A model generated the notes under the pieces. It saw only the letters and a program-made list of their open reading frames with translations. It searched no databases and was not told where the DNA came from. The position numbers and the translations under genes are program-made. Shown one piece after another: positions 1 to 64,000 of a DNA stretch of 64,000 nucleotides. Positions within the stretch are counted from its first letter, which is position 1; each line of letters starts with the position of its first letter. The stretch is from an uncultured Gemmatimonadales bacterium (lineage in GTDB: Bacteria > Gemmatimonadota > Gemmatimonadetes > Gemmatimonadales > GWC2-71-9). The DNA is taken from NCBI GenBank assembly GCA_963724265.1, contig CAVRTU010000006.1:24152-88151 (forward strand). The letters are read 5' to 3'.

Positions 1-330
1 CAGCTCCTTGCCGCCGCGGGCGAAGTTGTCGTCCCAGGGATCGATCGGAAACAGCATCCGGACCCGCCCGTCCGTGTCGATCCTGACCACGGTCACGTAG
101 GCATCGCGGTCAGTCTTGATATACACCTGGGCCGATTGATTCCGCTGGTAGGGCGTGGTGCTGTTCATCCAGACGGAAATCGAAGGTTGGTCGGCTTCGT
201 GATGGCGGGCCTTGGCGAACCAGCCGGCATGGCCGGACACGGGATGGGGAACGGGAAGCGGATGATCAGGCGCGATCGCCGGGGTCGGCGCGGCGAGGGC
301 CAGCAGAGAGACCAGCAGCGATGGGAACAT
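1..330 (-). CDS. DUF4384 domain-containing secreted protein (3' end runs off the window)
   Basis: Manual translation MFPSLLVSLLALAAP...VYIKTDRDAYVTVVRIDTDGRVRMLFPIDPWDDNFARGG: signal peptide plus DUF4384-like motif. Confidence 0.7.
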   Translation of the reverse strand, partial: MFPSLLVSLLALAAPTPAIAPDHPLPVPHPVSGHAGWFAKARHHEADQPSISVWMNSTTPYQRNQSAQVYIKTDRDAYVTVVRIDTDGRVRMLFPIDPWDDNFARGGKEL

Positions 331-524
331 GGCTAGACCGTGCAGTCGGGGGGACAACCGGCCTGAAGCAGACCGTGTGCCGCCCTGCGGAGATTCCAAG
401 CTGATGACTGGCAAGCAGATACGAGATCGCCCCGGGTCCCGGTGGCGTCCCACGGCGGGGACAGCCCATTGCCTGTCGCCCCTTCATTGACTCACTCCGC
501 CCTCCTCTCTACGTTGCGGCCCGC

Positions 525-1451
525 ATGGCAGCGACCCTCACGAATCCCTCCCGTTCCCGGTTGGACCTCCTCGATCCACTGGAAGCCTCGCGGCTTGCCG
601 GCCTGGAGTTGTTCACCGAAGGCCTGGTCGAAGGCTTTCTCACCGGGCTCCACCGTTCGCCCCGCAAGGGCTTCTCCTCCGAATTCGCCGAGCACCGGAT
701 GTACCAGCCCGGCGACGATACCCGCCACCTCGACTGGAAGATCCTGGCGCGAAGCGAGCGGCTGTACGTGAAGCAGTTCGAGGAGGAGACCAATCTTCGC
801 GCGATGCTGCTGCTCGATATCAGCCGCTCCATGGCCTGGACCGGCCATCCCGACCGCCTCCTGCCCAAGATCGACTACGCACGGCGTCTCGCGGCGGCCC
901 TCGGCCTGATTCTGCTCCGGCAGCGGGACGCCACCGGGCTCATCGCCTTTGACGACCAGGTGAGGACGGTCCTGCCCCCGCGAGCCCGCTGGGCCCAATT
1001 CCGCCAGCTCACGGCAAGGCTCGCCGGCCTCGAGGCGGGGCAGGGTACCGCCGCTGTCCCCGCGCTCTCGCGGGTGCTTGATCTCCTGCGCCGCCGGGGG
1101 CTGGTGATCCTGATTTCGGACCTGCTGTTCGATCCGGCCGCGGCACTGGCCGCCATGCGGTTCCTGCGCCATCGAGGGCACCAGGTCGCGGTCTTCCACC
1201 TGCTGGATCCTGGTGAACTCGAGCTGGAGGGCCCCGCCGAGGCGCGGTTCGAGGATCCAGAGACCCACGCCTCCGTCGTGCTCCGGCCGCGCGAATGGGC
1301 GGAGGTCTACCGCCGGGCTGTCGAGTCGGCGGTGGCGGACTGGCGGCAGGCCTGCCTGCGCCAGGGGATCAGTTATCACCGGGTGACGACGGACATGCCA
1401 TTCGGACTGGCTCTCCGGGCTGCCCTCGCGACTCCCGCGGGACTGGCGTGA
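525..1451 (+). CDS. DUF58 domain protein (MoxR-associated vWA-like)
   Basis: GLHRSPRKGFSSEFAEHRMYQPGDDTRHLDWK, YVKQFEEETN and DISRSM motifs. Confidence 0.92.
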   Translation: MAATLTNPSRSRLDLLDPLEASRLAGLELFTEGLVEGFLTGLHRSPRKGFSSEFAEHRMYQPGDDTRHLDWKILARSERLYVKQFEEETNLRAMLLLDISRSMAWTGHPDRLLPKIDYARRLAAALGLILLRQRDATGLIAFDDQVRTVLPPRARWAQFRQLTARLAGLEAGQGTAAVPALSRVLDLLRRRGLVILISDLLFDPAAALAAMRFLRHRGHQVAVFHLLDPGELELEGPAEARFEDPETHASVVLRPREWAEVYRRAVESAVADWRQACLRQGISYHRVTTDMPFGLALRAALATPAGLA

Positions 1452-3248
1452 TCGGATTCCTCCATCCCTGGCTGCTGGCCGCCCTTGGCGCCGCGGCCGT
1501 CCCGATCTTGCTCCACCTGGTCAGCCGGCGGGATCCCCCAGTGGTGATCTTTCCCGCGGTGCGCTACCTCGTCACGGCGACCCGCGAGCACGAGCGCCGA
1601 TTCCGGTTGCGTCACTGGCTCCTGCTGGCCCTGCGGACGCTGCTGATCGTCGCCCTGGTGCTGGCTGCCAGCGGACCGCTGCTGCCGCAGGGAGGTTCCG
1701 CCGCGACCGGTCATGCCCCCACCGCCCTCGTCCTGATCATCGACAACAGCCCGAGCAGTGGCGCGGTGGTCGGTGGAACGCCGGTGCTGCAGACGCTGGT
1801 CCGCTCCGCGAAGGCGGTACTGGACCGCGCGCAGCCGGACGACCGCCTGTGGCTGCTCACGGCTGACGGATCGCCCCGCCCGGGAGATCCGGCGGCGCTG
1901 GCCGGCATTCTCGACAGCCTTCGACCGGTTGACCGCCGAATGGACCTCGGCGAAGCGGTGGGCGCCGCCCGCGGTCTGCTCGAGGCCGTCGATCGCCCGG
2001 GACAGATCGTCCTGATATCGGATCTGCAGGCGACGGCGGTGTCGCCGATGGCGGTGTCCTTCCCGCTGCTTGTCGTCCGGCCCTCGGACCCGGCCCCGGA
2101 AAACGCCGGCCTGGCTTCGCTCGACCCGGGGCCGCAGCCATGGACTGGAGAGAACGGACAGGTGCTGGTCGGTGTCAGCGGGGCCGAGGGCCCGGCGGCG
2201 CCGGTGTCGGTGGCTCTCTCGGGCCGCCCCCCCAGGAGGATTCTGGTGACGCCGGGCAACATTGCGGCAGCTTCAGCTCACGACGGGGATACCGGGGTGG
2301 CGGAGGCTCGAGGCGACGCTCCCTCCCGATGAGCTGAGAGCCGATGACCGCCGGATTCGGGTCATCCGGGTGGCGGATCCGGCTGCCGTCGCCTGTCCTC
2401 CGGACCAGCCCTACCTGGCGGCTGCCTGCGGCGCGCTGGAATCGGGCGCGAGGGTTCGGCGCGGCAGCGATGTCACGCTCGGGAGCCTGGGCCCCGGCGC
2501 TTCGGTCGTGGAACCCCCCGCGGATCCGGCGCTGCTCGGCGCGCTCAACCGCACGCTGGAGCGGCGCGGTGTCGGGTGGCGATTCGGCGCGCCGGTGGCC
2601 GCGGCCGGGGTGACCGACAGCGGAGCGTGGCTGGGGCGGGTCGCGGTCCTCCGGCGCTATCGGCTGGAGTCTTCGGGCAGCGGACGCACCGGTGTCCTGG
2701 CCACGGTCGGGGGTGAGCCCTGGATGGTGCGAGGGGGTGGGGTCGTCCTGGTCGGAAGCCGCTTCGAGCCGTCGTGGACCCCGCTCCCGCTGGAGGCGGG
2801 ATTCGTTCCGCTGGTCGATGCCATGGCCAACCGGTTGGCGCGGGCCCCGCTCTGGCTGCTCGACGCCGCGCCCGGTGACGCGGTCTTGCTGCCCGATGCC
2901 ACAACCAGGATCCTCACCGAGGACCGCCAATGGGAGGTGGAAGGGGGAGCCGCCTTCCGCCCGCCGGCAGAAGGGATCTACTTCCTCCTTTCGGGCAGCG
3001 ACACCGTGGGCGCGTTGTCGGTGAACCTCGATCCGCGGGAGTCGGTGCTGGGGCGGGCGAGCGATGAAGCGATCGAGGCGGCGTGGCCCGGGGCCAGGAT
3101 CACCGCCCCTGCCGGGGCGGCATCGCGGGCCTTCGTCGGGGCCGGGCGGGCCGACCTGCGGGGGCCGCTGCTCTGGCTCGCCCTGGCCTGCGGACTGGGT
3201 GAGGTCCTCCTGGCGAGCGTGACTCCCGGGTCAAGGATGCGCGGCTGA
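1448..3248 (+). CDS. BatA/vWA domain protein (frameshift near 2270)
   Basis: FLHPWLLAALGAAAVPILLHL...FPAVRYL BatA N-terminus, DNSPSS MIDAS-like motif, continues in ORF 2262..3248 with a C-terminal TM helix. Confidence 0.8.
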
Positions 3249-6200
3249 TGACGATCCCGATCCTGCTCGACGCCTTCGAGCAGACGCCATTCGCGCGGGA
3301 ACTCGTCTCACGCCTTCCAGGGCGGGGGACACTGCTCCGGCTCGGAGGGCTGCCGGGAAGCAGCGGGGCCGCGCTGGCCGCGTGGCTGTCGCGGGCGCAG
3401 CCGCAGCGACTGGTGGTGGTGGTGACCGGATCTCCCGGGGAGGCGGAGCGCTGGCTCAATGATCTCCAGCACCTCGGTGCGGTCGCAGCTCGCACTGTAT
3501 CCGCAGCGTGAGGGGCTGGGCGAGGAGGAGCCTCATTTCGAAATCGCAGGAGAGCGGGTGGAGACTCTCGCCTCGGTGCTCGAGGGGAAGCTCCGGCTGC
3601 TGGTGACGACGGCGCGCGCGACGGCGGAGCGCAGCCTCGTGCCCGCGGCGCTGGCGAAGCGGCGACTGGTTCTCGCCGCGGAGGCACCGGAACCTCTCTC
3701 GCTCGGGGAGGCGGTCGCACGTCTGGAGGAGATGGGCTACCGGCGGGTCGTCGACGGTCACCGAGGTGGCGGAGTTCAGCGTCCGCGGCGGCATCATCGA
3801 CGTCTACGGATTCGGGATGGCCCAGCCGGCCCGCGCAGAATGGTGGGGCGATCGGCTGGCTTCGCTCAGGGCGTTCGACCTGACCAGCCAGCGGTCGCTG
3901 GAGCCGCTGGATGCGGTGACGGTCCTGCCGATTCGGGCCGCCGGGAGGGGGGCAGGGGGGCCCTGAAGGACTCCCTGACGGTCGCGGCGGGGCGGCCGAT
4001 GGAGCGGAGCGGCGAACCCTGCTGGAGCTGCTGCCGCCGGATGCGCTGCTGATCGAGGAGGCCGCCGAGTCCGAATCGCGAGGAAGTCGAACGTGCCTGG
4101 CGCGAGGCGGAGCACCACCTCGAGGTGGCCCGCCGCCTGGGCGAGGAGACGCCGTCGCGCGAGGCGCTGTTCGAGCCGCCGGCGGAGTGGCGTGCCCGGC
4201 TGGAACGTCACCCGAGGCTCACGCTGCGCGAGGAACCGGCGGACGCTGCAGGCCGGCTTCCTGCCACCGGAGCGGATCGACCGGGACCTGAACCGGCTGC
4301 GCGGGCTCCTGGGCGGCGACCTGCAGACGCTCATCCTCTGCGACAACGAGGGCCAGAAGGAGCGGCTCGACGAACTGCTGCGCGATGGCGCGCGGGGGCC
4401 GATCCGCGCGACGCTGGCGGTCGGGGCGCTCGAAGCGGGATTCGTGATGCGGACGCCTCCGGGTGCTCACCGATCACGAGGTCTTCCGCCGGGCCCGCCG
4501 GCTCCGGCGGTCGCGGCGGTACCGGCAGGCCGCCCCCTCGGCCGCGACCGGCACGCTGAGCAGCGGCGATTACGTCGTGCACCTCGACCACGGGATCGGG
4601 ATCTATCGCGGGATCCAGACCATCCAGGTCGGCGAGGCCACGCTGGAGGTGATGGTCCTGGAGTACGAGGGCGGCGACCGGCTCAACGTTCCCGCTCTAC
4701 CGGATCGACCAGGTCGAGCGGTACCGGGCCGCGGGCGATGACGGCGACCGGCCGCCGCCACGGCTGCACCGGCTGGGCGGCAACAGCTGGCAGCGGGTCC
4801 GCGACCGGACCCGCCAGGCGATCCAGCAGATGGCGGCGGAACTGCTCGACCTCTACGCCAGGCGGCAGGTGGCGCGGGGATACACCTTCCCGCCGGATAC
4901 CCGGTGGCAGCGCGAGCTCGAATCGGCCTTCCTCTACGAGGACACGCCGGACCAGCGGCGGGCCACCGAAGAGGTGAAGCGGGGCATGGAGGACGCGCGC
5001 CCGATGGACCGCCTCCTGGTCGGCGACGTCGGCTACGGAAAGACGGAGGTGGCGGTGCGGGCGGCGTTCAAGGCGGTGCAGGGCGGCAAGCAGGCGGCGG
5101 TGCTGGTGCCCACGACGCTGCTGGCCGACCAGCACGGCCGGACCTTCGGCGAGCGCCTGGCCGATTTCCCGGTGAAGGTGGTCGTGCTGTCCCGGTTCCA
5201 GACGGCGAAGGAGCAGAAGTCGATTCTGGCGGCGGCTGGCCCGGGGCGAGATCGACGTCATCATCGGGACGCACCGGCTGCTGTCGAAGGACGTCGTGTT
5301 CAAGGATCTCGGTCTCCTCATCGTGGACGAGGAGCACCGCTTCGGGGTCAGGCACAAGGAGCGGCTCAAGGAACTGCGGCTCGAGGTGGACGTCCTGACC
5401 CTGACGGCGACACCGATTCCACGGACCCTGCACCTGTCCCTCGCGGGACTCCGGGACCTGAGCCTGATCGAGACGCCGCCGCGCGATCGCTCACCGGTGC
5501 TCACCTTCATCGAGCCCTGGGACGACGGACTGCTGGAGGAGGCGTTCGCCCGCGAGCTGGACCGCGGCGGGCAGGTGTTCATGGTCCACAACCGGATCGA
5601 GACCATCGACACCATCGCCGCGCGGGTGCGTCACCTGGCGCCGCGAGCCACCGTCGAGGTCGCGCACGGCCAGATGGCGGCCGACCGACCTCGAGGAGGT
5701 GATGCACCGATTCGTCCAGGGCGAGGTCCAGATCCTGGTCTCGACCCTGATCGTCGAGTCGGGACTCGACGTGCCCAACGCGAACACGATGGTGATCCAC
5801 GACGCCCACCGGTTCGGACTGGCGCAGCTGTACCAGCTGCGCGGCCGGGTGGGGCGGAGCCATCGCCGCGCCTACTGCTACCTGCTGGTGCCGGACGCCA
5901 TCGACCGCGATGCGGAAGAACGGCTCAAGGTGCTGGAGCATCACAGCGACCTCGGCGCGGGCTACCGCATCGCCCTGAAGGACCTGGAGCTGCGCGGCGC
6001 GGGCAACCTGCTGGGCGCGGAACAGTCGGGCCATGCGCATGCGGTGGGATTCGACCTCTACCTGCGCTGGCTGGAGGAAACGGTGAAGGCGCTCCGGGGC
6101 CAGGGCAAGGCGGACACCCTGGCACCGCCGGAGGTCGTGCTGGACCGTCCGGCCCACCTGCCGGACAGTTACGTGCCCGATGACGACTCGAAGCTGGACT

Positions 6201-6584
6201 TCTACCGGCGACTGGCGCGGGCCGCGGCACCCGGCGAGATTGAACCGCTCCGCGACGAACTCCGCGAGCGGTTCGGACCCCTGCCCGAGGAAGCAGAGAC
6301 ACTCCTCCACATGGCCCGACTCCGCGCCCTCGGCGCGGCGCTGGGCCTGCAGCATGTGCTGGTCCGGGGCGACGAGGCCCGCCTGACCTTCCGGGCCGGC
6401 GCCACCCCGCGGCTGGCCGCGCTCACGGCGGCGCTGGACGACGTGCAGCTGGCGGCCGACGTGCGCCGGACCGTGCCGCTGGCGCTGCGGCTCGAGCGGC
6501 TGGGGGGCGAGGCCCTGCTGCCCGGCGCTGGTGCGGGCCCTGCGGGCCGTGGTGAGCGGACCCACCGCGGTCAAGACGACCTGA
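3248..6584 (+). CDS. mfd: Transcription-repair coupling factor Mfd (several frameshifts)
   Basis: Fragments in successive frames: [84 protein letters not shown]. Confidence 0.95.
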
Positions 6585-6634
6585 GTACCGCCGCGCGCCC
6601 CGCGCGCGACGGATCAACCTGAATCGGAGAAGGC

Positions 6635-8087
6635 ATGCGACGGACCTGGTTGTGGACGGGCCTCCTGGCCCTGGTGAGCGGGTGTGAGCTGTTCAGCGCC
6701 CACGCCGATGTGGCCGCGACGTCGGCGGGCGCCAAGCTCGAGTCCCAGGCAGCTGGCGGACTTGATGAGCAAGGTGAAGGGCATCCAGCCGACCCGGGCG
6801 GGCGCCGACTTCGTCATCCGCTACTGGACCGATTACATCCTCTTCGCCAACGCGGTGGCCGACAAGGTGAATTTCGCCGACTCGTCGGTCGTGTCCGAAG
6901 CGATGTGGACCGAGATCACCGAAATGCGCGGAGTGGCGTGGCACGACACCCTGCTGGCCCACCGGGCCGGGATCACGGACGCCGCGGTCGACAGCGCCTA
7001 CAACCTCGGCCAGATCCGCGGCCTGCAGCACATCCTCATCCGGGCCGACTCGGGGTCGCCGGACAGCGTCATGGCCAAGGCCCGCAAGCGGATCGACGCG
7101 ATCTACGCCCAGGTCAAGGCCGGCGCGAATTTCGCCAAGCTGGCCGAGAAGGAATCGGAGGACCCGGGCAGCAAGAAGCAGGGGGGCATGTTGGAGGTCG
7201 GCCCGCGGGGCCGGTTCGTGACACAGTTCGACGCTGTCGGATGGGCGCTCGGGCCGGGGCAGATCAGCCCGGTCATGAAGACCCGGTTCGGCTTCCACAT
7301 TGTCCGCCGTCCGCCGCTGAGCGAGGTCCGGGAGGAGTTCCGCAAGTACCTGGTCCAGTCGGCCAGCGCGGCGCTCGATTCGGTCTACCTCGACAGCCTG
7401 GCGATCCGCAACCAGCTCACCGTCGTGCCCGATGCCGCCACACTGCTCAAGGACGCGATGAAGAACCCCGAAGGGGCGCTCAAGGACCAGAAGCCGGTGG
7501 CGACCTTTACCGGCGGGGTGGTGGAGATGTCGACCCTGGTGCGCTGGGCCGGCGCGCTGCCGCCGCAGTTCACCAGCCAGCTGCGCCAGGGCGACGACTC
7601 GACGCTGCGCCAGTTCGTGAGGGTCATCGGCCAGAACGTGCTCCTGATGCGGCAGGCCGACTCGGCGGGCATCAGGATCAGTCCGGAACAGTGGACGGAC
7701 GTCCACGACCTCTTCCTGACCCAGGTGGACACGGTGAAGAACCTGCTGGGCATCACGGGACAGGGCTTCGTGGACTCCGCGGCGACCGGAGCGCGGAGCC
7801 AAGTGCTCGCGGCGCACGTGCTGGACTACATGAACCGGCTGGGCGCCGGCACCGCCAAGCTTCGCCCGGTGCCGTTCCAGCTCGCCCCCATGCTCCGGCT
7901 CCGGTATCCGCACCAGACGGTCCGCGCGGGGGTGGACGAGGCGATCCGCTACATGACCGACCCCGGCCGTGTCGCCGATTCGACCTCGCACCCGGAGAAC
8001 CAGCGGCGCGGCCCCCTGATTCAGCCGGGTGGCCCCCCGCCGGTACCGCAGGGCGCGACTCCGGCGCCCCCTGCCGCTCACCCATGA
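6635..8087 (+). CDS. Peptidyl-prolyl isomerase (parvulin/rotamase domain) lipoprotein (frameshift near 6745)
   Basis: Lipobox LVSGC; HILI...FAKLAEKESEDPGSKKQGG...ISPVMKTRFGFHIV. Confidence 0.8.
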
Positions 8088-9506
8088 GCCGATGGCGGCT
8101 GGCAGGGCTCCTGGTGGCGGGTGTGGTCATCAGCGGTGCCCGACCGGGGGGCCTGGCGGGACAGCAGGAGGCGCTGGTGGCCGACAGCACGCCGGCCGGC
8201 CGCTGCGACTCGGCCAGCTCGGTCGACCGGATCGTCGCCGTGGTGGGCGATGCCCCGATCCTGGCCTCCCAGCTGGAGGAGGAGGCCTACCAGCGGCGCT
8301 CGCAGAGCCCGCCGCTCCCTCCCGGCGAGGCGCCGCTCAAGGCCTTCTGCCACGAGGTGCTCACCGACCTGGTCAACACCGAGATCCTGGTCCAGGTCGC
8401 GGAGCGGGACACCGCGATCAAGGTTACGGACCAGGAGGTGGCCGACGGCGTGGAACAGCAGGTCCGCAATGTGCGGTCGAAATTCGCCTCGGAGCCGGAG
8501 TTCCGCGCCGAGCTCAAGCGGGCGGGATTCGCCACGCCCGAGGAGTACCGGCGCTGGCTGACCGACCAGCAGCGCCGGAGCGCACTGCAGAGCCAGCTGA
8601 TCTCCAAGCTCACTGCCGAGAAGAAGCTCAAGGACGTCTTTCCGACCGAATCGGAGATGCGGGCGTATTACGACGTCCAGGAAGGCGCAGCTGGGTCAGC
8701 GGCCGGTGACGGTATCCTTCAGCCAGGTCATCATCGCGCCCAAGCCCACGGCGGCGGCCAAGGCCCGGGCGCTGGCGCTGGCGGATTCGATCGTGGTGGC
8801 GCTCCGGAAAGGGGCAGACTTCGCGGTGGCCGCCAAGAGGTTCTCGAGCGATCCCGGATCGAAGGACCAGGGGGGCGACCTCGGGTGGTTCCGGCGCGGG
8901 GTGATGGTGCCGCCCTTCGAGGCGGTGGCCTTCCGCCTCAAGCCGGGAGTGATCTCCGATCCGGTCGAGACGGTGTATGGATACCACATCATCGAAGTGC
9001 TCCGGATCCAGCCCGGCGAGGTGGACGCCCGCCACATCCTGATCATGCCGGAAATCACGGCGGCCGACGCTGACAGCTCGGCGGCGCTGGCCGACCGGGT
9101 CCGGGCGATCCTCGAGGCGGGGGGGGCGATGGACTCGCTGCAGCGCCTCTACCACGATCCCGACCTGGACAAGGACGCGGACGAGGTGCCGCTGGACAAG
9201 TTGCCGCAGGACTACCAGACCGCGATCGGCGCGGTCCCGCCGCCGCCGCCCGATCCCACCGCGGACAGCACGCTGGCGCTGGGGAGCTACCACCCCCCGG
9301 TGATCCTGCCGGTGTTCACCCTGACGGACGCCGATCCCAACCGGCGACGCCGGGTGGTGCTGCAGCTCAAGGCGCGCCGGGCCGAGGGGGACATCCTGTA
9401 CCAGGACGTGAAGGAAAAGATCCGCGATGCCCTGGGGCACGAGCTGGCGGTGAAGAACTACCTCGAGCACCTCCGGAGCCGCACCTACATCGACCTCCGA
9501 TACTGA
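8084..9506 (+). CDS. surA: SurA-like chaperone/PPIase (frameshift near 8680)
   Basis: VDRIVAVVGDAPIL N-domain; FSSDPGSKDQGGDLGWF, PVETVYGYHII; lies upstream of pdxA as is typical. Confidence 0.8.
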
Positions 9507-9510
9507 GCCG

Positions 9511-10490
9511 ATGAGCACCCGCCGTCCCCGCCTCGCGGTCACGCTGGGTGATCCCCGCGGCATCGGCCCCGAAATCGCCGCAGTCGCGCTGGCCCGGCCA
9601 CTGCCGGCGGAGGTGACCGTGCTCGGCGCCGACGAGCAGGTCGCCGCGGTTCCGGCGGACCGGAGGATTCCGGTCGGGCCCTGGGGGCTGGGCAGCGGCG
9701 AGGAGGGCCCCGCCGGTGGCCGGGCCGGCCCGTCGCGCGTGGTCCGCGCCGGCCAGATCGCGGGCCACGCGGTGGAAGCGGCGGTGCGGCTCGCCCTCGC
9801 GGGAGAAGTCGATGCGGTGGTCACCGCACCTGCCCACAAGCACGCGCTCCAGCTCGCCGGATTTCCCTATCCCGGACATACCGAGTGGCTGGCCCACCTG
9901 GCCGGCGACGTGGACGTGGCGATGATGCTCGCCGCGGACAAGTTGCGCGTGGTCCTGGTCACCACCCACGTGGCGCTGCGAGACGTGCCGACGCTGCTGA
10001 CCACCGACCGGGTGATCCGCACGGGCCGGGTCACGGCGAAGGCATTGCGGGAGTGGTGGGGCATCGCCAACCCGCGGCTGGCGATCTGCGCCCTCAATCC
10101 GCACGCGGGGGAATCAGGGTTGTTCGGAGACGAGGAGCCGCGCATCCTGGCGCCCGCGGCGCGTGCGCTGGGCGCGGCGGGCCCGCTGCCGGCGGACACC
10201 GTCTTCGTGCGGGCGATGCGAGGAGAGTTCGACGCGGTGCTGGCGCCCTACCACGACGTCGGGATGACGGCGATCAAGGTCGCCGCCTTCGGGCGGGCGG
10301 TCAACGTGACCCTGGGGCTCCCCTTCGTGCGGACCAGCCCCGATCACGGGACCGCGCTGGACATCGCCGGCACGCGGAACGGCCGATGCGGGGAGCATGC
10401 GGGCCGCGCTGGAACTGGCGGTCGAACTTTGCTCGAGGGAGCAGGGAGCCCAAAGGACTCCCTTCGGTCGCAGTGAGCAGGGAGCGGTAA
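9511..10490 (+). CDS. pdxA: 4-hydroxythreonine-4-phosphate dehydrogenase (frameshift near 3' end)
   Basis: TLGDPRGIGPEI, GHTE, LNPHAGE, YHDVG, GLPFVRTSPDHGTALDIAG. Confidence 0.93.
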
Positions 10491-10517
10491 CTGCAACACC
10501 CGTTCACCGCTCCCTGC

Positions 10518-11162
10518 TCACTGCTCCCTCTTCACCGCGCCCTCCAGTTTCGCCATCAAGTCCAGATGGGCTTCCAGCTTCAGCTTCTGGCTGGCCCGGT
10601 TGGCCACCAGCACCGCCCGCACCTCGAGTACGGTCTCCCGTTCTTCCAGCCCGTTGGCCCTCAGCGTATTGCCGGTGTCGACCAGGTCCACGATCCAGTG
10701 GGCCAGTCCGAGCAGGGGTGCAACTTCCACCGATCCCGTGACCTCGATGATGTCCACCGGGCGGCCGCGGGCCCCGAAATGAGCCCGGGCGAGGCGGGGA
10801 TACTTGGTCGCCACCTTCGCCGTCATTCCTCCCGGCAGCGATGGGTAGGGGGCGCCCGCGGGAGTGGCGACGGTCAGGCGGCAGTGGCCGAAGCCGAGTT
10901 CGAGCGGCTCGAGTACGTCAGGCTCGGTCTCCCGGAGCACATCGCTTCCCGTGACGCCGAGGTCGGCCGCGCCGGACTCGACGTAGACCGGGACATCACC
11001 CGGCTTGACCACCAGGAACTGGAGATTGGGCGCCGTCGAGTCGAGCAGCAGCCGGCGTCCCGGATCGCCGCTGAGCCGGATCCCCGCGCGGGCGAAGAGC
11101 TCGACCGCGGGATCGTAGAGCCTCCCCTTGGCCAGGGCGACACGGAGCGGGGCCGGTGTCAT
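10518..11162 (-). CDS. hisG: ATP phosphoribosyltransferase, short form
   Basis: ALAKGRL, DVPVYVESGAADLG, VATKYP, GSVEVAPLLGLAHWIVDLVDTGNTLRANGL. Confidence 0.95.
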   Translation of the reverse strand: MTPAPLRVALAKGRLYDPAVELFARAGIRLSGDPGRRLLLDSTAPNLQFLVVKPGDVPVYVESGAADLGVTGSDVLRETEPDVLEPLELGFGHCRLTVATPAGAPYPSLPGGMTAKVATKYPRLARAHFGARGRPVDIIEVTGSVEVAPLLGLAHWIVDLVDTGNTLRANGLEERETVLEVRAVLVANRASQKLKLEAHLDLMAKLEGAVKREQ

Positions 11163-12116
11163 GCGCCACCGCTCGCGTCGGCCACGGTGTCGAGGTCCAT
11201 GGCGAACCCCACCGCGGGCCTCGGGGCGCCGTAACGCGCCACCAGGGTGTCGTAGCGGCCCCCGGCGCCCGCCGCACGGCCCGCCCCCGCCACGAACAAT
11301 TCGAAGTGAATCCCCGTGTAATAGTCGAGACCGCGGACTTCGCCGAGGTCGTAGACCAGGTGCCGGCGGTCCTCGGGAGTGAGCGCCGCATCAATGGCGA
11401 GCAGGTGGGTGAGGGCGGGCCGGGCGGGTGCAGGCGCTTCCCTCAAGGCGGCCTCGAGGACGGGTCGCCGGCCGATCACGAAGGCGAGATCGGCCAGCGC
11501 CCGGACCGGGACGGATTCACCGGCCAGGGCCCGGGTCAGGCTGCCCCGGTCCTTCCGGTCGATCCAGCGCCGGACCTCGTCGCGCCGCCCGGGCTCCAGC
11601 GCCTCGAGCCCCGGGGCCAGGGCACCGACATGGCCGAGATTGACCTGGAATTCGCCCAGCCCGGCGGCATGGGCCAGCGCCAGCGTCAGCCGCAGGATCT
11701 CGATGTCTCCCGCCAGGCCCGGCTCCCCGATCAGTTCGGCACCCAGCTGCAGCGTTTCCCGCGGACCGCCACCCCGCTCCGGCTCCTGCCGGAAGACGGG
11801 GCCGGTATAGGCCAGCCGGAGCGGGCCGGCCTGTCCGGCAAAGGCCGTCGCAGCCATCCGGGCGATGCTGGCGGTGAAGTCGTACCGCAATGCGAGGATC
11901 CTCCCGTCGCGGTCCACCAGGCGGACCAGCCGCTCGGCCACCGGCGGGCCAGCGGCCCGGAGGAAGATCTCCTCGTACTCGACAGGTCGGGGTGATCGCT
12001 TCCTGGTAGCCGGCAGCGGCAAGAATGGCCATTCCATCCCGCTGCAGCCCACGTCGCCGAGCGGCCGAGGGGCCGGTCAGGTCGATCGAGCCGGGGGGAG
12101 TGAGGGACGGGAGCAT
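11159..12116 (-). CDS. hisZ: ATP phosphoribosyltransferase regulatory subunit (frameshift near 11985)
   Basis: LALRYDFTASIAR, QLGAELIG, DYYTG, GGRYDTL, AVGFA; adjacent to short hisG. Confidence 0.9.
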
Positions 12117-12125
12117 GGCGGGCTC

Positions 12126-13448
12126 TTATGGTATCGCTGCAGCGCCGGCGAGGTAGCGGACCGTCTTCACCCGAAGGCCTTCCATCTCCGCGATCTCGAA
12201 GACGTCGCGGCCCACGGTGACCCGGTCGCCGGGGCGGGGCAGGCGGCCGAGCTGGCCAAAGAGATAGCCGCCCAGCGTCGAGTAGTCGCTGTCTTCCAGG
12301 GAAAGATCGTACTCGGTGTTGAGGTCGGTGAGGGCGATGCCCCCCTCGATCAGTGGCGCCCCTTCGGTCGGAGTCGCCAGCCGGTCGGTCCTGTCGTACT
12401 CGTCGAAGATGTCGCCCACGATCTCCTCGAGCAGGTCCTCCATCGTCACCAGGCCCGCCGTCCCGCCGTACTCGTCGAGCACGATGGCCAGGTGGACCTT
12501 GAGCCGCTTCATGTCGGCCAGCACGTCCTCGACCTCGCGAGTGCCGGGGACGAAGAGCGGAGGCCGCATGATCTCCGCCACCCGGGCGCCGGGCTGCGCG
12601 CGGAGGGCCGTCAGGATATCCTTGGCGTGGACCACGCCGCTGATCTCGTCGAGGGAGACGGCGTAGACCGGGTAGCGGGAGCGGCGGGCCCGGGCCACCA
12701 CGTCGGCCGCCTCCTCGACGGTGAGGTCGGCCGCGAGCGCGGTCATCTGGGTCCGCGGCGTCATCACCTCGCGGGCGGTCTTCTCGCTGAACTCGAAGAC
12801 GCCGGCCAGGAGACGGGCGTCCTCCTTTTCCAGCGAGCCGCCCTCTTGGCTTTGCTCCACGAGCATCCTTATTTCTTCAGGAGAGTGCATCCGGCTCCGC
12901 TCGTCGAGAGGGCGGACGCCGATGTGCCGAAGCACCCAGTTGGCCGTGCCGTTGAGGACGGTGATGGCGGGCGCGACGACCCAGGCGAAGGCCATGAGCG
13001 GGGCGGCCACCCAGCCGCTCAGGGTTTCGGGATGGACCAGCGCGAGCGCCTTGGGGAGCAGCTCTCCGAGCAGAATGAGGACGAAGGTGATCAGCCCGAA
13101 GGCCAGCGGGGTGGCCAGGGTCAGCGTGGGGACCGGCCCCAGGTTGGGCGGCAGCTTGATCAGCGCGTCGCGAAGGATGCGGGCCAGCGCCGGCTCACCG
13201 AGCCAGCCCAGCGCCAGGCTGCAGAGGGTGATCCCGATCTGGGTCGCGCCGATGTAGCGGGGCAGGGTCCGGACGACCCGGATGGCCAGGAGGGCGCGGC
13301 GGTCGCCGTTCTGGGCCAGCTCCTCCAGGCGGGTGCGGCGGGCCCCCACCAGGGCAAACTCCGCCGCGACGAAGAATCCATTCAGCAGGACCAGCGCCAG
13401 GACGGCCCCCAGGCCGACCACCACGGGAGTACCGCTTGAGCCTTCCAT
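12126..13448 (-). CDS. HlyC/CorC (CNNM-CBS) family transporter
   Basis: LNGFFVAAEFALV, QIGITL, GELLPK, AREVMTPR, DEYGGTAGLVTMEDLLEEIVGDI. Confidence 0.92.
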   Translation of the reverse strand: MEGSSGTPVVVGLGAVLALVLLNGFFVAAEFALVGARRTRLEELAQNGDRRALLAIRVVRTLPRYIGATQIGITLCSLALGWLGEPALARILRDALIKLPPNLGPVPTLTLATPLAFGLITFVLILLGELLPKALALVHPETLSGWVAAPLMAFAWVVAPAITVLNGTANWVLRHIGVRPLDERSRMHSPEEIRMLVEQSQEGGSLEKEDARLLAGVFEFSEKTAREVMTPRTQMTALAADLTVEEAADVVARARRSRYPVYAVSLDEISGVVHAKDILTALRAQPGARVAEIMRPPLFVPGTREVEDVLADMKRLKVHLAIVLDEYGGTAGLVTMEDLLEEIVGDIFDEYDRTDRLATPTEGAPLIEGGIALTDLNTEYDLSLEDSDYSTLGGYLFGQLGRLPRPGDRVTVGRDVFEIAEMEGLRVKTVRYLAGAAAIP

Positions 13449-13494
13449 GCGGGCGAACGTTAGCGGGGCGGGAGCCCCGCCGCGAGGTGGCCCG

Positions 13495-14784
13495 ATGATC
13501 CGCTCGATCACCGTTCCGCCCTTCGATCGGCTGGAGCCATTCCTGCCCCGCCCGGGGCGTCCGGACCCCGCGACCCGCGATACGGTCGCCGCGATCATGG
13601 CCGAAGTGGCCGAGCGGGGTGACGCCGGGGTGCAGGCCTGCCTGCAACGGTACGACGGCCTTGAACTGGCTCCCGGTACCTGGGAAGTGCCCCAGGCCGA
13701 CTGGCAGGAAGCGCTCGACCACGGCATCGATCTCGAACTGCGCGACGCGCTGGAGACCGCCGCCGCCCGGATCCGCGACTACCACCTGCGCCAGAAGGAC
13801 GCCGGCTTCCAGCTGCTGCAGGAAGACGGCAGCATCCTCGGCATGCGGGTCGCCCCAGTCGATCGGGCGGGGATCTATGTCCCCGGTGGCAAGGCGAGCT
13901 ATCCCTCCTCGGTCCTCATGAGTGCCATCCCGGCCGCGGTGGCCGGGGTTCCCGAGATCATCGTGGTGACGCCCGCCGTCGGGGGTGACCGATGCGGTGC
14001 TGGCCGCCGCCAGCCTGGCGGGGGTGACCCGCCTCTTCCGCGATCGGCGGAGCGCAGGCCATCGCGGCGCTGGCGTACGGAACGGCGACGATCCCCCGGG
14101 TGGACAAGATCGTGGGCCCGGGCAACCGCTGGGTGGCCGAGGCCAAGCGTCAGGTCGCGGGGCTGGTCGGGATCGACATGATGGCGGGGCCGACCGAGCT
14201 GGTGGTCATCGCGGACGGCACCGCCGACGCCGACCGGGTGGCGGTCGACATGATCGCCCAGGCGGAGCACGACGAGGACGCCACCGCCTGGTGCGTCACC
14301 ACCGACCTGCAGCTGGCCGAGGCGATTCCCGGCGCGCTGGAGCGGGCGCTGGCCCGCGCGCCGCGGGGCGAAGGTGGCTCGGACCGCCCTGGACCGGAAC
14401 GGGCTCGTGGTCTGGGTGCCGAGCACGCGAGAGGCGGTGCAGGTGGTCAACCTGCGGGCGCCCGAGCACCTGATGATCCTGACCCGCGACCCCGAGGCGG
14501 TGGCCGAGGGGGTGCGCCACGCCGGCGCCATCTTCCTGGGCGAGGACTCGCCGGAACCGGTCGGGGACTACATCGCCGGCCCCAGCCACGTGCTGCCCAC
14601 CGGCGGGACGGCGCGGTTCGCCTCGCCGCTCGGCGTGTATGACTTCATCAAGCGCACGAGCATCGTGTGGTACAATCGCTCCCGGCTGCTCAACGATGCG
14701 GACCGGATCATCGTGCTGGCGGCGGCGGAGGGGCTGCCCGGTCACGCGGAGGCAATGCGGATCCGGATGAGAGACGAGCGGTAG
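13495..14784 (+). CDS. hisD: Histidinol dehydrogenase (frameshifts)
   Basis: [59 protein letters not shown]. Confidence 0.95.
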
Positions 14785-14802
14785 AGGCGGCAGAGGCGGA
14801 CG

Positions 14803-15808
14803 ATGATGCACAGTCATTCACATGGGGTTGGTGCGGGGCACGGGGGGGCGAGCCACTCCGTGCCGCGCCGCCTCTCCCGCCACGACCGCCTCACCTCCGT
14901 GTCCCGCGGTCGTGGCACCCAACCCCGATTCCACACGGCGACTCTGGCTGGTCCTCGGCATCACCTTCGCGTTCATGCTGATCGAGGCGGTGGGTGGCTG
15001 GCTCGCGGGCTCGCTGGCGCTGCTGGCGGACGCGGCCCACATGCTGACCGACGTGGGGGCGCTGGGGCTGGTGCTGCTGACCGCCTGGATCTCGCGGCGG
15101 CCGGCTGACGACTCCAAGACCTACGGATATCTCCGGTGGGAGATCCTGGCCGCGCTGGTCAATGGGGCCTTCCTGTTCGGTGTCGCCGTGGTGGTGGTCG
15201 TGGAGGCGGTCTCCAGGATCCGTCACCCGGAGCCGATCAAGGCGGGGCTCTTTCTCGGTGTGGCCGTCGCCGCGCTGCTCGCCAACGCCGTTTCGCTCTT
15301 CCTGCTGCACGCCGACCGGGAACACAGCCTCAACACCCGGGGCGCCTATCTCCATGTCCTGGGCGACCTGCTGGGGTCGCTGGGCGCGATCGCCGCGGCG
15401 CTGATCATCCGGTTCACGGGGTGGACGCTGGCCGACCCGCTGCTCTCGATCCTGCTCTCCCTGCTCATCCTGGGCGGCGCCTGGCGGCTGGTCCGCGAGA
15501 GCACCGACATCCTGCTCGAGGCGGTCCCCCGGCACGTGCAGCTGCCCGAGGTGCAGCGCCGGATCCTGTCGGTACCGGGCGTGGCGGCGGTGCACGATCT
15601 CCACGTCTGGACGGTCACCAGCGGCATGGTGGCCATGAGCGGCCACGCGGTGGTGCCGGTGCTGGCGGAACATCCCCGGGTCCTGGCCGGGATCCGCGAG
15701 GAGCTGGCCCGGATGGGGATCGGGCACGTGACGGTGCAGGTGGAGGTGGGGTCGGCGTGCGGGGAGGGGGCGGGAGGGCGGGAGGGCGGGAGGGCGGGAG
15801 GCTCCTAG
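14803..15808 (+). CDS. Cation diffusion facilitator (CzcD/ZitB-like; His-rich N-terminus, frameshift)
   Basis: MMHSHSHG start; SLALLADAAHMLTD, AYLHVLGDLLGS, VHDLHVW. Confidence 0.9.
15768..15801 (+). repeat. Tandem (GGGCGGGA)n array, left arm of an inverted pair flanking the four-helix-bundle gene
   Basis: gggcgggagggcgggagggcgggagggcgggagg read directly. Confidence 0.85.
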
Positions 15809-16170
15809 CCGCTTTCGGTCCCACTCAACGAACGGTACAATCCCCAGAGGGCCCGCCCCAGCTTTTCTCGCTCGCCTTCGAGCATTTCCCAATCAGATTG
15901 ATTCAGTATTTCGAGTTCTCGTGCAACCAAGAGCAGGCAGGCAACCTCCTCCAGCGATCCCAGGGAGATGTCGAGGTAACGGCGGAACTCCCTCGACCCC
16001 CGTTTCGCAGAGCCTTCTGCGATGTTCGCTACTACCGAAATCGCAGCCCGTCGGATCTGTGATGTTAGTCCGTAACGCTCCTCCGGTGGCCAGGCCCTCG
16101 TTGCGCGGTACACCAGCTTCGCAAGGCGGATTCCCCGCTGCCAGGCCACGAATCGTTCGAATGGACGCAT
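15805..16170 (-). CDS. Four helix bundle protein (23S rRNA IVP / Avd-like family)
   Basis: AWQ...[34 protein letters not shown]...[15 protein letters not shown]. Confidence 0.93.
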
Positions 16171-16234
16171 CCAGGAAGGATGCAATCCCAGCGGCCCGAA
16201 ACGCGTATCGCATTACCACGACGATCATCCTTTT

Positions 16235-16266
16235 TCCGCCCTCCCGCCCTCCCGCCCTCCCGCCCT
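16235..16266 (-). repeat. Tandem (TCCCGCCC)n array, right arm of the inverted pair
   Basis: tccgccctcccgccctcccgccctcccgccc, reverse complement of the 15768 array. Confidence 0.85.
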
Positions 16267-16337
16267 TGCCCCCGCCCTGATCCCCGCCTATATATGCCGC
16301 GCGTAAGGGGTTGTTTCGTCGTCTCGAGAAGGGTGAA

Positions 16338-18209
16338 ATGTCAGACCAGACCGCCATTCGCAACATCGCCATCATCGCGCACGTCGACCATGGCAAGACC
16401 ACGCTCGTCGACCAGATGCTGCGGCAGGCGGGGGCGTTCCGGCTGAACCAGCAGGTCGAAGAGCGGGTGATGGATTCCAATCCGCTGGAGCGGGAGCGGG
16501 GCATCACGATCCTGGCCAAGAACACCTCGGTGCGCTGGCGCGGCACCAAGATCAACATCGTCGATACGCCCGGCCACGCCGACTTCGGCGGCGAGGTGGA
16601 GCGGATCCTGCGCATGGTGGACGGGGTGCTGATCCTGGTGGATGCCGCCGAGGGGCCGATGCCGCAGACCCGGTTCGTCACCCGCAAGGCGCTGGCGCTG
16701 GGGCTCCGGCCGATCGTGGCGATCAACAAGATCGACCGGGCCGACGCCGAGCCGCTACCGGGTGCACGACGAGGTGCTGGGGCTGTTCATCGATCTCGAG
16801 GCCTCGCCACGACCAGCTGGAGGCCCCTTTCCTTTATACGTCGAGCCGCGCCGGCACGGCGACCTCCGACCTGGAAAAGCCCGGGACCGACCTGGTGCCG
16901 CTCTTCGACACCATTCTCAGCTATGTGCCCGCCCCCGCGCGGCGACAGCGAGGGGCCCTTCCAGATGCTGATCTCGACCCTCGACTTCTCGACCTTCCTG
17001 GGCCGGATGGCCATCGGGCGGATCGAGCGGGGCCGGATCCGGGTGGGCGACTCGATCGTGCTGCTGCCGATCGGCACGCCGGGGATGGTTCCCGAGGGCG
17101 AGCCGGGCGTCGAGCGGAGCCGGATCACCAAGCTGTTCACCTTCGATGGACTGGCCCGGGTCGAGATCCAGGAGGCGCAGGCGGGCGACATCGTGGTGCT
17201 GGCGGGGCTCGAGGGGATCGAGATCGGCCGGACGATCACCACGGCGGATTTCCCGCAGCGGCTGGAGGGCATCGCGGTCGAGGAACCGACGATCTCGGTG
17301 GACTTCGTGATCAACAACTCGCCCTTCGCCGGGCGCGAGGGGAAGTTCGTCACCAGCCGGCAGGTACGGGACCGGCTGTTCCGGGAGCTGGAGCGGAATG
17401 TCGCCCTCAAGGTGGACGACACCGACAGTCCCGACACCTGGGCGGTCGCCGGCCGCGGCGAGCTCCACCTGGGCATCCTGATGGAGACGATGCGGCGCGA
17501 GGGGTTCGAGTTCCAGGTCTCGCGGCCCCGGGTGATCACCCGCGAGGGCCCCGACGGCGAGCGGCTGGAGCCGTACGAGGAGCTGATGGTGGATGTGCCG
17601 GAGGAGTACATCGGCGTCGTCATCGAGAAGCTGGGGCCCCGCCGTTCCGAGCTGCTGGAAATGAAGAACCCGGGGCAGGGGATGGTGCGGATGAACTTCC
17701 GGATCCCCGCGCGCGGCCTGTTCGGCTACCGCTCGGAGTTCCTGACCGACACCCGGGGCACGGGGATCATGCATCACCGCTTCCTCGAGTACGGTCCGTG
17801 GGCCGGCCCGCTGGCGGGACGGAAGAACGGAGTGCTGGTGGCGGACCGCGAGGGCGCGGTGGTCGCCTTTGCGCTGGGCAACCTGCAGGAGCGGGCCCAG
17901 ATGTTCGTCACCCCGGGCGACCATGTCTACGAGGGCATGATCTCGGGCGAGAACTCCCGGCCGGGCGACATGGACGTGAATGTCACCAAGGAAAAGAAGC
18001 TGACCAACATGCGGACCACCGCATCCGACGACAACGTCATCCTGGAGCCGCCGCGGCAGATCACGCTGGAGTACGCCCTCGAGTACATCGAGGAGGACGA
18101 GTTGATCGAGATCACGCCGAAGTCGATCCGGCTGCGCAAGCGGGCACTGGCGGCGACCGATCGGAAGCGGGCGGCCCGGGCGGCGGCCCGAGCGGTCGAC
18201 GCCTCGTAG
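16338..18209 (+). CDS. typA: Translational GTPase TypA/BipA (compensating frameshifts near 16755-16930)
   Basis: [73 protein letters not shown]. Confidence 0.97.
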
Positions 18210-18256
18210 GGCACGGGGCCAGGCGGATTCACCTTTTTCTCGAGCCGGAGGAAGCC

Positions 18257-18493
18257 ATGCTGGCGTGGGAAGCGTCGAGGGAGGCGATCGAGCTGCGTCG
18301 CCGGAACGATGACGACGAAATGGACGACGAGGACGCCTTCACGTTTGACGACGACGAGGACGAGGACGATCTGGACGACGAGCTGGAGGACGACGAGGAC
18401 TTCGACGACGACGAACTCGACGACGAAGACTTCGACGACGTCGAGATCGAGGAACTGGAGGACGACGACGAGCCCCGGCCCCGCCGGCGCTAG
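18257..18493 (+). CDS. Small highly acidic (Asp/Glu-rich) protein
   Basis: GGAGG RBS then MLAWEASREAIELRRRNDDDEMDDEDAF...EDDDEPRPRRR. Confidence 0.65.
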   Translation: MLAWEASREAIELRRRNDDDEMDDEDAFTFDDDEDEDDLDDELEDDEDFDDDELDDEDFDDVEIEELEDDDEPRPRRR

Positions 18494-18527
18494 CGCCGGC
18501 TCCAGCCATCCCTTTAGCTTTACCCAA

Positions 18528-18551
18528 GGGGCACGCCGTCCGGCGTGCCCC
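18528..18551 (+). terminator. GC-rich hairpin after typA and the acidic gene
   Basis: ggggcacgccg-tc-cggcgtgcccc perfect 11-bp inverted repeat; only a weak T-tail. Confidence 0.45.
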
Positions 18552-18575
18552 GCACTTCAACTTTCGAGGGCCCCG

Positions 18576-19016
18576 ATGCGTCGTTTCTCCCCCCTGAAGG
18601 CGGTGGCTGTCGCCGCCCTGGCCACTTCGGCCGTGGTGGCGGCCTGCAGCAGCAGCTCCGACAATACCTGCGGCAGCGGCACACCGCCCAGCCTGGCCGG
18701 GAGCTGGGACCTGCGCGCGTTCACGATCGGCACCGCCACCGTCCCGTCGCCGCCGGCGACCGGCGAGCTCCGGATCCACGAGGCGAGCGCGACCAACGGG
18801 ACCTACGCGATCAACTATGACCTGGGCGTCGGGGGACCACAGTTCGACAGCGGGACCTACGCGCTGACCGGCCAGCACTGCATGAGCCAGAGTTCCCTGG
18901 TCAACGCCACCCAGCCCCAGTTCGTGGGAACCTATACGCTCACCAATGCCGACTCGCTGGCCGTGACCGGCACAGCGGGTGGGCAGACGATCGACAACTA
19001 CTGGACGCTCAAATAG
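18576..19016 (+). CDS. Lipoprotein, lipocalin-like beta fold
   Basis: Signal peptide with VAAC lipobox; SLAGSWDL motif. Confidence 0.65.
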   Translation: MRRFSPLKAVAVAALATSAVVAACSSSSDNTCGSGTPPSLAGSWDLRAFTIGTATVPSPPATGELRIHEASATNGTYAINYDLGVGGPQFDSGTYALTGQHCMSQSSLVNATQPQFVGTYTLTNADSLAVTGTAGGQTIDNYWTLK

Positions 19017-19029
19017 CCACCGACTGTCC

Positions 19030-21198
19030 GTGAAGCCAGTGCTCCGGGTGGCGCTGGCCGCCCTCGCGGCTGTCCTTCTGCTGGTCCCGGTCGGGGCGCT
19101 CCAGGCCCAGGCCGGGACCGCCGTGCTTCAGGGCACCATCACCGACAGCAGCGGGGCCGGAGTTCCCGGTGTCCTGGTCCAGATCATGGGCACCCGGCTC
19201 TCGGCCAGCACCGCCGACAGCGGCCGGTACCGGATCAGCGGCATCACCCCGGGCACCTACGCGGTCCGGCTCCTCGCCATCGGCTACCTGGCCAGGGTCA
19301 GGAACTCGGTCATCATCACCGCCGGTGCTCCCACCCGGCTCGATCTCATCCTGGCCCAGTCGGCCGTGACCATGCCCAGCATCTTCGTGACCGCCGGGCC
19401 CTCGGGGGCCAAGGCGGGCGAGGCCACGGTCAGCATCGCGACCATGGACTCGGGCGAGGTCCAGAGTCGCAATGTCACCACGGTGGACCAGGTGCTTCCG
19501 TTCATTCCCGGTGTGCAGTTCAACCACACCACCCTGGACATCCGGGGGGCCTCGGGCGTCGAGGAGGGAGTCGGCAGCCGGATCCTGATGATGATGGACG
19601 GACACTCCGTCCTCACCGGCGACGGGGGCCAGATCAACTTCGAAGCCCTGCCGATGATGGACCTGGACCGGATCGAGACGGTCAAGGGCGCCTACTCGGC
19701 GCTCTACGGCAGCGCCGCCCTGGCCGGAGTGATCAACATGATCACGACCCCGATCCTGGCCCAGCCCCAATCGGCGATCAAGGTCTACGCCGGCGCCTTC
19801 CAGGTGCCCCAGGCGCACCAGTTCACCAGCGAGAACCTGAACTTCGCCGGGCTCGAGCTGCAGCACTCGCGGCAGGTGGGAAGCGTGGGCATGCGGCTGG
19901 CGGCGGGTGGGGAGAGCAACGACGGGTTCACCCAGAACGGGCAGGTGAACCGCCTCTACCTGCGGGGGAAGTTCACCTCGGCGGCCGACAACCCGCACCC
20001 GTGGGACGCGTTCGTGATCGCCAGCGGCTGGAACTCGGGCGAATACTTCGTCTGGCGGTCAGCGCTGGAACCCAACGAGGTCCCCCCCGGAGAGCTGGGC
20101 AACTGGAGCCGCGAGAACCAGGTGCTCACCGGGGCGACGTTCACCCCGGTCGCGACCCAGCACCTGACGTTCCACATCTCCCCGAGCGTACTGTACAGCT
20201 CCGCCCAGAACTTCTTCAACGTGCCCCCGGGCACAGCGAACGACTGGCACAACGCGGTCAAGGGGGGCGCCAACGCCGCCGTGACCATCAACGCGGGGCG
20301 GAATAACACAGTCACGACCGGGGTGGAGGGGTTCTATACGGGCATCCGATCCAACTTCATCGGGCGGCCCTCGATCACCGACCTCTCGGCCTTCGGGATG
20401 GACGAGGTCGTCCTCAGTGACCGCCTGCGCGGCACCCTGGGGGCCCGGCTCGACTATCACAGCGCCACCGGGAGCGTGGCCCAGGCTGTGTTCAGCCCGA
20501 CCGTCGGCATGGTCTGGGGCGCCACTTCCTGGATGAACGTGCGGGGTTCACTGGGCCACGGGTACCGGGCGCCGAGCGCGGTGGAGCAGTTCGTCACGTC
20601 CAGCCGCTCGGGCTTCTTCGTGGTGCCCAACGACTCGCTGGTGGGCGAGTCGGCCTGGACTGGCGAGATCGGCGCGACCGCGACCGTCGGCAACTGGCTC
20701 ATGCTGGACGGCGCCGCCTTCCAGAGCGACTACCACGACTTCATCGGCCCGGCCCCGGTCCCCCTTTCCGTCAACACGTTCCAGTTCCAGAACCTCAGCT
20801 CGGCCATGGTGCGTGGATTCGACCTGAGTTCGCGGATGTCGGTGGTGCCCAAGATCATGGATCTGACGGTGAGCTACATGTTTCTGGACAGCCGGGACAC
20901 GGCGGACAGACCGCTGCCGTACCGGTCGCGCAACACCTTTACGACGTCGGCGGAGTTCCTGCGGGGCAAGGTGGCCGTCGACTTCCAGTACCGCAGCCGG
21001 ATTGAGACGGTGCTCCAGTTCCCGCTCGACGAGCGGAACGCGATCACGCTGGTGGGGCTCCGGCTGGGGTACCAGTTCCGGAACTTCAACGTGATGGCCA
21101 AGATCACCAATCTGCTGCAGGCGCAGTATGTGGACGTGATGGAGCACACGGTGGGGGAACCGCGGAACCTGATCGTGACGGTGGTGTGGGGGTCGTGA
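19030..21198 (+). CDS. TonB-dependent receptor with N-terminal carboxypeptidase-regulatory-like domain
   Basis: GTITDSSG...GRYRISGITPGTY; plug IRG...RIETVKGAYSALYGSAALAGVIN; beta-barrel C-terminus. Confidence 0.9.
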   Translation: MKPVLRVALAALAAVLLLVPVGALQAQAGTAVLQGTITDSSGAGVPGVLVQIMGTRLSASTADSGRYRISGITPGTYAVRLLAIGYLARVRNSVIITAGAPTRLDLILAQSAVTMPSIFVTAGPSGAKAGEATVSIATMDSGEVQSRNVTTVDQVLPFIPGVQFNHTTLDIRGASGVEEGVGSRILMMMDGHSVLTGDGGQINFEALPMMDLDRIETVKGAYSALYGSAALAGVINMITTPILAQPQSAIKVYAGAFQVPQAHQFTSENLNFAGLELQHSRQVGSVGMRLAAGGESNDGFTQNGQVNRLYLRGKFTSAADNPHPWDAFVIASGWNSGEYFVWRSALEPNEVPPGELGNWSRENQVLTGATFTPVATQHLTFHISPSVLYSSAQNFFNVPPGTANDWHNAVKGGANAAVTINAGRNNTVTTGVEGFYTGIRSNFIGRPSITDLSAFGMDEVVLSDRLRGTLGARLDYHSATGSVAQAVFSPTVGMVWGATSWMNVRGSLGHGYRAPSAVEQFVTSSRSGFFVVPNDSLVGESAWTGEIGATATVGNWLMLDGAAFQSDYHDFIGPAPVPLSVNTFQFQNLSSAMVRGFDLSSRMSVVPKIMDLTVSYMFLDSRDTADRPLPYRSRNTFTTSAEFLRGKVAVDFQYRSRIETVLQFPLDERNAITLVGLRLGYQFRNFNVMAKITNLLQAQYVDVMEHTVGEPRNLIVTVVWGS

Positions 21199-21260
21199 TT
21201 CCGGGGTTGTTCTCCCGGGGGCACGACGCTAGAATCCCTCCCCGCCAGATCGTTCGGCCG

Positions 21261-21334
<74 letters not shown>

Positions 21335-21411
21335 CTAAACTGCAGGGAGCAGGGAGCGGTAAGCAGGTTGCCCCGTCGGCCTTGATGGCCGGCGGGGATT
21401 TTGTTTGCGGG

Positions 21412-22725
21412 CTAGGTCCCTTCCACCCGCCGGCGCACCAGGGTGATGTGGTCCCGGAGGGTGTAGAGCATCGGGCTGTAGGCGACGGGGAGCTGCAGCT
21501 TGTGGGCCCGCTGTTCCAGCGAATCGAGCCGGCCGACGACCTCCGCTGAAACCGGCGTCTTGTTGCCGGCGCCCACTGCCAGCTCCAGCACCCGGAGCTC
21601 GGAGTAGAGGCCGAAGATCCGGCGCCGGATGCTCCAGGCGTAGACCGACGGTGCCAGGCGGACCAGGGGATACATCACGCCCAGCAGGGGCACCAGGAGG
21701 ACCAGGAGCCGCTCGACCAGCGCCGCCAGCCAAAAGGGGAGGTAGCGCTGGGCCAGCGGCCGTCCCGACTTGTAGAACTGCCTCGCCTCGGCGCTGAGCG
21801 GCAGGTCGATCGCCTCGGCGGCGGGGAACTGTCCCGCATCGTCGAAGACGCTGGGGTGGCCGTGAATCTGCTCGGCGGCGTCGAGCAGCAGGTACTGGAT
21901 CGCCGGGTGGAGGTCGCGCCGGATGACGAGACTGCTCTTGACGGCCAGCAGCGGCACGTCGGCGGGCGGATTGTCGAGGGCGAGGTCTCCCGTGCCTTCG
22001 GGCAGGACCAGCTTCTCGAGATAGGGGAAGAGCGCGGCATAGGCGTCCACCCGTCTCAGGGCCAGGAGCTTGATCCCAGGGGCCCTGAGCAACTGCTGAA
22101 TGGCCGGCGATTCCCAGGCGCCGAGGATCACGGCCGCGTCGATCTGCCCGTGCTGCAACTGCTCCGCGGACGCCTCGGGGGTAAGCGGCAGAAGCAGGGC
22201 GCTGTCGGTGTCGATGCCCGCACTGGCCAGCAGGGTGGACGCCAGGGCCCTAGTCCCGCTCCGGTTGGGACCCATCGAGACTCGGAGGCCGACGAGCTCC
22301 TTCATGAAGCCCGTAGAGGTCTCCTTGCGACCCCGGTAGAATATCCACAGCGGCTGGTAGAAGAGCGTGCCGAGCGAGGCCAGCTGCGGAGATATCTTCT
22401 TGTTGGTAAGCCCGCCCTGCACGAACCCGACGTCAACTCCTGTCCTGGCGTCGCTCAGGAGCTGCAGATTCTCGACGTCGCCATCCGATGAGCGAAGGTC
22501 AACCTCGATCCCCTCGCGTGCCAGGAGCTCCCGGTATTCCTGCCCTATGAGCTGATACGCGCTCCCCTCGGCCCCTGTCGCCATGACGATGTGCCGTGGG
22601 GGGAGCGGGCGCAGCTGGTCGAGCGCCCACCAGAGGCCGGCTCCGACGAGCACCATCGTGGCCACCAGCGCGGCGACGAGGTACCCGCGCCGCGAGGGGG
22701 GGATCAACTCCGATAGCCTTGGCAC
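21412..22725 (-). CDS. TAXI-family TRAP solute-binding protein with C-terminal TM extension
   Basis: MATGAEGSAY, GDVENLQLL, GFVQGG, LFYQPLWIF, LHPAIQYLLL. Confidence 0.85.
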   Translation of the reverse strand: MPRLSELIPPSRRGYLVAALVATMVLVGAGLWWALDQLRPLPPRHIVMATGAEGSAYQLIGQEYRELLAREGIEVDLRSSDGDVENLQLLSDARTGVDVGFVQGGLTNKKISPQLASLGTLFYQPLWIFYRGRKETSTGFMKELVGLRVSMGPNRSGTRALASTLLASAGIDTDSALLLPLTPEASAEQLQHGQIDAAVILGAWESPAIQQLLRAPGIKLLALRRVDAYAALFPYLEKLVLPEGTGDLALDNPPADVPLLAVKSSLVIRRDLHPAIQYLLLDAAEQIHGHPSVFDDAGQFPAAEAIDLPLSAEARQFYKSGRPLAQRYLPFWLAALVERLLVLLVPLLGVMYPLVRLAPSVYAWSIRRRIFGLYSELRVLELAVGAGNKTPVSAEVVGRLDSLEQRAHKLQLPVAYSPMLYTLRDHITLVRRRVEGT

Positions 22726-22933
22726 CCGGGACCCTCACAGAAAGTGAAGCGACTCAATGTAAGCGAAGGAAGCCGGCGAGCGAGGAGGGGGCTCAGGCTG
22801 CGCCGTGCCGAAGGACCGACCGGACCGGGCCGTTGCAGAGTCCGCACTGGCCATCGACCAGAAGGATCGGGCGGGATCATCGCGAGTCGGGGTCACCTCA
22901 GGAAAGCGCGCTGGCCCGAGGGCGGTCAGGCAT

Positions 22934-24388
22934 TCAGGGGGCCGATTCGTCGTCGGGACCTGTGGAACGCGACCGGCCCAGGTGGTGGACCCTGTCGGTA
23001 AGGCTTCCCTTCCGGATCCGCACCGCCGCCCGGTCGAACTCGCCAACGGTGCCGCCCAGCGCCACCTCGAGACCTCCGGATTTGGAGAGGCCCAATTTCT
23101 GGCTGGCATAGACGCTCCGGTGGCCCACCATCAGAAACGCCGTCGCCGCGGCCAGCGCGGCGTACACCGCCTCGGTTGTGGGGAGGAGTTCGATGGCCAT
23201 GACCGCGGCCGCGATCGGTGTGTTGGCGGCGGCGGCCAGCACGGCAACAAAGCCGAAGGCAGCCAGGAGGTTGGGCGGTACCCCGAACAGCGGCGCCAGT
23301 GCGGCACCGCTCGTCGCGCCGATGAAGAAGACCGGGGTCAGGATGCCTCCGCTTCCACCGGTCTCGAGGGTGATCGAGGTCGACAGGATCTTGAGGAGGA
23401 ATGCGGCGGCGATGACCGGCGTGGTACCGGCGAGCACACCGTTGATCGTATCCGTCCCCAGGCCGGCGTAGGTGGTCCCGGCGGTCTGATAGAGAAGGAC
23501 CAGTGCAGCTCCTCCGCCGGCCGCGACCAGGTAGGGGTGCGGTTCGAACCGCCGCAGTCCCCGTTCCAGGGCGCGGAGCGACTCGATGAGCAGGAGCGCG
23601 ATCAGCCCGAAGAGGGCGCCCGAGGCGAGGGAGATGAGGATGATCCGCACCTGTCCGGTGCTCCCGAAGGCGTCCTGGAGCCCGGGAAACGGCGGGCGGA
23701 CGCCGCAGGCGAGGTGCCCGACGATGCCCGCCACCATGGCGGGAAAGATCACCGAGTAATCCAGCTGGCCGAGGTACAGCACCTCGATGCCGAAGAGGGC
23801 GCCTGAAACCGGCGTTCCAAAGACGGCGGCGAAGCCTGCACTGATTCCGCAGATGACCAGCTTGCGGCGATCGCCATCGTTTAGCCGGAAGATGTCCGCG
23901 AACAGGCTGGTCAGGGCCGCGCCGATCTGGGCTGCGGGACCCTCCTTGCCCACCGAGCCTCCGAATGCGAGGGTCAGCACGGTCGCCGCCAGCTTGACCG
24001 GCGCGATGAGCCAATCGATGTGGCCGGCTCGCTGATGCACGGCCGCAATGACAGCCTCGGTGCCGTGCCCGCGGGCGTCGGGGGCGAACGAGCGAATCAG
24101 CCAGACGCAGGCCGGCAGTGCCAGGGGGAGCAGCCAGAATCCCGGAAAGACGCCGCGGGTGATCCAATGGACCCAGGTGGCCGAGTTGGCGAGCGCCCAG
24201 AGAAATCCGCGGGTCCCGTAGCCGACGCAGAATCCCGCCGCGGCACCCAGAAAGGCCCACTTCAACGTGCTGATCAGGAGTGCCGTGTGCTCCGTGTACC
24301 AGGGGCTCTCGTCGGCCAGCCGCGGGGAATCGGGCTCGGGGCTCTCACCGCGAACATGAGACAGGAACTGCCAGATTCGGGAGGTCAT
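22934..24388 (-). CDS. ClC-family chloride/fluoride channel
   Basis: GHGTE, GGSVGKEGP, AGFAAVFGTP, GGILTP, AAAANTP motifs. Confidence 0.9.
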   Translation of the reverse strand: MTSRIWQFLSHVRGESPEPDSPRLADESPWYTEHTALLISTLKWAFLGAAAGFCVGYGTRGFLWALANSATWVHWITRGVFPGFWLLPLALPACVWLIRSFAPDARGHGTEAVIAAVHQRAGHIDWLIAPVKLAATVLTLAFGGSVGKEGPAAQIGAALTSLFADIFRLNDGDRRKLVICGISAGFAAVFGTPVSGALFGIEVLYLGQLDYSVIFPAMVAGIVGHLACGVRPPFPGLQDAFGSTGQVRIILISLASGALFGLIALLLIESLRALERGLRRFEPHPYLVAAGGGAALVLLYQTAGTTYAGLGTDTINGVLAGTTPVIAAAFLLKILSTSITLETGGSGGILTPVFFIGATSGAALAPLFGVPPNLLAAFGFVAVLAAAANTPIAAAVMAIELLPTTEAVYAALAAATAFLMVGHRSVYASQKLGLSKSGGLEVALGGTVGEFDRAAVRIRKGSLTDRVHHLGRSRSTGPDDESAP

Positions 24389-24481
24389 CGAGTGAGGAGA
24401 ATAGGAGGGGCCAGGAATCCACTCAGATCGAGAGACGATTGGGGGACCACCGGCTCGTGCCGGGCTCAGCAGCCCTTAGCA

Positions 24482-25300
24482 CTATAACCGAGGCGACCTC
24501 GCGGTCACGACGTGCGCCACGAGGTCCACCCTGGCCGGACGGTCGCCTGCGAGGCGCCGGACCGCATCGGTCATCCGGTCCACGATAGTCTCGACCGGCA
24601 CGGTGCCCCGCTCCTTGATCGCGGCAACCACCGGGTTGCCCTGCACCAGCCCCACGGCCAACTCGCGGGCCGAGGGGCTCTCGCCAGTGAGACGAACCGT
24701 CTTGATCCTGGGCGCATCGAAGCCGGCACCCAGCACCAGCTTTTCCAGCTCCCCACGATCGTGCATGCTGAACGGCACCTGGTAGAAGGTCGGCGGGTTG
24801 TCCGGGAAGAAGCTGGCGATGGTGTCGTGGGCGACCTGGGCGAAGGGATCGTCCTCCATCGAGCCCCAGACGTTGAACGCCAGGAGGCCGCCCGGCTTGA
24901 GTACCCGGCGTGCCTCGCGGAGGGCGAGGGGCTTGTCGGGCACGAACATGTAGCCGAACTGACAGACCACGGCATCCACGCTGCCGTCGGGGAAGGGAAG
25001 GGCGCAGGCGTCCACCTGACGCCACTCGACCCGCTCGTCGGGGCGGAACTTGAGTGCCGCGTGGGCCAGCATCGGCTCGTTGAGGTCAGTCGCCACCAGG
25101 GTGGCACCGTGAGGCAATGCGTCGCGCAGGCGCCGGGTGAGGATGCCGGTGCCGCATGCCAGCTCGACGACCCGGGCGTCCGGCCCGACTTTGATCCGCG
25201 CGGCCAGGTCGGCGGCGTAGGGCTCGAACAGCACGGGGCCGAGGTGACGGTCGTAGATTTCGGGGATGGAGCCGACGAACTGCGCATTGGCTTCGGGCAT
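24482..25300 (-). CDS. Class I SAM-dependent methyltransferase
   Basis: VVELACGTG, DLNEPML, DACALPFPDGSVDAVVCQFG, RVLKPGG. Confidence 0.9.
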   Translation of the reverse strand: MPEANAQFVGSIPEIYDRHLGPVLFEPYAADLAARIKVGPDARVVELACGTGILTRRLRDALPHGATLVATDLNEPMLAHAALKFRPDERVEWRQVDACALPFPDGSVDAVVCQFGYMFVPDKPLALREARRVLKPGGLLAFNVWGSMEDDPFAQVAHDTIASFFPDNPPTFYQVPFSMHDRGELEKLVLGAGFDAPRIKTVRLTGESPSARELAVGLVQGNPVVAAIKERGTVPVETIVDRMTDAVRRLAGDRPARVDLVAHVVTARSPRL

Positions 25301-25356
25301 GGGCACCGGGGGTGTGTGGTTCGGGAGGGGGATAGTATCGGTCCAGCAGGCGGTAG

Positions 25357-25397
25357 TTGACAAATCAACAGGTCTTGATACATTAACGGATGTTGAT
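25357..25397 (+). promoter_or_regulatory. Sigma70 promoter with two ArsR-type operator boxes
   Basis: TTGACA-16bp-TACATT; ATCAA-N6-TTGAT (25364-25379) and ATTAA-N6-TTGAT (25382-25397) upstream of arsM. Confidence 0.7.
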
Positions 25398-25426
25398 ATG
25401 ACCCAAAACGTCCATGGAGATGACCG

Positions 25427-26233
25427 ATGTCCGCCGATGAACTGAAGGCAACGATCCGCGAGCACTACGGCCAGGCCGCCCTCCGCGTGGGCACCGGCTC
25501 GACTTCCTGTTGCGGCAGCAGCTGCGGCTGCGGCGATCCGATCAGCAGTGACCTCTACACCATCACCGAAACCGAGGGGCTCCCCGCCGACGCGGTCGTG
25601 GCCTCCCTCGGTTGCGGCAACCCCACCGCCCTGGCCGAGCTCCACCCGGGCGAGGTGGTCCTCGACCTCGGCTCCGGCGGCGGCATCGACGTGCTGCTCT
25701 CGGCCCGTCGGGTCGGCCCCCAGGGGAAGGCATACGGCCTCGACATGACCGACGAGATGCTGGCCCTGGCCCGTGAAAACCAGCGCAAGGCGGGAGTCGC
25801 CAACGTCGAGTTCCTCAAGGGCGAGATCGAGGCGATTCCGCTGCCGGACGCCTCGGTGGACGTGATCATCTCCAACTGCGTCATCAACCTATCCGGCGAC
25901 AAGCGCCGCGTCATCCGGGAAGCGTTCCGCGTGCTCCGGCCGGGCGGGCGGCTGGCGGTGTCGGACATCGTCACTCGCGGCACCCTTCCCGCCGCCGCGC
26001 GCCAGAGCATGCCGCTCTGGTCGGGGTGCGTGGCCGGCGCCCTCGAAGAGCAGGAGTTTCTGGCGCTCCTGGCGGAGGCGGGGTTCGTGGAAGCAGGCAT
26101 CGAGCCGACCCGGGTCTACGGGGTCGAGGAGGCCAGGAACTTCCTCGAGGCGGCAGGGATCGAGGACCAGACCCTGGCCCGCGAAATCGACGGCAAGGTG
26201 ATGGGTGCCTTCATCCGGGCCCGCAAGCCGTGA
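25427..26233 (+). CDS. arsM: Arsenite methyltransferase
   Basis: N-terminal SCCG, SLGCGNPTALA, LDLGSGGGIDV, ISNCVINLS, WSGCVAGAL. Confidence 0.93.
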   Translation: MSADELKATIREHYGQAALRVGTGSTSCCGSSCGCGDPISSDLYTITETEGLPADAVVASLGCGNPTALAELHPGEVVLDLGSGGGIDVLLSARRVGPQGKAYGLDMTDEMLALARENQRKAGVANVEFLKGEIEAIPLPDASVDVIISNCVINLSGDKRRVIREAFRVLRPGGRLAVSDIVTRGTLPAAARQSMPLWSGCVAGALEEQEFLALLAEAGFVEAGIEPTRVYGVEEARNFLEAAGIEDQTLAREIDGKVMGAFIRARKP

Positions 26234-26667
26234 CGCTCCAGATCCGCCCGGCGCGGCGGGACGACCTCGCGGCGGTGAGCGCGCTGCTCACCACCGCGGG
26301 GCTGCCCGTGGCGGGGGTGGCTGAATCGTTCGGCGAGTTCGTGGTGGCGGAGGCCGATGGCCGCCAGGTGGCCGCGGCGGGGCTCGAACGGCACGGAGAC
26401 GTGGGACTGCTGCGCTCCGTCGTGGTCGATCCGGCCTTCCGGGGTGCAGGGCTCGGCGCTTCGCTGACCGAGCGGATTCTGGCCCGGGCGCAGCAGCAAC
26501 GACTCAAGTCGGTGTACCTGCTCACCACCACCGCGGCCGATTTCTTCCCCCGGCTTGGCTTTCATCGAATCGAGCGCGCGGAACTGCCTTCGGCGATCAA
26601 TGAGTCCGAGGAGTTACAGGGGGCCTGCCCTGATACCGCTACGGTGATGGTGCTGGAACTGGGGTAG
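26230..26667 (+). CDS. arsN2: Arsenic resistance GNAT acetyltransferase ArsN2
   Basis: GLLRSVVV...RGAGLG, YLLTTTAADFF, EELQGACPDTATVM; overlaps the arsM stop. Confidence 0.85.
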   Translation: MTLQIRPARRDDLAAVSALLTTAGLPVAGVAESFGEFVVAEADGRQVAAAGLERHGDVGLLRSVVVDPAFRGAGLGASLTERILARAQQQRLKSVYLLTTTAADFFPRLGFHRIERAELPSAINESEELQGACPDTATVMVLELG

Positions 26668-26839
26668 GTCGAACGGCCGTACGTCGCAGTTGTGCATCAT
26701 GCCCTGATTGTGTCTCCGTGTCGCGGGGCTGAGAGCCCCGCCTGGCCCATCGCCGCTTCGCGGCCGTCTCAGTGGACTACCTTCGGTTCGTCCGTCCGCC
26801 CCTCTGCCCCCCCGCCCCCCTGCCCCCCCATATTCCCGC

Positions 26840-28226
26840 ATGACTTCGCCCACCGCCATCGAACGCGACTGTTACTGGCTCACCACTCGGCAGGAGATCC
26901 CGGCAGACCCGCTCACCGGAGACCACGAAACCGACTACGTGATCGTCGGCGCGGGGCTGACTGGGCTCTGGACCGCGCTCACCATCAAGCTGCTCGAGCC
27001 CGCGGCAGGTGTCACGGTGGTCGAGCAGGGTGTCGCGGCCTATGGGGGCAGCGGGCGCAATGCCGGGATGCTCTCCGAGACGGTGGATCACGGACACGGC
27101 CTTGCCATCCAGCATTTCGGCGCCGCCGAGGCGCGACGGCTGGCGCGGCTGGGAGAAGACAATATCGCGGCGATGTACCGCGACCTGGCGGATTGGGGGG
27201 TGGAGTGCGAGCTCGAGCGCACCGGGCGGCTGATGATCGCGCTGACCCCGGCGCAGCTCGAGGAGTGCCACCGGACGATCGATGTGGCCAGGGACCTGGG
27301 GCTCGACAGCTTCAGCTTCCTCGATGGCGAGGCGATTCGCTCCCGCCTGCACTCCCCGCTCTACCTGGGCGGGGTCAAGGTGTCGGGCGGCGGAATCCTC
27401 AACCCGGTCAAGCTGGTGGACGGTCTGGCCCGCGAGGCGCGGCGCCGGGGCATCAAGCTTCACGAGCGGAGCAAGGTGCTGAGCGTGACCACCGAGGGTG
27501 CCGGGGCGCGGATCAGGACGGCCGGGGGATCGGCCCGGGCGCGCAAAGTCATCCTGGCCACCAGCGCCTACACCCATCACCTCCTGCCCGAGATCCTGCA
27601 CCGGTTCATCCCCCTGTACGACTACATCATGGTGAGCGAGCCGCTCACCGCCGGCCCAGTGGGAGCTGCTCGGCTGGCAGGGACGGGAGGGTGTCACCGA
27701 TCTCAGGACCTTCTTCAATTACTATCGCCCGACGGCGGATGGCCGCGTGCTCTGGGGGACCAGCGAGGCCGCCTACCACGGCAACAACCGGGTGGGGGAG
27801 GAGTGCGATCACTCACCTCCGCACTACCAGTCACTCGAGACAAGCTGGCGGCGGCACTTCCCGGCGCTGGCCGATCTCAGGTGGGAGTACCGGTGGGGCG
27901 GGGCGATCTGCTCCACGACCCGGATGACTCCCTTCTTCGGAGCGACCCACGGCGGGAGGATCCTTCACGGACTGGGGTACACCGGTCACGGAGTGGGCAC
28001 CACGCGACTCGGCGGGCAGATCCTGGCCCACCTGGCGCTGGGCCGGCCGAGCGATCTGCTTGAGCTCCAGCTGGTGACGAAGAAGCCGTTCCCCTATCCG
28101 CCGGAGCCTCTCAGGGGAATGGCGGTCGCGGCGGTCACGCGGGGGTTGCGGAGAGTGGATGCGGGAGAGGAGCCGAGCCTGTTGCTGAGGGTGCTCGATC
28201 GACTCGGGTTGGGATTCTCGAGCTAG
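26840..28226 (+). CDS. FAD-dependent oxidoreductase (DAO/PuuB-like; frameshift near 27655)
   Basis: IVGAGLTGLW, GGSGRNAG, LNPVKL, GYTGHGVG. Confidence 0.85.
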
Positions 28227-28302
28227 AGGGGGGGCGGGGGGGCAGGGGGGCGGACTGTCCCGCGCTCCGCTCTGCCGCCCCGACCCCCTGCCCCCCGCCC
28301 CC

Positions 28303-29655
28303 CTAGAGGCCAGCCAAGCGCTCGATCCAGAACGTACAACGCGTAGTCCACGTCCTCGGCGGTCAGGCACATCGGCGGCTTGATGCGGAGCACGTTGCCG
28401 TCGAGCCCGCCCTTGCCGATCAGCACGCCCATCTGCCGAGTCCGCTCCATCACCTCGAGAGTCTCCTCCCTGGCGGGGACCTTGGTCTCGCGGTCCTTGA
28501 CCAGCTCCACGCCGAGCATGAGGCCCATGCCCCGCACGTCGCCGATGATGTCGTGGGAGCGCGGCCAGGCGGGCCAGTCCTCCTTGAACCGCCCGCCGAC
28601 CACGCGGGAATTTTCCTGCAGCCCGTCGGCATCGATCGACTCGAGCACGGCGAGCCCCGCGGCCATCGAGACCGGATTGCCGCCGAAGGTGTTGAAGTGG
28701 ATCCGCCGGTCAGCGCCTCGGCGATTTCGCGGCGGGTCGTCACCGCGGCCAGGGGAGCGCCGTTGCCGATGCCCTTGGCCATGGTCACGATGTCGGGGAT
28801 CACGCCCCAGTTCTGGAAGCCCCAGTAGTTGGTGCCGGTGCGGCCGAAGCCGGTCTGCACCTCGTCCGCGATGCACAGCCCGCCGTACTCGCGGATGACG
28901 CCGTAGGCCTCGCGCAGGTAGTTGGGTGCGCCGAGGGTGACACCGCCCACGCCCTGGATCGGCTCGGCGATGAAGGCGGCGACCGCCCCGGGTGTCGAGA
29001 AGCGGATCATGTCGCGGATGTCGGCCGCGCTCTTGATGGCGATTTCCTCCGGCGTGCCGCTGAACGGACTCCGGTAGGGATCGGGGTTGATCGCGTGATG
29101 GACATTGGCCGACTGCTGGGTGGGGAACTTCCAGGTGTGATGGGAGGTCACCCCCATCGTCGTGGGCGAGCCGCCGTGGTAGGCGTTGCGGACCGCGATC
29201 ACGTCCTGGTTGCCGGTGTAGAGCCGGGCCATCGTGATCGCCAGGTCGTTGGCCTCGCTGCCGCTGTTGACGAAGTAGGTGACGTCGAGTCCCGCCGGCA
29301 TCCGCTCCGCCAGCGCCTTGGCGAAGAGTCCGATGTTGGGGTGCAGGTAGATCGTCGTGGTGTGCATCAGCCGCGCGACCTGCTCCTGGACCCGGGCGAC
29401 GACCCGGGGATGGGAGTGGCCCACCGAGACGGTCACGATGCCGGCGAAGAGATCGAGATAGCGCCGGCCGGTCTCGTCGAAGAGGTACTGCATGTGCCCG
29501 TCGACGATCATCAGCGGCTCCTTGTACAGCGTGAACAGGGCGGGGTGGGTGTAACGCTGGCGCATGGCCAGCACCTCGGCCCGCGAGGGCCGCGCGTAGG
29601 GCGCGGCGGTGAAGGCGCAGGGCGGCAGCGTCGGGGTCGGGGCGGTGGCGGTCAT
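28303..29655 (-). CDS. Class III aminotransferase (AGXT2 / beta-alanine:pyruvate type; frameshifts)
   Basis: RYLDLFAGI, NSGSEANDLA, AEPIQGVGG, DEVQTGFGRTG, MAKGIGNG, HFNTFGGNP. Confidence 0.9.
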
Positions 29656-29769
29656 GAGAGCCGGATTGCGTTAGGGTTTCGTCGAACGATTCAGGGAGCA
29701 GGGAGCAGGGAGCGGGGAGCAGGTTACGAGCCGGACCACCGCTCCCTGCTCCCTTCTCCCCGCTCCCAG

Positions 29770-31226
29770 TCAGCTCATCCAGTTGGTCCCGGCTTCCCGG
29801 TTCCACTTGGTGGTGGTCTTCTTGAGCTGGGTCCAGAACTCGATCGAGCTCTTCCCGGTCAGGTCGCCGGTGCCGAACTTCGATTCGTTCCAGCCGCCGA
29901 ACGAGAACGGCTCGCGCGGCACCGGGACGCCGACGTTGACGCCGACCATGCCGGCGCTGGCCCGCTCGGTCGACGTAGCGGGCCAGACCGCCGTTCTCGG
30001 TGTAGATCGAGGCGGCGTTGCCGTAGGGCGAAGCATTCTCGACCGCCAGCGCCTCGTCGAGGTTCGCGGTCCGGAGGATCGCGAGCACCGGGCCGAACAC
30101 CTCTTCCTGCGCGATCTTCATTTCGGGTGTGACGTCCACGACGACCGTCGGCCCCAGCCAGTAGCCACCTTCCTTGCCGGCCACGGTAGCGCGCCGGCCG
30201 TCCACCAGCACGGTGGCGCCCGCCTTTTCGGCCTCGTCGATGTAGCCCACGATCCGGTCGTGCGCGGCCTGGCTGATGACCGGGCCCAGGTCCTTGCCGG
30301 GCACCATCTGCCGGGCCAGCGACGCCACGCGGTCGATGACGTGGTCGGTCTTCGACGACGGCGACCATGACCGACGCCGCCATGCAGCGCTGCCCGCTGC
30401 AGCCGGTGGCCGAGGCGAGGACGTTGGCGCTGGTCATCTCGGGGTCGGCGTCGGGCAGCACGATCAGGTGATTCTTGGCGCCGCCCAGGGCCAGGACCCG
30501 CTTGAGGTTGCCGGTGCCGCGGCGGTAGACCGCCTTGGCCACCGCGGTCGAGCCGACGAAGCTCACCGCCGCGATATCGGGGTGGTCGCAGATGGCCTCG
30601 ACGACGTCGCGGCCGCCGTGCACGACGCTGAAGACGCCGGCCGGCAGTCCGGCCTCGCGCAGCAGCTCGGCGATGCGCCGCGACGAGAGCGGCACCCGCT
30701 CCGACGGCTTGAGCACCAGGCAGTTGCCCAGCGCGATCGCGTTGGGGATCGACCAGTGGGGCACCATCGAGGGGAAGTTGAACGGCGTGATCGCCGCCAC
30801 GACGCCCAGCGGCACGCGCTCGATGCGGCACTCCACGCCCCGGCTCACTTCCATCACCTCGCCGGCGGCGATCTGGGGCAGGGAACAGGCGAACTCGGTG
30901 AGCTCCATCGCCTTGAGGACCTCCGCCTCCGCCTCGCCGTAGAGCTTGCCGTGCTCTTCGACGATGAGGTCGCTCAACTCCTTGAGATTGCGCTCGAGCA
31001 GGGTTCGGTAGCGGTAGAAGACCTGGACCCGCTCCTTGATCGGGGTCCGGCTCCATGCCGGGAAGGCGCGCCGTGCGGCGGCCACCGCCGCATCCACCTC
31101 GGTCCGCCCGCCGAGGGGGACCTTCGCGATCACCTGGCCGGTGGCGGGGTCGTGGACATCGCCGAAGGGCGGGGCGCCGTCGGTGAAGGTGCCGCCGATA
31201 TAGTGCTGGGCCGCAGGGTACTTCAT
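29770..31226 (-). CDS. mmsA: CoA-acylating methylmalonate/malonate-semialdehyde dehydrogenase (frameshifts)
   Basis: ITPFNFP, LKPSE, SFVGST, GGAKNH, GCSGQRCMA, EEVFGPVL, GVNVGVPVP. Confidence 0.9.
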
Positions 31227-31345
31227 GAAGAATCCCGGTACGAGATGGAGAATGCCGACGCAGGAGTTTGCCCTGCCTGCAGGCGCACTGTCAACGCCTC
31301 CCGATTCGTCTGGTTTTCGGCCGCTGGTGATGGTAAGCTGCACCG

Positions 31346-32527
31346 ATGACCGACCGTCCGCTGCATCCCGAGACCCTGGCCATCCGCGCCCAGGTCCCGA
31401 CGACACCCGAGCGCGAACACTCGGTGCCGCTCTACCTGACGTCGAGCTTCGTGTTCGACAGCGCCGAGCAGGCCCGGGCGCTGTTCGCCGACGAGGTGCC
31501 CGGCAACATCTACAGCCGGTACTCCAATCCCAACACCGACGAGCTGGTCCGCAAGCTCTGCCTGCTCGAGGAGGCGGAGGACGGCATCGCGACGGCCAGC
31601 GGCATGGCCGCCGTCTACGTCTCGATGGCGTCGCTGCTCAAGACGGGGGATCACCTCCTCGCCGCCCGCTCCCTGTTCGGTTCGACCCACCAGATCCTGA
31701 CCAGGCTCTTTCCGCGCTGGGGGATCGGCTTCGACTACGCCGACATCGCCCGGCCGGAGAGCTTCGAGCGGCTGCTCCGGAAGGAGACCCGCCTGATCTT
31801 CGTCGAGACGCCCTCCAACCCCGGCCTCGACCTGATCGACCTCGAGTGGCTGGGCCGGCTGGCCAGATCGCGCGGGATTCCGCTGATCGTGGACAACTGT
31901 TTCGCTACGCCGTATCTGCAGCGGCCGATCCCGCTGGGCGCCGACCTCGTGGTCCACTCGGCCACCAAGTACCTCGACGGGCAGGGCCGCACGCTGGGCG
32001 GCGCCATCGTGGGGAGGAAGGACCTGGTCGCCGAGTGCCGGTTCTTCGCGCGGCATACCGGGCCGGCGCTCTCGCCGTTCAACGCCTGGGTGTTGTCCAA
32101 GAGCCTCGAGACCCTGGCGGTCCGGATGGACCGGCACTGCGCCAACGCCCTGACGCTGGCCCACCACTTCGAGGGACACGCGGAGCTCGAGGAGGTGCGC
32201 TACCCCTTCCTCCCTTCGCACCCGCACCATGTCCTGGCCCACCGTCAGATGAGCCAGGGCGGAGGAGTCGTGGTGCTGGTGGTGAAGGGGGGGCTGGAGC
32301 GGGCCCGCCGTTTCCTCGACGCCGTGGAGCTGATCAGCCACAGCCCGAACCTCGGCGACACCCGGAGCATCGTGACCCATCCCAGCTCGACCACCCATTC
32401 GAAGCTCACCGAGGAGGAGCGCCGCCTGGTCGGCATCGTGCCCGGCCTGGTCCGGATTTCGGTCGGGCTGGAGCATGTGGAGGATCTGATAGCTGATGTC
32501 GATCAGGCGTTGGTGAGGTCGAAGTAG
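31346..32527 (+). CDS. metZ: O-succinylhomoserine sulfhydrylase (Cys/Met PLP enzyme)
   Basis: EHSVPLYLTSSFVF, YSRYSNP, ETPSNP, HSATKYLDGQGR, NLGDTRS. Confidence 0.85.
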   Translation: MTDRPLHPETLAIRAQVPTTPEREHSVPLYLTSSFVFDSAEQARALFADEVPGNIYSRYSNPNTDELVRKLCLLEEAEDGIATASGMAAVYVSMASLLKTGDHLLAARSLFGSTHQILTRLFPRWGIGFDYADIARPESFERLLRKETRLIFVETPSNPGLDLIDLEWLGRLARSRGIPLIVDNCFATPYLQRPIPLGADLVVHSATKYLDGQGRTLGGAIVGRKDLVAECRFFARHTGPALSPFNAWVLSKSLETLAVRMDRHCANALTLAHHFEGHAELEEVRYPFLPSHPHHVLAHRQMSQGGGVVVLVVKGGLERARRFLDAVELISHSPNLGDTRSIVTHPSSTTHSKLTEEERRLVGIVPGLVRISVGLEHVEDLIADVDQALVRSK

Positions 32528-32588
32528 GGCGGGAGGGCGGGATGAACTGGCTTTCTCCCGCCCTCCCGCCTTCCCGCCCTCCCGCCCC
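32527..32588. repeat. (GGGCGGGA)n / (TCCCGCCC)n inverted tandem-repeat hairpin without cargo gene
   Basis: gggcgggagggcggga-tgaactggctttc-tcccgccctcccgccttcccgccctcccgccc. Confidence 0.8.
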
Positions 32589-32605
32589 GTTTAGATTGCC
32601 ACCAT

Positions 32606-34456
32606 ATGGAACCCCCCAAGAAAAAGAAGGTCACCGCCGACGCCGCCTGGCGCGAATCGCGGGCGCTGCTCTACACCTACCGTTGGCGGCTGCTCCTCGG
32701 ACTCGTCCTCATGCTGGTCAATCGGGCCGCCGGGCTGGTGCTCCCGGCAATCCCCAAGTGGTTGATCGACCATGCGCTGAAGGAGGCCAGGACCGACCTG
32801 CTGCTGCCGCTGGCGCTGGCCGCGCTGGCCGCGACCGTCGTCCAGGCCACCACCGGCTTCGCCCTGTCCCAGCTGCTCGGGGTGGCGGCGCAGCGGGCGG
32901 TGACCGACCTGAGGCGCCGGGTGGCGGAACATGTGCTCCGGCTGCCGATCCGCAGCTTCGATGCGACCCAGACCGGCATCCTGATTTCGCGGATCATGAA
33001 CGACGCGGAAGGGGTCCGGAACCTGGTCGGCACCGGGCTGGTCCAGCTGGTCGGCGGGATCATGACCGCCGTCGTCGCCATCGGGGTGCTGTTCTATCTC
33101 AACTGGCAGCTGACCAGCATCATCGTGCTGCTGCTGGGCGGCTTCGGCGGCGGGATGGCGGTGGCCTTCACCCGCTTGCGGCCGCTGTTCCGCGAGCGGG
33201 GCAAGATCCAGGCGGAGGTGACCGGCCGGCTGACCGAGACGCTGGGCGGGATCCGGATCGTCAAGAGCTACGTCGCCGAGCGGCGGGAGCAGCTCACCTT
33301 CACGCGAGGGGTGCACCGCCTGTTCCGCAACGTCGCCTCGTCGATGACCGCGATTTCGGCGGTGGGGTCGCTGACCACGACGATCGTCGGACTGGTCGGC
33401 GCGCTGATGATCATGGTCGGCGGGCGGTCGATCATCGCCGGGCACATGACGGTGGGCGATTTCTTCGTGTACGTGCTGTTCGTCGGGCTGGTGGCGGCTC
33501 CGCTGGTCCAGATCGCGGGAATCGGCACCCAGGTCAGCGAGGCGTTCGCCGGGCTGGACCGGATCCGCGAGCTGACCTCGCAGGAGACCGAAGAGGACGA
33601 GGACAAGACCCGCCTGCCGGTCGGCCGGATCGACGGCCGGGTCAGCGCCGAGAATGTCTGGTTCGAGTACGCTCCCGGCGTTCCGGTACTCAAGGATGTC
33701 TCGTTCGAGGCGCCGGCCGGAACCACGACGGCGCTGGTCGGCTCCAGCGGCTCGGGCAAGAGCACCCTGCTCTCCCTGGTCATGGCGTTCAACCGCCCGA
33801 CCCAGGGGGTCATCCGGGTGGACGGCCGGGACCTGTCCACCCTCCGGATGCGGGACTACCGCTCGCACCTGGGCATCGTGCTGCAGGACAACTTCCTGTT
33901 CGACGGGACCATCGCCGACAACATCCGCTTCGCCCGCCCCGATGCCTCGATGGACGAGGTGCGGGCCGCGAGCAAGCTGGCGAACTGCGACGAGTTCATC
34001 GAAGGGTTCAAGGACAGCTACGAGTCGATCGTGGGGGAGCGGGGGGTCAAGCTGTCCGGCGGCCAGCGGCAGCGGGTGGCCATCGCGCGGGCCATCCTGG
34101 CCGACCCGGCGATCCTGATCCTCGATGAGGCCACCAGCAGCCTGGACAGCGAATCCGAGGCGATGATCCAGGACGGGCTCAGGACGCTTCGCAGGGGCCG
34201 GACCACGTTCGTCATCGCCCACCGGCTCTCGACGATCGTCAGCGCCGACCAGATCCTCGTGCTGGAGGGAGGTGTCATCGTGGAGCGGGGGACCCACCGC
34301 GAGCTCCTGGCCCGGCGCGGCCGCTACACCCAGCTGTACGAGAAGCAGTACCGGATCGAGATCGACCGGTTCATCAACCCGGGCGAGGACTTCACGCCGG
34401 AACCCGAAGCGGCCGCCGCCTCCGGAACCCCGGTAACCGACCCCGCCTCGCTCTAG
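32606..34456 (+). CDS. ABC transporter, fused permease/ATPase (MsbA-like exporter)
   Basis: Six-TM N-domain; GSSGSGKS, LSGGQRQR, LDEATSSLD, IAHRLST. Confidence 0.95.
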   Translation: MEPPKKKKVTADAAWRESRALLYTYRWRLLLGLVLMLVNRAAGLVLPAIPKWLIDHALKEARTDLLLPLALAALAATVVQATTGFALSQLLGVAAQRAVTDLRRRVAEHVLRLPIRSFDATQTGILISRIMNDAEGVRNLVGTGLVQLVGGIMTAVVAIGVLFYLNWQLTSIIVLLLGGFGGGMAVAFTRLRPLFRERGKIQAEVTGRLTETLGGIRIVKSYVAERREQLTFTRGVHRLFRNVASSMTAISAVGSLTTTIVGLVGALMIMVGGRSIIAGHMTVGDFFVYVLFVGLVAAPLVQIAGIGTQVSEAFAGLDRIRELTSQETEEDEDKTRLPVGRIDGRVSAENVWFEYAPGVPVLKDVSFEAPAGTTTALVGSSGSGKSTLLSLVMAFNRPTQGVIRVDGRDLSTLRMRDYRSHLGIVLQDNFLFDGTIADNIRFARPDASMDEVRAASKLANCDEFIEGFKDSYESIVGERGVKLSGGQRQRVAIARAILADPAILILDEATSSLDSESEAMIQDGLRTLRRGRTTFVIAHRLSTIVSADQILVLEGGVIVERGTHRELLARRGRYTQLYEKQYRIEIDRFINPGEDFTPEPEAAAASGTPVTDPASL

Positions 34457-34526
34457 GCGCGCCGGCAGCTATCTTGTAGGGCCTCATCCACCGGATGCCG
34501 CTCTCAATGTCTCTCAGGTTCGCCAG

Positions 34527-36614
34527 GTGAGCCCAAGCCCGGTCGCTGCCGGACGGCTGCTCCTCTCGCGGGAGCTCTCCGAGTTCCTGATGGACCTCCT
34601 CGGGGCCCACCAGCGCTACCAGATGTACCCCGAGGGGCACCCGCTCCTCGATCCCGCCGTCCGCAACGTCCTGCGCCGCCTCGACGCGATCTTCCTGGAA
34701 CGCGACTCCATCGCGATGGGCGTCTCCCCCAATCAGCTGCTGATCGGCGGGGTGCCGACCGATCCCAACCATCCCGTCCTCCGCGACCTGGCCTCCCGGC
34801 TGCACCGGGCCAACATCGGCGCGCTCCGCTTCCATCGCGAGATCACCCAGCCGGAGCTGGTGGGTCTGCTCCGGCTGCTCAGCTCGGAGCTGCAGCCCGG
34901 GGCCGAGGCGCCGCACGACGAGCCGCGAGGGCAATGGCCCAACATCCGCCTCTTTCCGCTCAACTACGACTACCTCTCCCTGCTCGAGGAGGAGCGCGAG
35001 GCCGACGCCGATCCCCGGCACCAGGAAGGGTGGGCGGGGCGCCTCTGGCTGAGCCTCGCCCGCTCGGCGCTGGGCGACACGGTGCCCGACCAGGAGGCGG
35101 AAGCCACCGGGCCGGAGGCGATCGCGGAGGCACTGGAATCGAAGCCGGTCGACCCCGTGCGGGACGCGCGGATCCTCCAGTCGATGGGAGATTTCCTCGA
35201 GGCGTTCCGTGGCCGGGGCCGGGCCGAGGCGCTGGAGCTGCAGCGCCAGCTGGCGCGCATGGTCGGCGCCCTCAAGGGGGCGACCCGCGAGCGGCTGCTC
35301 AGGATGGGCGGCGACTTCAACCGGCAGCGGCGCTTCCTCTTCGACGTGACGGAGGTCATGTCGGCCGATGTCGTGCTCTCGCTGGTGGAGGCCGCGTCGG
35401 CGGCCTCGGGGAAGACCGTCTCCCCCACGCTGCTCAAGCTGTTCGCCAAGCTGGCCCGCCACGCGACCGAAGGGCCGGCGCCGCTCCGGGCCAAGGCGGA
35501 CCTGGTCTTCCGGCAGCGGGTCCGCCAGCTGATCGAGGGGTGGAGCATCGAGGAGGCGCCGGGCGAGTCGCCGACCTACGAGAACCTGCCGGCCGCCGCT
35601 CCCCGGAGCGACGACCCCATGGCGGTCTATGCTCCCGAGGCGGAGCGGGTCATCCGCCTGAGCATCGCCCTCGGTGTGGTGGAGGTCGGCACCCGCCGCG
35701 CCCTCGACCGGATGGTGGCGGATGAGAGGATCGCCGCCCTCCTCGACCTGCTCGACGAAGTGCCCGAGGCCGACCCGGTGGGACGGGAGCTCCGCAAGCT
35801 GGCCTACAGCCGCCACACCGTGAGCCTGGTCCTCAGCGCCGACCCGATCGACTACGAGCTGCTGGCGCGCCTGGCCCCGGAGACCGGCCAGGACGCGGTG
35901 GTGCTGCTGCTCGACTCGCTGGCCGCCTCCAAGGACCGGAAGGTCCGGGCCAAGCTGCTGGACCTGCTGGGGAGCATGGGTCCGATCATCGGTCCCGAGG
36001 TCGCGGTGCGCATCCCGGGGGCGCCCTGGTTCGTGCAGCGCAACCTCCTGCGCCTGCTGGCCGGGCTCCCCTCGGTGCCCGAGGGCTTCTCGCTGGACCA
36101 GTGCCTGGCCCATCCCGATCCCCGGGTGCGGCACGAAGGGCTCAAGATCCAGCTGCGCGACCCGTCGCGGCGGCCGGAGGCGCTGCGCCGGGCGCTGAAT
36201 GCCCCGGACCTGCCGACCATTCGCCTCGGGGTGCAGGCTGCAACCGAGGATTGCCCGCCCGACGTGTTGCCGCGGCTGCTTGAACTGGTGGGTTCCCGGG
36301 ACCTCGAATCCGGCCTCCGCGCCTCGGCGATCCGGGCGGTGGCTCCGGTGGAGGATGAGCGCGTTGTGAAGCTGCTGGTCAAGCTCTGCCTGGCCCGCAC
36401 CGCGATTCCCTTCTTCAAGCGGATCGGGCCCAGGACTCCCGAGCTGCTGGCCTCGCTGCAGGGACTGGCGGCGCACTGGACCTATCACCCGAAGGTGGCG
36501 CCGGTCCTTGCGCTGGCCATGAAGAACCGAGACCCCGAGATCAGGAAGGCCGCGCAGTTCTCCGGCCACAGCGCCGAACCCGATCTCAAGGCGCTGCCCA
36601 AGGTGATCATGTGA
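34527..36614 (+). CDS. HEAT-repeat protein
   Basis: N-terminal MYPEGHP motif; PWFVQRNLL, HPDPRVRHE helical repeats. Confidence 0.75.
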   Translation: MSPSPVAAGRLLLSRELSEFLMDLLGAHQRYQMYPEGHPLLDPAVRNVLRRLDAIFLERDSIAMGVSPNQLLIGGVPTDPNHPVLRDLASRLHRANIGALRFHREITQPELVGLLRLLSSELQPGAEAPHDEPRGQWPNIRLFPLNYDYLSLLEEEREADADPRHQEGWAGRLWLSLARSALGDTVPDQEAEATGPEAIAEALESKPVDPVRDARILQSMGDFLEAFRGRGRAEALELQRQLARMVGALKGATRERLLRMGGDFNRQRRFLFDVTEVMSADVVLSLVEAASAASGKTVSPTLLKLFAKLARHATEGPAPLRAKADLVFRQRVRQLIEGWSIEEAPGESPTYENLPAAAPRSDDPMAVYAPEAERVIRLSIALGVVEVGTRRALDRMVADERIAALLDLLDEVPEADPVGRELRKLAYSRHTVSLVLSADPIDYELLARLAPETGQDAVVLLLDSLAASKDRKVRAKLLDLLGSMGPIIGPEVAVRIPGAPWFVQRNLLRLLAGLPSVPEGFSLDQCLAHPDPRVRHEGLKIQLRDPSRRPEALRRALNAPDLPTIRLGVQAATEDCPPDVLPRLLELVGSRDLESGLRASAIRAVAPVEDERVVKLLVKLCLARTAIPFFKRIGPRTPELLASLQGLAAHWTYHPKVAPVLALAMKNRDPEIRKAAQFSGHSAEPDLKALPKVIM

Positions 36615-37765
36615 GCGCCCAGCTCGAGTTCCTCCACGGGATCGCGCATGCGCTGGCGACGCTCACCCTCTACGCCCCCGACCACCCGGCCTGCGCCGGC
36701 GTGGTGGAGGGGGTCTGGGTCCAGCTGCAGAAGCTCCAGGAGGAGAACCCGGGGCCGCGCTTCTCGTTCCTCAAGGACGCGGTGATCTACGGCAACCTCC
36801 CGATGCATGAGCTGAAGAACTGGACCTGGTCGAAGCGGCTGAGCGAGATCGGGGTGCAGCGACTGGAGGTGGAGCCCGACGTGACGCGCGAGGGATTCAC
36901 CGCCTTCCTGGTGGATGTCACCGCGCGGCTGCCCGGCCAGCGCCAGCTGGAGAGCACGGTCAGCGACCACCCCGGGATCCGCTGGGGCAGCGTCGGAGTC
37001 AAGGGGCAGAATGACAAGTGGGCCGACACGCCCCAGGCCACGATCGGCTACAAGCTGGGCGAAGAGGCCGACGTGGTGCGCTGGATCTACGAGCGGGCCG
37101 CGATGGAGGGCGACATCCCGCGCGACGAGGTCGAGACCGTCGTGGCCTCGCTCAGCGTGGCGATGCACGCCGACCTGCCGTTCCTGATGCCGCTGCTCCA
37201 GCTGACCGACCAGGACGAGTACCGGACGATGCACGCCCTCAACGTCTCGCTGCTGACGATGACGCTGGCCGAGTCGCTGGGGATGGGGTCGCTGGACATC
37301 CACGCCTTCGGGGTGGCGGGACTGCTGCACGACATCGGGATCTCGCTGGTGCCGCGCGACCTGCTGCACAAGACGGCGCTCGATCCCGCCGATCGCGTGG
37401 TCCTGGAGAACCACCCTGCCGAGGGCGCCCGGATGCTTCTGGCCCGCAAGGGTGACTTCGACCTGGCCGCGGTCGTGGCCTACGAACACCACATGCGGCC
37501 CGACGGGCGGGGCTACCCCCATGCTGTCGCGGGGCACGAATTGCACTACGCCAGCAAGATCGTGACGGTGTGCGACGTGTACGATGCGCTCCGCACCACG
37601 CGGATGCACCGGCCGGCGTGGGACCCGGCGCAGGCGGTGGCCTACATCGAGGAGGGGGCGGGGACGGTGTTCGACGGGGGGGTGGCCCGCGCCTTCGCCT
37701 CCATGCTCAGGCGGCTCGACACCAGGAATGCCCTGGTGCCGAGAGGGGCCCCGGGGCAGGGCTAG
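36611..37765 (+). CDS. HD-GYP domain phosphodiesterase
   Basis: HALNV, GLLHDIG, EHHMRPDGRGYP, CDVYDAL. Confidence 0.9.
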   Translation: MSAQLEFLHGIAHALATLTLYAPDHPACAGVVEGVWVQLQKLQEENPGPRFSFLKDAVIYGNLPMHELKNWTWSKRLSEIGVQRLEVEPDVTREGFTAFLVDVTARLPGQRQLESTVSDHPGIRWGSVGVKGQNDKWADTPQATIGYKLGEEADVVRWIYERAAMEGDIPRDEVETVVASLSVAMHADLPFLMPLLQLTDQDEYRTMHALNVSLLTMTLAESLGMGSLDIHAFGVAGLLHDIGISLVPRDLLHKTALDPADRVVLENHPAEGARMLLARKGDFDLAAVVAYEHHMRPDGRGYPHAVAGHELHYASKIVTVCDVYDALRTTRMHRPAWDPAQAVAYIEEGAGTVFDGGVARAFASMLRRLDTRNALVPRGAPGQG

Positions 37766-37774
37766 AACGCGGGG

Positions 37775-38522
37775 TCAGGGCTGCTGGCCCAGGTCGCGCA
37801 GCCGTCCGCGGGCCTCGCCGTTGGTCGAATCGCGGCGCACCGCCTCCCGGAAGGCAGTGACGGCGGCACTGGTGTCGTTCCTGCATGAGGAGGATGTTGC
37901 CCCGGAAGACGTACATCGCCGACGAGCCGGGAAAGAATCCCTCGTTCAGGTTGAGCAGGGCAAAGGCGTCGTCGAACCGGCCGGCCCGGCCCAGCCGGAA
38001 GGCGGCGACGTTGAGCGACGGCTCCCCGAAGTCGTAGGCATCCCTCCCGAAGTACCTGGCCCGGAGTGCCCGGTAGACGCTGATGGCGGTGTCCGCCCCG
38101 GCGGCCGTGGCCGTGTCCACCATCACGAGGTTGAGCGGTACCGGGCGGCTGATGCCCCGGTGACAGGTGCGGCAGGTCACCTGCAGGCCGGGCGTGGGGC
38201 GGTCGGGAATCGTGTCCAGCCGGCTGTTGATCTCGGCGACCATCCGCATCATCTGCCGGGCCACCAGCTTGTTCCGCTTTTTGTCGCTGGCGAAGTCGGT
38301 CTCGGCCAGCGGCTGTCCCTCCTCGCCGGTATGGCAGAAGTGGCAGCGCACACCGAGGTCGCCAGCGAAGCCCCGCATCGTCCCGACGACCTGCATCACC
38401 GGGGTGTCGTGGGGGATGACCTTGGTGTTGATCAGCGAGTCGGGAGGGAAGTGCCCGGGGGCCTGCGCGGCGAGGGTGGCGGCACAGGCGAGGGATGCGA
38501 CTCCGACAAGCAGGACATTCAT
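37775..38522 (-). CDS. Secreted diheme c-type cytochrome (reaction-centre cytochrome c family domain) with TPR-like tail; frameshift near 37885
   Basis: Signal peptide; LGVRCHFCH, FASDKK, ARQMMRM, VTCRTCHRG. Confidence 0.8.
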
Positions 38523-40069
38523 TGGTGATCCTCCCGTAGGGCCCGTTTGAGAATCTTCCCTGATCCGGTGCGGGGCAGCTCGGACAGCATTCGAATCCTG
38601 CGGATCTGCTTGTATCCCCCCAGCCGCTCCCGGCAGAAGGCCATCAGCTCCTCGACGCTGGCGACGCTGCCCGGACGAAGGACGACGGCGGCGGCCACCA
38701 CCTCGCCCCAGACCGGGTCGGGGGCACCATACGCAGCCGCTTCCAGCACGGCGGGGTGGCCATAGAGCACCGCCTCCACCTCGGTCGAATAGACCTTCTC
38801 GCCGCCGGTGATGATGATGTCCTTGCGGCGGTCCACGATGTTCACGTACCCCTCGCTGTCCAGGACGGCCAGGTCGCCGGTGTGGAGCCAGCCGTCCACG
38901 AACGCCTCCGCGGTGGCCTCGGGCCGGTTCCAGTACCCCTGGGTGACCGTCGGCCCCCGGACCTGGATCTCGCCCACCGTCCGCTCGTCCGCCGGCACCG
39001 GCTGGCCCGCCTCGTCCACCACCCGGAGCTCGACCGCGATGAAGGGCCGCCCCGTCTTGGCCCGCCACGCCATCTGCTGCTCGGCGGGCAGCCGGCGGAG
39101 GTGGGCCTTGAGGATCGAGAGGGTCAGGTAGGGACTGGTTTCCGTCATGCCATAGGTCTGTACGTATTCGCAGCCGAAGGTTTCCACGATCGCCGCCACC
39201 ACGCTGGGCGTGATCGGGGCCCCGCCGCTCAGGATCAGCCGGAGCGCCGAGTAGTCGAAGCGTCCCCGGTCGGGGTGTTTGACCATGAGGTTGAGCATCG
39301 TGGGGACGAGATTGGTGAGGGTGATTCTCTCCCGCTCGAATCCGGCCAGGGTCTCCCGCGGATCGAAGCGCGGAAACATCACGTGGCAGCCGCCGACCCA
39401 GGTGATGGCGAAGCTGGCCCAGGCGTCGGCCAGGTGGAACATCGGTGCCACGTGGGCCCAGCGGTCTCGGTCGGTCAGCTGCAGCTCCGCCACGGCGGCC
39501 AGCGCGTGGATCGTGACGTTCCGGTGGGTGAGGATCACTCCCTTGGGGTGGCCCGTGGAGCCGCTGGTGTAGTAGAGCTGGGCGATGTCGGTCTCGGCGA
39601 CAGGACGGGGGGCGAAGGCCGAGGCGGGGAGCGTCTCGAGGGCGTACTGGGGCAGGCGGAGGTCGGTCGGAGGGACGTCAGCGCCGGCCCAAAGGAGGCC
39701 GCGCACCTCGCCGGGCTCCGCGAGGACGGCTCCGGCCAGCCCCGCCATGGCGGGATCGGCGATGAGCCAGGTGGAGCCGCTGTCGCCCAGGATGAAGCCG
39801 AGTTCGGCGGGGCTGAGGCGGAAGTTGAGGGGGACCAGCACGGCGCCCAGTCCCGCCGCCGCGAAGTAGGCCTCGAGATAGGGCAGGCCGTTGGGGAGCA
39901 GCGCGGCGATCCGGTCCCCGGGTCCCACTCCCTCGGCCAGGAGGAAGCCCGCCAGCCGGTCCACCCGGGATCCGAATGCTGCGTAGTCGAGGCGGAGGGG
40001 ACCGTCCACGACTGCTTCGGCCCCGGGATGGAGGAAACGGGCCCGGAGCAGGAGACTCCAGAGATTCAC
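38519..40069 (-). CDS. Long-chain fatty acid--CoA ligase (AMP-binding)
   Basis: YTSGSTGHPKG, YGMTE, WLHTGDL, DRRKDIIITGGEKV, LPRTGSGK. Confidence 0.92.
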   Translation of the reverse strand: MNLWSLLLRARFLHPGAEAVVDGPLRLDYAAFGSRVDRLAGFLLAEGVGPGDRIAALLPNGLPYLEAYFAAAGLGAVLVPLNFRLSPAELGFILGDSGSTWLIADPAMAGLAGAVLAEPGEVRGLLWAGADVPPTDLRLPQYALETLPASAFAPRPVAETDIAQLYYTSGSTGHPKGVILTHRNVTIHALAAVAELQLTDRDRWAHVAPMFHLADAWASFAITWVGGCHVMFPRFDPRETLAGFERERITLTNLVPTMLNLMVKHPDRGRFDYSALRLILSGGAPITPSVVAAIVETFGCEYVQTYGMTETSPYLTLSILKAHLRRLPAEQQMAWRAKTGRPFIAVELRVVDEAGQPVPADERTVGEIQVRGPTVTQGYWNRPEATAEAFVDGWLHTGDLAVLDSEGYVNIVDRRKDIIITGGEKVYSTEVEAVLYGHPAVLEAAAYGAPDPVWGEVVAAAVVLRPGSVASVEELMAFCRERLGGYKQIRRIRMLSELPRTGSGKILKRALREDHQ

Positions 40070-40091
40070 GTTGACCGGGGAGTTGCCGCGA

Positions 40092-40454
40092 TCAGCAGGT
40101 CACTGACCAGTCCACCGGGGAGACCTTGCGGCACCGCCGGCACTCGATCGTCCTGGGCTGGCCATCGAAGAACTGCCGCTCGGCGCAATGAGGGCAGACG
40201 GCGTAGGTGTTGTCGCTGACATTGTGCTGGCCACCCCAGGTCGGACGCATGACCCCGGTGCGGACCACGACGCTCCAGTGGCTGGGCGGTTCGTTGCGGA
40301 CCAGGACCATGTCCCGCTTGAGGGACACCTTTTCCTGTCCGACCTGGATGACCACCTGGTCGGCGGCGCCCTCCTCGACCACCGGGTACCAGGCGCCGCG
40401 CCGGAGGGTGGCGGCGAACTTGTCCTGGGTCCGGGCCCAGCCGAGGGATGGCAT
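40092..40454 (-). CDS. Hypothetical zinc-ribbon protein
   Basis: LRRGAWYPV...YAVCPHCAER...CRRC. Confidence 0.6.
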   Translation of the reverse strand: MPSLGWARTQDKFAATLRRGAWYPVVEEGAADQVVIQVGQEKVSLKRDMVLVRNEPPSHWSVVVRTGVMRPTWGGQHNVSDNTYAVCPHCAERQFFDGQPRTIECRRCRKVSPVDWSVTC

Positions 40455-40593
40455 GGGTTCTATGATACGTTCGGCGGGGCGCTTACGCGATAGGGCGGCC
40501 GGGGGGCGGGGGGGCTGCTGGGGCACCGCTTGACTACCCGACAAAAAAGGTCGTAATTGAAATTCGTCCCAAGTGTCCGAGCGAGGCAGAGCC

Positions 40594-41487
40594 ATGACTA
40601 CCACAGCCCCCATCCCCAGCGTATCCCCCATCGAGCAGCGGGGGTATGCCCATCCCGAAGTCCTGGTTTCGACCGACTGGGTGGCCCAACACCTGGCCGA
40701 TCCGACTATCCGGCTGGTCGAGTCCAACGAGGACCTGCTGCTCTACGAGACGGGCCACATCCCGGGGGCGGTCAAGCTGGACTGGGTGACCGACCTCAAC
40801 GACCCGATCCGCCGAGACTACCTCGACCGCGAGGGGTTCCAGCGGCTGGTGAAGGCCAAGGGGATCAACAAGAACACGACGATCGTTCTGTACGGCGACA
40901 AGAACAACTGGTGGGCGACCTACGCCTTCTGGGTCTTCCGGCTCTTCGGGGTGGAGAATCTCCGGATCCTCGATGGCGGCCGGGCGCGCTGGGCGGCGGA
41001 GGGGCGCCCGCTGGAGATCACGGTGCCGAGCTACCCCGCGGGGGACCTGGTCGTGGGGCAGCGTGACGACAAGGCCGTTCGCGCCTTCCGGGACGAGGTC
41101 CTGGCCCACCTCAGGCGCCGGGGCCAGCTGGTGGATGTGCGGAGCCCCGAGGAATTCCGGGGAGAGCGGCTCCACATGCCCGACTATCCCAACGAGGGGG
41201 CGCTGCGGGGCGGTCACATTCCCGGGGCGAAGAGCATCCCCTGGGCCCGGGCCATCAACCCCGAGACGGCGACCTTCCGGCCGGCGGGTGAGCTCCGGAC
41301 CCTCTACGAGCAGGAGCAGGGGCTCAGGCCGGACGAGGAAGTGATCGCCTACTGCAGGATCGGCGAGCGCTCGTCGCACAGCTGGTTTGTGCTGACCTAT
41401 CTGCTGGGATTCGGGAAGGTCAGGAACTACGACGGGTCGTGGACCGAGTGGGGCAACTCTGTTGGGGTTCCCATCGAGCGGCCATAA
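40594..41487 (+). CDS. Two-domain rhodanese / thiosulfate sulfurtransferase
   Basis: [42 protein letters not shown]. Confidence 0.93.
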
Positions 41488-41492
41488 GAACT

Positions 41493-41716
41493 AGCCGCAG
41501 ACGAGCGCAGATGAACGCAGATAACTGAGTTGTTGTCTGCGTTCTCTGCGTTTATCTGCGGCAAACCAACGACCCGGAAGAGAAAACGCAGCGACGCAGA
41601 GGACGCAGAGCGCCTCAAGTGCGGCCAATCGTCCGATCTGGCTGTTTATCAGAGTCAATGGACTGCGCTTGGGCGACGTAATCGAATTGACACCGGCCCC
41701 CTCTGTGTCTCTGCGA
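41493..41716. repeat. (CGCAGA)-type tandem repeat hairpins in an intergenic region
   Basis: gccgcagacgagcgcagatgaacgcagat...tctgcgttctctgcgtttatctgcggc; acgcagaggacgcagag...ctctgtgtctctgcg; related copies at 43572-43690 and 62290-62337. Confidence 0.7.
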
Positions 41717-41717
41717 T

Positions 41718-42143
41718 TCAATTCTTGGAAGCCAAATCACGAACCATCCGCTTGACCCGCGCCAGCACCGCCGTCAGGCCGTGCGTTCGCGTCATTCCCA
41801 GCAGCTCCCCCAGCCCCAGCCGGTCGAGGAGGTCGTCGGGGATCGCCGCCACCTCGGCCGGCGTGGCGTCGTTGACCGCTCCCTCCAGGATCGAGACGAA
41901 CCCCCGGACGGTCGGGGCCTCGTGGGGCGCGTCGGCGTAGAGCCGGGCCTTCCCCCCCTCCAGCTCGACATACAGATAGACCGCCGACTGGCACTCGTGC
42001 ACCAGGTTCTCCCCCCGGTCCCTCGCCTCGGCGTAGCGCGGGGGAAGGGGAGGGAGCTTCTTGGCGAAGTGCAGCAGCATGTCGAGCCGAGTCTGCGGGT
42101 CGGCCGAGTGAAATCGCACGACGGTCTTCACGAAGTCGCTCAT
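41718..42143 (-). CDS. sufE: SufE-family sulfur acceptor
   Basis: VHECQSAV, EAPTVRGF, LGLGELLGMTR; next to a sulfurtransferase. Confidence 0.85.
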   Translation of the reverse strand: MSDFVKTVVRFHSADPQTRLDMLLHFAKKLPPLPPRYAEARDRGENLVHECQSAVYLYVELEGGKARLYADAPHEAPTVRGFVSILEGAVNDATPAEVAAIPDDLLDRLGLGELLGMTRTHGLTAVLARVKRMVRDLASKN

Positions 42144-42279
42144 TGAGGGATTTCACCCTCCAATTTGACGTCGCCGGCTAAAGCCGACTAGTCCATTCGG
42201 TCGCTGCGCGGCTTTCACGGCCGACCATCGCAGGTCTGCCCCTGCGCCCGACCGCCTGTCCGCCCGTCCGCCTGCCCCC

Positions 42280-43523
<1,244 letters not shown>

Positions 43524-43837
43524 GGAGTGCTCATTGGTGAGGGATGTCTTCAAATGTCTGACAATCGTTGAAACACAGAGGCACAGAGGGTGCCGTTGTC
43601 AGTTTAACTACATCGCGTGAGCATGCATCGGTATTTCTTGTTAACTGCACAGCTCATTGGCCGCAGATGAACGCAGAAACGCAGAAGATCACGAACACAC
43701 AGGTCCACCATTAGACTCGCATGTCTCACGACGCCCCCGATCCGATTGCCTCGCTGCAGCACAATGCGGCCGCCAGGGGCGGGCGTCCATCGGCCGTCTC
43801 TGCGTTTCATCATCAGTCGAACCATATTCCCAATATA

Positions 43838-45591
43838 ATGGCTGCCACTCCCCCCTCCCTCGCCCTCGCCTGCCTGGTTCACGCCGGGTTCGAGTCGTAC
43901 CAGGCCCAGTTCCAGCTGGTCACCCGGCGGGCGCAGGCCCGGTTCGTCGGGCGCGACTGGCTGGGGGCCCAGCGGGACGCCCACGAGCGGCTGGGGCTCT
44001 ACAGCCAGTTCACCGACTGGGTGGTCCGTGGAGCTCGACCGGGAGCTGGGCGGCAGCCCCGGCGACAGCACCCTCTGGAGCGACGCCCGGCACGCCTACC
44101 TCGCCCTGGCCCTCCGGCGCGACGACGCCGAGCTGGCACTCACCTTCTACAACAGCGTCGCCCGCCGGGTGCTCAGGACCGTGGGTGTCTGGCCGGCGGT
44201 GGAGTTCCTTCCCGAGGACTTCGCCGGGATCACGGCGCCGCCGGCCAGCCAGGCGGTTCGCTCTGACGCCCGTCGGCCCGGGGGGACTGGCCGCGGCTCC
44301 TGGGCGACGTGCTCCGCGGACTACCCTTCGCCGCCGCCTTCGCCGACCTCGAGGGAGACGCGAAACTGGCGCGCCGCCTCGCTGGCCCGAGACCTCAGGA
44401 AGCTGGCGCCCGGCGCTTCGGTCGATGCCCTCGAGCTGGTGCCGGCGCCGTTCTACCGCAACAAGGGGGCGTACCTGGTCGGCCGGCTCGTCGCCGATGA
44501 AGGTCCGGATCCCCCTGGTCCTGGCGCTGGTCCACCCGCCGGAGGGAATCCGCCTCGACGCCGTCCTGACCACGCCGCAGGAGGCCAGCGTCGTCTTCTC
44601 CTTCACCCGGAGCTACTTCCACATCGAGCCGGTCTGCGCCGCCGCGCTGGTCGCCTTCCTGGCCGAGCTGATGCCGTTGAAGCCGATCGACGAGCTCTAT
44701 ACCGCCATCGGCTGCCACAAGCACGGCAAGACCCTGCTCTTCCACGCCCTCCTCCGGCAACTCGAGGATCCCGAGGCCCGGTTCGAGATCGCCGAGGGGG
44801 AGCCGGGGCTGGTCATGGTGGTGTTCGCGCTGCCGAGCTTCAACGTGGTCTTCAAGATCATCCGCGACCACTTCGGCGCTCCCAAGACCACCACCCGCGA
44901 AGAGGTGATGGCCAAGTACCGACCTGGTCTTCGTCCACGACCGGGTGGGCCGGCTGGCCGACGCCCAGGAGTTCGAGAACCTGACCTTCCGGAAGGATCG
45001 CTTCTCGGCGGAGCTGCTGGAGGAGCTGGGGCGCGAGGCGGCGGGGAGTGTCCGGATCGAGGAGCGACAGTGTCGTCGTCGCACATCTGTACACCGAGCG
45101 CCGGGTGACCCCGCTCAATCTCTTCCTCAAGCAGGCGCCGCCGGCCCAGGCCCGCGACGCGATCCTCGACTACGGCAACGCCATCCACGACCTCGCTGCC
45201 GCCAACATCTTCACCGGCGACATGCTGCTCAAGAACTTCGGGGTGACTCGGCAGGGGCGAGTGATCTTCTACGACTACGACGAGCTCTGCCTGCTCACCG
45301 ACGTCCACATCCGCGATCTGCCCGGCGCCCCGGGACGAGAGCGACGAATGGGGAGCGGAGCCCTGGTTCTCGGTGGCCGAGCGGGATGTCTTCCCCGAGG
45401 AGTTCCGCCACTTCCTGGTCATCCCCGGCCCCCTGGGCGACGCCTTCCTCTCGGCGCACGCCGATCTGCTGACGCCCGAGTTCTGGCGGAGGATGCAGGA
45501 GCGGCGGTCGGAGGGCGAGCTGGCCGACGTCTTTCCGTACAGGGCAGAGCGGAGATTGGCGGATCGAAGGATTGAAGGATCGGAGGATTGA
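43838..45591 (+). CDS. aceK: Isocitrate dehydrogenase kinase/phosphatase (frameshifts)
   Basis: [78 protein letters not shown]. Confidence 0.93.
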
Positions 45592-45698
45592 GGGATTGAA
45601 GGATTGGGGGAGACATTTCGATTGTCCGGCCGCGCCGCACCCGTTACTCTACCCGCGGTCAAATCCATCAATCCTTCAATCCGCCAATTCGTCAATCG
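45563..45698. repeat. (GAAGGATT)n / (AATCCTTC)n inverted octamer arrays
   Basis: gaaggattgaaggatcggaggattgagggattgaaggatt...aatccatcaatccttcaatccgccaatt. Confidence 0.75.
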
Positions 45699-45701
45699 TC
45701 G

Positions 45702-46172
45702 GTGACCATCCAGATCTTCGGCACCAAGAAGAGCCCCGCCACCCGGGCCGCCCTCCGCTTCTTCGCCGAGCGGCGGATCCAGGTGCATTTCGTGGATCTG
45801 GCCGAGCGGGCGGCGTCGGTGGGGGAGCTGAGGCGGTTTGCCCAGAAGTTCGGGGTGGAGGCGCTGCTGGACCGGGAGGGCCGGCGCTTCGAGGAGCTGG
45901 GGCTCAGGGCCGCGCGCTACGGCGAGGACGCCTGGCTGACCAAGCTGGCCGACGAACCGCTGCTGCTCAAGCATGCCGCTGGTGCGAAATCAGAATCAAC
46001 TGACGATCGGGGAAGCGGTGGAGACCTGGAAGACGTGGCTGGCTCTGAACAATCGGCCAGATTGCTTCGTCGGTCGCTTGGGACCTCTCGCAATGACAGA
46101 ACTCACCGCGGGTTCTGTCATTGCGAGGCCACGCAGCGCCGAAGAGTCTCAGACTCTCGTCGCATCGAGCTC

Positions 46173-46176
<4 letters not shown>
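45702..46176 (+). CDS. ArsC/Spx/YffB-like thioredoxin-fold protein (frameshift; C-terminus runs through a REP element)
   Basis: IQIFGTKKS...RAALRFFAERRI...GELRRF...PLLLK/MPLVRN. Confidence 0.75.
46060..46150. repeat. GTCATTGCGAG-type REP/palindromic element
   Basis: agattgcttcgtcg...ctcgcaatgacagaac...gttctgtcattgcgagg. Confidence 0.75.
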
Positions 46177-48123
<1,947 letters not shown>

Positions 48124-48138
48124 ACCGCTCGATTCTTC

Positions 48139-48259
48139 GGTCATTGCGAGGCCTCGAAGTGGCCGAACCCGCAGAGTCTGATGAGGGCGAGGCCCGAGGC
48201 GATCTCACCGGCCAGATTGCTTCGTCGGCCCCTCGGGGCCTCCTCGCAATGACAGAACT
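48139..48259. repeat. GTCATTGCGAG-type REP/palindromic element
   Basis: gtcattgcgagg...agattgcttcgtcggcccctcggggcctcctcgcaatgacagaact. Confidence 0.78.
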
Positions 48260-48274
48260 GGGGGCTTGAGCTCC

Positions 48275-49171
48275 GTGACTCGAATCGATCGCCAGATGGC
48301 GCATCCTCGCCACCGCGATCTCTGTTTTCCACCGGCGGCGCCGGGATCAAGCTGGCCCACTTCACCCCGTGGCAGGTGGCCGGGCTTCCGGTCGGGGATC
48401 GCGGCGATCGCGGTGCTCTTCCTGGTGCCCGCGGCACGGCGGATCGAGAGTAAGGCGACGCTGGGCAAGGCGTCGATGGTGGGGGTGGCGTACGGGGCGA
48501 CGCTGATCCTCTTCGTCCTCTCCACCCGGTTCACCACCGCCGCCAACGCGATCTACCTCCAGGCCGTGGCCCCGATCTACATTCTCCTCCTCGGCCACTG
48601 GCTGCTGCACGAGCGGATCGTCGGCCGAGACTTGGGCTTCGTGGCTGGTGATGGGGCTGGGGATGGCCTGCTTCTTCGTCGGGGCGCCCGGTGGCCACCG
48701 CCACCGCTCCCGCACCCGGCGCTGGGCAACATCCTGGGCGCCGTCTCCGGGATCACCTTCGCCTTCCTGATCGTGGGGCTGCGGTCGATCGGGAAGGGAG
48801 GCGGGGTCGGGGCCATGGCGGTGGTGATCGGCAACATCTTCGCCTTCCTGGCGGCGCTGCCGATGGCGCTGCCGCTGGGCTCACACCCCTTCACCGACTG
48901 GATCGTGCTGCTCTACCTCGGCGTCTTCCAGATCGCGCTCTCCTACTCGCTCCTGGCGGGGGCGATCACCCACGTGCCGGCGTTCGAGGCCTCGCTCCTC
49001 CTGCTGCTCGAGCCGGTGCTCAACCCGGTCTGGGCCTGGCTGATGCTGGGGGAGCGGCCCAGCGGCGCTGGCGGGGTGGGGGCGGCGCTGATCCTGGGGG
49101 CGATGCTGGTCCGCTCCTGGTGGGACCGGAGCGACACCGGTGCCGCCCCGGAGGAGATCGTGGCCGGATGA
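48275..49171 (+). CDS. DMT/EamA-family transporter (frameshifts)
   Basis: FSTGGAGIK, TTAANAIYLQ, LLGHWLLHER, LLEPVLNPVWAWLMLGE. Confidence 0.85.
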   Translation: MTRIDRQMAHPRHRDLCFPPAAPGSSWPTSPRGRWPGFRSGIAAIAVLFLVPAARRIESKATLGKASMVGVAYGATLILFVLSTRFTTAANAIYLQAVAPIYILLLGHWLLHERIVGRDLGFVAGDGAGDGLLLRRGARWPPPPLPHPALGNILGAVSGITFAFLIVGLRSIGKGGGVGAMAVVIGNIFAFLAALPMALPLGSHPFTDWIVLLYLGVFQIALSYSLLAGAITHVPAFEASLLLLLEPVLNPVWAWLMLGERPSGAGGVGAALILGAMLVRSWWDRSDTGAAPEEIVAG

Positions 49172-49836
49172 CGGCACTCATCGAGACGGTGCGCGTAAGG
49201 GGGGGCCGAGCCCCGCTCTGGGAGCTGCACCAGGCCCGGATGGCGAAGAGCTGCCTGGAGCTCGGCGTCCCCAGGCCCATAATGGAGCCTCCGCCGGAGG
49301 GGCCGGACCGGGTGGTGCAGTACCTCGTGGTGATCGGGGAGCAGCGCGCGGAGCCCGAGGAGCCGGCCGGGATCAAGGAAAGGCCGGTGGGGAGCACGGC
49401 GCCGGTCCGGCTCATCGTCTCCGGGGAGGTCCATTTTCCCTACCCCCACAAGACCACGGAGCGGGGACAGTTTGATCGGGCGTTGGAGGAGGCCAGGGCC
49501 CTAAAGGACTCCCTGTCGGTCGCGGACGACGCGGTACTGCTGACGGCCACCGGTCATGTGGCGGAGTGCGCCATCTGGACCCTGTTCTGGTGGGAGGGGG
49601 AGAAGGTGGCGACGCCGTCGCTCGAGCTGGGGGTGCTGCCCGGGGTGGCGCGGGCAAGGCTGGGCCGGCTCCTGGGTGGCTTGCGGGAGCGGAGGGTCGG
49701 GGTGGATGAACTGAAGAGGCAGAGCCTTTTCCTGGCCAACGCCGCCCGCGGGGTGGTGCAAGTGGCGTCGCTGGATGGAGATCCGGTGCCACTGGACCCC
49801 CGGACGGTGAGGCTCCAGGAGTCGTTTTGGCCTTGA
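49168..49836 (+). CDS. Class IV aminotransferase / ADC-lyase-like protein
   Basis: LIETVRV, HQARM, HKTT, VAECAIWTLF, GVLPGVAR, FLANAARG. Confidence 0.8.
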   Translation: MTALIETVRVRGGRAPLWELHQARMAKSCLELGVPRPIMEPPPEGPDRVVQYLVVIGEQRAEPEEPAGIKERPVGSTAPVRLIVSGEVHFPYPHKTTERGQFDRALEEARALKDSLSVADDAVLLTATGHVAECAIWTLFWWEGEKVATPSLELGVLPGVARARLGRLLGGLRERRVGVDELKRQSLFLANAARGVVQVASLDGDPVPLDPRTVRLQESFWP

Positions 49837-49895
49837 CCGGGGGGTCATTTCCCGATAGTTTCTCGCGCCTCCGGACGGCTCGGAGAAGGCACCGT

Positions 49896-49970
49896 GGTGG
49901 TTGTAGCTCAATCGGTTAGAGCGCCGGTCTGTGGCACCGGAGGTTGCGGGTTCAAGTCCCGTCAGCCACC
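49896..49970 (+). tRNA. tRNA-His(GTG)
   Basis: GGTGGTTGTAGCTCAATCGGTTAGAGCGCCGGTCT-GTG-GCACCGG...GTTCAAGTCCCGTCAGCCACC. Confidence 0.95.
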
Positions 49971-49981
49971 CCTTCTGGTCT

Positions 49982-50054
49982 AGGTCCGTAGCTCAATTGG
50001 TAGAGCACCGGTCTCCAAAACCGGGGGTTGCAGGTTCGATTCCTGCCGGGCCTG
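49982..50054 (+). tRNA. tRNA-Trp(CCA)
   Basis: AGGTCCGTAGCTCAATTGGTAGAGCACCGGTCT-CCA-AAACCGG...GTTCGATTCCTGCCGGGCCTG. Confidence 0.95.
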
Positions 50055-50060
50055 TAATGG

Positions 50061-50172
50061 GAGTCGTGAGTCGTGAGTCGTGAGTCGTGAGTTGCGTCTG
50101 GACGATCGAAGGTATGCCGTCGTGATCGTGAGCCCTGCGACTTCGACGACTCACGACTCAAGACTCACGACT
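50061..50172. repeat. (GAGTCGT)n / (ACGACTC)n heptamer hairpin in tRNA spacer
   Basis: gagtcgt x4 ... acgactcacgactcaagactcacgact; second copy at 50259-50339. Confidence 0.85.
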
Positions 50173-50179
50173 GTCCTAC

Positions 50180-50252
50180 GGCGCTATCGTCTAGGGGACT
50201 AGGACGGGGCCCTCTCAAGGCCCAAACACGGGTTCGAATCCCGTTAGCGCTA
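50180..50252 (+). tRNA. tRNA-Glu(CTC)
   Basis: GGCGCTATCGTCTAGGGGACTAGGACGGGGCCCT-CTC-AAGGCCC...GTTCGAATCCCGTTAGCGCTA. Confidence 0.93.
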
Positions 50253-50346
50253 TGATGGGAGTCATTAGTCGCGAGTCGTGAGTCGTGAGCTCCTGCAGTT
50301 GCGCTTTGCTCACGACTCACGACCTCACGACTCAAGACTGTAGTTT

Positions 50347-50418
50347 GGCCCCATCGTCTATCGGTCAGGACGCGACCCTTTCAAGGTCGAAAGACGGGTT
50401 CGATTCCCGTTGGGGCTA
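50347..50418 (+). tRNA. tRNA-Glu(TTC)
   Basis: GGCCCCATCGTCTATCGGTCAGGACGCGACCCT-TTC-AAGGTCG...GTTCGATTCCCGTTGGGGCTA. Confidence 0.93.
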
Positions 50419-50426
50419 TACACCAC

Positions 50427-50499
50427 GCGCCGCTAGCTCAATTGGCAGAGCAAGTGACTCTTAATCACTAGGTTGTAGGTTCGATTCCTACGCGGCGCA
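50427..50499 (+). tRNA. tRNA-Lys(CTT)
   Basis: GCGCCGCTAGCTCAATTGGCAGAGCAAGTGACT-CTT-AATCACT...GTTCGATTCCTACGCGGCGCA. Confidence 0.95.
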
Positions 50500-50502
50500 C
50501 TG

Positions 50503-50532
50503 AGAGGCCCTCCCGAACGGGGGGCTTTCTTG
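50503..50532 (+). terminator. Rho-independent terminator of the tRNA operon
   Basis: agaggccctccc-gaac-ggggggctttctt. Confidence 0.7.
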
Positions 50533-50694
50533 TTGTCGACCGGCCGCGGTGGGCCCCTACCAATGCTGGTAGTAGCGAGGTGGATCGATTCGGCGCATCT
50601 TGGCAACTCGATCGATGGCGCCATGACAGCGGAAACGGCCGTGGCCATCGACGGCCCGGCTTGGGGCCTCAACCTCAAACAAGCTGATGTGACT

Positions 50695-51738
50695 ATGGCC
50701 AGAAGACGCAAAACACCCGTACCTGACCCGGCGGGAGCGACGGATACGGAGGCTAGCCCAGCTACCGAGTCGGCTGATGGCAGCGCGGTGCAAGCCCATG
50801 TGACCGCGCCGACAACCCAGCAGCCTGCAGCGCCCTCGACTCCCTGGATTCAGCTTATTGAGCTAAGCGGGACCAATCCGAGCGACGAGCAGCTAAAGTC
50901 AATCGTGCATGAACAGATCGCGTACGATCTCAGTAATGATCCAATCTCAGCCAAATACAACGTGCTTTTCCTGTTTGACTCGGTCGCGATTGCTCGCTCA
51001 GACACCGATCAACTCTACAGAGCATTAAGCAAGACACCACGCGATAAACCCCTCCTGCTCATTATTAACTCCGATGGCGGCGATGTAGCTGCTGCCTACT
51101 TTATAGCGAAAATCTGCCGAGAGTTCACGGACGTCAGCTTTGAGGTTGCAGTCCCTAGGCGAGCCAAATCAGCGGCGACACTTATTTGTTGCGGCGCCGA
51201 GCACATCTATATGGGTAGCCTCAGTGAGCTAGGCCCCATCGATCCGCAATTCGAAGGCGGAGTTCCGGCGTTGGCACTTAAGAACTCTATCGAACACCTT
51301 GCCGAACTAACCAAACGACACCCACAAGCGGCCGATCTCTTCGCATCTTATTTGTCAAAAACACTCCGCATTGAGGCACTAGGATACTACGAGCGAGTTG
51401 CGGAGTCCGCTGCACAATACGCGGAACGTCTGCTAAGAGGCCGCAAGTCACCGGTACTCACAGAGGATAGAATCAAGGCGATTGCAGAGCGACTAGTCTA
51501 CATGTACAAGGATCACGGGTTTGCGATTGATGCTGGTGAAGCAAGAGCCATTTTCGGTGAAGGGGTTGTCTTGACCAACACTCCCGAGTATTCGCTCAGC
51601 AACCGCCTTTACTTGTCGTTGGATATCATGCAACGGGTTCTTCGAGATCTCCACCAACTAGGTTTTGCCTTTACAGGGACCGCGGCTGCAGGCTGCCAAT
51701 TACGAAAACGCCCTCGTGTCGAATCGTCGACGACATAG
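50695..51738 (+). CDS. ClpP/SDH-fold serine protease
   Basis: IINSDGG, VPRRAKSAATLICCGA, MGSLSELGPIDPQ, YKDHG. Confidence 0.85.
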   Translation: MARRRKTPVPDPAGATDTEASPATESADGSAVQAHVTAPTTQQPAAPSTPWIQLIELSGTNPSDEQLKSIVHEQIAYDLSNDPISAKYNVLFLFDSVAIARSDTDQLYRALSKTPRDKPLLLIINSDGGDVAAAYFIAKICREFTDVSFEVAVPRRAKSAATLICCGAEHIYMGSLSELGPIDPQFEGGVPALALKNSIEHLAELTKRHPQAADLFASYLSKTLRIEALGYYERVAESAAQYAERLLRGRKSPVLTEDRIKAIAERLVYMYKDHGFAIDAGEARAIFGEGVVLTNTPEYSLSNRLYLSLDIMQRVLRDLHQLGFAFTGTAAAGCQLRKRPRVESSTT

Positions 51739-51939
51739 CCCATAAATGCGGCGGCTGACGGCGGCCTACCGGTAGCAGTCACTGTCCCGGAGGGGGAGTC
51801 CGAGTCGCTGATTCGGGAGGGCGACCCAGGGAGCTGCTAGGGCGGGAGATTGTTGGGGCTAATCGGTACTAGCTCCTGGCCGAGCCTCGTCCTAGTTATG
51901 ATTCAAGATGATTAAGGACCTCCCGCCCTGTTTGGGTCA

Positions 51940-53160
51940 ATGACTCCTCCCCCGGCAGGCATCACGGACGCGGCGCTCGACGTCGCGCTTGATCCAGAGC
52001 GCCGGGCGTCATTGCGACGAGCCGCAATCGATGATTCGCCGGTGGCAGGGAGCACGCACTCCTTCTACCGATATCCGGCACGATTCTCACCGGGTTTCGT
52101 GGCGTCGGCAATCGAGGCGTATTCCAAGCCGGGCGATTTGGTTCTGGATCCATTCATGGGCGGCGGGACTACACTGATCGAAGCTGCTCAACTCGGCAGA
52201 AGTGCGATTGGAAACGACATCAATGCACTCGCGGTCTTTATTGCGCGAGTGAAGACAACCCGGCTGACCAATTCGCAAATTGCCGCGCTGACCGATTGGG
52301 CGAACTTTGTCGTCCCATCATTGCGCTACCAGAGCGAACTCGCCGATAGGTCAATGGTGCTCTGTTCGAAACGGACCAGGAACCTCACACTTCCACACGC
52401 CAGACCAATAAAGAAGATTACTGCACTCGCCCTTACGACACTTGAAGAACTACCGGACGGGGCCACTCGCCGCTTTGCACGATGCGCCTTGCTAAATGTT
52501 GGGCAATGGGCACTCAATGGAAGGAGAAGGCCGGTCACTTGCGCATCATTTCGCGCGGCACTTCAAGACTGCGTGCATAGGATGCTTGCGGGAATTGAGG
52601 AATACGCTCTAAGGGTGGCAGCTGCCGGTGGGCGGGCTCCGTCGATCTGCATGGGCTCGGCAACCGAAATCGCCGGGGCGGTCCCCTTTCGGTCGGGAGC
52701 CAAGGCGGACTTGGTGGTCATGAGCCCTCCATACCCAGGAATTCACATATTGTACCACAGGTGGCAGGTCGATGGCCGCAAGGAATCCCCTGCCCCGTAC
52801 TGGATCAGCGGGACGATGGACGGAAAGGGGGGCGCCCACTACAATCTCGGCGACAGAAAAAAGGCCGACGCGAACGACTACTTTGAAATGCTGGAAGTGG
52901 CCATGCGAGCAATCCGCACGGTGACAAAAGACGGTGCGAAGGTGATTCAGATGGTGGCATTCGGGCGCCCGGCACGCGACCTACCAAGGTACCTTACTGC
53001 CATGCTCGCAGCGGGGTTTGGTGAGCTTCATGGAACGTCCACTTCAGGCACACAAGGAAGGCGGCTTTGGAGAAGTGTTCCGGGCCGCGCGTGGCACGCA
53101 ACATCGAAGGGGGACCTCCCTGCCAGCAGGGAGGTCGTGTTGATTCATAAGGCCATCTAA
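51940..53160 (+). CDS. DNA methyltransferase, probably N4-cytosine, with FxGxG before SPPY
   Basis: THSFYRYPARF, VLDPFMGGGTT, GNDIN, SPPY. Confidence 0.85.
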   Translation: MTPPPAGITDAALDVALDPERRASLRRAAIDDSPVAGSTHSFYRYPARFSPGFVASAIEAYSKPGDLVLDPFMGGGTTLIEAAQLGRSAIGNDINALAVFIARVKTTRLTNSQIAALTDWANFVVPSLRYQSELADRSMVLCSKRTRNLTLPHARPIKKITALALTTLEELPDGATRRFARCALLNVGQWALNGRRRPVTCASFRAALQDCVHRMLAGIEEYALRVAAAGGRAPSICMGSATEIAGAVPFRSGAKADLVVMSPPYPGIHILYHRWQVDGRKESPAPYWISGTMDGKGGAHYNLGDRKKADANDYFEMLEVAMRAIRTVTKDGAKVIQMVAFGRPARDLPRYLTAMLAAGFGELHGTSTSGTQGRRLWRSVPGRAWHATSKGDLPASREVVLIHKAI

Positions 53161-53170
53161 TGCGGACATG

Positions 53171-55750
53171 TTACTCCGCATCTCCTAGTTGTGCGAGACC
53201 ACTGATCTGATCATCGCTGAGTGACCCAAGGCTGTCGATCATAGGTACTAGAAACGGACTGAGCGACATCGATACTGATCTGATCATCTGCACAACGGAT
53301 GGTCCTTCCTCGCCCGCGGAGCCGTCGCCCTGGGACACCTCCGCCCGCTGGACCTTGAAATCGTGGAGGAGTGCAAGCCCAACAAGCACGTTGCCATAGA
53401 CGAATCGCGCCTTCACCAACCGCACTTCATCAGCCTTCCCCTTCATCTCTGTTCGCACAAAGATGTTGTCGACATTTACATAAAATGTGAATGCCCGTTG
53501 ATCTGGCCTGTCTGGATCACCGTCCTCGACGACATGGCACGCATCCTTGTCGGTAAACTTGTATGCTCTCCAGTTGACATCTCCCTCCCGCACCTCGACA
53601 ATGGTAGGCATCTGCAGCCCACCGGGAGCAAGCTGTCCTTTCTCATCCGGGGTCCCTGCTCCGGCCGCGGAGCCGCCGCCAGAGGCTTGTCCTCGACCTT
53701 TGGGCTTCTCGTGCCCTCCAGCGCCTCCCTCATGCGTGCTCTGACTCGTGATTTGGATCTTCGCGATATTGACCAACGGATCAATCAGCGACCCGTCCGT
53801 GACTGTACAAGCGAGGGTCAACACGTCACCAGGTGCGACGGCTTCGGATGGAATGCTAATGCTCCAGTTCGCTACCCCCCCGTGGAGGGCGAGACTGTGA
53901 TCGACCTCACTTCCTTCGAGTGGCCCCTCAAGAATCTCAACGTGGTATTGACCACGGAGTTGATCACGTGAGAAGTAGTCATTGACAACATCCGTATCGA
54001 ACTTGATTCGGCAGCGGCGGCCCAACTCCGCGTTCCGCTCCAACGTGATGCCCTCCTGCCTTCCGTGGAAGCGAAAGTACGTCGGGTGCGGGCGCCCAGT
54101 GAACTCACTATCGCCTGCGTCCGGTCCACCGCCGATTTCCCCGGTGCCGCCGGTCTGCCTGTGTGGCTTGGAAAGTCGTTGGCCAAGGAGAAACAGTCGG
54201 GAGAGGCTCGGTGAGTCCTTGAGAATTGAGCCAAGTACTTCCTCGAGGGGCTTTGATTCGGCGAGCTTCTTGTCGACTTCCTCACTTCGCCGGCGATCTT
54301 GTAGTGCGCGCAGGCCGGGGTGATGACCAATGGCCTCCTCAAGCTCCTCCTCGATCGCCTTTCGCAACTCGATACTGCTTAACCGGTCGCGACTATTCAT
54401 GAAGAGATCCTCTCGCGAGCCGACCGATACGGCGCTGCAATCAACGACAATTAGAAGGGACCTGGCGATGCGCTGCATCCGGACTGTGCGGCGCTCGAAG
54501 AAGGTGCGGGGCAGCGTGCCATGTGTTTGCCCGTTCACCGTAAAGATGATGCCGTCGTTCGGGGCGTACGACGTTGCCCGATCGTCCCTGAATGCGAATA
54601 TCTGCGCAACCATTTCTTCGCCGCGCACCTTGACTTGAATGGAGGTCGGATAGCCCTCTTCCAGATTGCCTGCGCGATCCTCCTCCAAACGCGCCAGCAG
54701 GCCGACCAGTGTGGTCTCGAAACTACGTGCTTCGTCGCCTCTGTACTCCCGGCATTCATGAACCCGGACCGGAAGTGCGATACCTGGCAAGAGCAACTCT
54801 AAACGTGCCAGCAGCCCACCCTTCATCAACGCATGGCTCTTGAAGCCTTTCATGTCGTATTCATACAACTTGATTACGGAGCCGTAGCGCATCTCTGCTC
54901 CATATGGCTTGTTTCGCTCTGGCATCGACCTAAGCGCTTCAGATGAGAACACAAGAAGCGCCCCATTGTTCGGCGCAGCGTCCGCGCCGATGGGGGCGAG
55001 AAAGCGATAAACCGAATTCCGCACAGCCCCTGTTGCTGCACCAGGGCGCTCGCGGCGAACAACCGTAACGCTCCACTTGCCCTGATCTGGATGGTGTTCC
55101 CCGTTCTTGGCGGTGACGGTCGGATCGCGCCGGGAGATGATCAACTGCAAGTTTTCCGTTCCGCAGAATTTGAGAACACCGGTACCACCCATGTTAAACT
55201 TGCCTTGGACGAACGGAATGCGAAGCTTGTTCTGTCGATTGATCGACAGGAAAGTCTCCGGGACGCGGGTCGGCGCCTGCCCCTCACCAAGATCGGCGAT
55301 GGTAATACTCGCGTTTCCTGACCTTGCCTTGGCCCCTGTAATTGCGATGGTAATGAATCGAGACTGGCTGAGCTGCCGATCTTGCGGCCAGTCCTTCAGA
55401 TGGCCGCCAAATCCTCTGGCCTTGCGTCCCTCTTCGAAGAACTCCGCGACCGCGTCGGTGATACTTTGCGGGGCCTGCGCCGAAGTTGGGTCGATCCCTC
55501 TACGGAAGCACTCGTCCATCAGTCGAGAATCGACGCAGTTGACCACCTTCTCAACAAGAGCGGCCTCGGGTCGGCTTTGTTGGTTCCCGATGGTTGAAAA
55601 GTTCGATTCGATGTCCCCGTAAAGCCGCCATGCCGCGTCGCTATCCCACAGCTTTGCCTTCTTGAGAATGTCAACCACTTCATTCTCGGTGTCCGCGTGG
55701 AGCAAGGCCAGCGCTAGTGCTCGGACTGATTCGTTCGTCAATTGTGACAT
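53171..55750 (-). CDS. Large GHKL (MORC/Hsp90-like) ATPase
   Basis: Bergerat motifs EKVVNCVD, ADLGEGQ, GKFNMGGTG, YGSVIKL; long uncharacterised C-terminus. Confidence 0.72.
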   Translation of the reverse strand: MSQLTNESVRALALALLHADTENEVVDILKKAKLWDSDAAWRLYGDIESNFSTIGNQQSRPEAALVEKVVNCVDSRLMDECFRRGIDPTSAQAPQSITDAVAEFFEEGRKARGFGGHLKDWPQDRQLSQSRFITIAITGAKARSGNASITIADLGEGQAPTRVPETFLSINRQNKLRIPFVQGKFNMGGTGVLKFCGTENLQLIISRRDPTVTAKNGEHHPDQGKWSVTVVRRERPGAATGAVRNSVYRFLAPIGADAAPNNGALLVFSSEALRSMPERNKPYGAEMRYGSVIKLYEYDMKGFKSHALMKGGLLARLELLLPGIALPVRVHECREYRGDEARSFETTLVGLLARLEEDRAGNLEEGYPTSIQVKVRGEEMVAQIFAFRDDRATSYAPNDGIIFTVNGQTHGTLPRTFFERRTVRMQRIARSLLIVVDCSAVSVGSREDLFMNSRDRLSSIELRKAIEEELEEAIGHHPGLRALQDRRRSEEVDKKLAESKPLEEVLGSILKDSPSLSRLFLLGQRLSKPHRQTGGTGEIGGGPDAGDSEFTGRPHPTYFRFHGRQEGITLERNAELGRRCRIKFDTDVVNDYFSRDQLRGQYHVEILEGPLEGSEVDHSLALHGGVANWSISIPSEAVAPGDVLTLACTVTDGSLIDPLVNIAKIQITSQSTHEGGAGGHEKPKGRGQASGGGSAAGAGTPDEKGQLAPGGLQMPTIVEVREGDVNWRAYKFTDKDACHVVEDGDPDRPDQRAFTFYVNVDNIFVRTEMKGKADEVRLVKARFVYGNVLVGLALLHDFKVQRAEVSQGDGSAGEEGPSVVQMIRSVSMSLSPFLVPMIDSLGSLSDDQISGLAQLGDAE

Positions 55751-55751
55751 A

Positions 55752-56411
55752 TCAGACGTTCGCCTCGTACCTCGGTAGGCTGCTCCATGTTGCGTCGATG
55801 ATCTCAGGCGCAAGCTGAGCGGCGTTGACTGCGTACCCATCCTTGCCGGTCCGTTCAACAACCCCAAGTTGTCGCAGCCAGGCAACGACGAGATATACCT
55901 GATAAGACGGTACCTCCTGTTCTTCTGCATCCGCGACAGGAAGTAGAGCGTTCATCGTGATTGTCGGTGCGCGCTTGCCTCGCTTAGCTAGCGCACCGCA
56001 TACTGCGACGACCGCCGAGCGTGGGGCTTTGTGTTCATATTCTCGATCGTCCTTCTTGGACCAACCGATCTTCACTAGCCGATCTCCTTCCCGCTCAAAG
56101 CGCGGATAGGTGGATGCGAGCTGTGAACGGAGTTTGCCGCGCGCGCCCGACTGAGCTTCCGGTGTGGCGGGTCGCGGGGCAGCACCAAGTTGTGGCCAGG
56201 CACGACCTGTTCCCCTGAGCGAATCACCGTTGTCAACGTCCGCTGCTGTCCGTCGCCGAACACTCGCGACCCCGTCGGCGAGTTCGGCTAGCACCGCCAC
56301 CATTGCATAGCGATTTTGCTCAAGGCACTGCTGAATGAGCTTTCGTATCCCCGCCTCAGCCGTACCCAACAGTGCCTCTGCACGAGCCACTTCATCTAGG
56401 CCGTCCGACAT
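55752..56411 (-). CDS. Hypothetical protein, possible winged-helix DNA-binding regulator
   Basis: GGAGG RBS; C-terminal SYQVYLVVAWLRQLGVVERTGKDGY resembles a wHTH. Confidence 0.6.
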   Translation of the reverse strand: MSDGLDEVARAEALLGTAEAGIRKLIQQCLEQNRYAMVAVLAELADGVASVRRRTAADVDNGDSLRGTGRAWPQLGAAPRPATPEAQSGARGKLRSQLASTYPRFEREGDRLVKIGWSKKDDREYEHKAPRSAVVAVCGALAKRGKRAPTITMNALLPVADAEEQEVPSYQVYLVVAWLRQLGVVERTGKDGYAVNAAQLAPEIIDATWSSLPRYEANV

Positions 56412-56439
56412 TTCATCCTCCGGTATGACTACATGGAAT

Positions 56440-56468
56440 AGCATAGCGATACATGTATGTATTGTCAA
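56440..56468 (-). promoter_or_regulatory. Near-consensus sigma70 promoter with a palindrome in the spacer
   Basis: Minus strand TTGACA-17bp-TATGCT; ATACATGTAT palindrome at 56449-56458. Confidence 0.7.
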
Positions 56469-56711
56469 TTCCTAGTATATCTACTTGTAATAACTGGTTT
56501 AACCATGTAATGGCACTTGCCTACGGGCATGCGCATCCTGCCATCCATGTAAGTCGTAATGCCGCAACAGCTTATGCCATCGTGAGCTCTCCTGCCAGGT
56601 ACGCACCAGGCGGTAGGCTACCTCGGGCGAAGGAAGGGCCAAGGTAGAGCGCCCAATTTGTTGAGTTCCAGATCGTCGCGAGGCTTCGGGAGGGAGAGTG
56701 CGGGGTCCCAG

Positions 56712-57252
56712 CCGCCGGACCTTCTCGGCCGCCGAGATGCTGATCGACGCCCTGGAGAACTGGAGCAACCCGATCTTCGTGGGCGAGCCGGCCGCCTCCC
56801 GCGGCAACATCTACGGCGATTCGAAGAAGCTGGTGCTGCCCAACAGCAAGGTCACCCTTCGGGTGTCGACCCTCTACTGGCAGTTCTGGGATCCGCGCGA
56901 CACCCGGCCCTGGATCGCTCCGCAGATTGCGGCACCGCTCACCGTCGAGGCCTACGCCGCCGGGCGGGATCCGGCGCTCGAGGCCATCGCGCACTACGTC
57001 CCGCAGCCGCCGCTGACGGAGCGCCTCAAGCCGCTGCTCGTCGCCGGCGACAGCGCCGGCGCCTGGCAGGCGGTCGAGGCCTTCCGGGCCGATCCGGTCA
57101 ACGCCTGGCAGGTGCCCGCGGATTCGCTGGATGCAGTCGATCAGACCCTCCAGGCCGAGGGGAACAAGGATGCGGCGGCGCTGGGGGAGCGGCTGCGGGC
57201 GCGGCTCGCCACCGAGGCCCCTTCCGCCGGAGGTGGCCCGACCGCACATTGA
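56712..57252 (+). pseudogene. C-terminal remnant of an S41/ClpP-like peptidase
   Basis: RRTFSAAE...IFVGEP...YGD...LPNS...PWIAP...DPALE; begins just before the catalytic Ser, with no N-terminus or RBS. Confidence 0.65.
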
Positions 57253-57269
57253 CGGCGTCGTGATGCCCG

Positions 57270-57302
57270 CTCTCGACTCTCGACTCTGGACTCTCGACTC
57301 TC
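57270..57302 (+). repeat. (CTCTCGA)n heptamer tandem repeat
   Basis: ctctcgactctcgactctggactctcgactctc. Confidence 0.8.
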
Positions 57303-57322
57303 AACCCCGGAGCCCTGCCACC

Positions 57323-57793
57323 ATGCTCTCCCTCATCGCGTATCCCCTGGCGCTGGCTGTCGCAGCCGGTCCGTGTGACCTGGTGGACAAGGCGGCAGCC
57401 ACTCAGCTCCTCGGCGCCCCGGTCACCACCGTGAGCCCGTCGGGTCCCGAACCGGATGAGGACACCGGTGCCACCCGGAATGCCTGTGTCTACCAGGCGG
57501 GGGACCGGATGCTGGTGCTCGTGCGCCTCGACTTCCCGACCGCCACCGCCGCCCGCGATGCGGCCAGCGAGCAGCTGCAGAGCGACGACCTCACCGAAGA
57601 GGGGACCACCATCAAGGAGGAATCCGGCCTCGGCGACAAGGCCTGGCTGGCCCATACCCGGCACGGCCTCCAGTACATCGTGCTCAAGGGCCCCACCGTA
57701 CTCTCGCTGGCCATCGGAGGGATGCCCAAGGAGCTCTCGACATACGAGTCGCAGCTGCGGTCCGCCACTGCTGCCGCTGCGAAGAAGCTCTGA
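57323..57793 (+). CDS. Hypothetical secreted protein
   Basis: Signal peptide; PCDLV...LLG...CVY...GLGDKAW pattern. Confidence 0.6.
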   Translation: MLSLIAYPLALAVAAGPCDLVDKAAATQLLGAPVTTVSPSGPEPDEDTGATRNACVYQAGDRMLVLVRLDFPTATAARDAASEQLQSDDLTEEGTTIKEESGLGDKAWLAHTRHGLQYIVLKGPTVLSLAIGGMPKELSTYESQLRSATAAAAKKL

Positions 57794-57794
57794 G

Positions 57795-58934
57795 GTGGCC
57801 ACCAGGCGGTTTTCATTTGCCAGGGCACCCGTCCTCGTCCTTTGCGCCGTGCTTGGGGTCGCGTGTTCCGGTGGAACCGATTCCGGGCCGCCTTACGTGG
57901 CGTGGGCAAGTCTGACGGCTGGTTGGCAGCACGCCTGCGGCCTGACCGGTGGCGGGACCGCCTATTGCTGGGGGGATGGAATCCTCGGCGAGCTCGGCGA
58001 CAGCTCGGGCCTGAATCGCCTGGCGCCGGCGGCCGTTCTCGGCGGAATCGGATTCGCGACTCTCACAGCGGGGAATTCGCATACCTGCGGCTTGACCGGC
58101 GCTGGGATCGCGTACTGCTGGGGTACTTCAGCGCACTCGGAGCTCGGTGACGGCACCTACGATCAGCGCCCTCGTTACGCTCCGGCTGCGGTAGCAGGGG
58201 GGATCGTGTTCACGGAACTCACCGCAGGCGGCTGGCATACCTGCGGCATTGATGAAGGTGGTTTGGCGTTCTGTTGGGGCTACCGCTATGGGGTCGGCCC
58301 GGCCGCCATCGAGGGTGGAATCCGGCTTGCCGATCTTTGGGCGGGTAGTATGCACAGTTGCGGCCGCACCGACGCTGGTCTGGCCTACTGTTGGGGAGAT
58401 AATTTGGCTGGTCAGCTTGGCGACGGAACGGACATCGGTCGCTTTGTTGAGGCGCCGGTCGCAGGCGGACTGACTTTCTCAAGCCTGTCGGCAGGTGGGG
58501 CCTTCAACTGCGGGCTGACCAGCGCGGGGATGGCCTGGTGCTGGGGTTACAATTTCACCGGTGCGCTCGGCGATGGCTCGAAGACCGATCGCCGCGTTCC
58601 TGTCGCGGTCGTGGGGGGACTCACCTTTCAAAGCCTGACCGCGGGCCTTGGCCATACCTGTGGCCTCACTACCACCGGCGCGGCCTACTGCTGGGGGTGG
58701 AATCAGAGTGGCCAGCTGGGAGACGGCTCGACCACCGATCGGACTTCGCCGGTGGCAGTACGAGGAGGAATCAGGTTTACCGTGCTGGTTGCGGGAGGCG
58801 AATTCACCTGTGGCCTCTCGTCTGTCGGGAGGGCGTACTGCTGGGGTGACAATGGTTACGGCGAACTTGGTGACGGGTCTCAAACCTCGCGCTCGTTTCC
58901 TGCGGCGGTGCTGGATCCCTTGCTGAACCGCTGA
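57795..58934 (+). CDS. RCC1/BLIP-II repeat lipoprotein
   Basis: LGVAC lipobox; seven repeats of LTAGxxHTCGLTxxGxAYCWGxNxxGQLGDG. Confidence 0.9.
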   Translation: MATRRFSFARAPVLVLCAVLGVACSGGTDSGPPYVAWASLTAGWQHACGLTGGGTAYCWGDGILGELGDSSGLNRLAPAAVLGGIGFATLTAGNSHTCGLTGAGIAYCWGTSAHSELGDGTYDQRPRYAPAAVAGGIVFTELTAGGWHTCGIDEGGLAFCWGYRYGVGPAAIEGGIRLADLWAGSMHSCGRTDAGLAYCWGDNLAGQLGDGTDIGRFVEAPVAGGLTFSSLSAGGAFNCGLTSAGMAWCWGYNFTGALGDGSKTDRRVPVAVVGGLTFQSLTAGLGHTCGLTTTGAAYCWGWNQSGQLGDGSTTDRTSPVAVRGGIRFTVLVAGGEFTCGLSSVGRAYCWGDNGYGELGDGSQTSRSFPAAVLDPLLNR

Positions 58935-59017
58935 AGCCGCCCCCACCCTCACGAAGGGGGACGCCGAAGTACCTTCCTCCGCGCCCGGATCGTTGAACAC
59001 CTTGCCGGAGAAGGCAT

Positions 59018-60469
59018 ATGGCAACCCCCACCACCGCCCCTCCCGCCTCTTCCGCCCCTCCCGCCGCGACCGCCCCGTCCGAGATCCTCTCTCGACAGCG
59101 GGCGGCATTCCTCCGCGATGGCCCGCCTTCCGCCAAGGCCCGGAAAGCCTCGTTGCTCCGCCTCAAGCAGCTGCTGGTCGACCACCAGGCCGACTTCGTG
59201 GCCGCGGTCTCCGCCGACTTCAGCCACCGCTCGCCGCACGAGACCATGCTGGCCGAGCTCTTCGCCACCATTGCAGGAATCCATCACTCCGCCACCCACG
59301 TCGCGTCGTGGATGCGGTCCGAGCGCCGTTCGGTCCCGTTCTACTTTCTGCCGGGCCGGGCCCGGGTGGTCTATCAGCCCCTCGGCGTGGTGGGGGTGAT
59401 TTCGCCGTGGAACTATCCGGTCAATCTCGCCCTGGCCCCGCTCGCCACCGCGCTCGCCGCCGGCAACCGGGTCATGCTCAAGCCGTCGGAGTACACCCCC
59501 GCCACCTCGGCGCTGATGGCGTCAGTGCTGGCCGAGGGATTCACCGAGGAGCAGGTCGCGGTGATCACCGGCGGCGCCGAGGTGGGGGCGGCATTCACCC
59601 GGCTGCCGTTCAATCACCTCTTCTTCACCGGCAGCACCATGGTCGGGCGGGCGGTGATGCAGGCGGCCAGCGAGCACCTGGTGCCGGTCACCCTCGAGCT
59701 CGGCGGCAAGTCGCCGGTACTGATCGACTCCGATTACTCGCTGGAGAAGGCAGTCCGCAGCATCGCCCACGGCAAGCTGTTCAATGCCGGCCAGACCTGC
59801 GTGGCGCCCGATTACGTCCTCCTGCCGGAGGGCCAGGCCGAGCGGTTCGTCACGCTCTTCGCCGAGCAGGTCAAACAGCTCTACCCCCGCCTGGGCGACA
59901 ATCCCGACTACTCCGCGATGGTGAGCCAACGGCACTACGACCGGATGCAGCTGCTGGTCGATGACGCTCGCGCCAAGGGCGCCCGGGTGGTCGAGATAAA
60001 TCCGGCCGATGAAGACTTGCGGGGGCAGGAAGGCCGCAAGTTCGCCCCGACCCTGTTGCTCGACGTCACCGATGAGATGACGGCGATGCAGGACGAGATC
60101 TTCGGGCCGGTGCTGCCGGTCCGGACCTACCGCGACTTCGACGAGGCCATCGCCTCGATCAATGCCCGGCCACGGCCGCTGGCGCTGTACTACTTCGGCA
60201 AGAGCAGTGCGCGTCAGGAAGCCGTGCTCGATCTCACCACGTCGGGCGGAGTCACCATCAACGACACCCTGCTCCACTTCCTGGCGGAGGATCTTCCCTT
60301 CGGCGGCGTGGGCGCCAGCGGGATGGGGGCCTATCACGGGCGGGAGGGATTCCTGACCTTCAGTCACCGGAAGGCGGTCTTCCGGCAGAGTGCGCTCAAC
60401 GGCAGCAACCTGCTCCGGCCGCCCTATACGAAGGTGATCGAACGGATTGTGGCGTTCCTCATGAGGTGA
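59018..60469 (+). CDS. Coniferyl-aldehyde dehydrogenase family ALDH
   Basis: SPWNYP, KPSEYTP, FTGST, LELGGKSP, NAGQTCVAPDY, EIFGP, PFGGVGASGMGAYHG. Confidence 0.9.
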   Translation: MATPTTAPPASSAPPAATAPSEILSRQRAAFLRDGPPSAKARKASLLRLKQLLVDHQADFVAAVSADFSHRSPHETMLAELFATIAGIHHSATHVASWMRSERRSVPFYFLPGRARVVYQPLGVVGVISPWNYPVNLALAPLATALAAGNRVMLKPSEYTPATSALMASVLAEGFTEEQVAVITGGAEVGAAFTRLPFNHLFFTGSTMVGRAVMQAASEHLVPVTLELGGKSPVLIDSDYSLEKAVRSIAHGKLFNAGQTCVAPDYVLLPEGQAERFVTLFAEQVKQLYPRLGDNPDYSAMVSQRHYDRMQLLVDDARAKGARVVEINPADEDLRGQEGRKFAPTLLLDVTDEMTAMQDEIFGPVLPVRTYRDFDEAIASINARPRPLALYYFGKSSARQEAVLDLTTSGGVTINDTLLHFLAEDLPFGGVGASGMGAYHGREGFLTFSHRKAVFRQSALNGSNLLRPPYTKVIERIVAFLMR

Positions 60470-60584
60470 AGGATTTCCGGTCAATTGACAGGGCTGATCT
60501 CACATTCCTATTGTGGCGCAATGTCGACCACCCCGGACGTGCCTGCCTCACGCTGCAGTTGATCACCCCCAGCAGGAGAGTACC

Positions 60585-60743
60585 ATGGATTCGAAACCGG
60601 CCAAGAAGCCCGATGAGAAGCAGAAAAGGAAGACCGGAGCCGCGCGTCCGCTGACAGAAGACGAGGCCAAGCAGGTGAAGGGTGGCACGAAGGCAGAACT
60701 GAAGGAGGGCAGCCTCAGTCCGGACATCAGCTTCAAGCGATGA
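60585..60743 (+). CDS. Double-glycine-leader precursor peptide 1 (52 aa)
   Basis: AGGAG RBS; MDSKPAKKPDEKQKRKTGAARPLTEDEAKQVKGG|TKAELKEGSLSPDISFKR. Confidence 0.75.
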   Translation: MDSKPAKKPDEKQKRKTGAARPLTEDEAKQVKGGTKAELKEGSLSPDISFKR

Positions 60744-60799
60744 TCCTGTATTCAATTGCAGGGCTGTGAACACGTAGTCATCCGTCACGGGAGGGTACC

Positions 60800-60973
60800 A
60801 TGGATTCGAAACCGACCAAGAAGCCCGAGCAGAAGCAGAAGAGGAAGACCGGAGCCGGGCGTCCAGTGACAGAGGACGAGGCCAAGCAGGTAAAGGGAGG
60901 AGCGTCAGACATCTTCGCCAAGATCGGCGACATCAAGGGTGAGTCTCTCGACATAAAGCACCGGGCCTGGTAG
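60800..60973 (+). CDS. Double-glycine-leader precursor peptide 2 (57 aa) with Hcp-like core
   Basis: GGAGG RBS; MDSKPTKKPEQKQKRKTGAGRPVTEDEAKQVKGG|ASDIFAKIGDIKGESLDIKHRAW (manual translation; below the ORF-track cutoff). Confidence 0.78.
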   Translation: MDSKPTKKPEQKQKRKTGAGRPVTEDEAKQVKGGASDIFAKIGDIKGESLDIKHRAW

Positions 60974-61009
60974 TACCGATCGAGCCACGATCCTCCCCAA
61001 CCGCAGTCT

Positions 61010-61045
61010 GAGGGATCCGCCCGCGCCTGACCGGGCGGGTCCCTC
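61010..61045 (+). terminator. Strong hairpin between the precursor genes and the enzyme gene
   Basis: gagggatccgcccg-cgcctgac-cgggcgggtccctc. Confidence 0.55.
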
Positions 61046-61109
61046 CGATCTTCTGTTCGCCGTATCTCCAGACTCCAGCGCCCCAATCGCATCCTCGGCC
61101 CGAGGCCAC

Positions 61110-62195
61110 ATGTTCACCTCCTCGAGTCCACTGCCACCGCTCTACGACCGGTGGATGCAGCAGTGCCTCCAGGGTGCGATCCCCCCGGAGCCGAAGGCCA
61201 CCTGTCACGATTGCGCCATGTGTGCTGCCGAGAGGGCCGAGCCCTCGCGGGAGGCGGTGTTTTTCAACCCCGCGAGCAAGTGCTGCACCTACATGCCGAC
61301 GCTGTGGAACTTCCTGGTGGGTTCACTCCTGGAGGACGACAGTCCCGAAGCCGCCGCAGGACGCCAGACCGTCGAAGCCCGGATCGATGCCGGGGTGGCC
61401 GTCACCCCCCTGGGACTCGCCAGCCCGCCGGTCTATCAACTGTTGTATTCCCGGATTGTGGGCGCCTTCGGCCGGGCGCAGAGCATGCGTTGTCCTCACT
61501 ACATCGAGGAGGGTGGGCGGTGTGGGGTGTGGCGCGCCCGCGAGTCCACCTGTGCCACGTGGTTCTGCAAGCACGAACGAGGCGCCGTGGCCAGGGAATT
61601 CTGGAATCAGCTGCATCGGCTCCTCGTGCTGGCCGAACGCGGCGTCAGCCGCTGGTGCCTGTTGCAGCTCGAACTCGGCGAGGAGGCCCTCCGCGCGCTG
61701 ATGCCGCTGCCGCAGGCGGGCACCGCCGACCCGATGACCGCCGCCGATTTTGACCATCGTGCCGATCCACAGACTTACCGGCGGAAATGGGGGCGTTGGG
61801 CGGGCAAGGAGCGGGAGTTCTTCCGTCGAGCGGGTCACCTGGCCCGGGAGCTTCCGTGGAGCAAGGTGCGCGAGCTGGGCGGGGCGGAGGCAGCAATCGC
61901 GGAGGTCCTCGTCCAGGAGGCCTTCGGGCGGCTGCTCTCGACCGAATTGCCGGAGCGGATCCGGGCCGGGTCGTTCAGGCTTGTGCCAGATTCCGGCGGT
62001 GGGGGGCTGGCGATCGCCTACTCCGGAAACGACCCGCTCAGGCTCTCGGGGGCGATACTTGGAATCCTTCCCTTCTTCGACGGCCAACCGACCAGTGCCG
62101 CGCTCCAGGCAATTCGGGAGACGCGCGGGCTCGACGTGTCCCCGGCGTTGCTCCGCAAGCTGGTGGACTTCGGCGTGCTGGAGGATGCGGGGTGA
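61110..62195 (+). CDS. Cys-rich YkgJ/FliB-like (putative Fe-S or Zn) enzyme with possible C-terminal RRE-like domain
   Basis: CHDCAMC...KCCTY...CPHY..GGRCGVWRARESTCATWFC; C-terminal strands followed by helices ending LLRKLVDFGVL. Confidence 0.65.
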   Translation: MFTSSSPLPPLYDRWMQQCLQGAIPPEPKATCHDCAMCAAERAEPSREAVFFNPASKCCTYMPTLWNFLVGSLLEDDSPEAAAGRQTVEARIDAGVAVTPLGLASPPVYQLLYSRIVGAFGRAQSMRCPHYIEEGGRCGVWRARESTCATWFCKHERGAVAREFWNQLHRLLVLAERGVSRWCLLQLELGEEALRALMPLPQAGTADPMTAADFDHRADPQTYRRKWGRWAGKEREFFRRAGHLARELPWSKVRELGGAEAAIAEVLVQEAFGRLLSTELPERIRAGSFRLVPDSGGGGLAIAYSGNDPLRLSGAILGILPFFDGQPTSAALQAIRETRGLDVSPALLRKLVDFGVLEDAG

Positions 62196-62430
62196 GAAGG
62201 GAGCAGTGAGCGGGGAGCAGGGAGCAGGGAGCCGGGAACGGGGAGGGATCTAGCGAGCACTTTCCGGGGCCACGCCTGAGGCGCCACAACGCACACGGAG
62301 ACCGAAGCAATCTGCGGAATCTGCGAAATCTGCGGACCAGATCCCTCGGGCCGTTGGCCCTCGGGATGAGGAACGCGTTTCGGCACTACTGTTGTGGCGC
62401 CGAGTTACCGGAAGGTGCAGATTCGCACCG

Positions 62431-64000
62431 GTGACCCCCCGCCGTGCGGCGACACCGATCCTCGCTCTCCTGACTCTTTCGCTGGCACCACCCCTGCGTG
62501 CCCAGGTGGACAGCGCCGGCACCTTCGTTCCCCACGTTCTGGTCACCGACGCCACCATCAAGCTCGATGGCCATCCTGACGAGCCGGTCTGGTTGCAGGC
62601 CGATTCCATCACCCAGTTCACTCAGCGCGAGCCCGACGAGGGGCAGCCGGTCACCGAGCGCACGGTGGTGCGGTTCCTGGCTCGGCCCGACGGGCTCTAC
62701 ATCGGCTTCTGGGGCTACGACCGGGAGCCGCGCTCCATCCGCCACGCCCAGCTCAAGCGCGACGCCGACTTCGAGTCGGACGACGCCTTCTACATCCTCC
62801 TCGATCCGCAGCAGAGCAAGCGCTCGGGCTACATCTTCGCCGTCAACCCCAATGGGGCGATGGTCCGACGGCGAGATCATCAAGGTGGACCAGGCCAACT
62901 ACGACTGGGACGGGGTCTGGGACGCCCGCGCCGTGATCACCGAGCAGGGATGGTTCGCCGAGCTGGCCATCCCCTGGACTACCCTGCGCTACCGGGTGGG
63001 CGCCCCGGCCTGGGGGATCAACGTCGAACGGTTCCTCCGGCGGACCAACCAGGACGCCCTCTGGCGCAGCTACCTGCGCCAGCAGGGGCTCCTGTTCCAG
63101 CAGGATGAAGGGGAACTGGCGGGCTTCGAGGGCATCGGCCACGGGGGGCGCGCCGAGTTGCGGCCCTATGTCGCCGGGATCGGGAGGATGAGCGAGCGCA
63201 GCTTTGACTCGCTCGGCGTGGACAGCGTCACCCAGCCGGGCGGCATGGACCTGCGGGGGGGCGCCGACCTCCGGATCGGAGTCACGCCCACCCTGACCGC
63301 CGACTTCACCGCCAACACCGATTTTGCCCAGGTGGACGTGGACCAGCAGGTCCTCAACCTGACGCGCTTCGTCTTCTTCTTTCCGGAGAAGCGCCCCTTC
63401 TTTCTCGAGGGGGCTGGCATCTTCGACCTGGGCCAGGAGGAGCGGAACCTCCTCTTCTACAGCCGGCGGATCGGGCTGGCCGACAGCGGGCAGACCGTTC
63501 CGCTGGTCGGAGGCGCCCGGCTGCAGGGACGGACCGGGCACGAGCAGGTGGGGCTCCTGCTGGTCAAGACCGGCGGCACCCAGGACGCCTGGGACGGCGT
63601 CGGGCGCATCAAGCACGACGTAATGTCACGGGGTTACGTGGGGGCGATGTTCACCGGCCAGCAGCTCCCCGACCAGCCCGGAAAGCTGGGCGCCGGTCTC
63701 GACTTCCAGCTCCCCTTCATCGTCGGCGGCCAGAACCTGGTGTTCTCGGGGTACGCGATCGGGACCACTGACCTTGGCAGGAGTTGGGGCAACTCCTGGC
63801 GCCTGTTTCTCGACTATCCCAACGACTGGTCCAACGACTTCTTCGCCGTCAGCCGGCTCTCGGGCGACTACGACCCCGCCCTCGGCTTCGTGCTGGAGCG
63901 CGGCGTCTGGCGCCACACGGCCGGGTTCGAGTTCTTCCCGCGCCCCCACCTGCTCGGCATTCGCAAGTTGCTGCTCAAGGTGATCGAGTGGGACGTGAAC
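62431..64000 (+). CDS. CBM9-like sugar-binding / DUF5916 outer-membrane protein (frameshift near 62865; runs off the window)
   Basis: IKLDGHPDEPVW, FTQREPDEG, FAVNPNG, WFAELAIPW, NTDFAQVDVD, FFPEKRPFFLEG, FYSRRIG. Confidence 0.85.

Follow-up and report, generated by a model that had tools for sequence, protein, structure and literature searches.

Element copies in mfd, pdxA and an aminotransferase gene

The window analysed here is a stretch of 64,000 nt from the 3.68 Mb assembly (G000) of a soil bacterium of the Gemmatimonadota. Three copies of a very short repeat, which a sequence-only reading had claimed, were confirmed in sequence and position by direct inspection (Table 1). Their core, AAGGACTCCCT-N(0-3)-CGGTCGC, matches three times in the window, and not one of 100 dinucleotide shuffles gave any match.

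Table 1. Coordinates of the element copies, their host arrays and the surrounding genes in the window
Feature	Position	Strand	Remarks
mfd	2262..6622	+	broken here into five or more ORFs whose frames differ
G-rich octamer-like host array upstream of copy 1	3936..3960, resumes 3985-3998	+	
Element copy 1, 24-nt form (CCCTGAAGGACTCCCTGACGGTCG)	3961..3984	+	inside mfd, in a G-rich octamer-like tract
pdxA as called	9511..10476	+	PF04166, 2.8e-87
Heptamer-array hairpin holding copy 2	10434..10530	+	direct sequence reading
Element copy 2, 23-nt form without the T at position 4 (CCC-AAAGGACTCCCTTCGGTCG)	10449..10470	+	pdxA 3' end
Element copy 3, 24-nt form (CCCTAAAGGACTCCCTGTCGGTCG)	49499..49522	+	class IV aminotransferase gene, in frame, no surrounding array

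The DEAD, Helicase_C and TRCF domains of mfd are spread over consecutive ORF pieces, and copy 1 is translated as LKDSLTVA in one ORF (3459-4052). In the orthologues of the same-genus genomes G033, G129 and G236 the element is missing, leaving a 28-nt gap in the alignment, and the spot is occupied by GGCGGGCA-type octamers. The copy is kept in a strain of about 92% identity (run X1), in which the region 3787-4136 is spanned by 348 vs 350 nt.

Copy 2 lies within the 5' arm of a hairpin that is itself a heptamer array. This arm reads GAGGGAGC-AGGGAGC-(element)-AGTGAGC-AGGGAGC-GG, the loop is TAACTGCAACACCCGTTCA, and the 3' arm, CCGCTCCCTGCTCACTGCTCCCTC, complements the 5' arm minus the element and one heptamer. 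As had been proposed, excising the copy rejoins the array (GGGAGC/AGTGAGC) and yields a stop at 10488-10490 in the true pdxA frame. The called ORF departs from that frame near 10380, where the assembly has one extra base that is absent from related strains, and therefore ends at 10476. The spacer differs in all three same-genus genomes, none of which has the element there. In related strains, the region 10443-10509 is replaced by 9 nt (X1) and 10443-10545 by 45 nt (X2 and X6).

Copy 3 is translated as ALKDSLSV in an Aminotran_4 ORF (48691-49836); the orthologues lack the element, with a net gain of 15 nt here. Empty orthologous sites, which had been suggested as a check, were found for 3/3 window sites in 3/3 same-genus genomes. 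Because the assembly is of low quality (57.7% completeness), statements on reading frames are weak.

The dinucleotide GC literally precedes each window copy and stands at the end of each, and had been taken for a possible 2-bp target duplication. This did not hold up: filled and empty paralogues of the host repeats differ by exactly 23 nt, with no duplicated bases, their left flanks are AC, CC or CG, and the GC before the element is just the end of an array unit. The register proposed earlier has to be moved left by one base (CCC...GGTCG).

Size, unit and boundaries of the family

The genome-wide search recommended by the sequence-only reading recovered 85 copies with the exact core in G000. 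A relaxed search, which tolerated no more than 3 substitutions within the first 15 bases and 1 within the last 7, returned 140 copies, as compared to 1 in the reversed genome; 67 of them match the consensus exactly, and 74 lie on the plus and 66 on the minus strand. These many copies and the empty orthologous sites bear out the idea of a very small, dispersed, inserted element. Chance or artefact is ruled out by the shuffles, the reversed-genome control and the presence of the element in independent short-read MAGs, isolates and contigs from peat metagenomes.

The unit is CCCTAAAGGACTCCCT-N(1-2)-CGGTCG, i.e. 23 nt, or 24 nt with two variable bases. Its length was set by comparing filled with empty paralogues of host repeats, which are exactly 23 nt apart without any duplicated base. 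In a hairpin MITE, nine filled copies are exactly 23 nt longer than the empty classes (internal lengths 15 to 38, 20 to 43 and 22 to 45). They fall into at least four distinct flank classes and contain the element in both orientations, always directly after the 5' stem arm on the element-forward strand. The repeat RPT-B reads GCCG^AGGCTCC when empty and GCCG-(23 nt)-AGGCTCC when filled. Position -1 is C in 71/77 copies of the 23-nt form and 37/44 of the 24-nt form, and the base after GGTCG is C in 73/77 and 41/44, respectively. The only conserved features of the target are the C that follows and a tendency towards G or C in front of the element. Filled and empty sites together show what appear to be many separate insertions without target duplication, usually directly 5' of a C.

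The element is an imperfect direct dimer of the 12-mer CCCTNANGGNCN. Its ends, CCCTAAA... and ...CGGTCG, form no terminal inverted repeats. The predicted fold is at most a weak 4-bp hairpin (AAGG/CCTT, -4.3 to -6.0 kcal/mol), no better than that of shuffled sequences (z -0.29 to 0.65), and compensatory substitutions were not observed, with no paired changes at the variable positions 4, 9, 12 and 16.

Host sites and orientation

The host arrays consist of G-rich units of 7-8 nt in variable number, located mainly after stop codons and between genes, and the nesting in tandem arrays that had been described for the window applies to both heptamer and octamer arrays. The element always sits on their G-rich strand, and its flanks are G-rich on its own strand. 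Further host sites are stem/loop junctions of hairpin repeats (MITE-like hairpins and REP-like units) and attC-like sites, in which it immediately follows a stem strand. Two element sites exist in each of RPT-B and RPT-C, of which about 6 of about 19 and about 4 of about 16 copies, respectively, are filled. The attC-like sites carry the element in both arms. Tandem runs of up to 8 copies with a period of 23 also occur; an element inside a host repeat also moves passively with the repeat and can amplify in tandem.

Most copies are intergenic, many of them directly behind stop codons in spacers. Some lie in unique sequence without arrays (49499 in the aminotransferase gene, C2:30188, C4:1059211, C3:210088 and C6:115373). 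The 8-residue in-frame insert of the sequence-only reading was recovered as LKDSL(S/T)VA in at least four genes, namely the class IV aminotransferase, mfd and two other ORFs; unique coding sequence holds few copies, and 8 residues are added there by the 24-nt form.

It is conceivable, but improbable in our view, that the element has no transposition of its own and that, after few ancient insertions, its spread was due solely to gene conversion among homologous arrays and to transport on mobile host repeats. Such a scenario would fit the distribution of the two forms: nearly all 24-nt copies are in octamer arrays, and the 23-nt copies are in heptamer arrays and in hairpins. It would also fit the CGGTCGA variant common to the RPT-B copies, the attC-like sites, all filled at the same position, and the pdxA site, which in related strains lacks array and element together. 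Given the match of form to array and the shared CGGTCGA, part of the copy number therefore stems from hitch-hiking or conversion, not from fresh insertion. As a full account, however, it is at odds with the copies in unique, array-free sequence, with the different flank classes and both orientations in the hairpin MITE, with the double sites in RPT-B, RPT-C and the attC-like arms, and with an identical 23-mer in unrelated host repeats of other phyla.

The element tends to read in the sense direction of neighbouring genes. Scored against the coding strand of the upstream flank, the tally is 42 sense to 14 antisense, and with coding sequence on either side it is 12 to 1. The classification of coding sequence (GC3-GC2, threshold above the genome median) is crude. 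No bias was found relative to local GC skew (24/21/20/16 on C4 and 9/8/7/7 on C5). The sense bias, together with the many copies behind stop codons in transcribed spacers, would be in line with spread through an RNA intermediate by reverse transcription, a route that was reportedly proposed for the cyanobacterial SDRs. We nevertheless regard it as very unlikely for the element described here, since a match to RVT_1 was found neither in G000, the assembly of which is incomplete, nor in 4/5 other element-bearing genomes, and the sense bias may come from the G-rich host arrays themselves (cf. PMC4692102).

Occurrence in other genomes and phyla

The three same-genus genomes contain 0, 0 and 4 copies vs 85 in G000, G033 and G236 being free of the element, which recurs in many other Gemmatimonadota. 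Outside this phylum, 10/38 Brachyspiraceae carry 1-11 copies, some of them 23 nt apart, and 4/101 Rhodanobacteraceae carry 5-6 copies each, with zero control matches in both families; single MAGs of at least four other lineages also carry it. The 5' CCT bases, which the search pattern left unspecified, are present in 70/105 scanned loci, about 0.5 being expected by chance. In Brachyspiraceae and Rhodanobacteraceae, the hosts are again hairpin repeats, specific to the lineage and situated between housekeeping genes, with the element in a loop or at a junction. Host GC content ranges from 27% (Brachyspira) to 69% (Gemmatimonadota). The sequence-only reading had spoken of an analogous element in another phylum. 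It is indeed a small inserted element, but it is not confined to one phylum and recurs nearly unchanged in several.

No match was found among 72,556 plasmids, and viral contigs gave 0 exact matches. Matches of 22/24 bases at E=0.8 in 22 phage records, mostly from one Enterococcus phage group, were treated as chance. A search of 5,426 E. coli genomes at E<=10 came back empty, and an origin from a universal RNA or gene was rejected. Rfam gave no family at gathering score in the window, and none at E<=0.1 for 20 loci of other phyla beyond an unrelated tRNA and weak noise from miRNA models. Literature searches with the element sequence, SDR terms and heptamer repeats found no description; the sequence matches were coincidental primers or unrelated.

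The near-invariance across phyla could indicate a functional cis-element, i.e. a binding site of a conserved protein or an RNA signal under selection, with dispersal being secondary. The element persists in Brachyspira at 27-33% GC, where a neutral sequence of 57% GC should decay, and some Brachyspira carriers lie behind promoter-like TTGACA/TATAAT motifs. A half-site architecture as in the direct dimer, and the sense bias, would also suit such a role. Still, copies within genes, within other repeats and in tandem runs are hard to reconcile with it, as are the patchy occurrence among close relatives, from none to the full 85 copies within one genus, the lack of an Rfam match and the lack of a common function among neighbouring genes. 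We therefore hold this explanation to be improbable, too.

Candidate machinery

Behind each of the three Y1_Tnp genes in G000, 40-65 nt past the stop codon, lies a copy in reverse orientation, which raises the question of whether the element is of the REP type and is mobilised by the RAYT/IS200-like Y1 tyrosine transposases of the genome on single-stranded hairpin DNA. The first 9 bases of the element (CCCTGAAGG) are similar to the hairpin apex of the RPT-B repeats beside these genes, and insertion without target duplication, coupled to hairpin polarity, would be in line with such an enzyme. The Y1 genes are, however, flanked by inverted repeats of their own, RPT-B and RPT-C, and the upstream repeats of two of them are empty versions of the filled downstream ones. 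As few copies of these repeats are filled, the element's preference for them accounts for its nearness to the genes, and RPT-B and RPT-C appear to be the true REPs of the Y1 genes, invaded by the element. Moreover, no Y1_Tnp was found in 3/5 bearers of other phyla, i.e. Brachyspira pilosicoli (11 copies), Rhodanobacter (5) and a cyanobacterial MAG (1), while the element-free G033 and G236 have 5 and 4 Y1 matches. Element and Y1 genes do not share a contig in five genomes (G401, G402, G129, G263 and G361), and the weak hairpin and the missing replication-strand bias add to these objections. Mobilisation by the Y1 transposases is thus unlikely. Neither Y1/RAYT transposases nor reverse transcriptase track the presence of the element.

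A search for an autonomous parent or transposase with Pfam gave ordinary genes only, both in 46 ORFs beside copies of other phyla and in 37 ORFs from four element-dense regions of G000. An integron origin was rejected: a cluster on C4 is attC-like, but the best integron-integrase score was 93 vs a cut-off of 265 bits, and the copies of other phyla lie outside attC-like sites.

Comparison with known systems

Elhai et al. (2008, Genome Res 18:1484) reportedly described small dispersed repeats, SDR1-8, in Nostoc punctiforme and its relatives. Of these, SDR4-6 reportedly have a conserved secondary structure backed by compensatory changes; the SDR mechanism is not known to have been solved. The element resembles SDRs (a class of 21-27 nt with many near-identical copies) in size and uniformity, in being embedded in tandem heptamer arrays and mini-transposon-like repeats (here the hairpin MITE, RPT-B and RPT-C), and in its precise insertion positions, tandem or adjacent copies, lack of a known enzyme and patchy recent spread. 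It differs in that its fold lacks the compensatory support seen for SDR4-6, in its octamer-matched 24-nt form and its invasion of attC-like sites, and in its hosts (Gemmatimonadota, Gammaproteobacteria, Spirochaetota and MAGs of other phyla vs Nostocaceae). Its exact core occurs in 1/301 evenly sampled cyanobacteria, a rarity that speaks against its being one of the abundant SDRs of Nostoc. Judged by this distribution, its sequence is probably a different one. The SDR work is cited in PMC5861425 and PMC4390886, the former reporting SDRs only from Nostocaceae.

Like REPs and REPINs with their RAYT transposases (Bertels and Rainey 2011, PMC3116915), the element is short, abundant, mostly extragenic, hairpin-associated and inserted into or next to repeats, with copies adjoining all three Y1 genes. 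REPs are strong palindromes, typically form inverted doublets and are lineage-specific and co-inherited with a cognate RAYT, whereas the element is barely palindromic, mostly single or in tandem, crosses phyla and does not follow Y1 genes. No cognate RAYT emerged, and the copies at Y1 genes are only downstream and inside other repeats. With IS200/IS605 the element shares the lack of target duplication, but it has no tetra- or pentanucleotide target on its 5' side and no orientation bias to GC skew. It differs from DDE-derived MITEs in lacking both terminal inverted repeats and target-site duplication.

Rickettsia palindromic elements, which are palindromic, about 100-150 bp long and known from Rickettsia only, insert in frame into genes. 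Both they and the element add peptides that are tolerated in housekeeping proteins; the insert here measures 24 nt (8 residues), and the majority of copies lie between genes. The host arrays have parallels in the G-rich heptamer repeats that Rehm et al. (2015, PMC4692102) report from Xanthomonas and Nostoc, where they follow stop codons on the sense strand, and may be set beside the TAACTGA heptamer repeats common to Beggiatoaceae, cyanobacteria and Bacteroidetes (PMC4679880). Both papers concern arrays, whereas the element is a fixed sequence of 23-24 nt inserted into such arrays.

Interpretation and significance

We consider it probable that the window copies belong to a family of non-autonomous insertion elements of very small size. 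Scattered about 140 times through the genome and present in unrelated phyla, the element would rank among the smallest mobile elements known. Insertion would be strand-specific, into transiently single-stranded or folded DNA such as hairpins and G-rich non-template strands, and would be performed in trans by a putative machinery. That machinery, or selection, would hold the sequence nearly invariant between the Brachyspira and Gemmatimonadota extremes of GC content. More tentatively, one might see in it a cross-phylum “nano-transposon”, the smallest mobile DNA of fixed sequence, extending from Spirochaetota to Gemmatimonadota. It might enter folded or displaced single-stranded DNA strand-specifically by a possibly widespread host function or one that moves horizontally, perhaps the same kind of machinery that serves SDRs and the mini-elements of heptamer arrays elsewhere.

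According to PMC5861425, mobile repeats of such small size had been known from Nostocaceae only. The element described here is of the SDR size class, with sharp ends, many pairs of filled and empty sites, a preference for structured or G-rich DNA and the same sequence in distant phyla. In high-GC genomes from metagenomes, its inserts interfere with assembly and gene calling. Proteins gain 8 residues, the ends of genes such as pdxA are changed, and attC-like recombination sites are occupied. With these features, and with the culturable Rhodanobacter among the carriers, the copying of a 23-base sequence and its invariance become testable.

Sequence, copy number and variants of the element

All three sequences picked out by the sequence-only reading were found at the places it had named. 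The core AAGGACTCCCT-N(0-3)-CGGTCGC has 3 matches in the window, whereas none of 100 shuffled versions contained any match. The genome-wide search for more copies that had been suggested at the same time returned the exact core 85 times in the assembly (G000; 3.68 Mb, 68-69% GC, 6 contigs, with the window within C6), which has a completeness score of only 57.7%. When up to three substitutions in CCTAAAGGACTCCCT and up to one in CGGTCGC were allowed, 140 copies were detected, compared with 1 in the reversed genome. They are distributed over both strands (74 on the plus and 66 on the minus strand); the 23-nt form accounts for 87 of them and the 24-nt form for 53, and 67 match the consensus exactly. 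Positions are nearly invariant, except for position 4 and the centre, which consists of one base in the 23-nt form (T, G, C or A) and of two in the 24-nt form (GA, GG, GT and others). One subfamily carries two linked changes (AAGGGCTTCCT). By its base order, the 24-nt form can be read as two 12-mers, CCCTAAAGGACT + CCCTGACGGTCG, joined as an imperfect direct dimer with 8 of the 12 bases alike.

Insertion sites and boundaries

In the same-genus genomes G033, G129 and G236, none of the positions orthologous to the three window sites contains the element, so that the predicted empty sites do exist. In mfd, the orthologues show a clean gap inside a G-rich octamer tract; the aminotransferase gene of the window has a net surplus of 15 nt, and the tandem array in the spacer 3' of pdxA differs from genome to genome. 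Because the identity of these genomes to the window is only 65-81%, the exact boundaries were taken from paralogues. Nine of the 53 copies of the hairpin repeat AGATTGCTTCG...CGCAATGAC in G000 are exactly 23 nt longer than the empty classes, with internal lengths rising from 15 to 38, 20 to 43 and 22 to 45 nt. The insert lies directly 3' of the 5' stem arm (GGCCA^CTTCGTGGCC), and an element in the opposite orientation occupies the mirror position, which ties the polarity of the element to the strand of the hairpin. In RPT-B, one of two REP-like repeats of this genome, the empty site GCCG^AGGCTCC contrasts with the filled site GCCG-CCCTAAAGGACTCCCTTCGGTCG-AGGCTCC.

Only one register fits all of these cases, and it is shifted one base to the left of the coordinates first proposed (CCC start, GGTCG end). 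In this register nothing is duplicated between empty and filled sites. The left flank is A, C or G, and a C directly follows 73 of 77 copies of the 23-nt form and 41 of 44 of the 24-nt form. The GC preceding the element, originally taken for a 2-bp target duplication, is the end of an array unit (GGTGAG^C, GGGAAGG^C), and the duplication is thus without support. The data show that insertion has been repeated, precise, duplication-free and strand-specific, beside a C in G-rich or hairpin-forming DNA, and that the element also spreads secondarily with its host repeats and amplifies in tandem.

Host sequences in the genome

The 24-nt form is found almost only in octamer arrays (GGGAGGGC, AGAGGGGC) and the 23-nt form within heptamer arrays (GGTGAGC, GGGGAGC); in G-rich arrays it is always the G-rich strand that bears the element. 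In the hairpin repeat, which resembles a MITE, copies sit in loops or at junctions. RPT-B (about 19 copies genome-wide) and RPT-C, the second REP-like repeat (about 16 copies), have two insertion sites each, and unique sequence, including coding regions, is also occupied. Within the window, one RPT-C copy has both known sites unoccupied and three hairpin copies are unfilled (see table).

Outside the window, contig C4 contains an array of attC-like sites that separate small same-strand genes of cassette type (GNAT, DinB, 4HBT, cupin, glyoxalase, DUF1801, DUF6882, CBS). Every site carries the element as an extra segment in one arm, with one or two copies, or up to eight in tandem (period 23) in the mirror arm. 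As no protein of G000 reached the cut-off for an integron integrase, the array resembles an attC-site cluster without an integrase. Among the most element-dense stretches of the genome is a locus encoding imuB-like (IMS) and dnaE2-like error-prone polymerase genes, where both ORFs have copies at or within their ends.

Coordinates of element copies, host repeats and associated genes
Feature	Location	Strand	Remarks
Element copy in mfd	window 3961-3984
Element copy at pdxA 3' end	window 10449-10470
Element copy in class IV aminotransferase gene	window 49499-49522
mfd	window 2262-6622
tRNA	window 21261-21334		sixth tRNA of the window
Five-tRNA cluster	window 49897-50499
RPT-C	window 26722-26764		CGCGGGGCTGAGAGCCCC-GCCTGGCCCATCGCCGC-TTCGCGGC
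Hairpin MITE-like repeat	window 46059-46097
Hairpin MITE-like repeat	window 48140-48205	-	inverted, adjacent pair with next
Hairpin MITE-like repeat	window 48214-48253
attC-like imperfect palindrome array (L124-L126)	C4:1659000-1709000		50 kb; GCCTGAC-CAGCGCTTGCTGC ... GCAGAAGCGCGGGGC-GTYAGGC
Y1_Tnp gene (L132-L134)	C4:720995-721447	-	~150 aa, RAYT/IS200-like
Y1_Tnp gene (L132-L134)	C4:1183439-1183786	+	~150 aa, RAYT/IS200-like
Y1_Tnp gene (L132-L134)	C5:180148-180495	-	~150 aa, RAYT/IS200-like
imuB-like and dnaE2-like genes (L165)	C4:940900-946500
Element copy upstream of psbD, cyanobacterial MAG	L162:1497-1519

Copies in and near genes

On a crude measure of coding potential, 90 of the 140 copies had no coding flank. 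Both flanks were coding on one strand for 8 copies, all of them sense-oriented and 7 with a frame that stays open through the element; the 8 include a 4-mismatch match that is probably native sequence. The in-frame reading proposed for the aminotransferase copy recurs, since the peptide LKDSL(S/T)VA is encoded in three genes and additionally in mfd; the other open frame yields PKGL... Outside the C4 cluster, 42 copies are sense and 14 antisense to an upstream coding flank, and where both flanks are coding the numbers are 12 and 1.

In the frame that matches its orthologues, pdxA reads through the element without a stop. Removal of the 22-nt element lets the gene end in ...EQGAVSRER* at 10488-10490, just as anticipated. 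In the hairpin downstream, the 3' arm complements the 5' arm except for the element and one heptamer, which it lacks. In contigs of related strains, 9 nt stand in place of 10443-10509 (one run) or 45 nt in place of 10443-10545 (two runs), and array and element thus vary together at this place. For mfd, a related contig of about 92% identity spans 3787-4136 with 348 instead of 350 nt and therefore keeps the element copy. It lacks 4 bases of the G-run just upstream, a difference that would turn the 28-nt gap relative to the orthologues into an in-frame 24. In the window, mfd is divided among at least five frames, and pdxA has an extra base near 10380 without counterpart in three related metagenome contigs. 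Together with the completeness of the assembly, this points to many assembly indel errors rather than real pseudogenes, and statements on reading frames call for caution. The five-tRNA cluster lies directly 3' of the aminotransferase gene.

Distribution across genomes and phyla

The core was present in 12 of 401 genomes sampled from the phylum. They belong to a single family (G000 plus 11 of 166), and the 11 have 1-8 copies each as opposed to 85 in G000. The same-genus genomes have 0, 0 and 4 copies. Repeats are probably under-counted in short-read MAGs. A scan of 185,579 species genomes, in which the relatives of G000 are Gemmatimonadota, gave at least 105 loci, with about 69 chance matches to be expected for the bare 18-base core. 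Among the matches listed, however, 70 of 105 also have the CCT bases left unspecified in the search and a 1-2-nt gap, where about 0.5 would be expected. These 70 of the matches listed comprise Gemmatimonadota (42), Rhodanobacter (17), Brachyspira (5), one Bacteroidetes, one Anaerolineaceae, one cyanobacterial and one deltaproteobacterial MAG, and two other proteobacterial MAGs. The other 35 of the 105 listed, among them 9 from Streptomyces in one conserved gene, fit chance.

In scans of individual groups, the core turned up in 10 of 38 Brachyspiraceae (1-11 copies, including two at a distance of 23 nt), 4 of 101 Rhodanobacteraceae (5-6 copies each) and 1 of 301 cyanobacteria, while a control pattern gave 0, 0 and 1 matches, respectively. 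In the genomes of these groups, copies lie between housekeeping genes (purE, mnmG, htpG, pyk, ksgA, lptF/G, glpK, scpB, psbD, purB), again at loops or junctions of local hairpin repeats, and in Brachyspira within DNA of 27-33% GC. Rhodanobacter has a diverged second form, inverted within a hairpin loop. In Brachyspira (L149-L151), a conserved TTGACA...TATAAT-like promoter sequence precedes the GC-rich carrier of the element by about 100 nt within AT-rich spacers, and transcription of this carrier could yield a small structured RNA. The perfect single copy of the cyanobacterial MAG, about 60 nt upstream of psbD (Photo_RC) with ycf4 on the other side, likely belongs to the psbD 5' leader or promoter region. 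No matches were found in plasmids, viral contigs or E. coli. A 22/24 match (E=0.8) in one group of Enterococcus siphophages and in Streptococcus phage SP-QS1 (H1-H20) is probably due to chance.

Candidate machinery and relation to known elements

The insertion pattern recalls single-strand HUH/Y1 transposition, and in G000 a reverse element copy lies 40-65 nt past the stop codon of each of the three Y1_Tnp genes. However, two of these genes are bracketed by inverted repeats of their own (RPT-B, RPT-C), whose upstream members are empty, and only about a quarter to a third of RPT-B and RPT-C copies contain the element. Y1 genes were not found in the element-bearing Brachyspira, Rhodanobacter and cyanobacterial MAG, they lie on contigs other than the element's in five further bearers, and they are present in the element-free G033 and G236. 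We thus do not think that the element is cognate to the Y1 transposases. A reverse transcriptase domain (RVT_1) was found neither in G000 nor in four of the five other bearers searched, and no transposase in the element-dense regions of G000. Folding, another of the proposed checks, gave no significant structure for the element, and no known RNA family matched it.

The best reading, by inference, is a mini-element mobilised in trans that would enter DNA while it is folded or transiently single-stranded; possible targets would be hairpins, attC sites and, in transcribed arrays, the G-rich non-template strand. The sense bias fits this reading, but it could equally be inherited from the host arrays: PMC4692102 reports that G-rich heptamer repeats of other bacteria follow stop codons on the sense strand. 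With respect to GC skew, the copies of G000 showed no orientation bias.

Tested against what defines REP/REPIN-RAYT systems, IS200/IS605 elements and MITEs, the element came out as none of these, and our literature search turned up no paper that gives its sequence. Its nearest known counterparts are the small dispersed repeats (SDRs) of Nostoc, 21-27 nt in length, which nest in heptamer arrays and mini-transposons. The analogy drawn in the sequence-only reading holds for behaviour, as nesting and precise insertion are shared, but not for a host range of one phylum, since the element recurs across phyla. Precise insertion of SDRs, for instance of SDR5 within HIP1, is described in parts of PMC4390886, and a passage of PMC5861425 reports them as confined to Nostocaceae, whereas the present element is all but missing from the sampled cyanobacteria. 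The interest of the element is high owing to its constancy across phyla and its sharply defined, testable insertion sites.

Follow-up and report, generated by a model that had tools for sequence, protein, structure and literature searches.

A double-glycine-leader peptide with a core resembling the N terminus of the type VI secretion tube protein Hcp in an uncultured Gemmatimonadales bacterium

INTRODUCTION

Why would a bacterium place the first residues of a type VI secretion system (T6SS) tube protein behind the leader of a small precursor peptide? The question is raised by a 57-codon open reading frame (ORF) in a 64,000-nucleotide stretch of the genome of an uncultured Gemmatimonadales soil bacterium, referred to here as the window. 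The initial annotation described the ORF as a leader ending in Gly-Gly, a 23-residue core resembling the N terminus of the tube protein Hcp, and a stop codon, and it proposed that the core was either a captured 5′ fragment of hcp or a mimic of the protein. Bacteria are known to withstand T6SS attack with physical barriers, through responses to envelope stress, and by producing immunity proteins; to our knowledge, no secreted factor is directed at the T6SS machine itself.

RESULTS

The peptide gene is one of two tandem paralogs upstream of a conserved partner gene

The reading of the ORF as leader, Gly-Gly, core, and stop held up exactly as first described (Table 1). The Gly-Gly pair stands directly ahead of the variable core, as in double-glycine leaders, and across 41 peptides positions G33 and G34 show little or no variation. 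A paralogous gene lies immediately upstream. The leaders of the two window peptides are 81% identical, and the DNA of the two genes is nearly identical from the ribosome binding site (RBS) to the GG codons and then diverges completely in the core. We conclude that ORF 60800-60973 genuinely encodes a precursor peptide with a double-glycine leader, as one of two tandem paralogs.

Downstream of both peptide genes, in the same orientation, lies a gene for a conserved 361-residue protein (the partner). A σ70-like promoter candidate upstream of the first peptide gene matches 10 of 12 consensus positions (1 site versus 0.2 expected in shuffled sequences), a match to consensus only. The region between the second peptide gene and the partner gene (60974-61109) has a minimum free energy of −48.2 kcal/mol (z score of −1.97; 7 of 200 shuffles were equally stable). 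It contains a GC-rich hairpin that was not called by a terminator scan and is possibly a terminator or attenuator. Transcription of the two tandem peptide genes ahead of the partner gene forms part of our best explanation of the locus, which as a whole is tentative and a little short of an even chance.

Table 1. Positions of the peptide genes, the partner gene, and associated features (window coordinates unless another contig is given)
Feature	Position	Strand	Description
σ70-like promoter candidate TTGACA-18-TATTGT	60485..60514	+	~70 nt 5′ of first peptide gene
Paralogous precursor peptide	60585..60743	+	52 aa; 56 nt 5′ of the 57-aa gene
Paralog leader	60585-60686	+	34 aa, ends KGG
Paralog core	60687-60740	+	TKAELKEGSLSPDISFKR; shortened, diverged, weakly Hcp C-terminus-like
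RBS GGGAGGG of 57-aa precursor gene	60789-60795	+	4 nt ahead of ATG
Precursor peptide gene	60800..60973	+	57 aa; stop 60971-60973
Precursor leader	60800-60901	+	34 aa, C-terminal VKGG; MDSKPTKKPEQKQKRKTGAGRPVTEDEAKQVKGG
Precursor core	60902-60970	+	23 aa, corresponding to Hcp residues 2-24; ASDIFAKIGDIKGESLDIKHRAW
13-bp GC-rich hairpin, then U-containing tract	61011..61044	+	Between peptide genes and 361-aa partner gene
Conserved partner protein	61110..62195	+	361 aa
Partner C-terminal domain	residues ~280-361, nt 61947-62192	+	Predicted RRE (PqqD-like) fold
Main GG-peptide cluster (C4)	L168 (G000:C4:1398000-1417900), 3806-15669		Own genome, other contig

The genes flanking the locus encode an aldehyde dehydrogenase (59018-60469), a DUF5916 protein (62498-64000), and a 492-residue protein with seven RCC1-type repeats (57456-58934); these are unremarkable genes without an apparent connection to the peptide locus. 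Farther away, positions 50000-57000 form an island of low GC content (55 to 60%, versus ~68% around it) with genes for a ClpP-like serine protease of the SDH type (50530-51738) and an N6/N4 DNA methylase (51940-53160) and, on the minus strand, for a 919-residue protein with no Pfam match (53171-55930). This island may be an acquired defense or mobile island.

The core matches Hcp residues 2 to 24, starting directly after Gly-Gly

We compared the core with 67 full-length Hcp proteins taken from fetched loci, which served as the Hcp reference set and from which a local Hcp hidden Markov model (HMM) was built. Smith-Waterman alignment gave a score of 107, with 21 of 23 residues identical to residues 2-24 of the Hcp of locus L010. 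Shuffled cores (n = 300) scored 29 on average (standard deviation, 4.3; maximum, 49), and none reached the observed score, while the leader aligned with Hcp at chance level (198 of 300 shuffles). Among 6,063 small ORFs, the local HMM found the 57-residue ORF at an E value of 7.5e-10. This match covers HMM positions 2-24 and begins exactly at the first residue after GG; reversed sequences gave no match at an E value of ≤1. The likeness to the Hcp N terminus and its onset at the predicted cleavage site were therefore borne out. In the PDB, eight of the nine matches of the core at an E value of ≤10 were N termini of Hcp or of Hcp1 fusions, including 1Y12 residues 5-24, each of them individually weak (E values of 0.02 to 1.3). 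HMM searches of the core gave a divided answer: the local model recognized it, whereas the Pfam model PF05638 gave no match to the 57-residue peptide at an E value of ≤1, so the peptide lies below the gathering score of the Hcp family.

A frameshifted or pseudogenized hcp was considered as the source of the match and rejected. When all six frames of the 64-kb window (1,713 pieces) were scanned with the Hcp HMM, the core was the only match at an E value of ≤0.1, and the next (E value of 0.51) lay elsewhere; because of this, no frame downstream can be said to continue Hcp, in agreement with the initial annotation. Its further statement that the window holds no other T6SS gene also stood: the six-frame scan revealed none, and the assembly likewise has no VipB.

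Hcp-core peptides form a family maintained by selection

A word-index search and an exhaustive representative search (33 matches at an E value of ≤0.001) recovered dozens of proteins of 47 to 112 residues. The word-index search yielded 27 short peptides (P0002 to P0028), and the exhaustive search yielded more, in which diverse GG leaders precede an A[SA]DIFAK[IL]GDIKGES core. The leaders are Lys-rich and end in ...VKGG, end in ...NPKGG, or are of the classical ...ELxxVxGG type; the junction of GG with the Hcp N terminus is thus shared by peptides with three or more unrelated kinds of leader, and fusions of a leader to an Hcp core, first contemplated from the window peptide, number in the dozens. 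The tail after the core motif is short and often basic, and some peptides stop right after GES. In one family member, three copies of the K[IL]GD[IK]... motif are present. Large proteins were also recovered: P0084 (1,066 residues) and P0097 (612 residues) contain several tandem Hcp domains, and P0082 (936 residues) and P0108 (168 residues) contain 15 and 5 repeats, respectively, around the motif FIKLGDIKGE.

Between the window and locus L005, from a Bryobacteraceae metagenome-assembled genome (MAG), 9 of 15 codons of the core block differ without a single amino acid change. Since the codons have drifted and the residues have not, the core is not a decaying fragment, and the comparison of coding sequences indicates that it is maintained by selection. 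The proposal that an hcp 5′ fragment was captured as a peptide core is supported to this extent: an Hcp N-terminal segment is joined to a GG leader and kept there by selection. Among 151 genomes of the same phylum, the window peptide was found in the window's own genome only. The full-text literature, as covered by listings and the openings of abstracts, contained no mention of Hcp-derived leader peptides or of PF03692/CxxCxxCC proteins in RiPP systems. The Hcp-core leader-peptide family is widespread and apparently undescribed.

Cores from different loci tile the Hcp sequence

Applied to the 6,063 small ORFs, the Hcp HMM gave 13 matches at an E value of ≤0.01 and 21 at an E value of ≤1, while reversed sequences gave 0 and 0. 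All 13 of the stronger matches have a GG leader, and together they span HMM positions 2-158. The match starts 0 to 3 residues after GG in nine cases and 1 to 3 residues before it in two, and in the remaining two it runs into the leader. The copied segments correspond to HMM positions 2-28, 37-71, 59-85, 86-107, 108-154, 127-158, and 137-157, with weaker matches at 43-70, 55-76, 71-87, and 90-118. Four peptides of a single locus (L006, from an Acidobacteriota MAG) match positions 2-22, 37-71, 86-107, and 108-154. In five further peptide-bearing genomes, all PF05638 matches are partial, covering at most 61 of 129 positions, and all eight Hcp-fragment regions fetched from two of these genomes (G003 and G004) proved to be GG-leader ORFs. 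Taken across loci, the Hcp-like cores tile the whole Hcp sequence.

The core of the upstream paralog may be part of this pattern. It aligns with Hcp residues 137-152 with a score of 36 (shuffles, 25 ± 3; 1 of 300 reached 36), and it lines up with the Hcp C terminus itself, with stronger cores of the C-terminal type at L005, L006, and L158, and with P0086. The Hcp HMM did not match the paralog core at an E value of ≤10. Its alignment therefore assigns this core only weakly to the Hcp C-terminal type.

To a smaller extent, other parts of contractile injection machines are represented. The peptides around partner homologs were assembled into a set of 102 (described below), and Pfam searches of this set at an E value of ≤0.1 returned T6SS_HCP eight times, Phage_T4_gp19 twice, Tox-PAAR-like once, and Bacteriocin_IIc twice (E value of 0.052), along with 14 singletons that we took as noise. 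Locus L042, from a Desulfobacteraceae MAG, encodes an Hcp N-terminal core (27.1 bits, over the cutoff) and a PAAR-like core (21.9 bits, under the cutoff) behind the same leader. The gp19 matches are cores of the ...LKWENVTLKRG type with E values of 0.002 and 0.042, below the cutoff. Other cores (...YSFQNAWPKK; LLPAV...DGSVR...) recall what we take to be tail-tube and pseudopilin motifs, and Pfam searches of eight peptides of this appearance returned nothing at an E value of ≤1.

The copied Hcp belongs to canonical T6SS clusters and differs from that of close relatives

The copied clade of Hcp is characterized by MASDIFAKIGDIKGES...KYDIK.... Within 8 kb of the 67 Hcp loci, we found genes for VipB (18 loci), TssF (17), VipA (16), ImpA_N (14), TssM (13), TagF (12), and gp25 (11). 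Because VipB, VipA, TssF, TssM, and others adjoin in 11 to 18 of the 67 loci, the copied clade is a canonical T6SS tube protein. All Hcp loci with T6SS neighbors come from Acidobacteriota, Vicinamibacterales, or Proteobacteria.

The same clade also occurs as full-length Hcp, often with a GTG start, at ~21 loci with no T6SS gene within 8 kb. These loci (~8001-8480 in each of L011, L018, L022, L023, L026, L028, L029, L031, L036, L043, L044, L054, L055, L058, L064, L067, L070, L076, L079, L081, and L082) come from MAGs labeled Actinomycetota, Thermoleophilia, Chloroflexia, Gaiellales, or Mycobacterium, and they represent either orphan Hcp genes of Gram-positive bacteria or binning errors. Since the copied clade is found without T6SS neighbors at these loci, the target of the peptides may be something other than a T6SS. 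At two further loci (L068:7257-8498 and L071:228-824), Hcp follows a hydrophobic, signal-peptide-like N terminus, so that the mature protein would start with AADIF or AADYF.

The producer's own assembly contains no Hcp over the cutoff and no VipB. It measures 3.68 Mb in 6 contigs, close in size to those of relatives, with a completeness rating of 57.7%, at which a T6SS may have escaped detection; its absence is not proven. VipB was likewise absent from all six peptide-bearing genomes (0 of 1, own; 0 of 5, others), as was full-length Hcp. Among the 151 genomes of the phylum, 13 encode a near-full-length Hcp and 11 encode VipB, both same-genus genomes included. The Hcp of these same-genus relatives starts with MAFDAFLKIKGVDGEAT, ends with ...WDLRSVSAK, and matches the window core at only 7 of 23 positions (ungapped count) versus 21 of 23 for the copied clade. 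On this difference in sequence, the window cores copy a foreign type of Hcp and not the lineage's own.

The partner combines a predicted RRE fold with an invariant-cysteine region

Partner homologs adjoin Hcp-core peptides at L005, L006, and L042, where they are 34 to 48% identical to the window partner (E values of 1e-55 to 1e-115); with the window included, the partner stands beside such peptides in four phylum-level lineages. At least 406 homologs of the partner were found, all without a recorded Pfam domain; JGI labels some of them "Fe-S-cluster containing protein," and among the named homologs the nearest come from Gemmatimonadota MAGs. In 61 partner sequences, eight Cys residues are invariant, all located in the N-terminal part.

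An AF2 model of the partner (pLDDT, 87.5; pTM, 0.87) was compared with solved structures. In the model, residues 280-361 align with RRE domains with Z scores of 5.0 to 8.3 over 70 to 83 residues: TigE (Z score of 8.3; 81 residues, 2.8 Å), MibB (8.0), MccB (7.7), the PbtF RRE (7.2), TbiB1 (6.6), NisB (6.1), and PqqD (5.7), and also MadB, TbtB, lasso B1, McbB, and LynD. On this fold-level evidence, the modeled C-terminal domain is a RiPP leader-recognition element fold, and the precursor is encoded together with a predicted RRE-domain protein, as is characteristic of RiPP systems. A Foldseek search with the whole partner returned nothing at an E value of ≤0.001, and its only results were weak local matches to McbB and TbiB1. 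Residues 1-279, folded alone (AF2), gave a helical region with a pLDDT of 77; against solved folds, the best Z score was 5.0, with helical matches only and no recognized fold. In an atlas search by features with this domain, all matches scored <0.9; a neighbor with PF03692 in 15% of members scored 0.84 and is a lead only. PF03692 (CxxCxxCC/YkgJ-type) itself scored 13.1 to 16.3 bits on both partner paralogs of the genome, against a cutoff of 23.

A predicted complex of the peptide and the partner received a score of 0.20 and a mark of 0.32, values that count neither for nor against binding. When five further genomes were queried with the partner, this query did not find it in four (three with GG-type peptides and one of a different type, L019). 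On this result, and because Hcp cores are also found behind classical leaders, the partner is not obligatory for Hcp-core peptides.

Partner loci carry C39 exporters and arrays of GG peptides

We examined the neighborhoods of 84 partner loci (the window, L005, L006, L042, and 80 metagenome loci, many of them short). Frequent neighbors were cNMP-binding/C39-peptidase/ABC exporters (PCAT; 12 loci) and HlyD (9 loci), followed by sensor kinases (5), MacB/FtsX (4), B12-radical SAM proteins (4), LanB (3), and σ54 activators (3). An ad hoc filter retrieved 103 GG-leader-like small ORFs from 33 of the loci, in arrays of up to at least 17. Removal of 4 obvious false positives and of the duplicates and addition of 7 peptides that the filter had missed gave the set of 102, with the leader consensus MAxK...KVKxL...AKxVKGG. 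The largest arrays beside partner homologs comprise at least 17 GG-leader peptide genes (L108:5746-13035) and 12 such genes (L117:4633-10213); their cores are short and highly diverse, with the recurring motifs LLPAV..., ...DGSVR..., and ALNKTGKG....

The window locus has a partner gene but no exporter gene. The genome encodes exactly one C39 exporter, on a contig other than the window's, so that a C39 ABC transporter is available to the window peptides. It comprises cNMP_binding, Peptidase_C39 (114 bits), ABC_membrane, and ABC_tran domains, has HlyD adjacent to it, and contains Cys and His in contexts that we take to be catalytic. A second partner paralog, 48% identical to the window partner, lies ~4 kb away. 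This cluster (C4) (Table 1) encodes a penicillin-amidase-family protein, seven GG-leader peptides, the partner paralog, a σ54 activator, HlyD, and the exporter, with the σ54 activator between the partner paralog and HlyD. Its peptide cores are 9 to 14 residues long and Lys-rich, for example, GTYTPKKGQ and GKLLFGQDRPTDSR. Since the sole exporter sits here together with a partner paralog and seven GG peptides, the window locus, with two peptides and its own copy of the partner, looks like a satellite of the C4 cluster.

DISCUSSION

The explanation that we find best, though we hold it at somewhat less than an even chance, is that the 57-residue precursor gives rise to an exported mimic of Hcp that acts on the Hcp of neighboring bacteria. 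The partner would bind the leader through its predicted RRE, and modification of the core by its Cys-rich domain is possible. Cleavage after GG by the exporter would then release a 23-residue peptide starting with ASDIF, which is presumably the N terminus of mature Hcp after removal of Met. Released peptides of this kind would be structural mimics of Hcp strands. They might bind the Hcp of neighboring T6SS-armed bacteria, or a factor that recognizes Hcp, and disturb the folding or assembly of the tube; we place this step between unlikely and tentatively plausible. Such a disturbance would serve as a defense for a producer without that kind of T6SS. Hcp is cytoplasmic in the attacker, and an exported peptide could reach it only by being taken up or by meeting Hcp that has been released or injected.

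The persistence of Hcp identity behind unrelated leaders, the coverage of the whole protein by tiled cores, and the PAAR-like and gp19-like cores together argue for a link of the peptides to contractile injection machines. Extended to the family, the reading becomes that soil bacteria without a T6SS secrete a "shrapnel set" of peptides, each copying one segment of the tube protein of their neighbors (certain arrays would also copy the spike tip or a tail tube), and so poison the contractile injection machines of rivals. This would be anti-T6SS defense by molecular mimicry and would involve a new RiPP-like pathway with a Cys-rich enzyme. We consider this broader picture unlikely.

The most serious alternative, rather unlikely in our estimate, is that the peptides are ordinary bacteriocins or RiPPs that inhibit or kill competitors, possibly after modification, through a membrane or envelope target unrelated to T6SS, and for which Hcp fragments (e.g., an amphipathic β-strand) were merely raw material. 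Exported GG-leader peptides together with a maturase-like partner are the gene set that it predicts; most cores have no likeness to Hcp (PF05638 in 8 of 102), those of the C4 cluster are short and Lys-rich, and LanB and B12-radical SAM genes occur in 3 to 4 of the 84 partner loci. The GG region of the window peptide also matches the NCBIfam lactococcin G-alpha family NF038035 below threshold (E value of 0.0016; 18.5 bits versus a cutoff of 37). However, in different phyla and behind different leaders the cores retain ~90 to 100% identity with Hcp despite codon drift. Raw material alone explains neither this nor why every part of Hcp is represented, nor why, apart from Hcp, only the gp19 tail tube and PAAR-like proteins stand out among the Pfam families as repeated or notable.

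We regard as improbable a role of the peptides as signals or decoys, in which they would imitate breakdown products of Hcp and be sensed by kin, rivals, or a eukaryotic host as a cue that a T6SS attack is nearby, or would saturate the sensor. Short linear exported peptides are a typical signal format, sensor kinases and σ54 activators are found at 5 and 3 of the 84 partner loci, respectively, and a σ54 activator is part of the producer's C4 cluster; tiling of the whole protein would also suit recognition of any Hcp fragment better than a single binding interface. Against this, no receptor was found, and no system that senses Hcp peptides is known to us. The σ54 promoter pattern occurred at chance level in the window (16 matches versus 20.5 expected) and nowhere within positions 60400-60800, upstream of the peptide genes.

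An intracellular role seems quite improbable. Here, the GG leader would be a handle for the RRE partner only, and the peptides would neutralize incoming Hcp-borne effectors or the tube proteins of phage tails and tailocins. The pairing of the window peptides with a partner but no exporter fits such a role, as does the existence of gp19-like and PAAR-like cores, but 12 of the 84 partner loci combine leaders of this kind with a C39 exporter, and so does the genome itself, where the C39 domain is strongly matched and has its presumed catalytic Cys and His. Lastly, that the ORF is a chance frame or a decaying hcp 5′ remnant is hardly credible: the match is just 23 residues long and has no Pfam call, but the gene has a good RBS, a paralog with a nearly identical leader, a conserved partner gene alongside, synonymous-only change among orthologous peptides, and no hcp continuation in any frame.

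Under our preferred reading of the peptide as an exported Hcp mimic, the family, in which selection preserves identity with Hcp although the genomes lack that T6SS, is a candidate for a secreted anti-T6SS factor. Whatever the function, the locus shows a route by which RiPP or bacteriocin cores arise from fragments of structural proteins, points to a large partner family with a predicted RRE domain and eight invariant Cys residues, and offers natural peptide sequences usable as probes or inhibitors of Hcp assembly.

Comparison with three known systems places the locus. With Hcp/TssD (PF05638, e.g., 1Y12), the window peptide shares a core nearly identical to residues 2-24 of the Hcp of canonical T6SS clusters, and Hcp N termini are the top PDB matches of that core. 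Unlike Hcp, it has an export leader, and because only 23 of ~160 residues are present, no Hcp β-barrel or ring can form; T6SS genes are absent from its vicinity and from the 57.7%-complete assembly. With RRE-dependent RiPP maturases (NisB, MibB, MccB, TbiB1, and LynD), the partner shares a predicted RRE-fold domain and a gene position next to the precursors, whereas its residues 1-279, with the eight invariant Cys, match no solved fold informatively. A third comparison is with peptide systems of the GG-leader/PCAT type, which include class II bacteriocins, microcin-type peptides, and the multiprecursor NHLP/Nif11-type systems. In common with these, the window family has a short leader ending in GG, several precursors with a common leader and divergent cores, and, both in the genome and at related loci, HlyD and an ABC exporter that combines cNMP-binding and C39-peptidase domains. 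In contrast to them, the accompanying protein is a Cys-rich RRE protein and no known maturase, the leaders of the window subfamily are Lys-rich (consensus KVKxL...AKxVKGG), and the cores copy segments of Hcp, a structural protein of a secretion machine.
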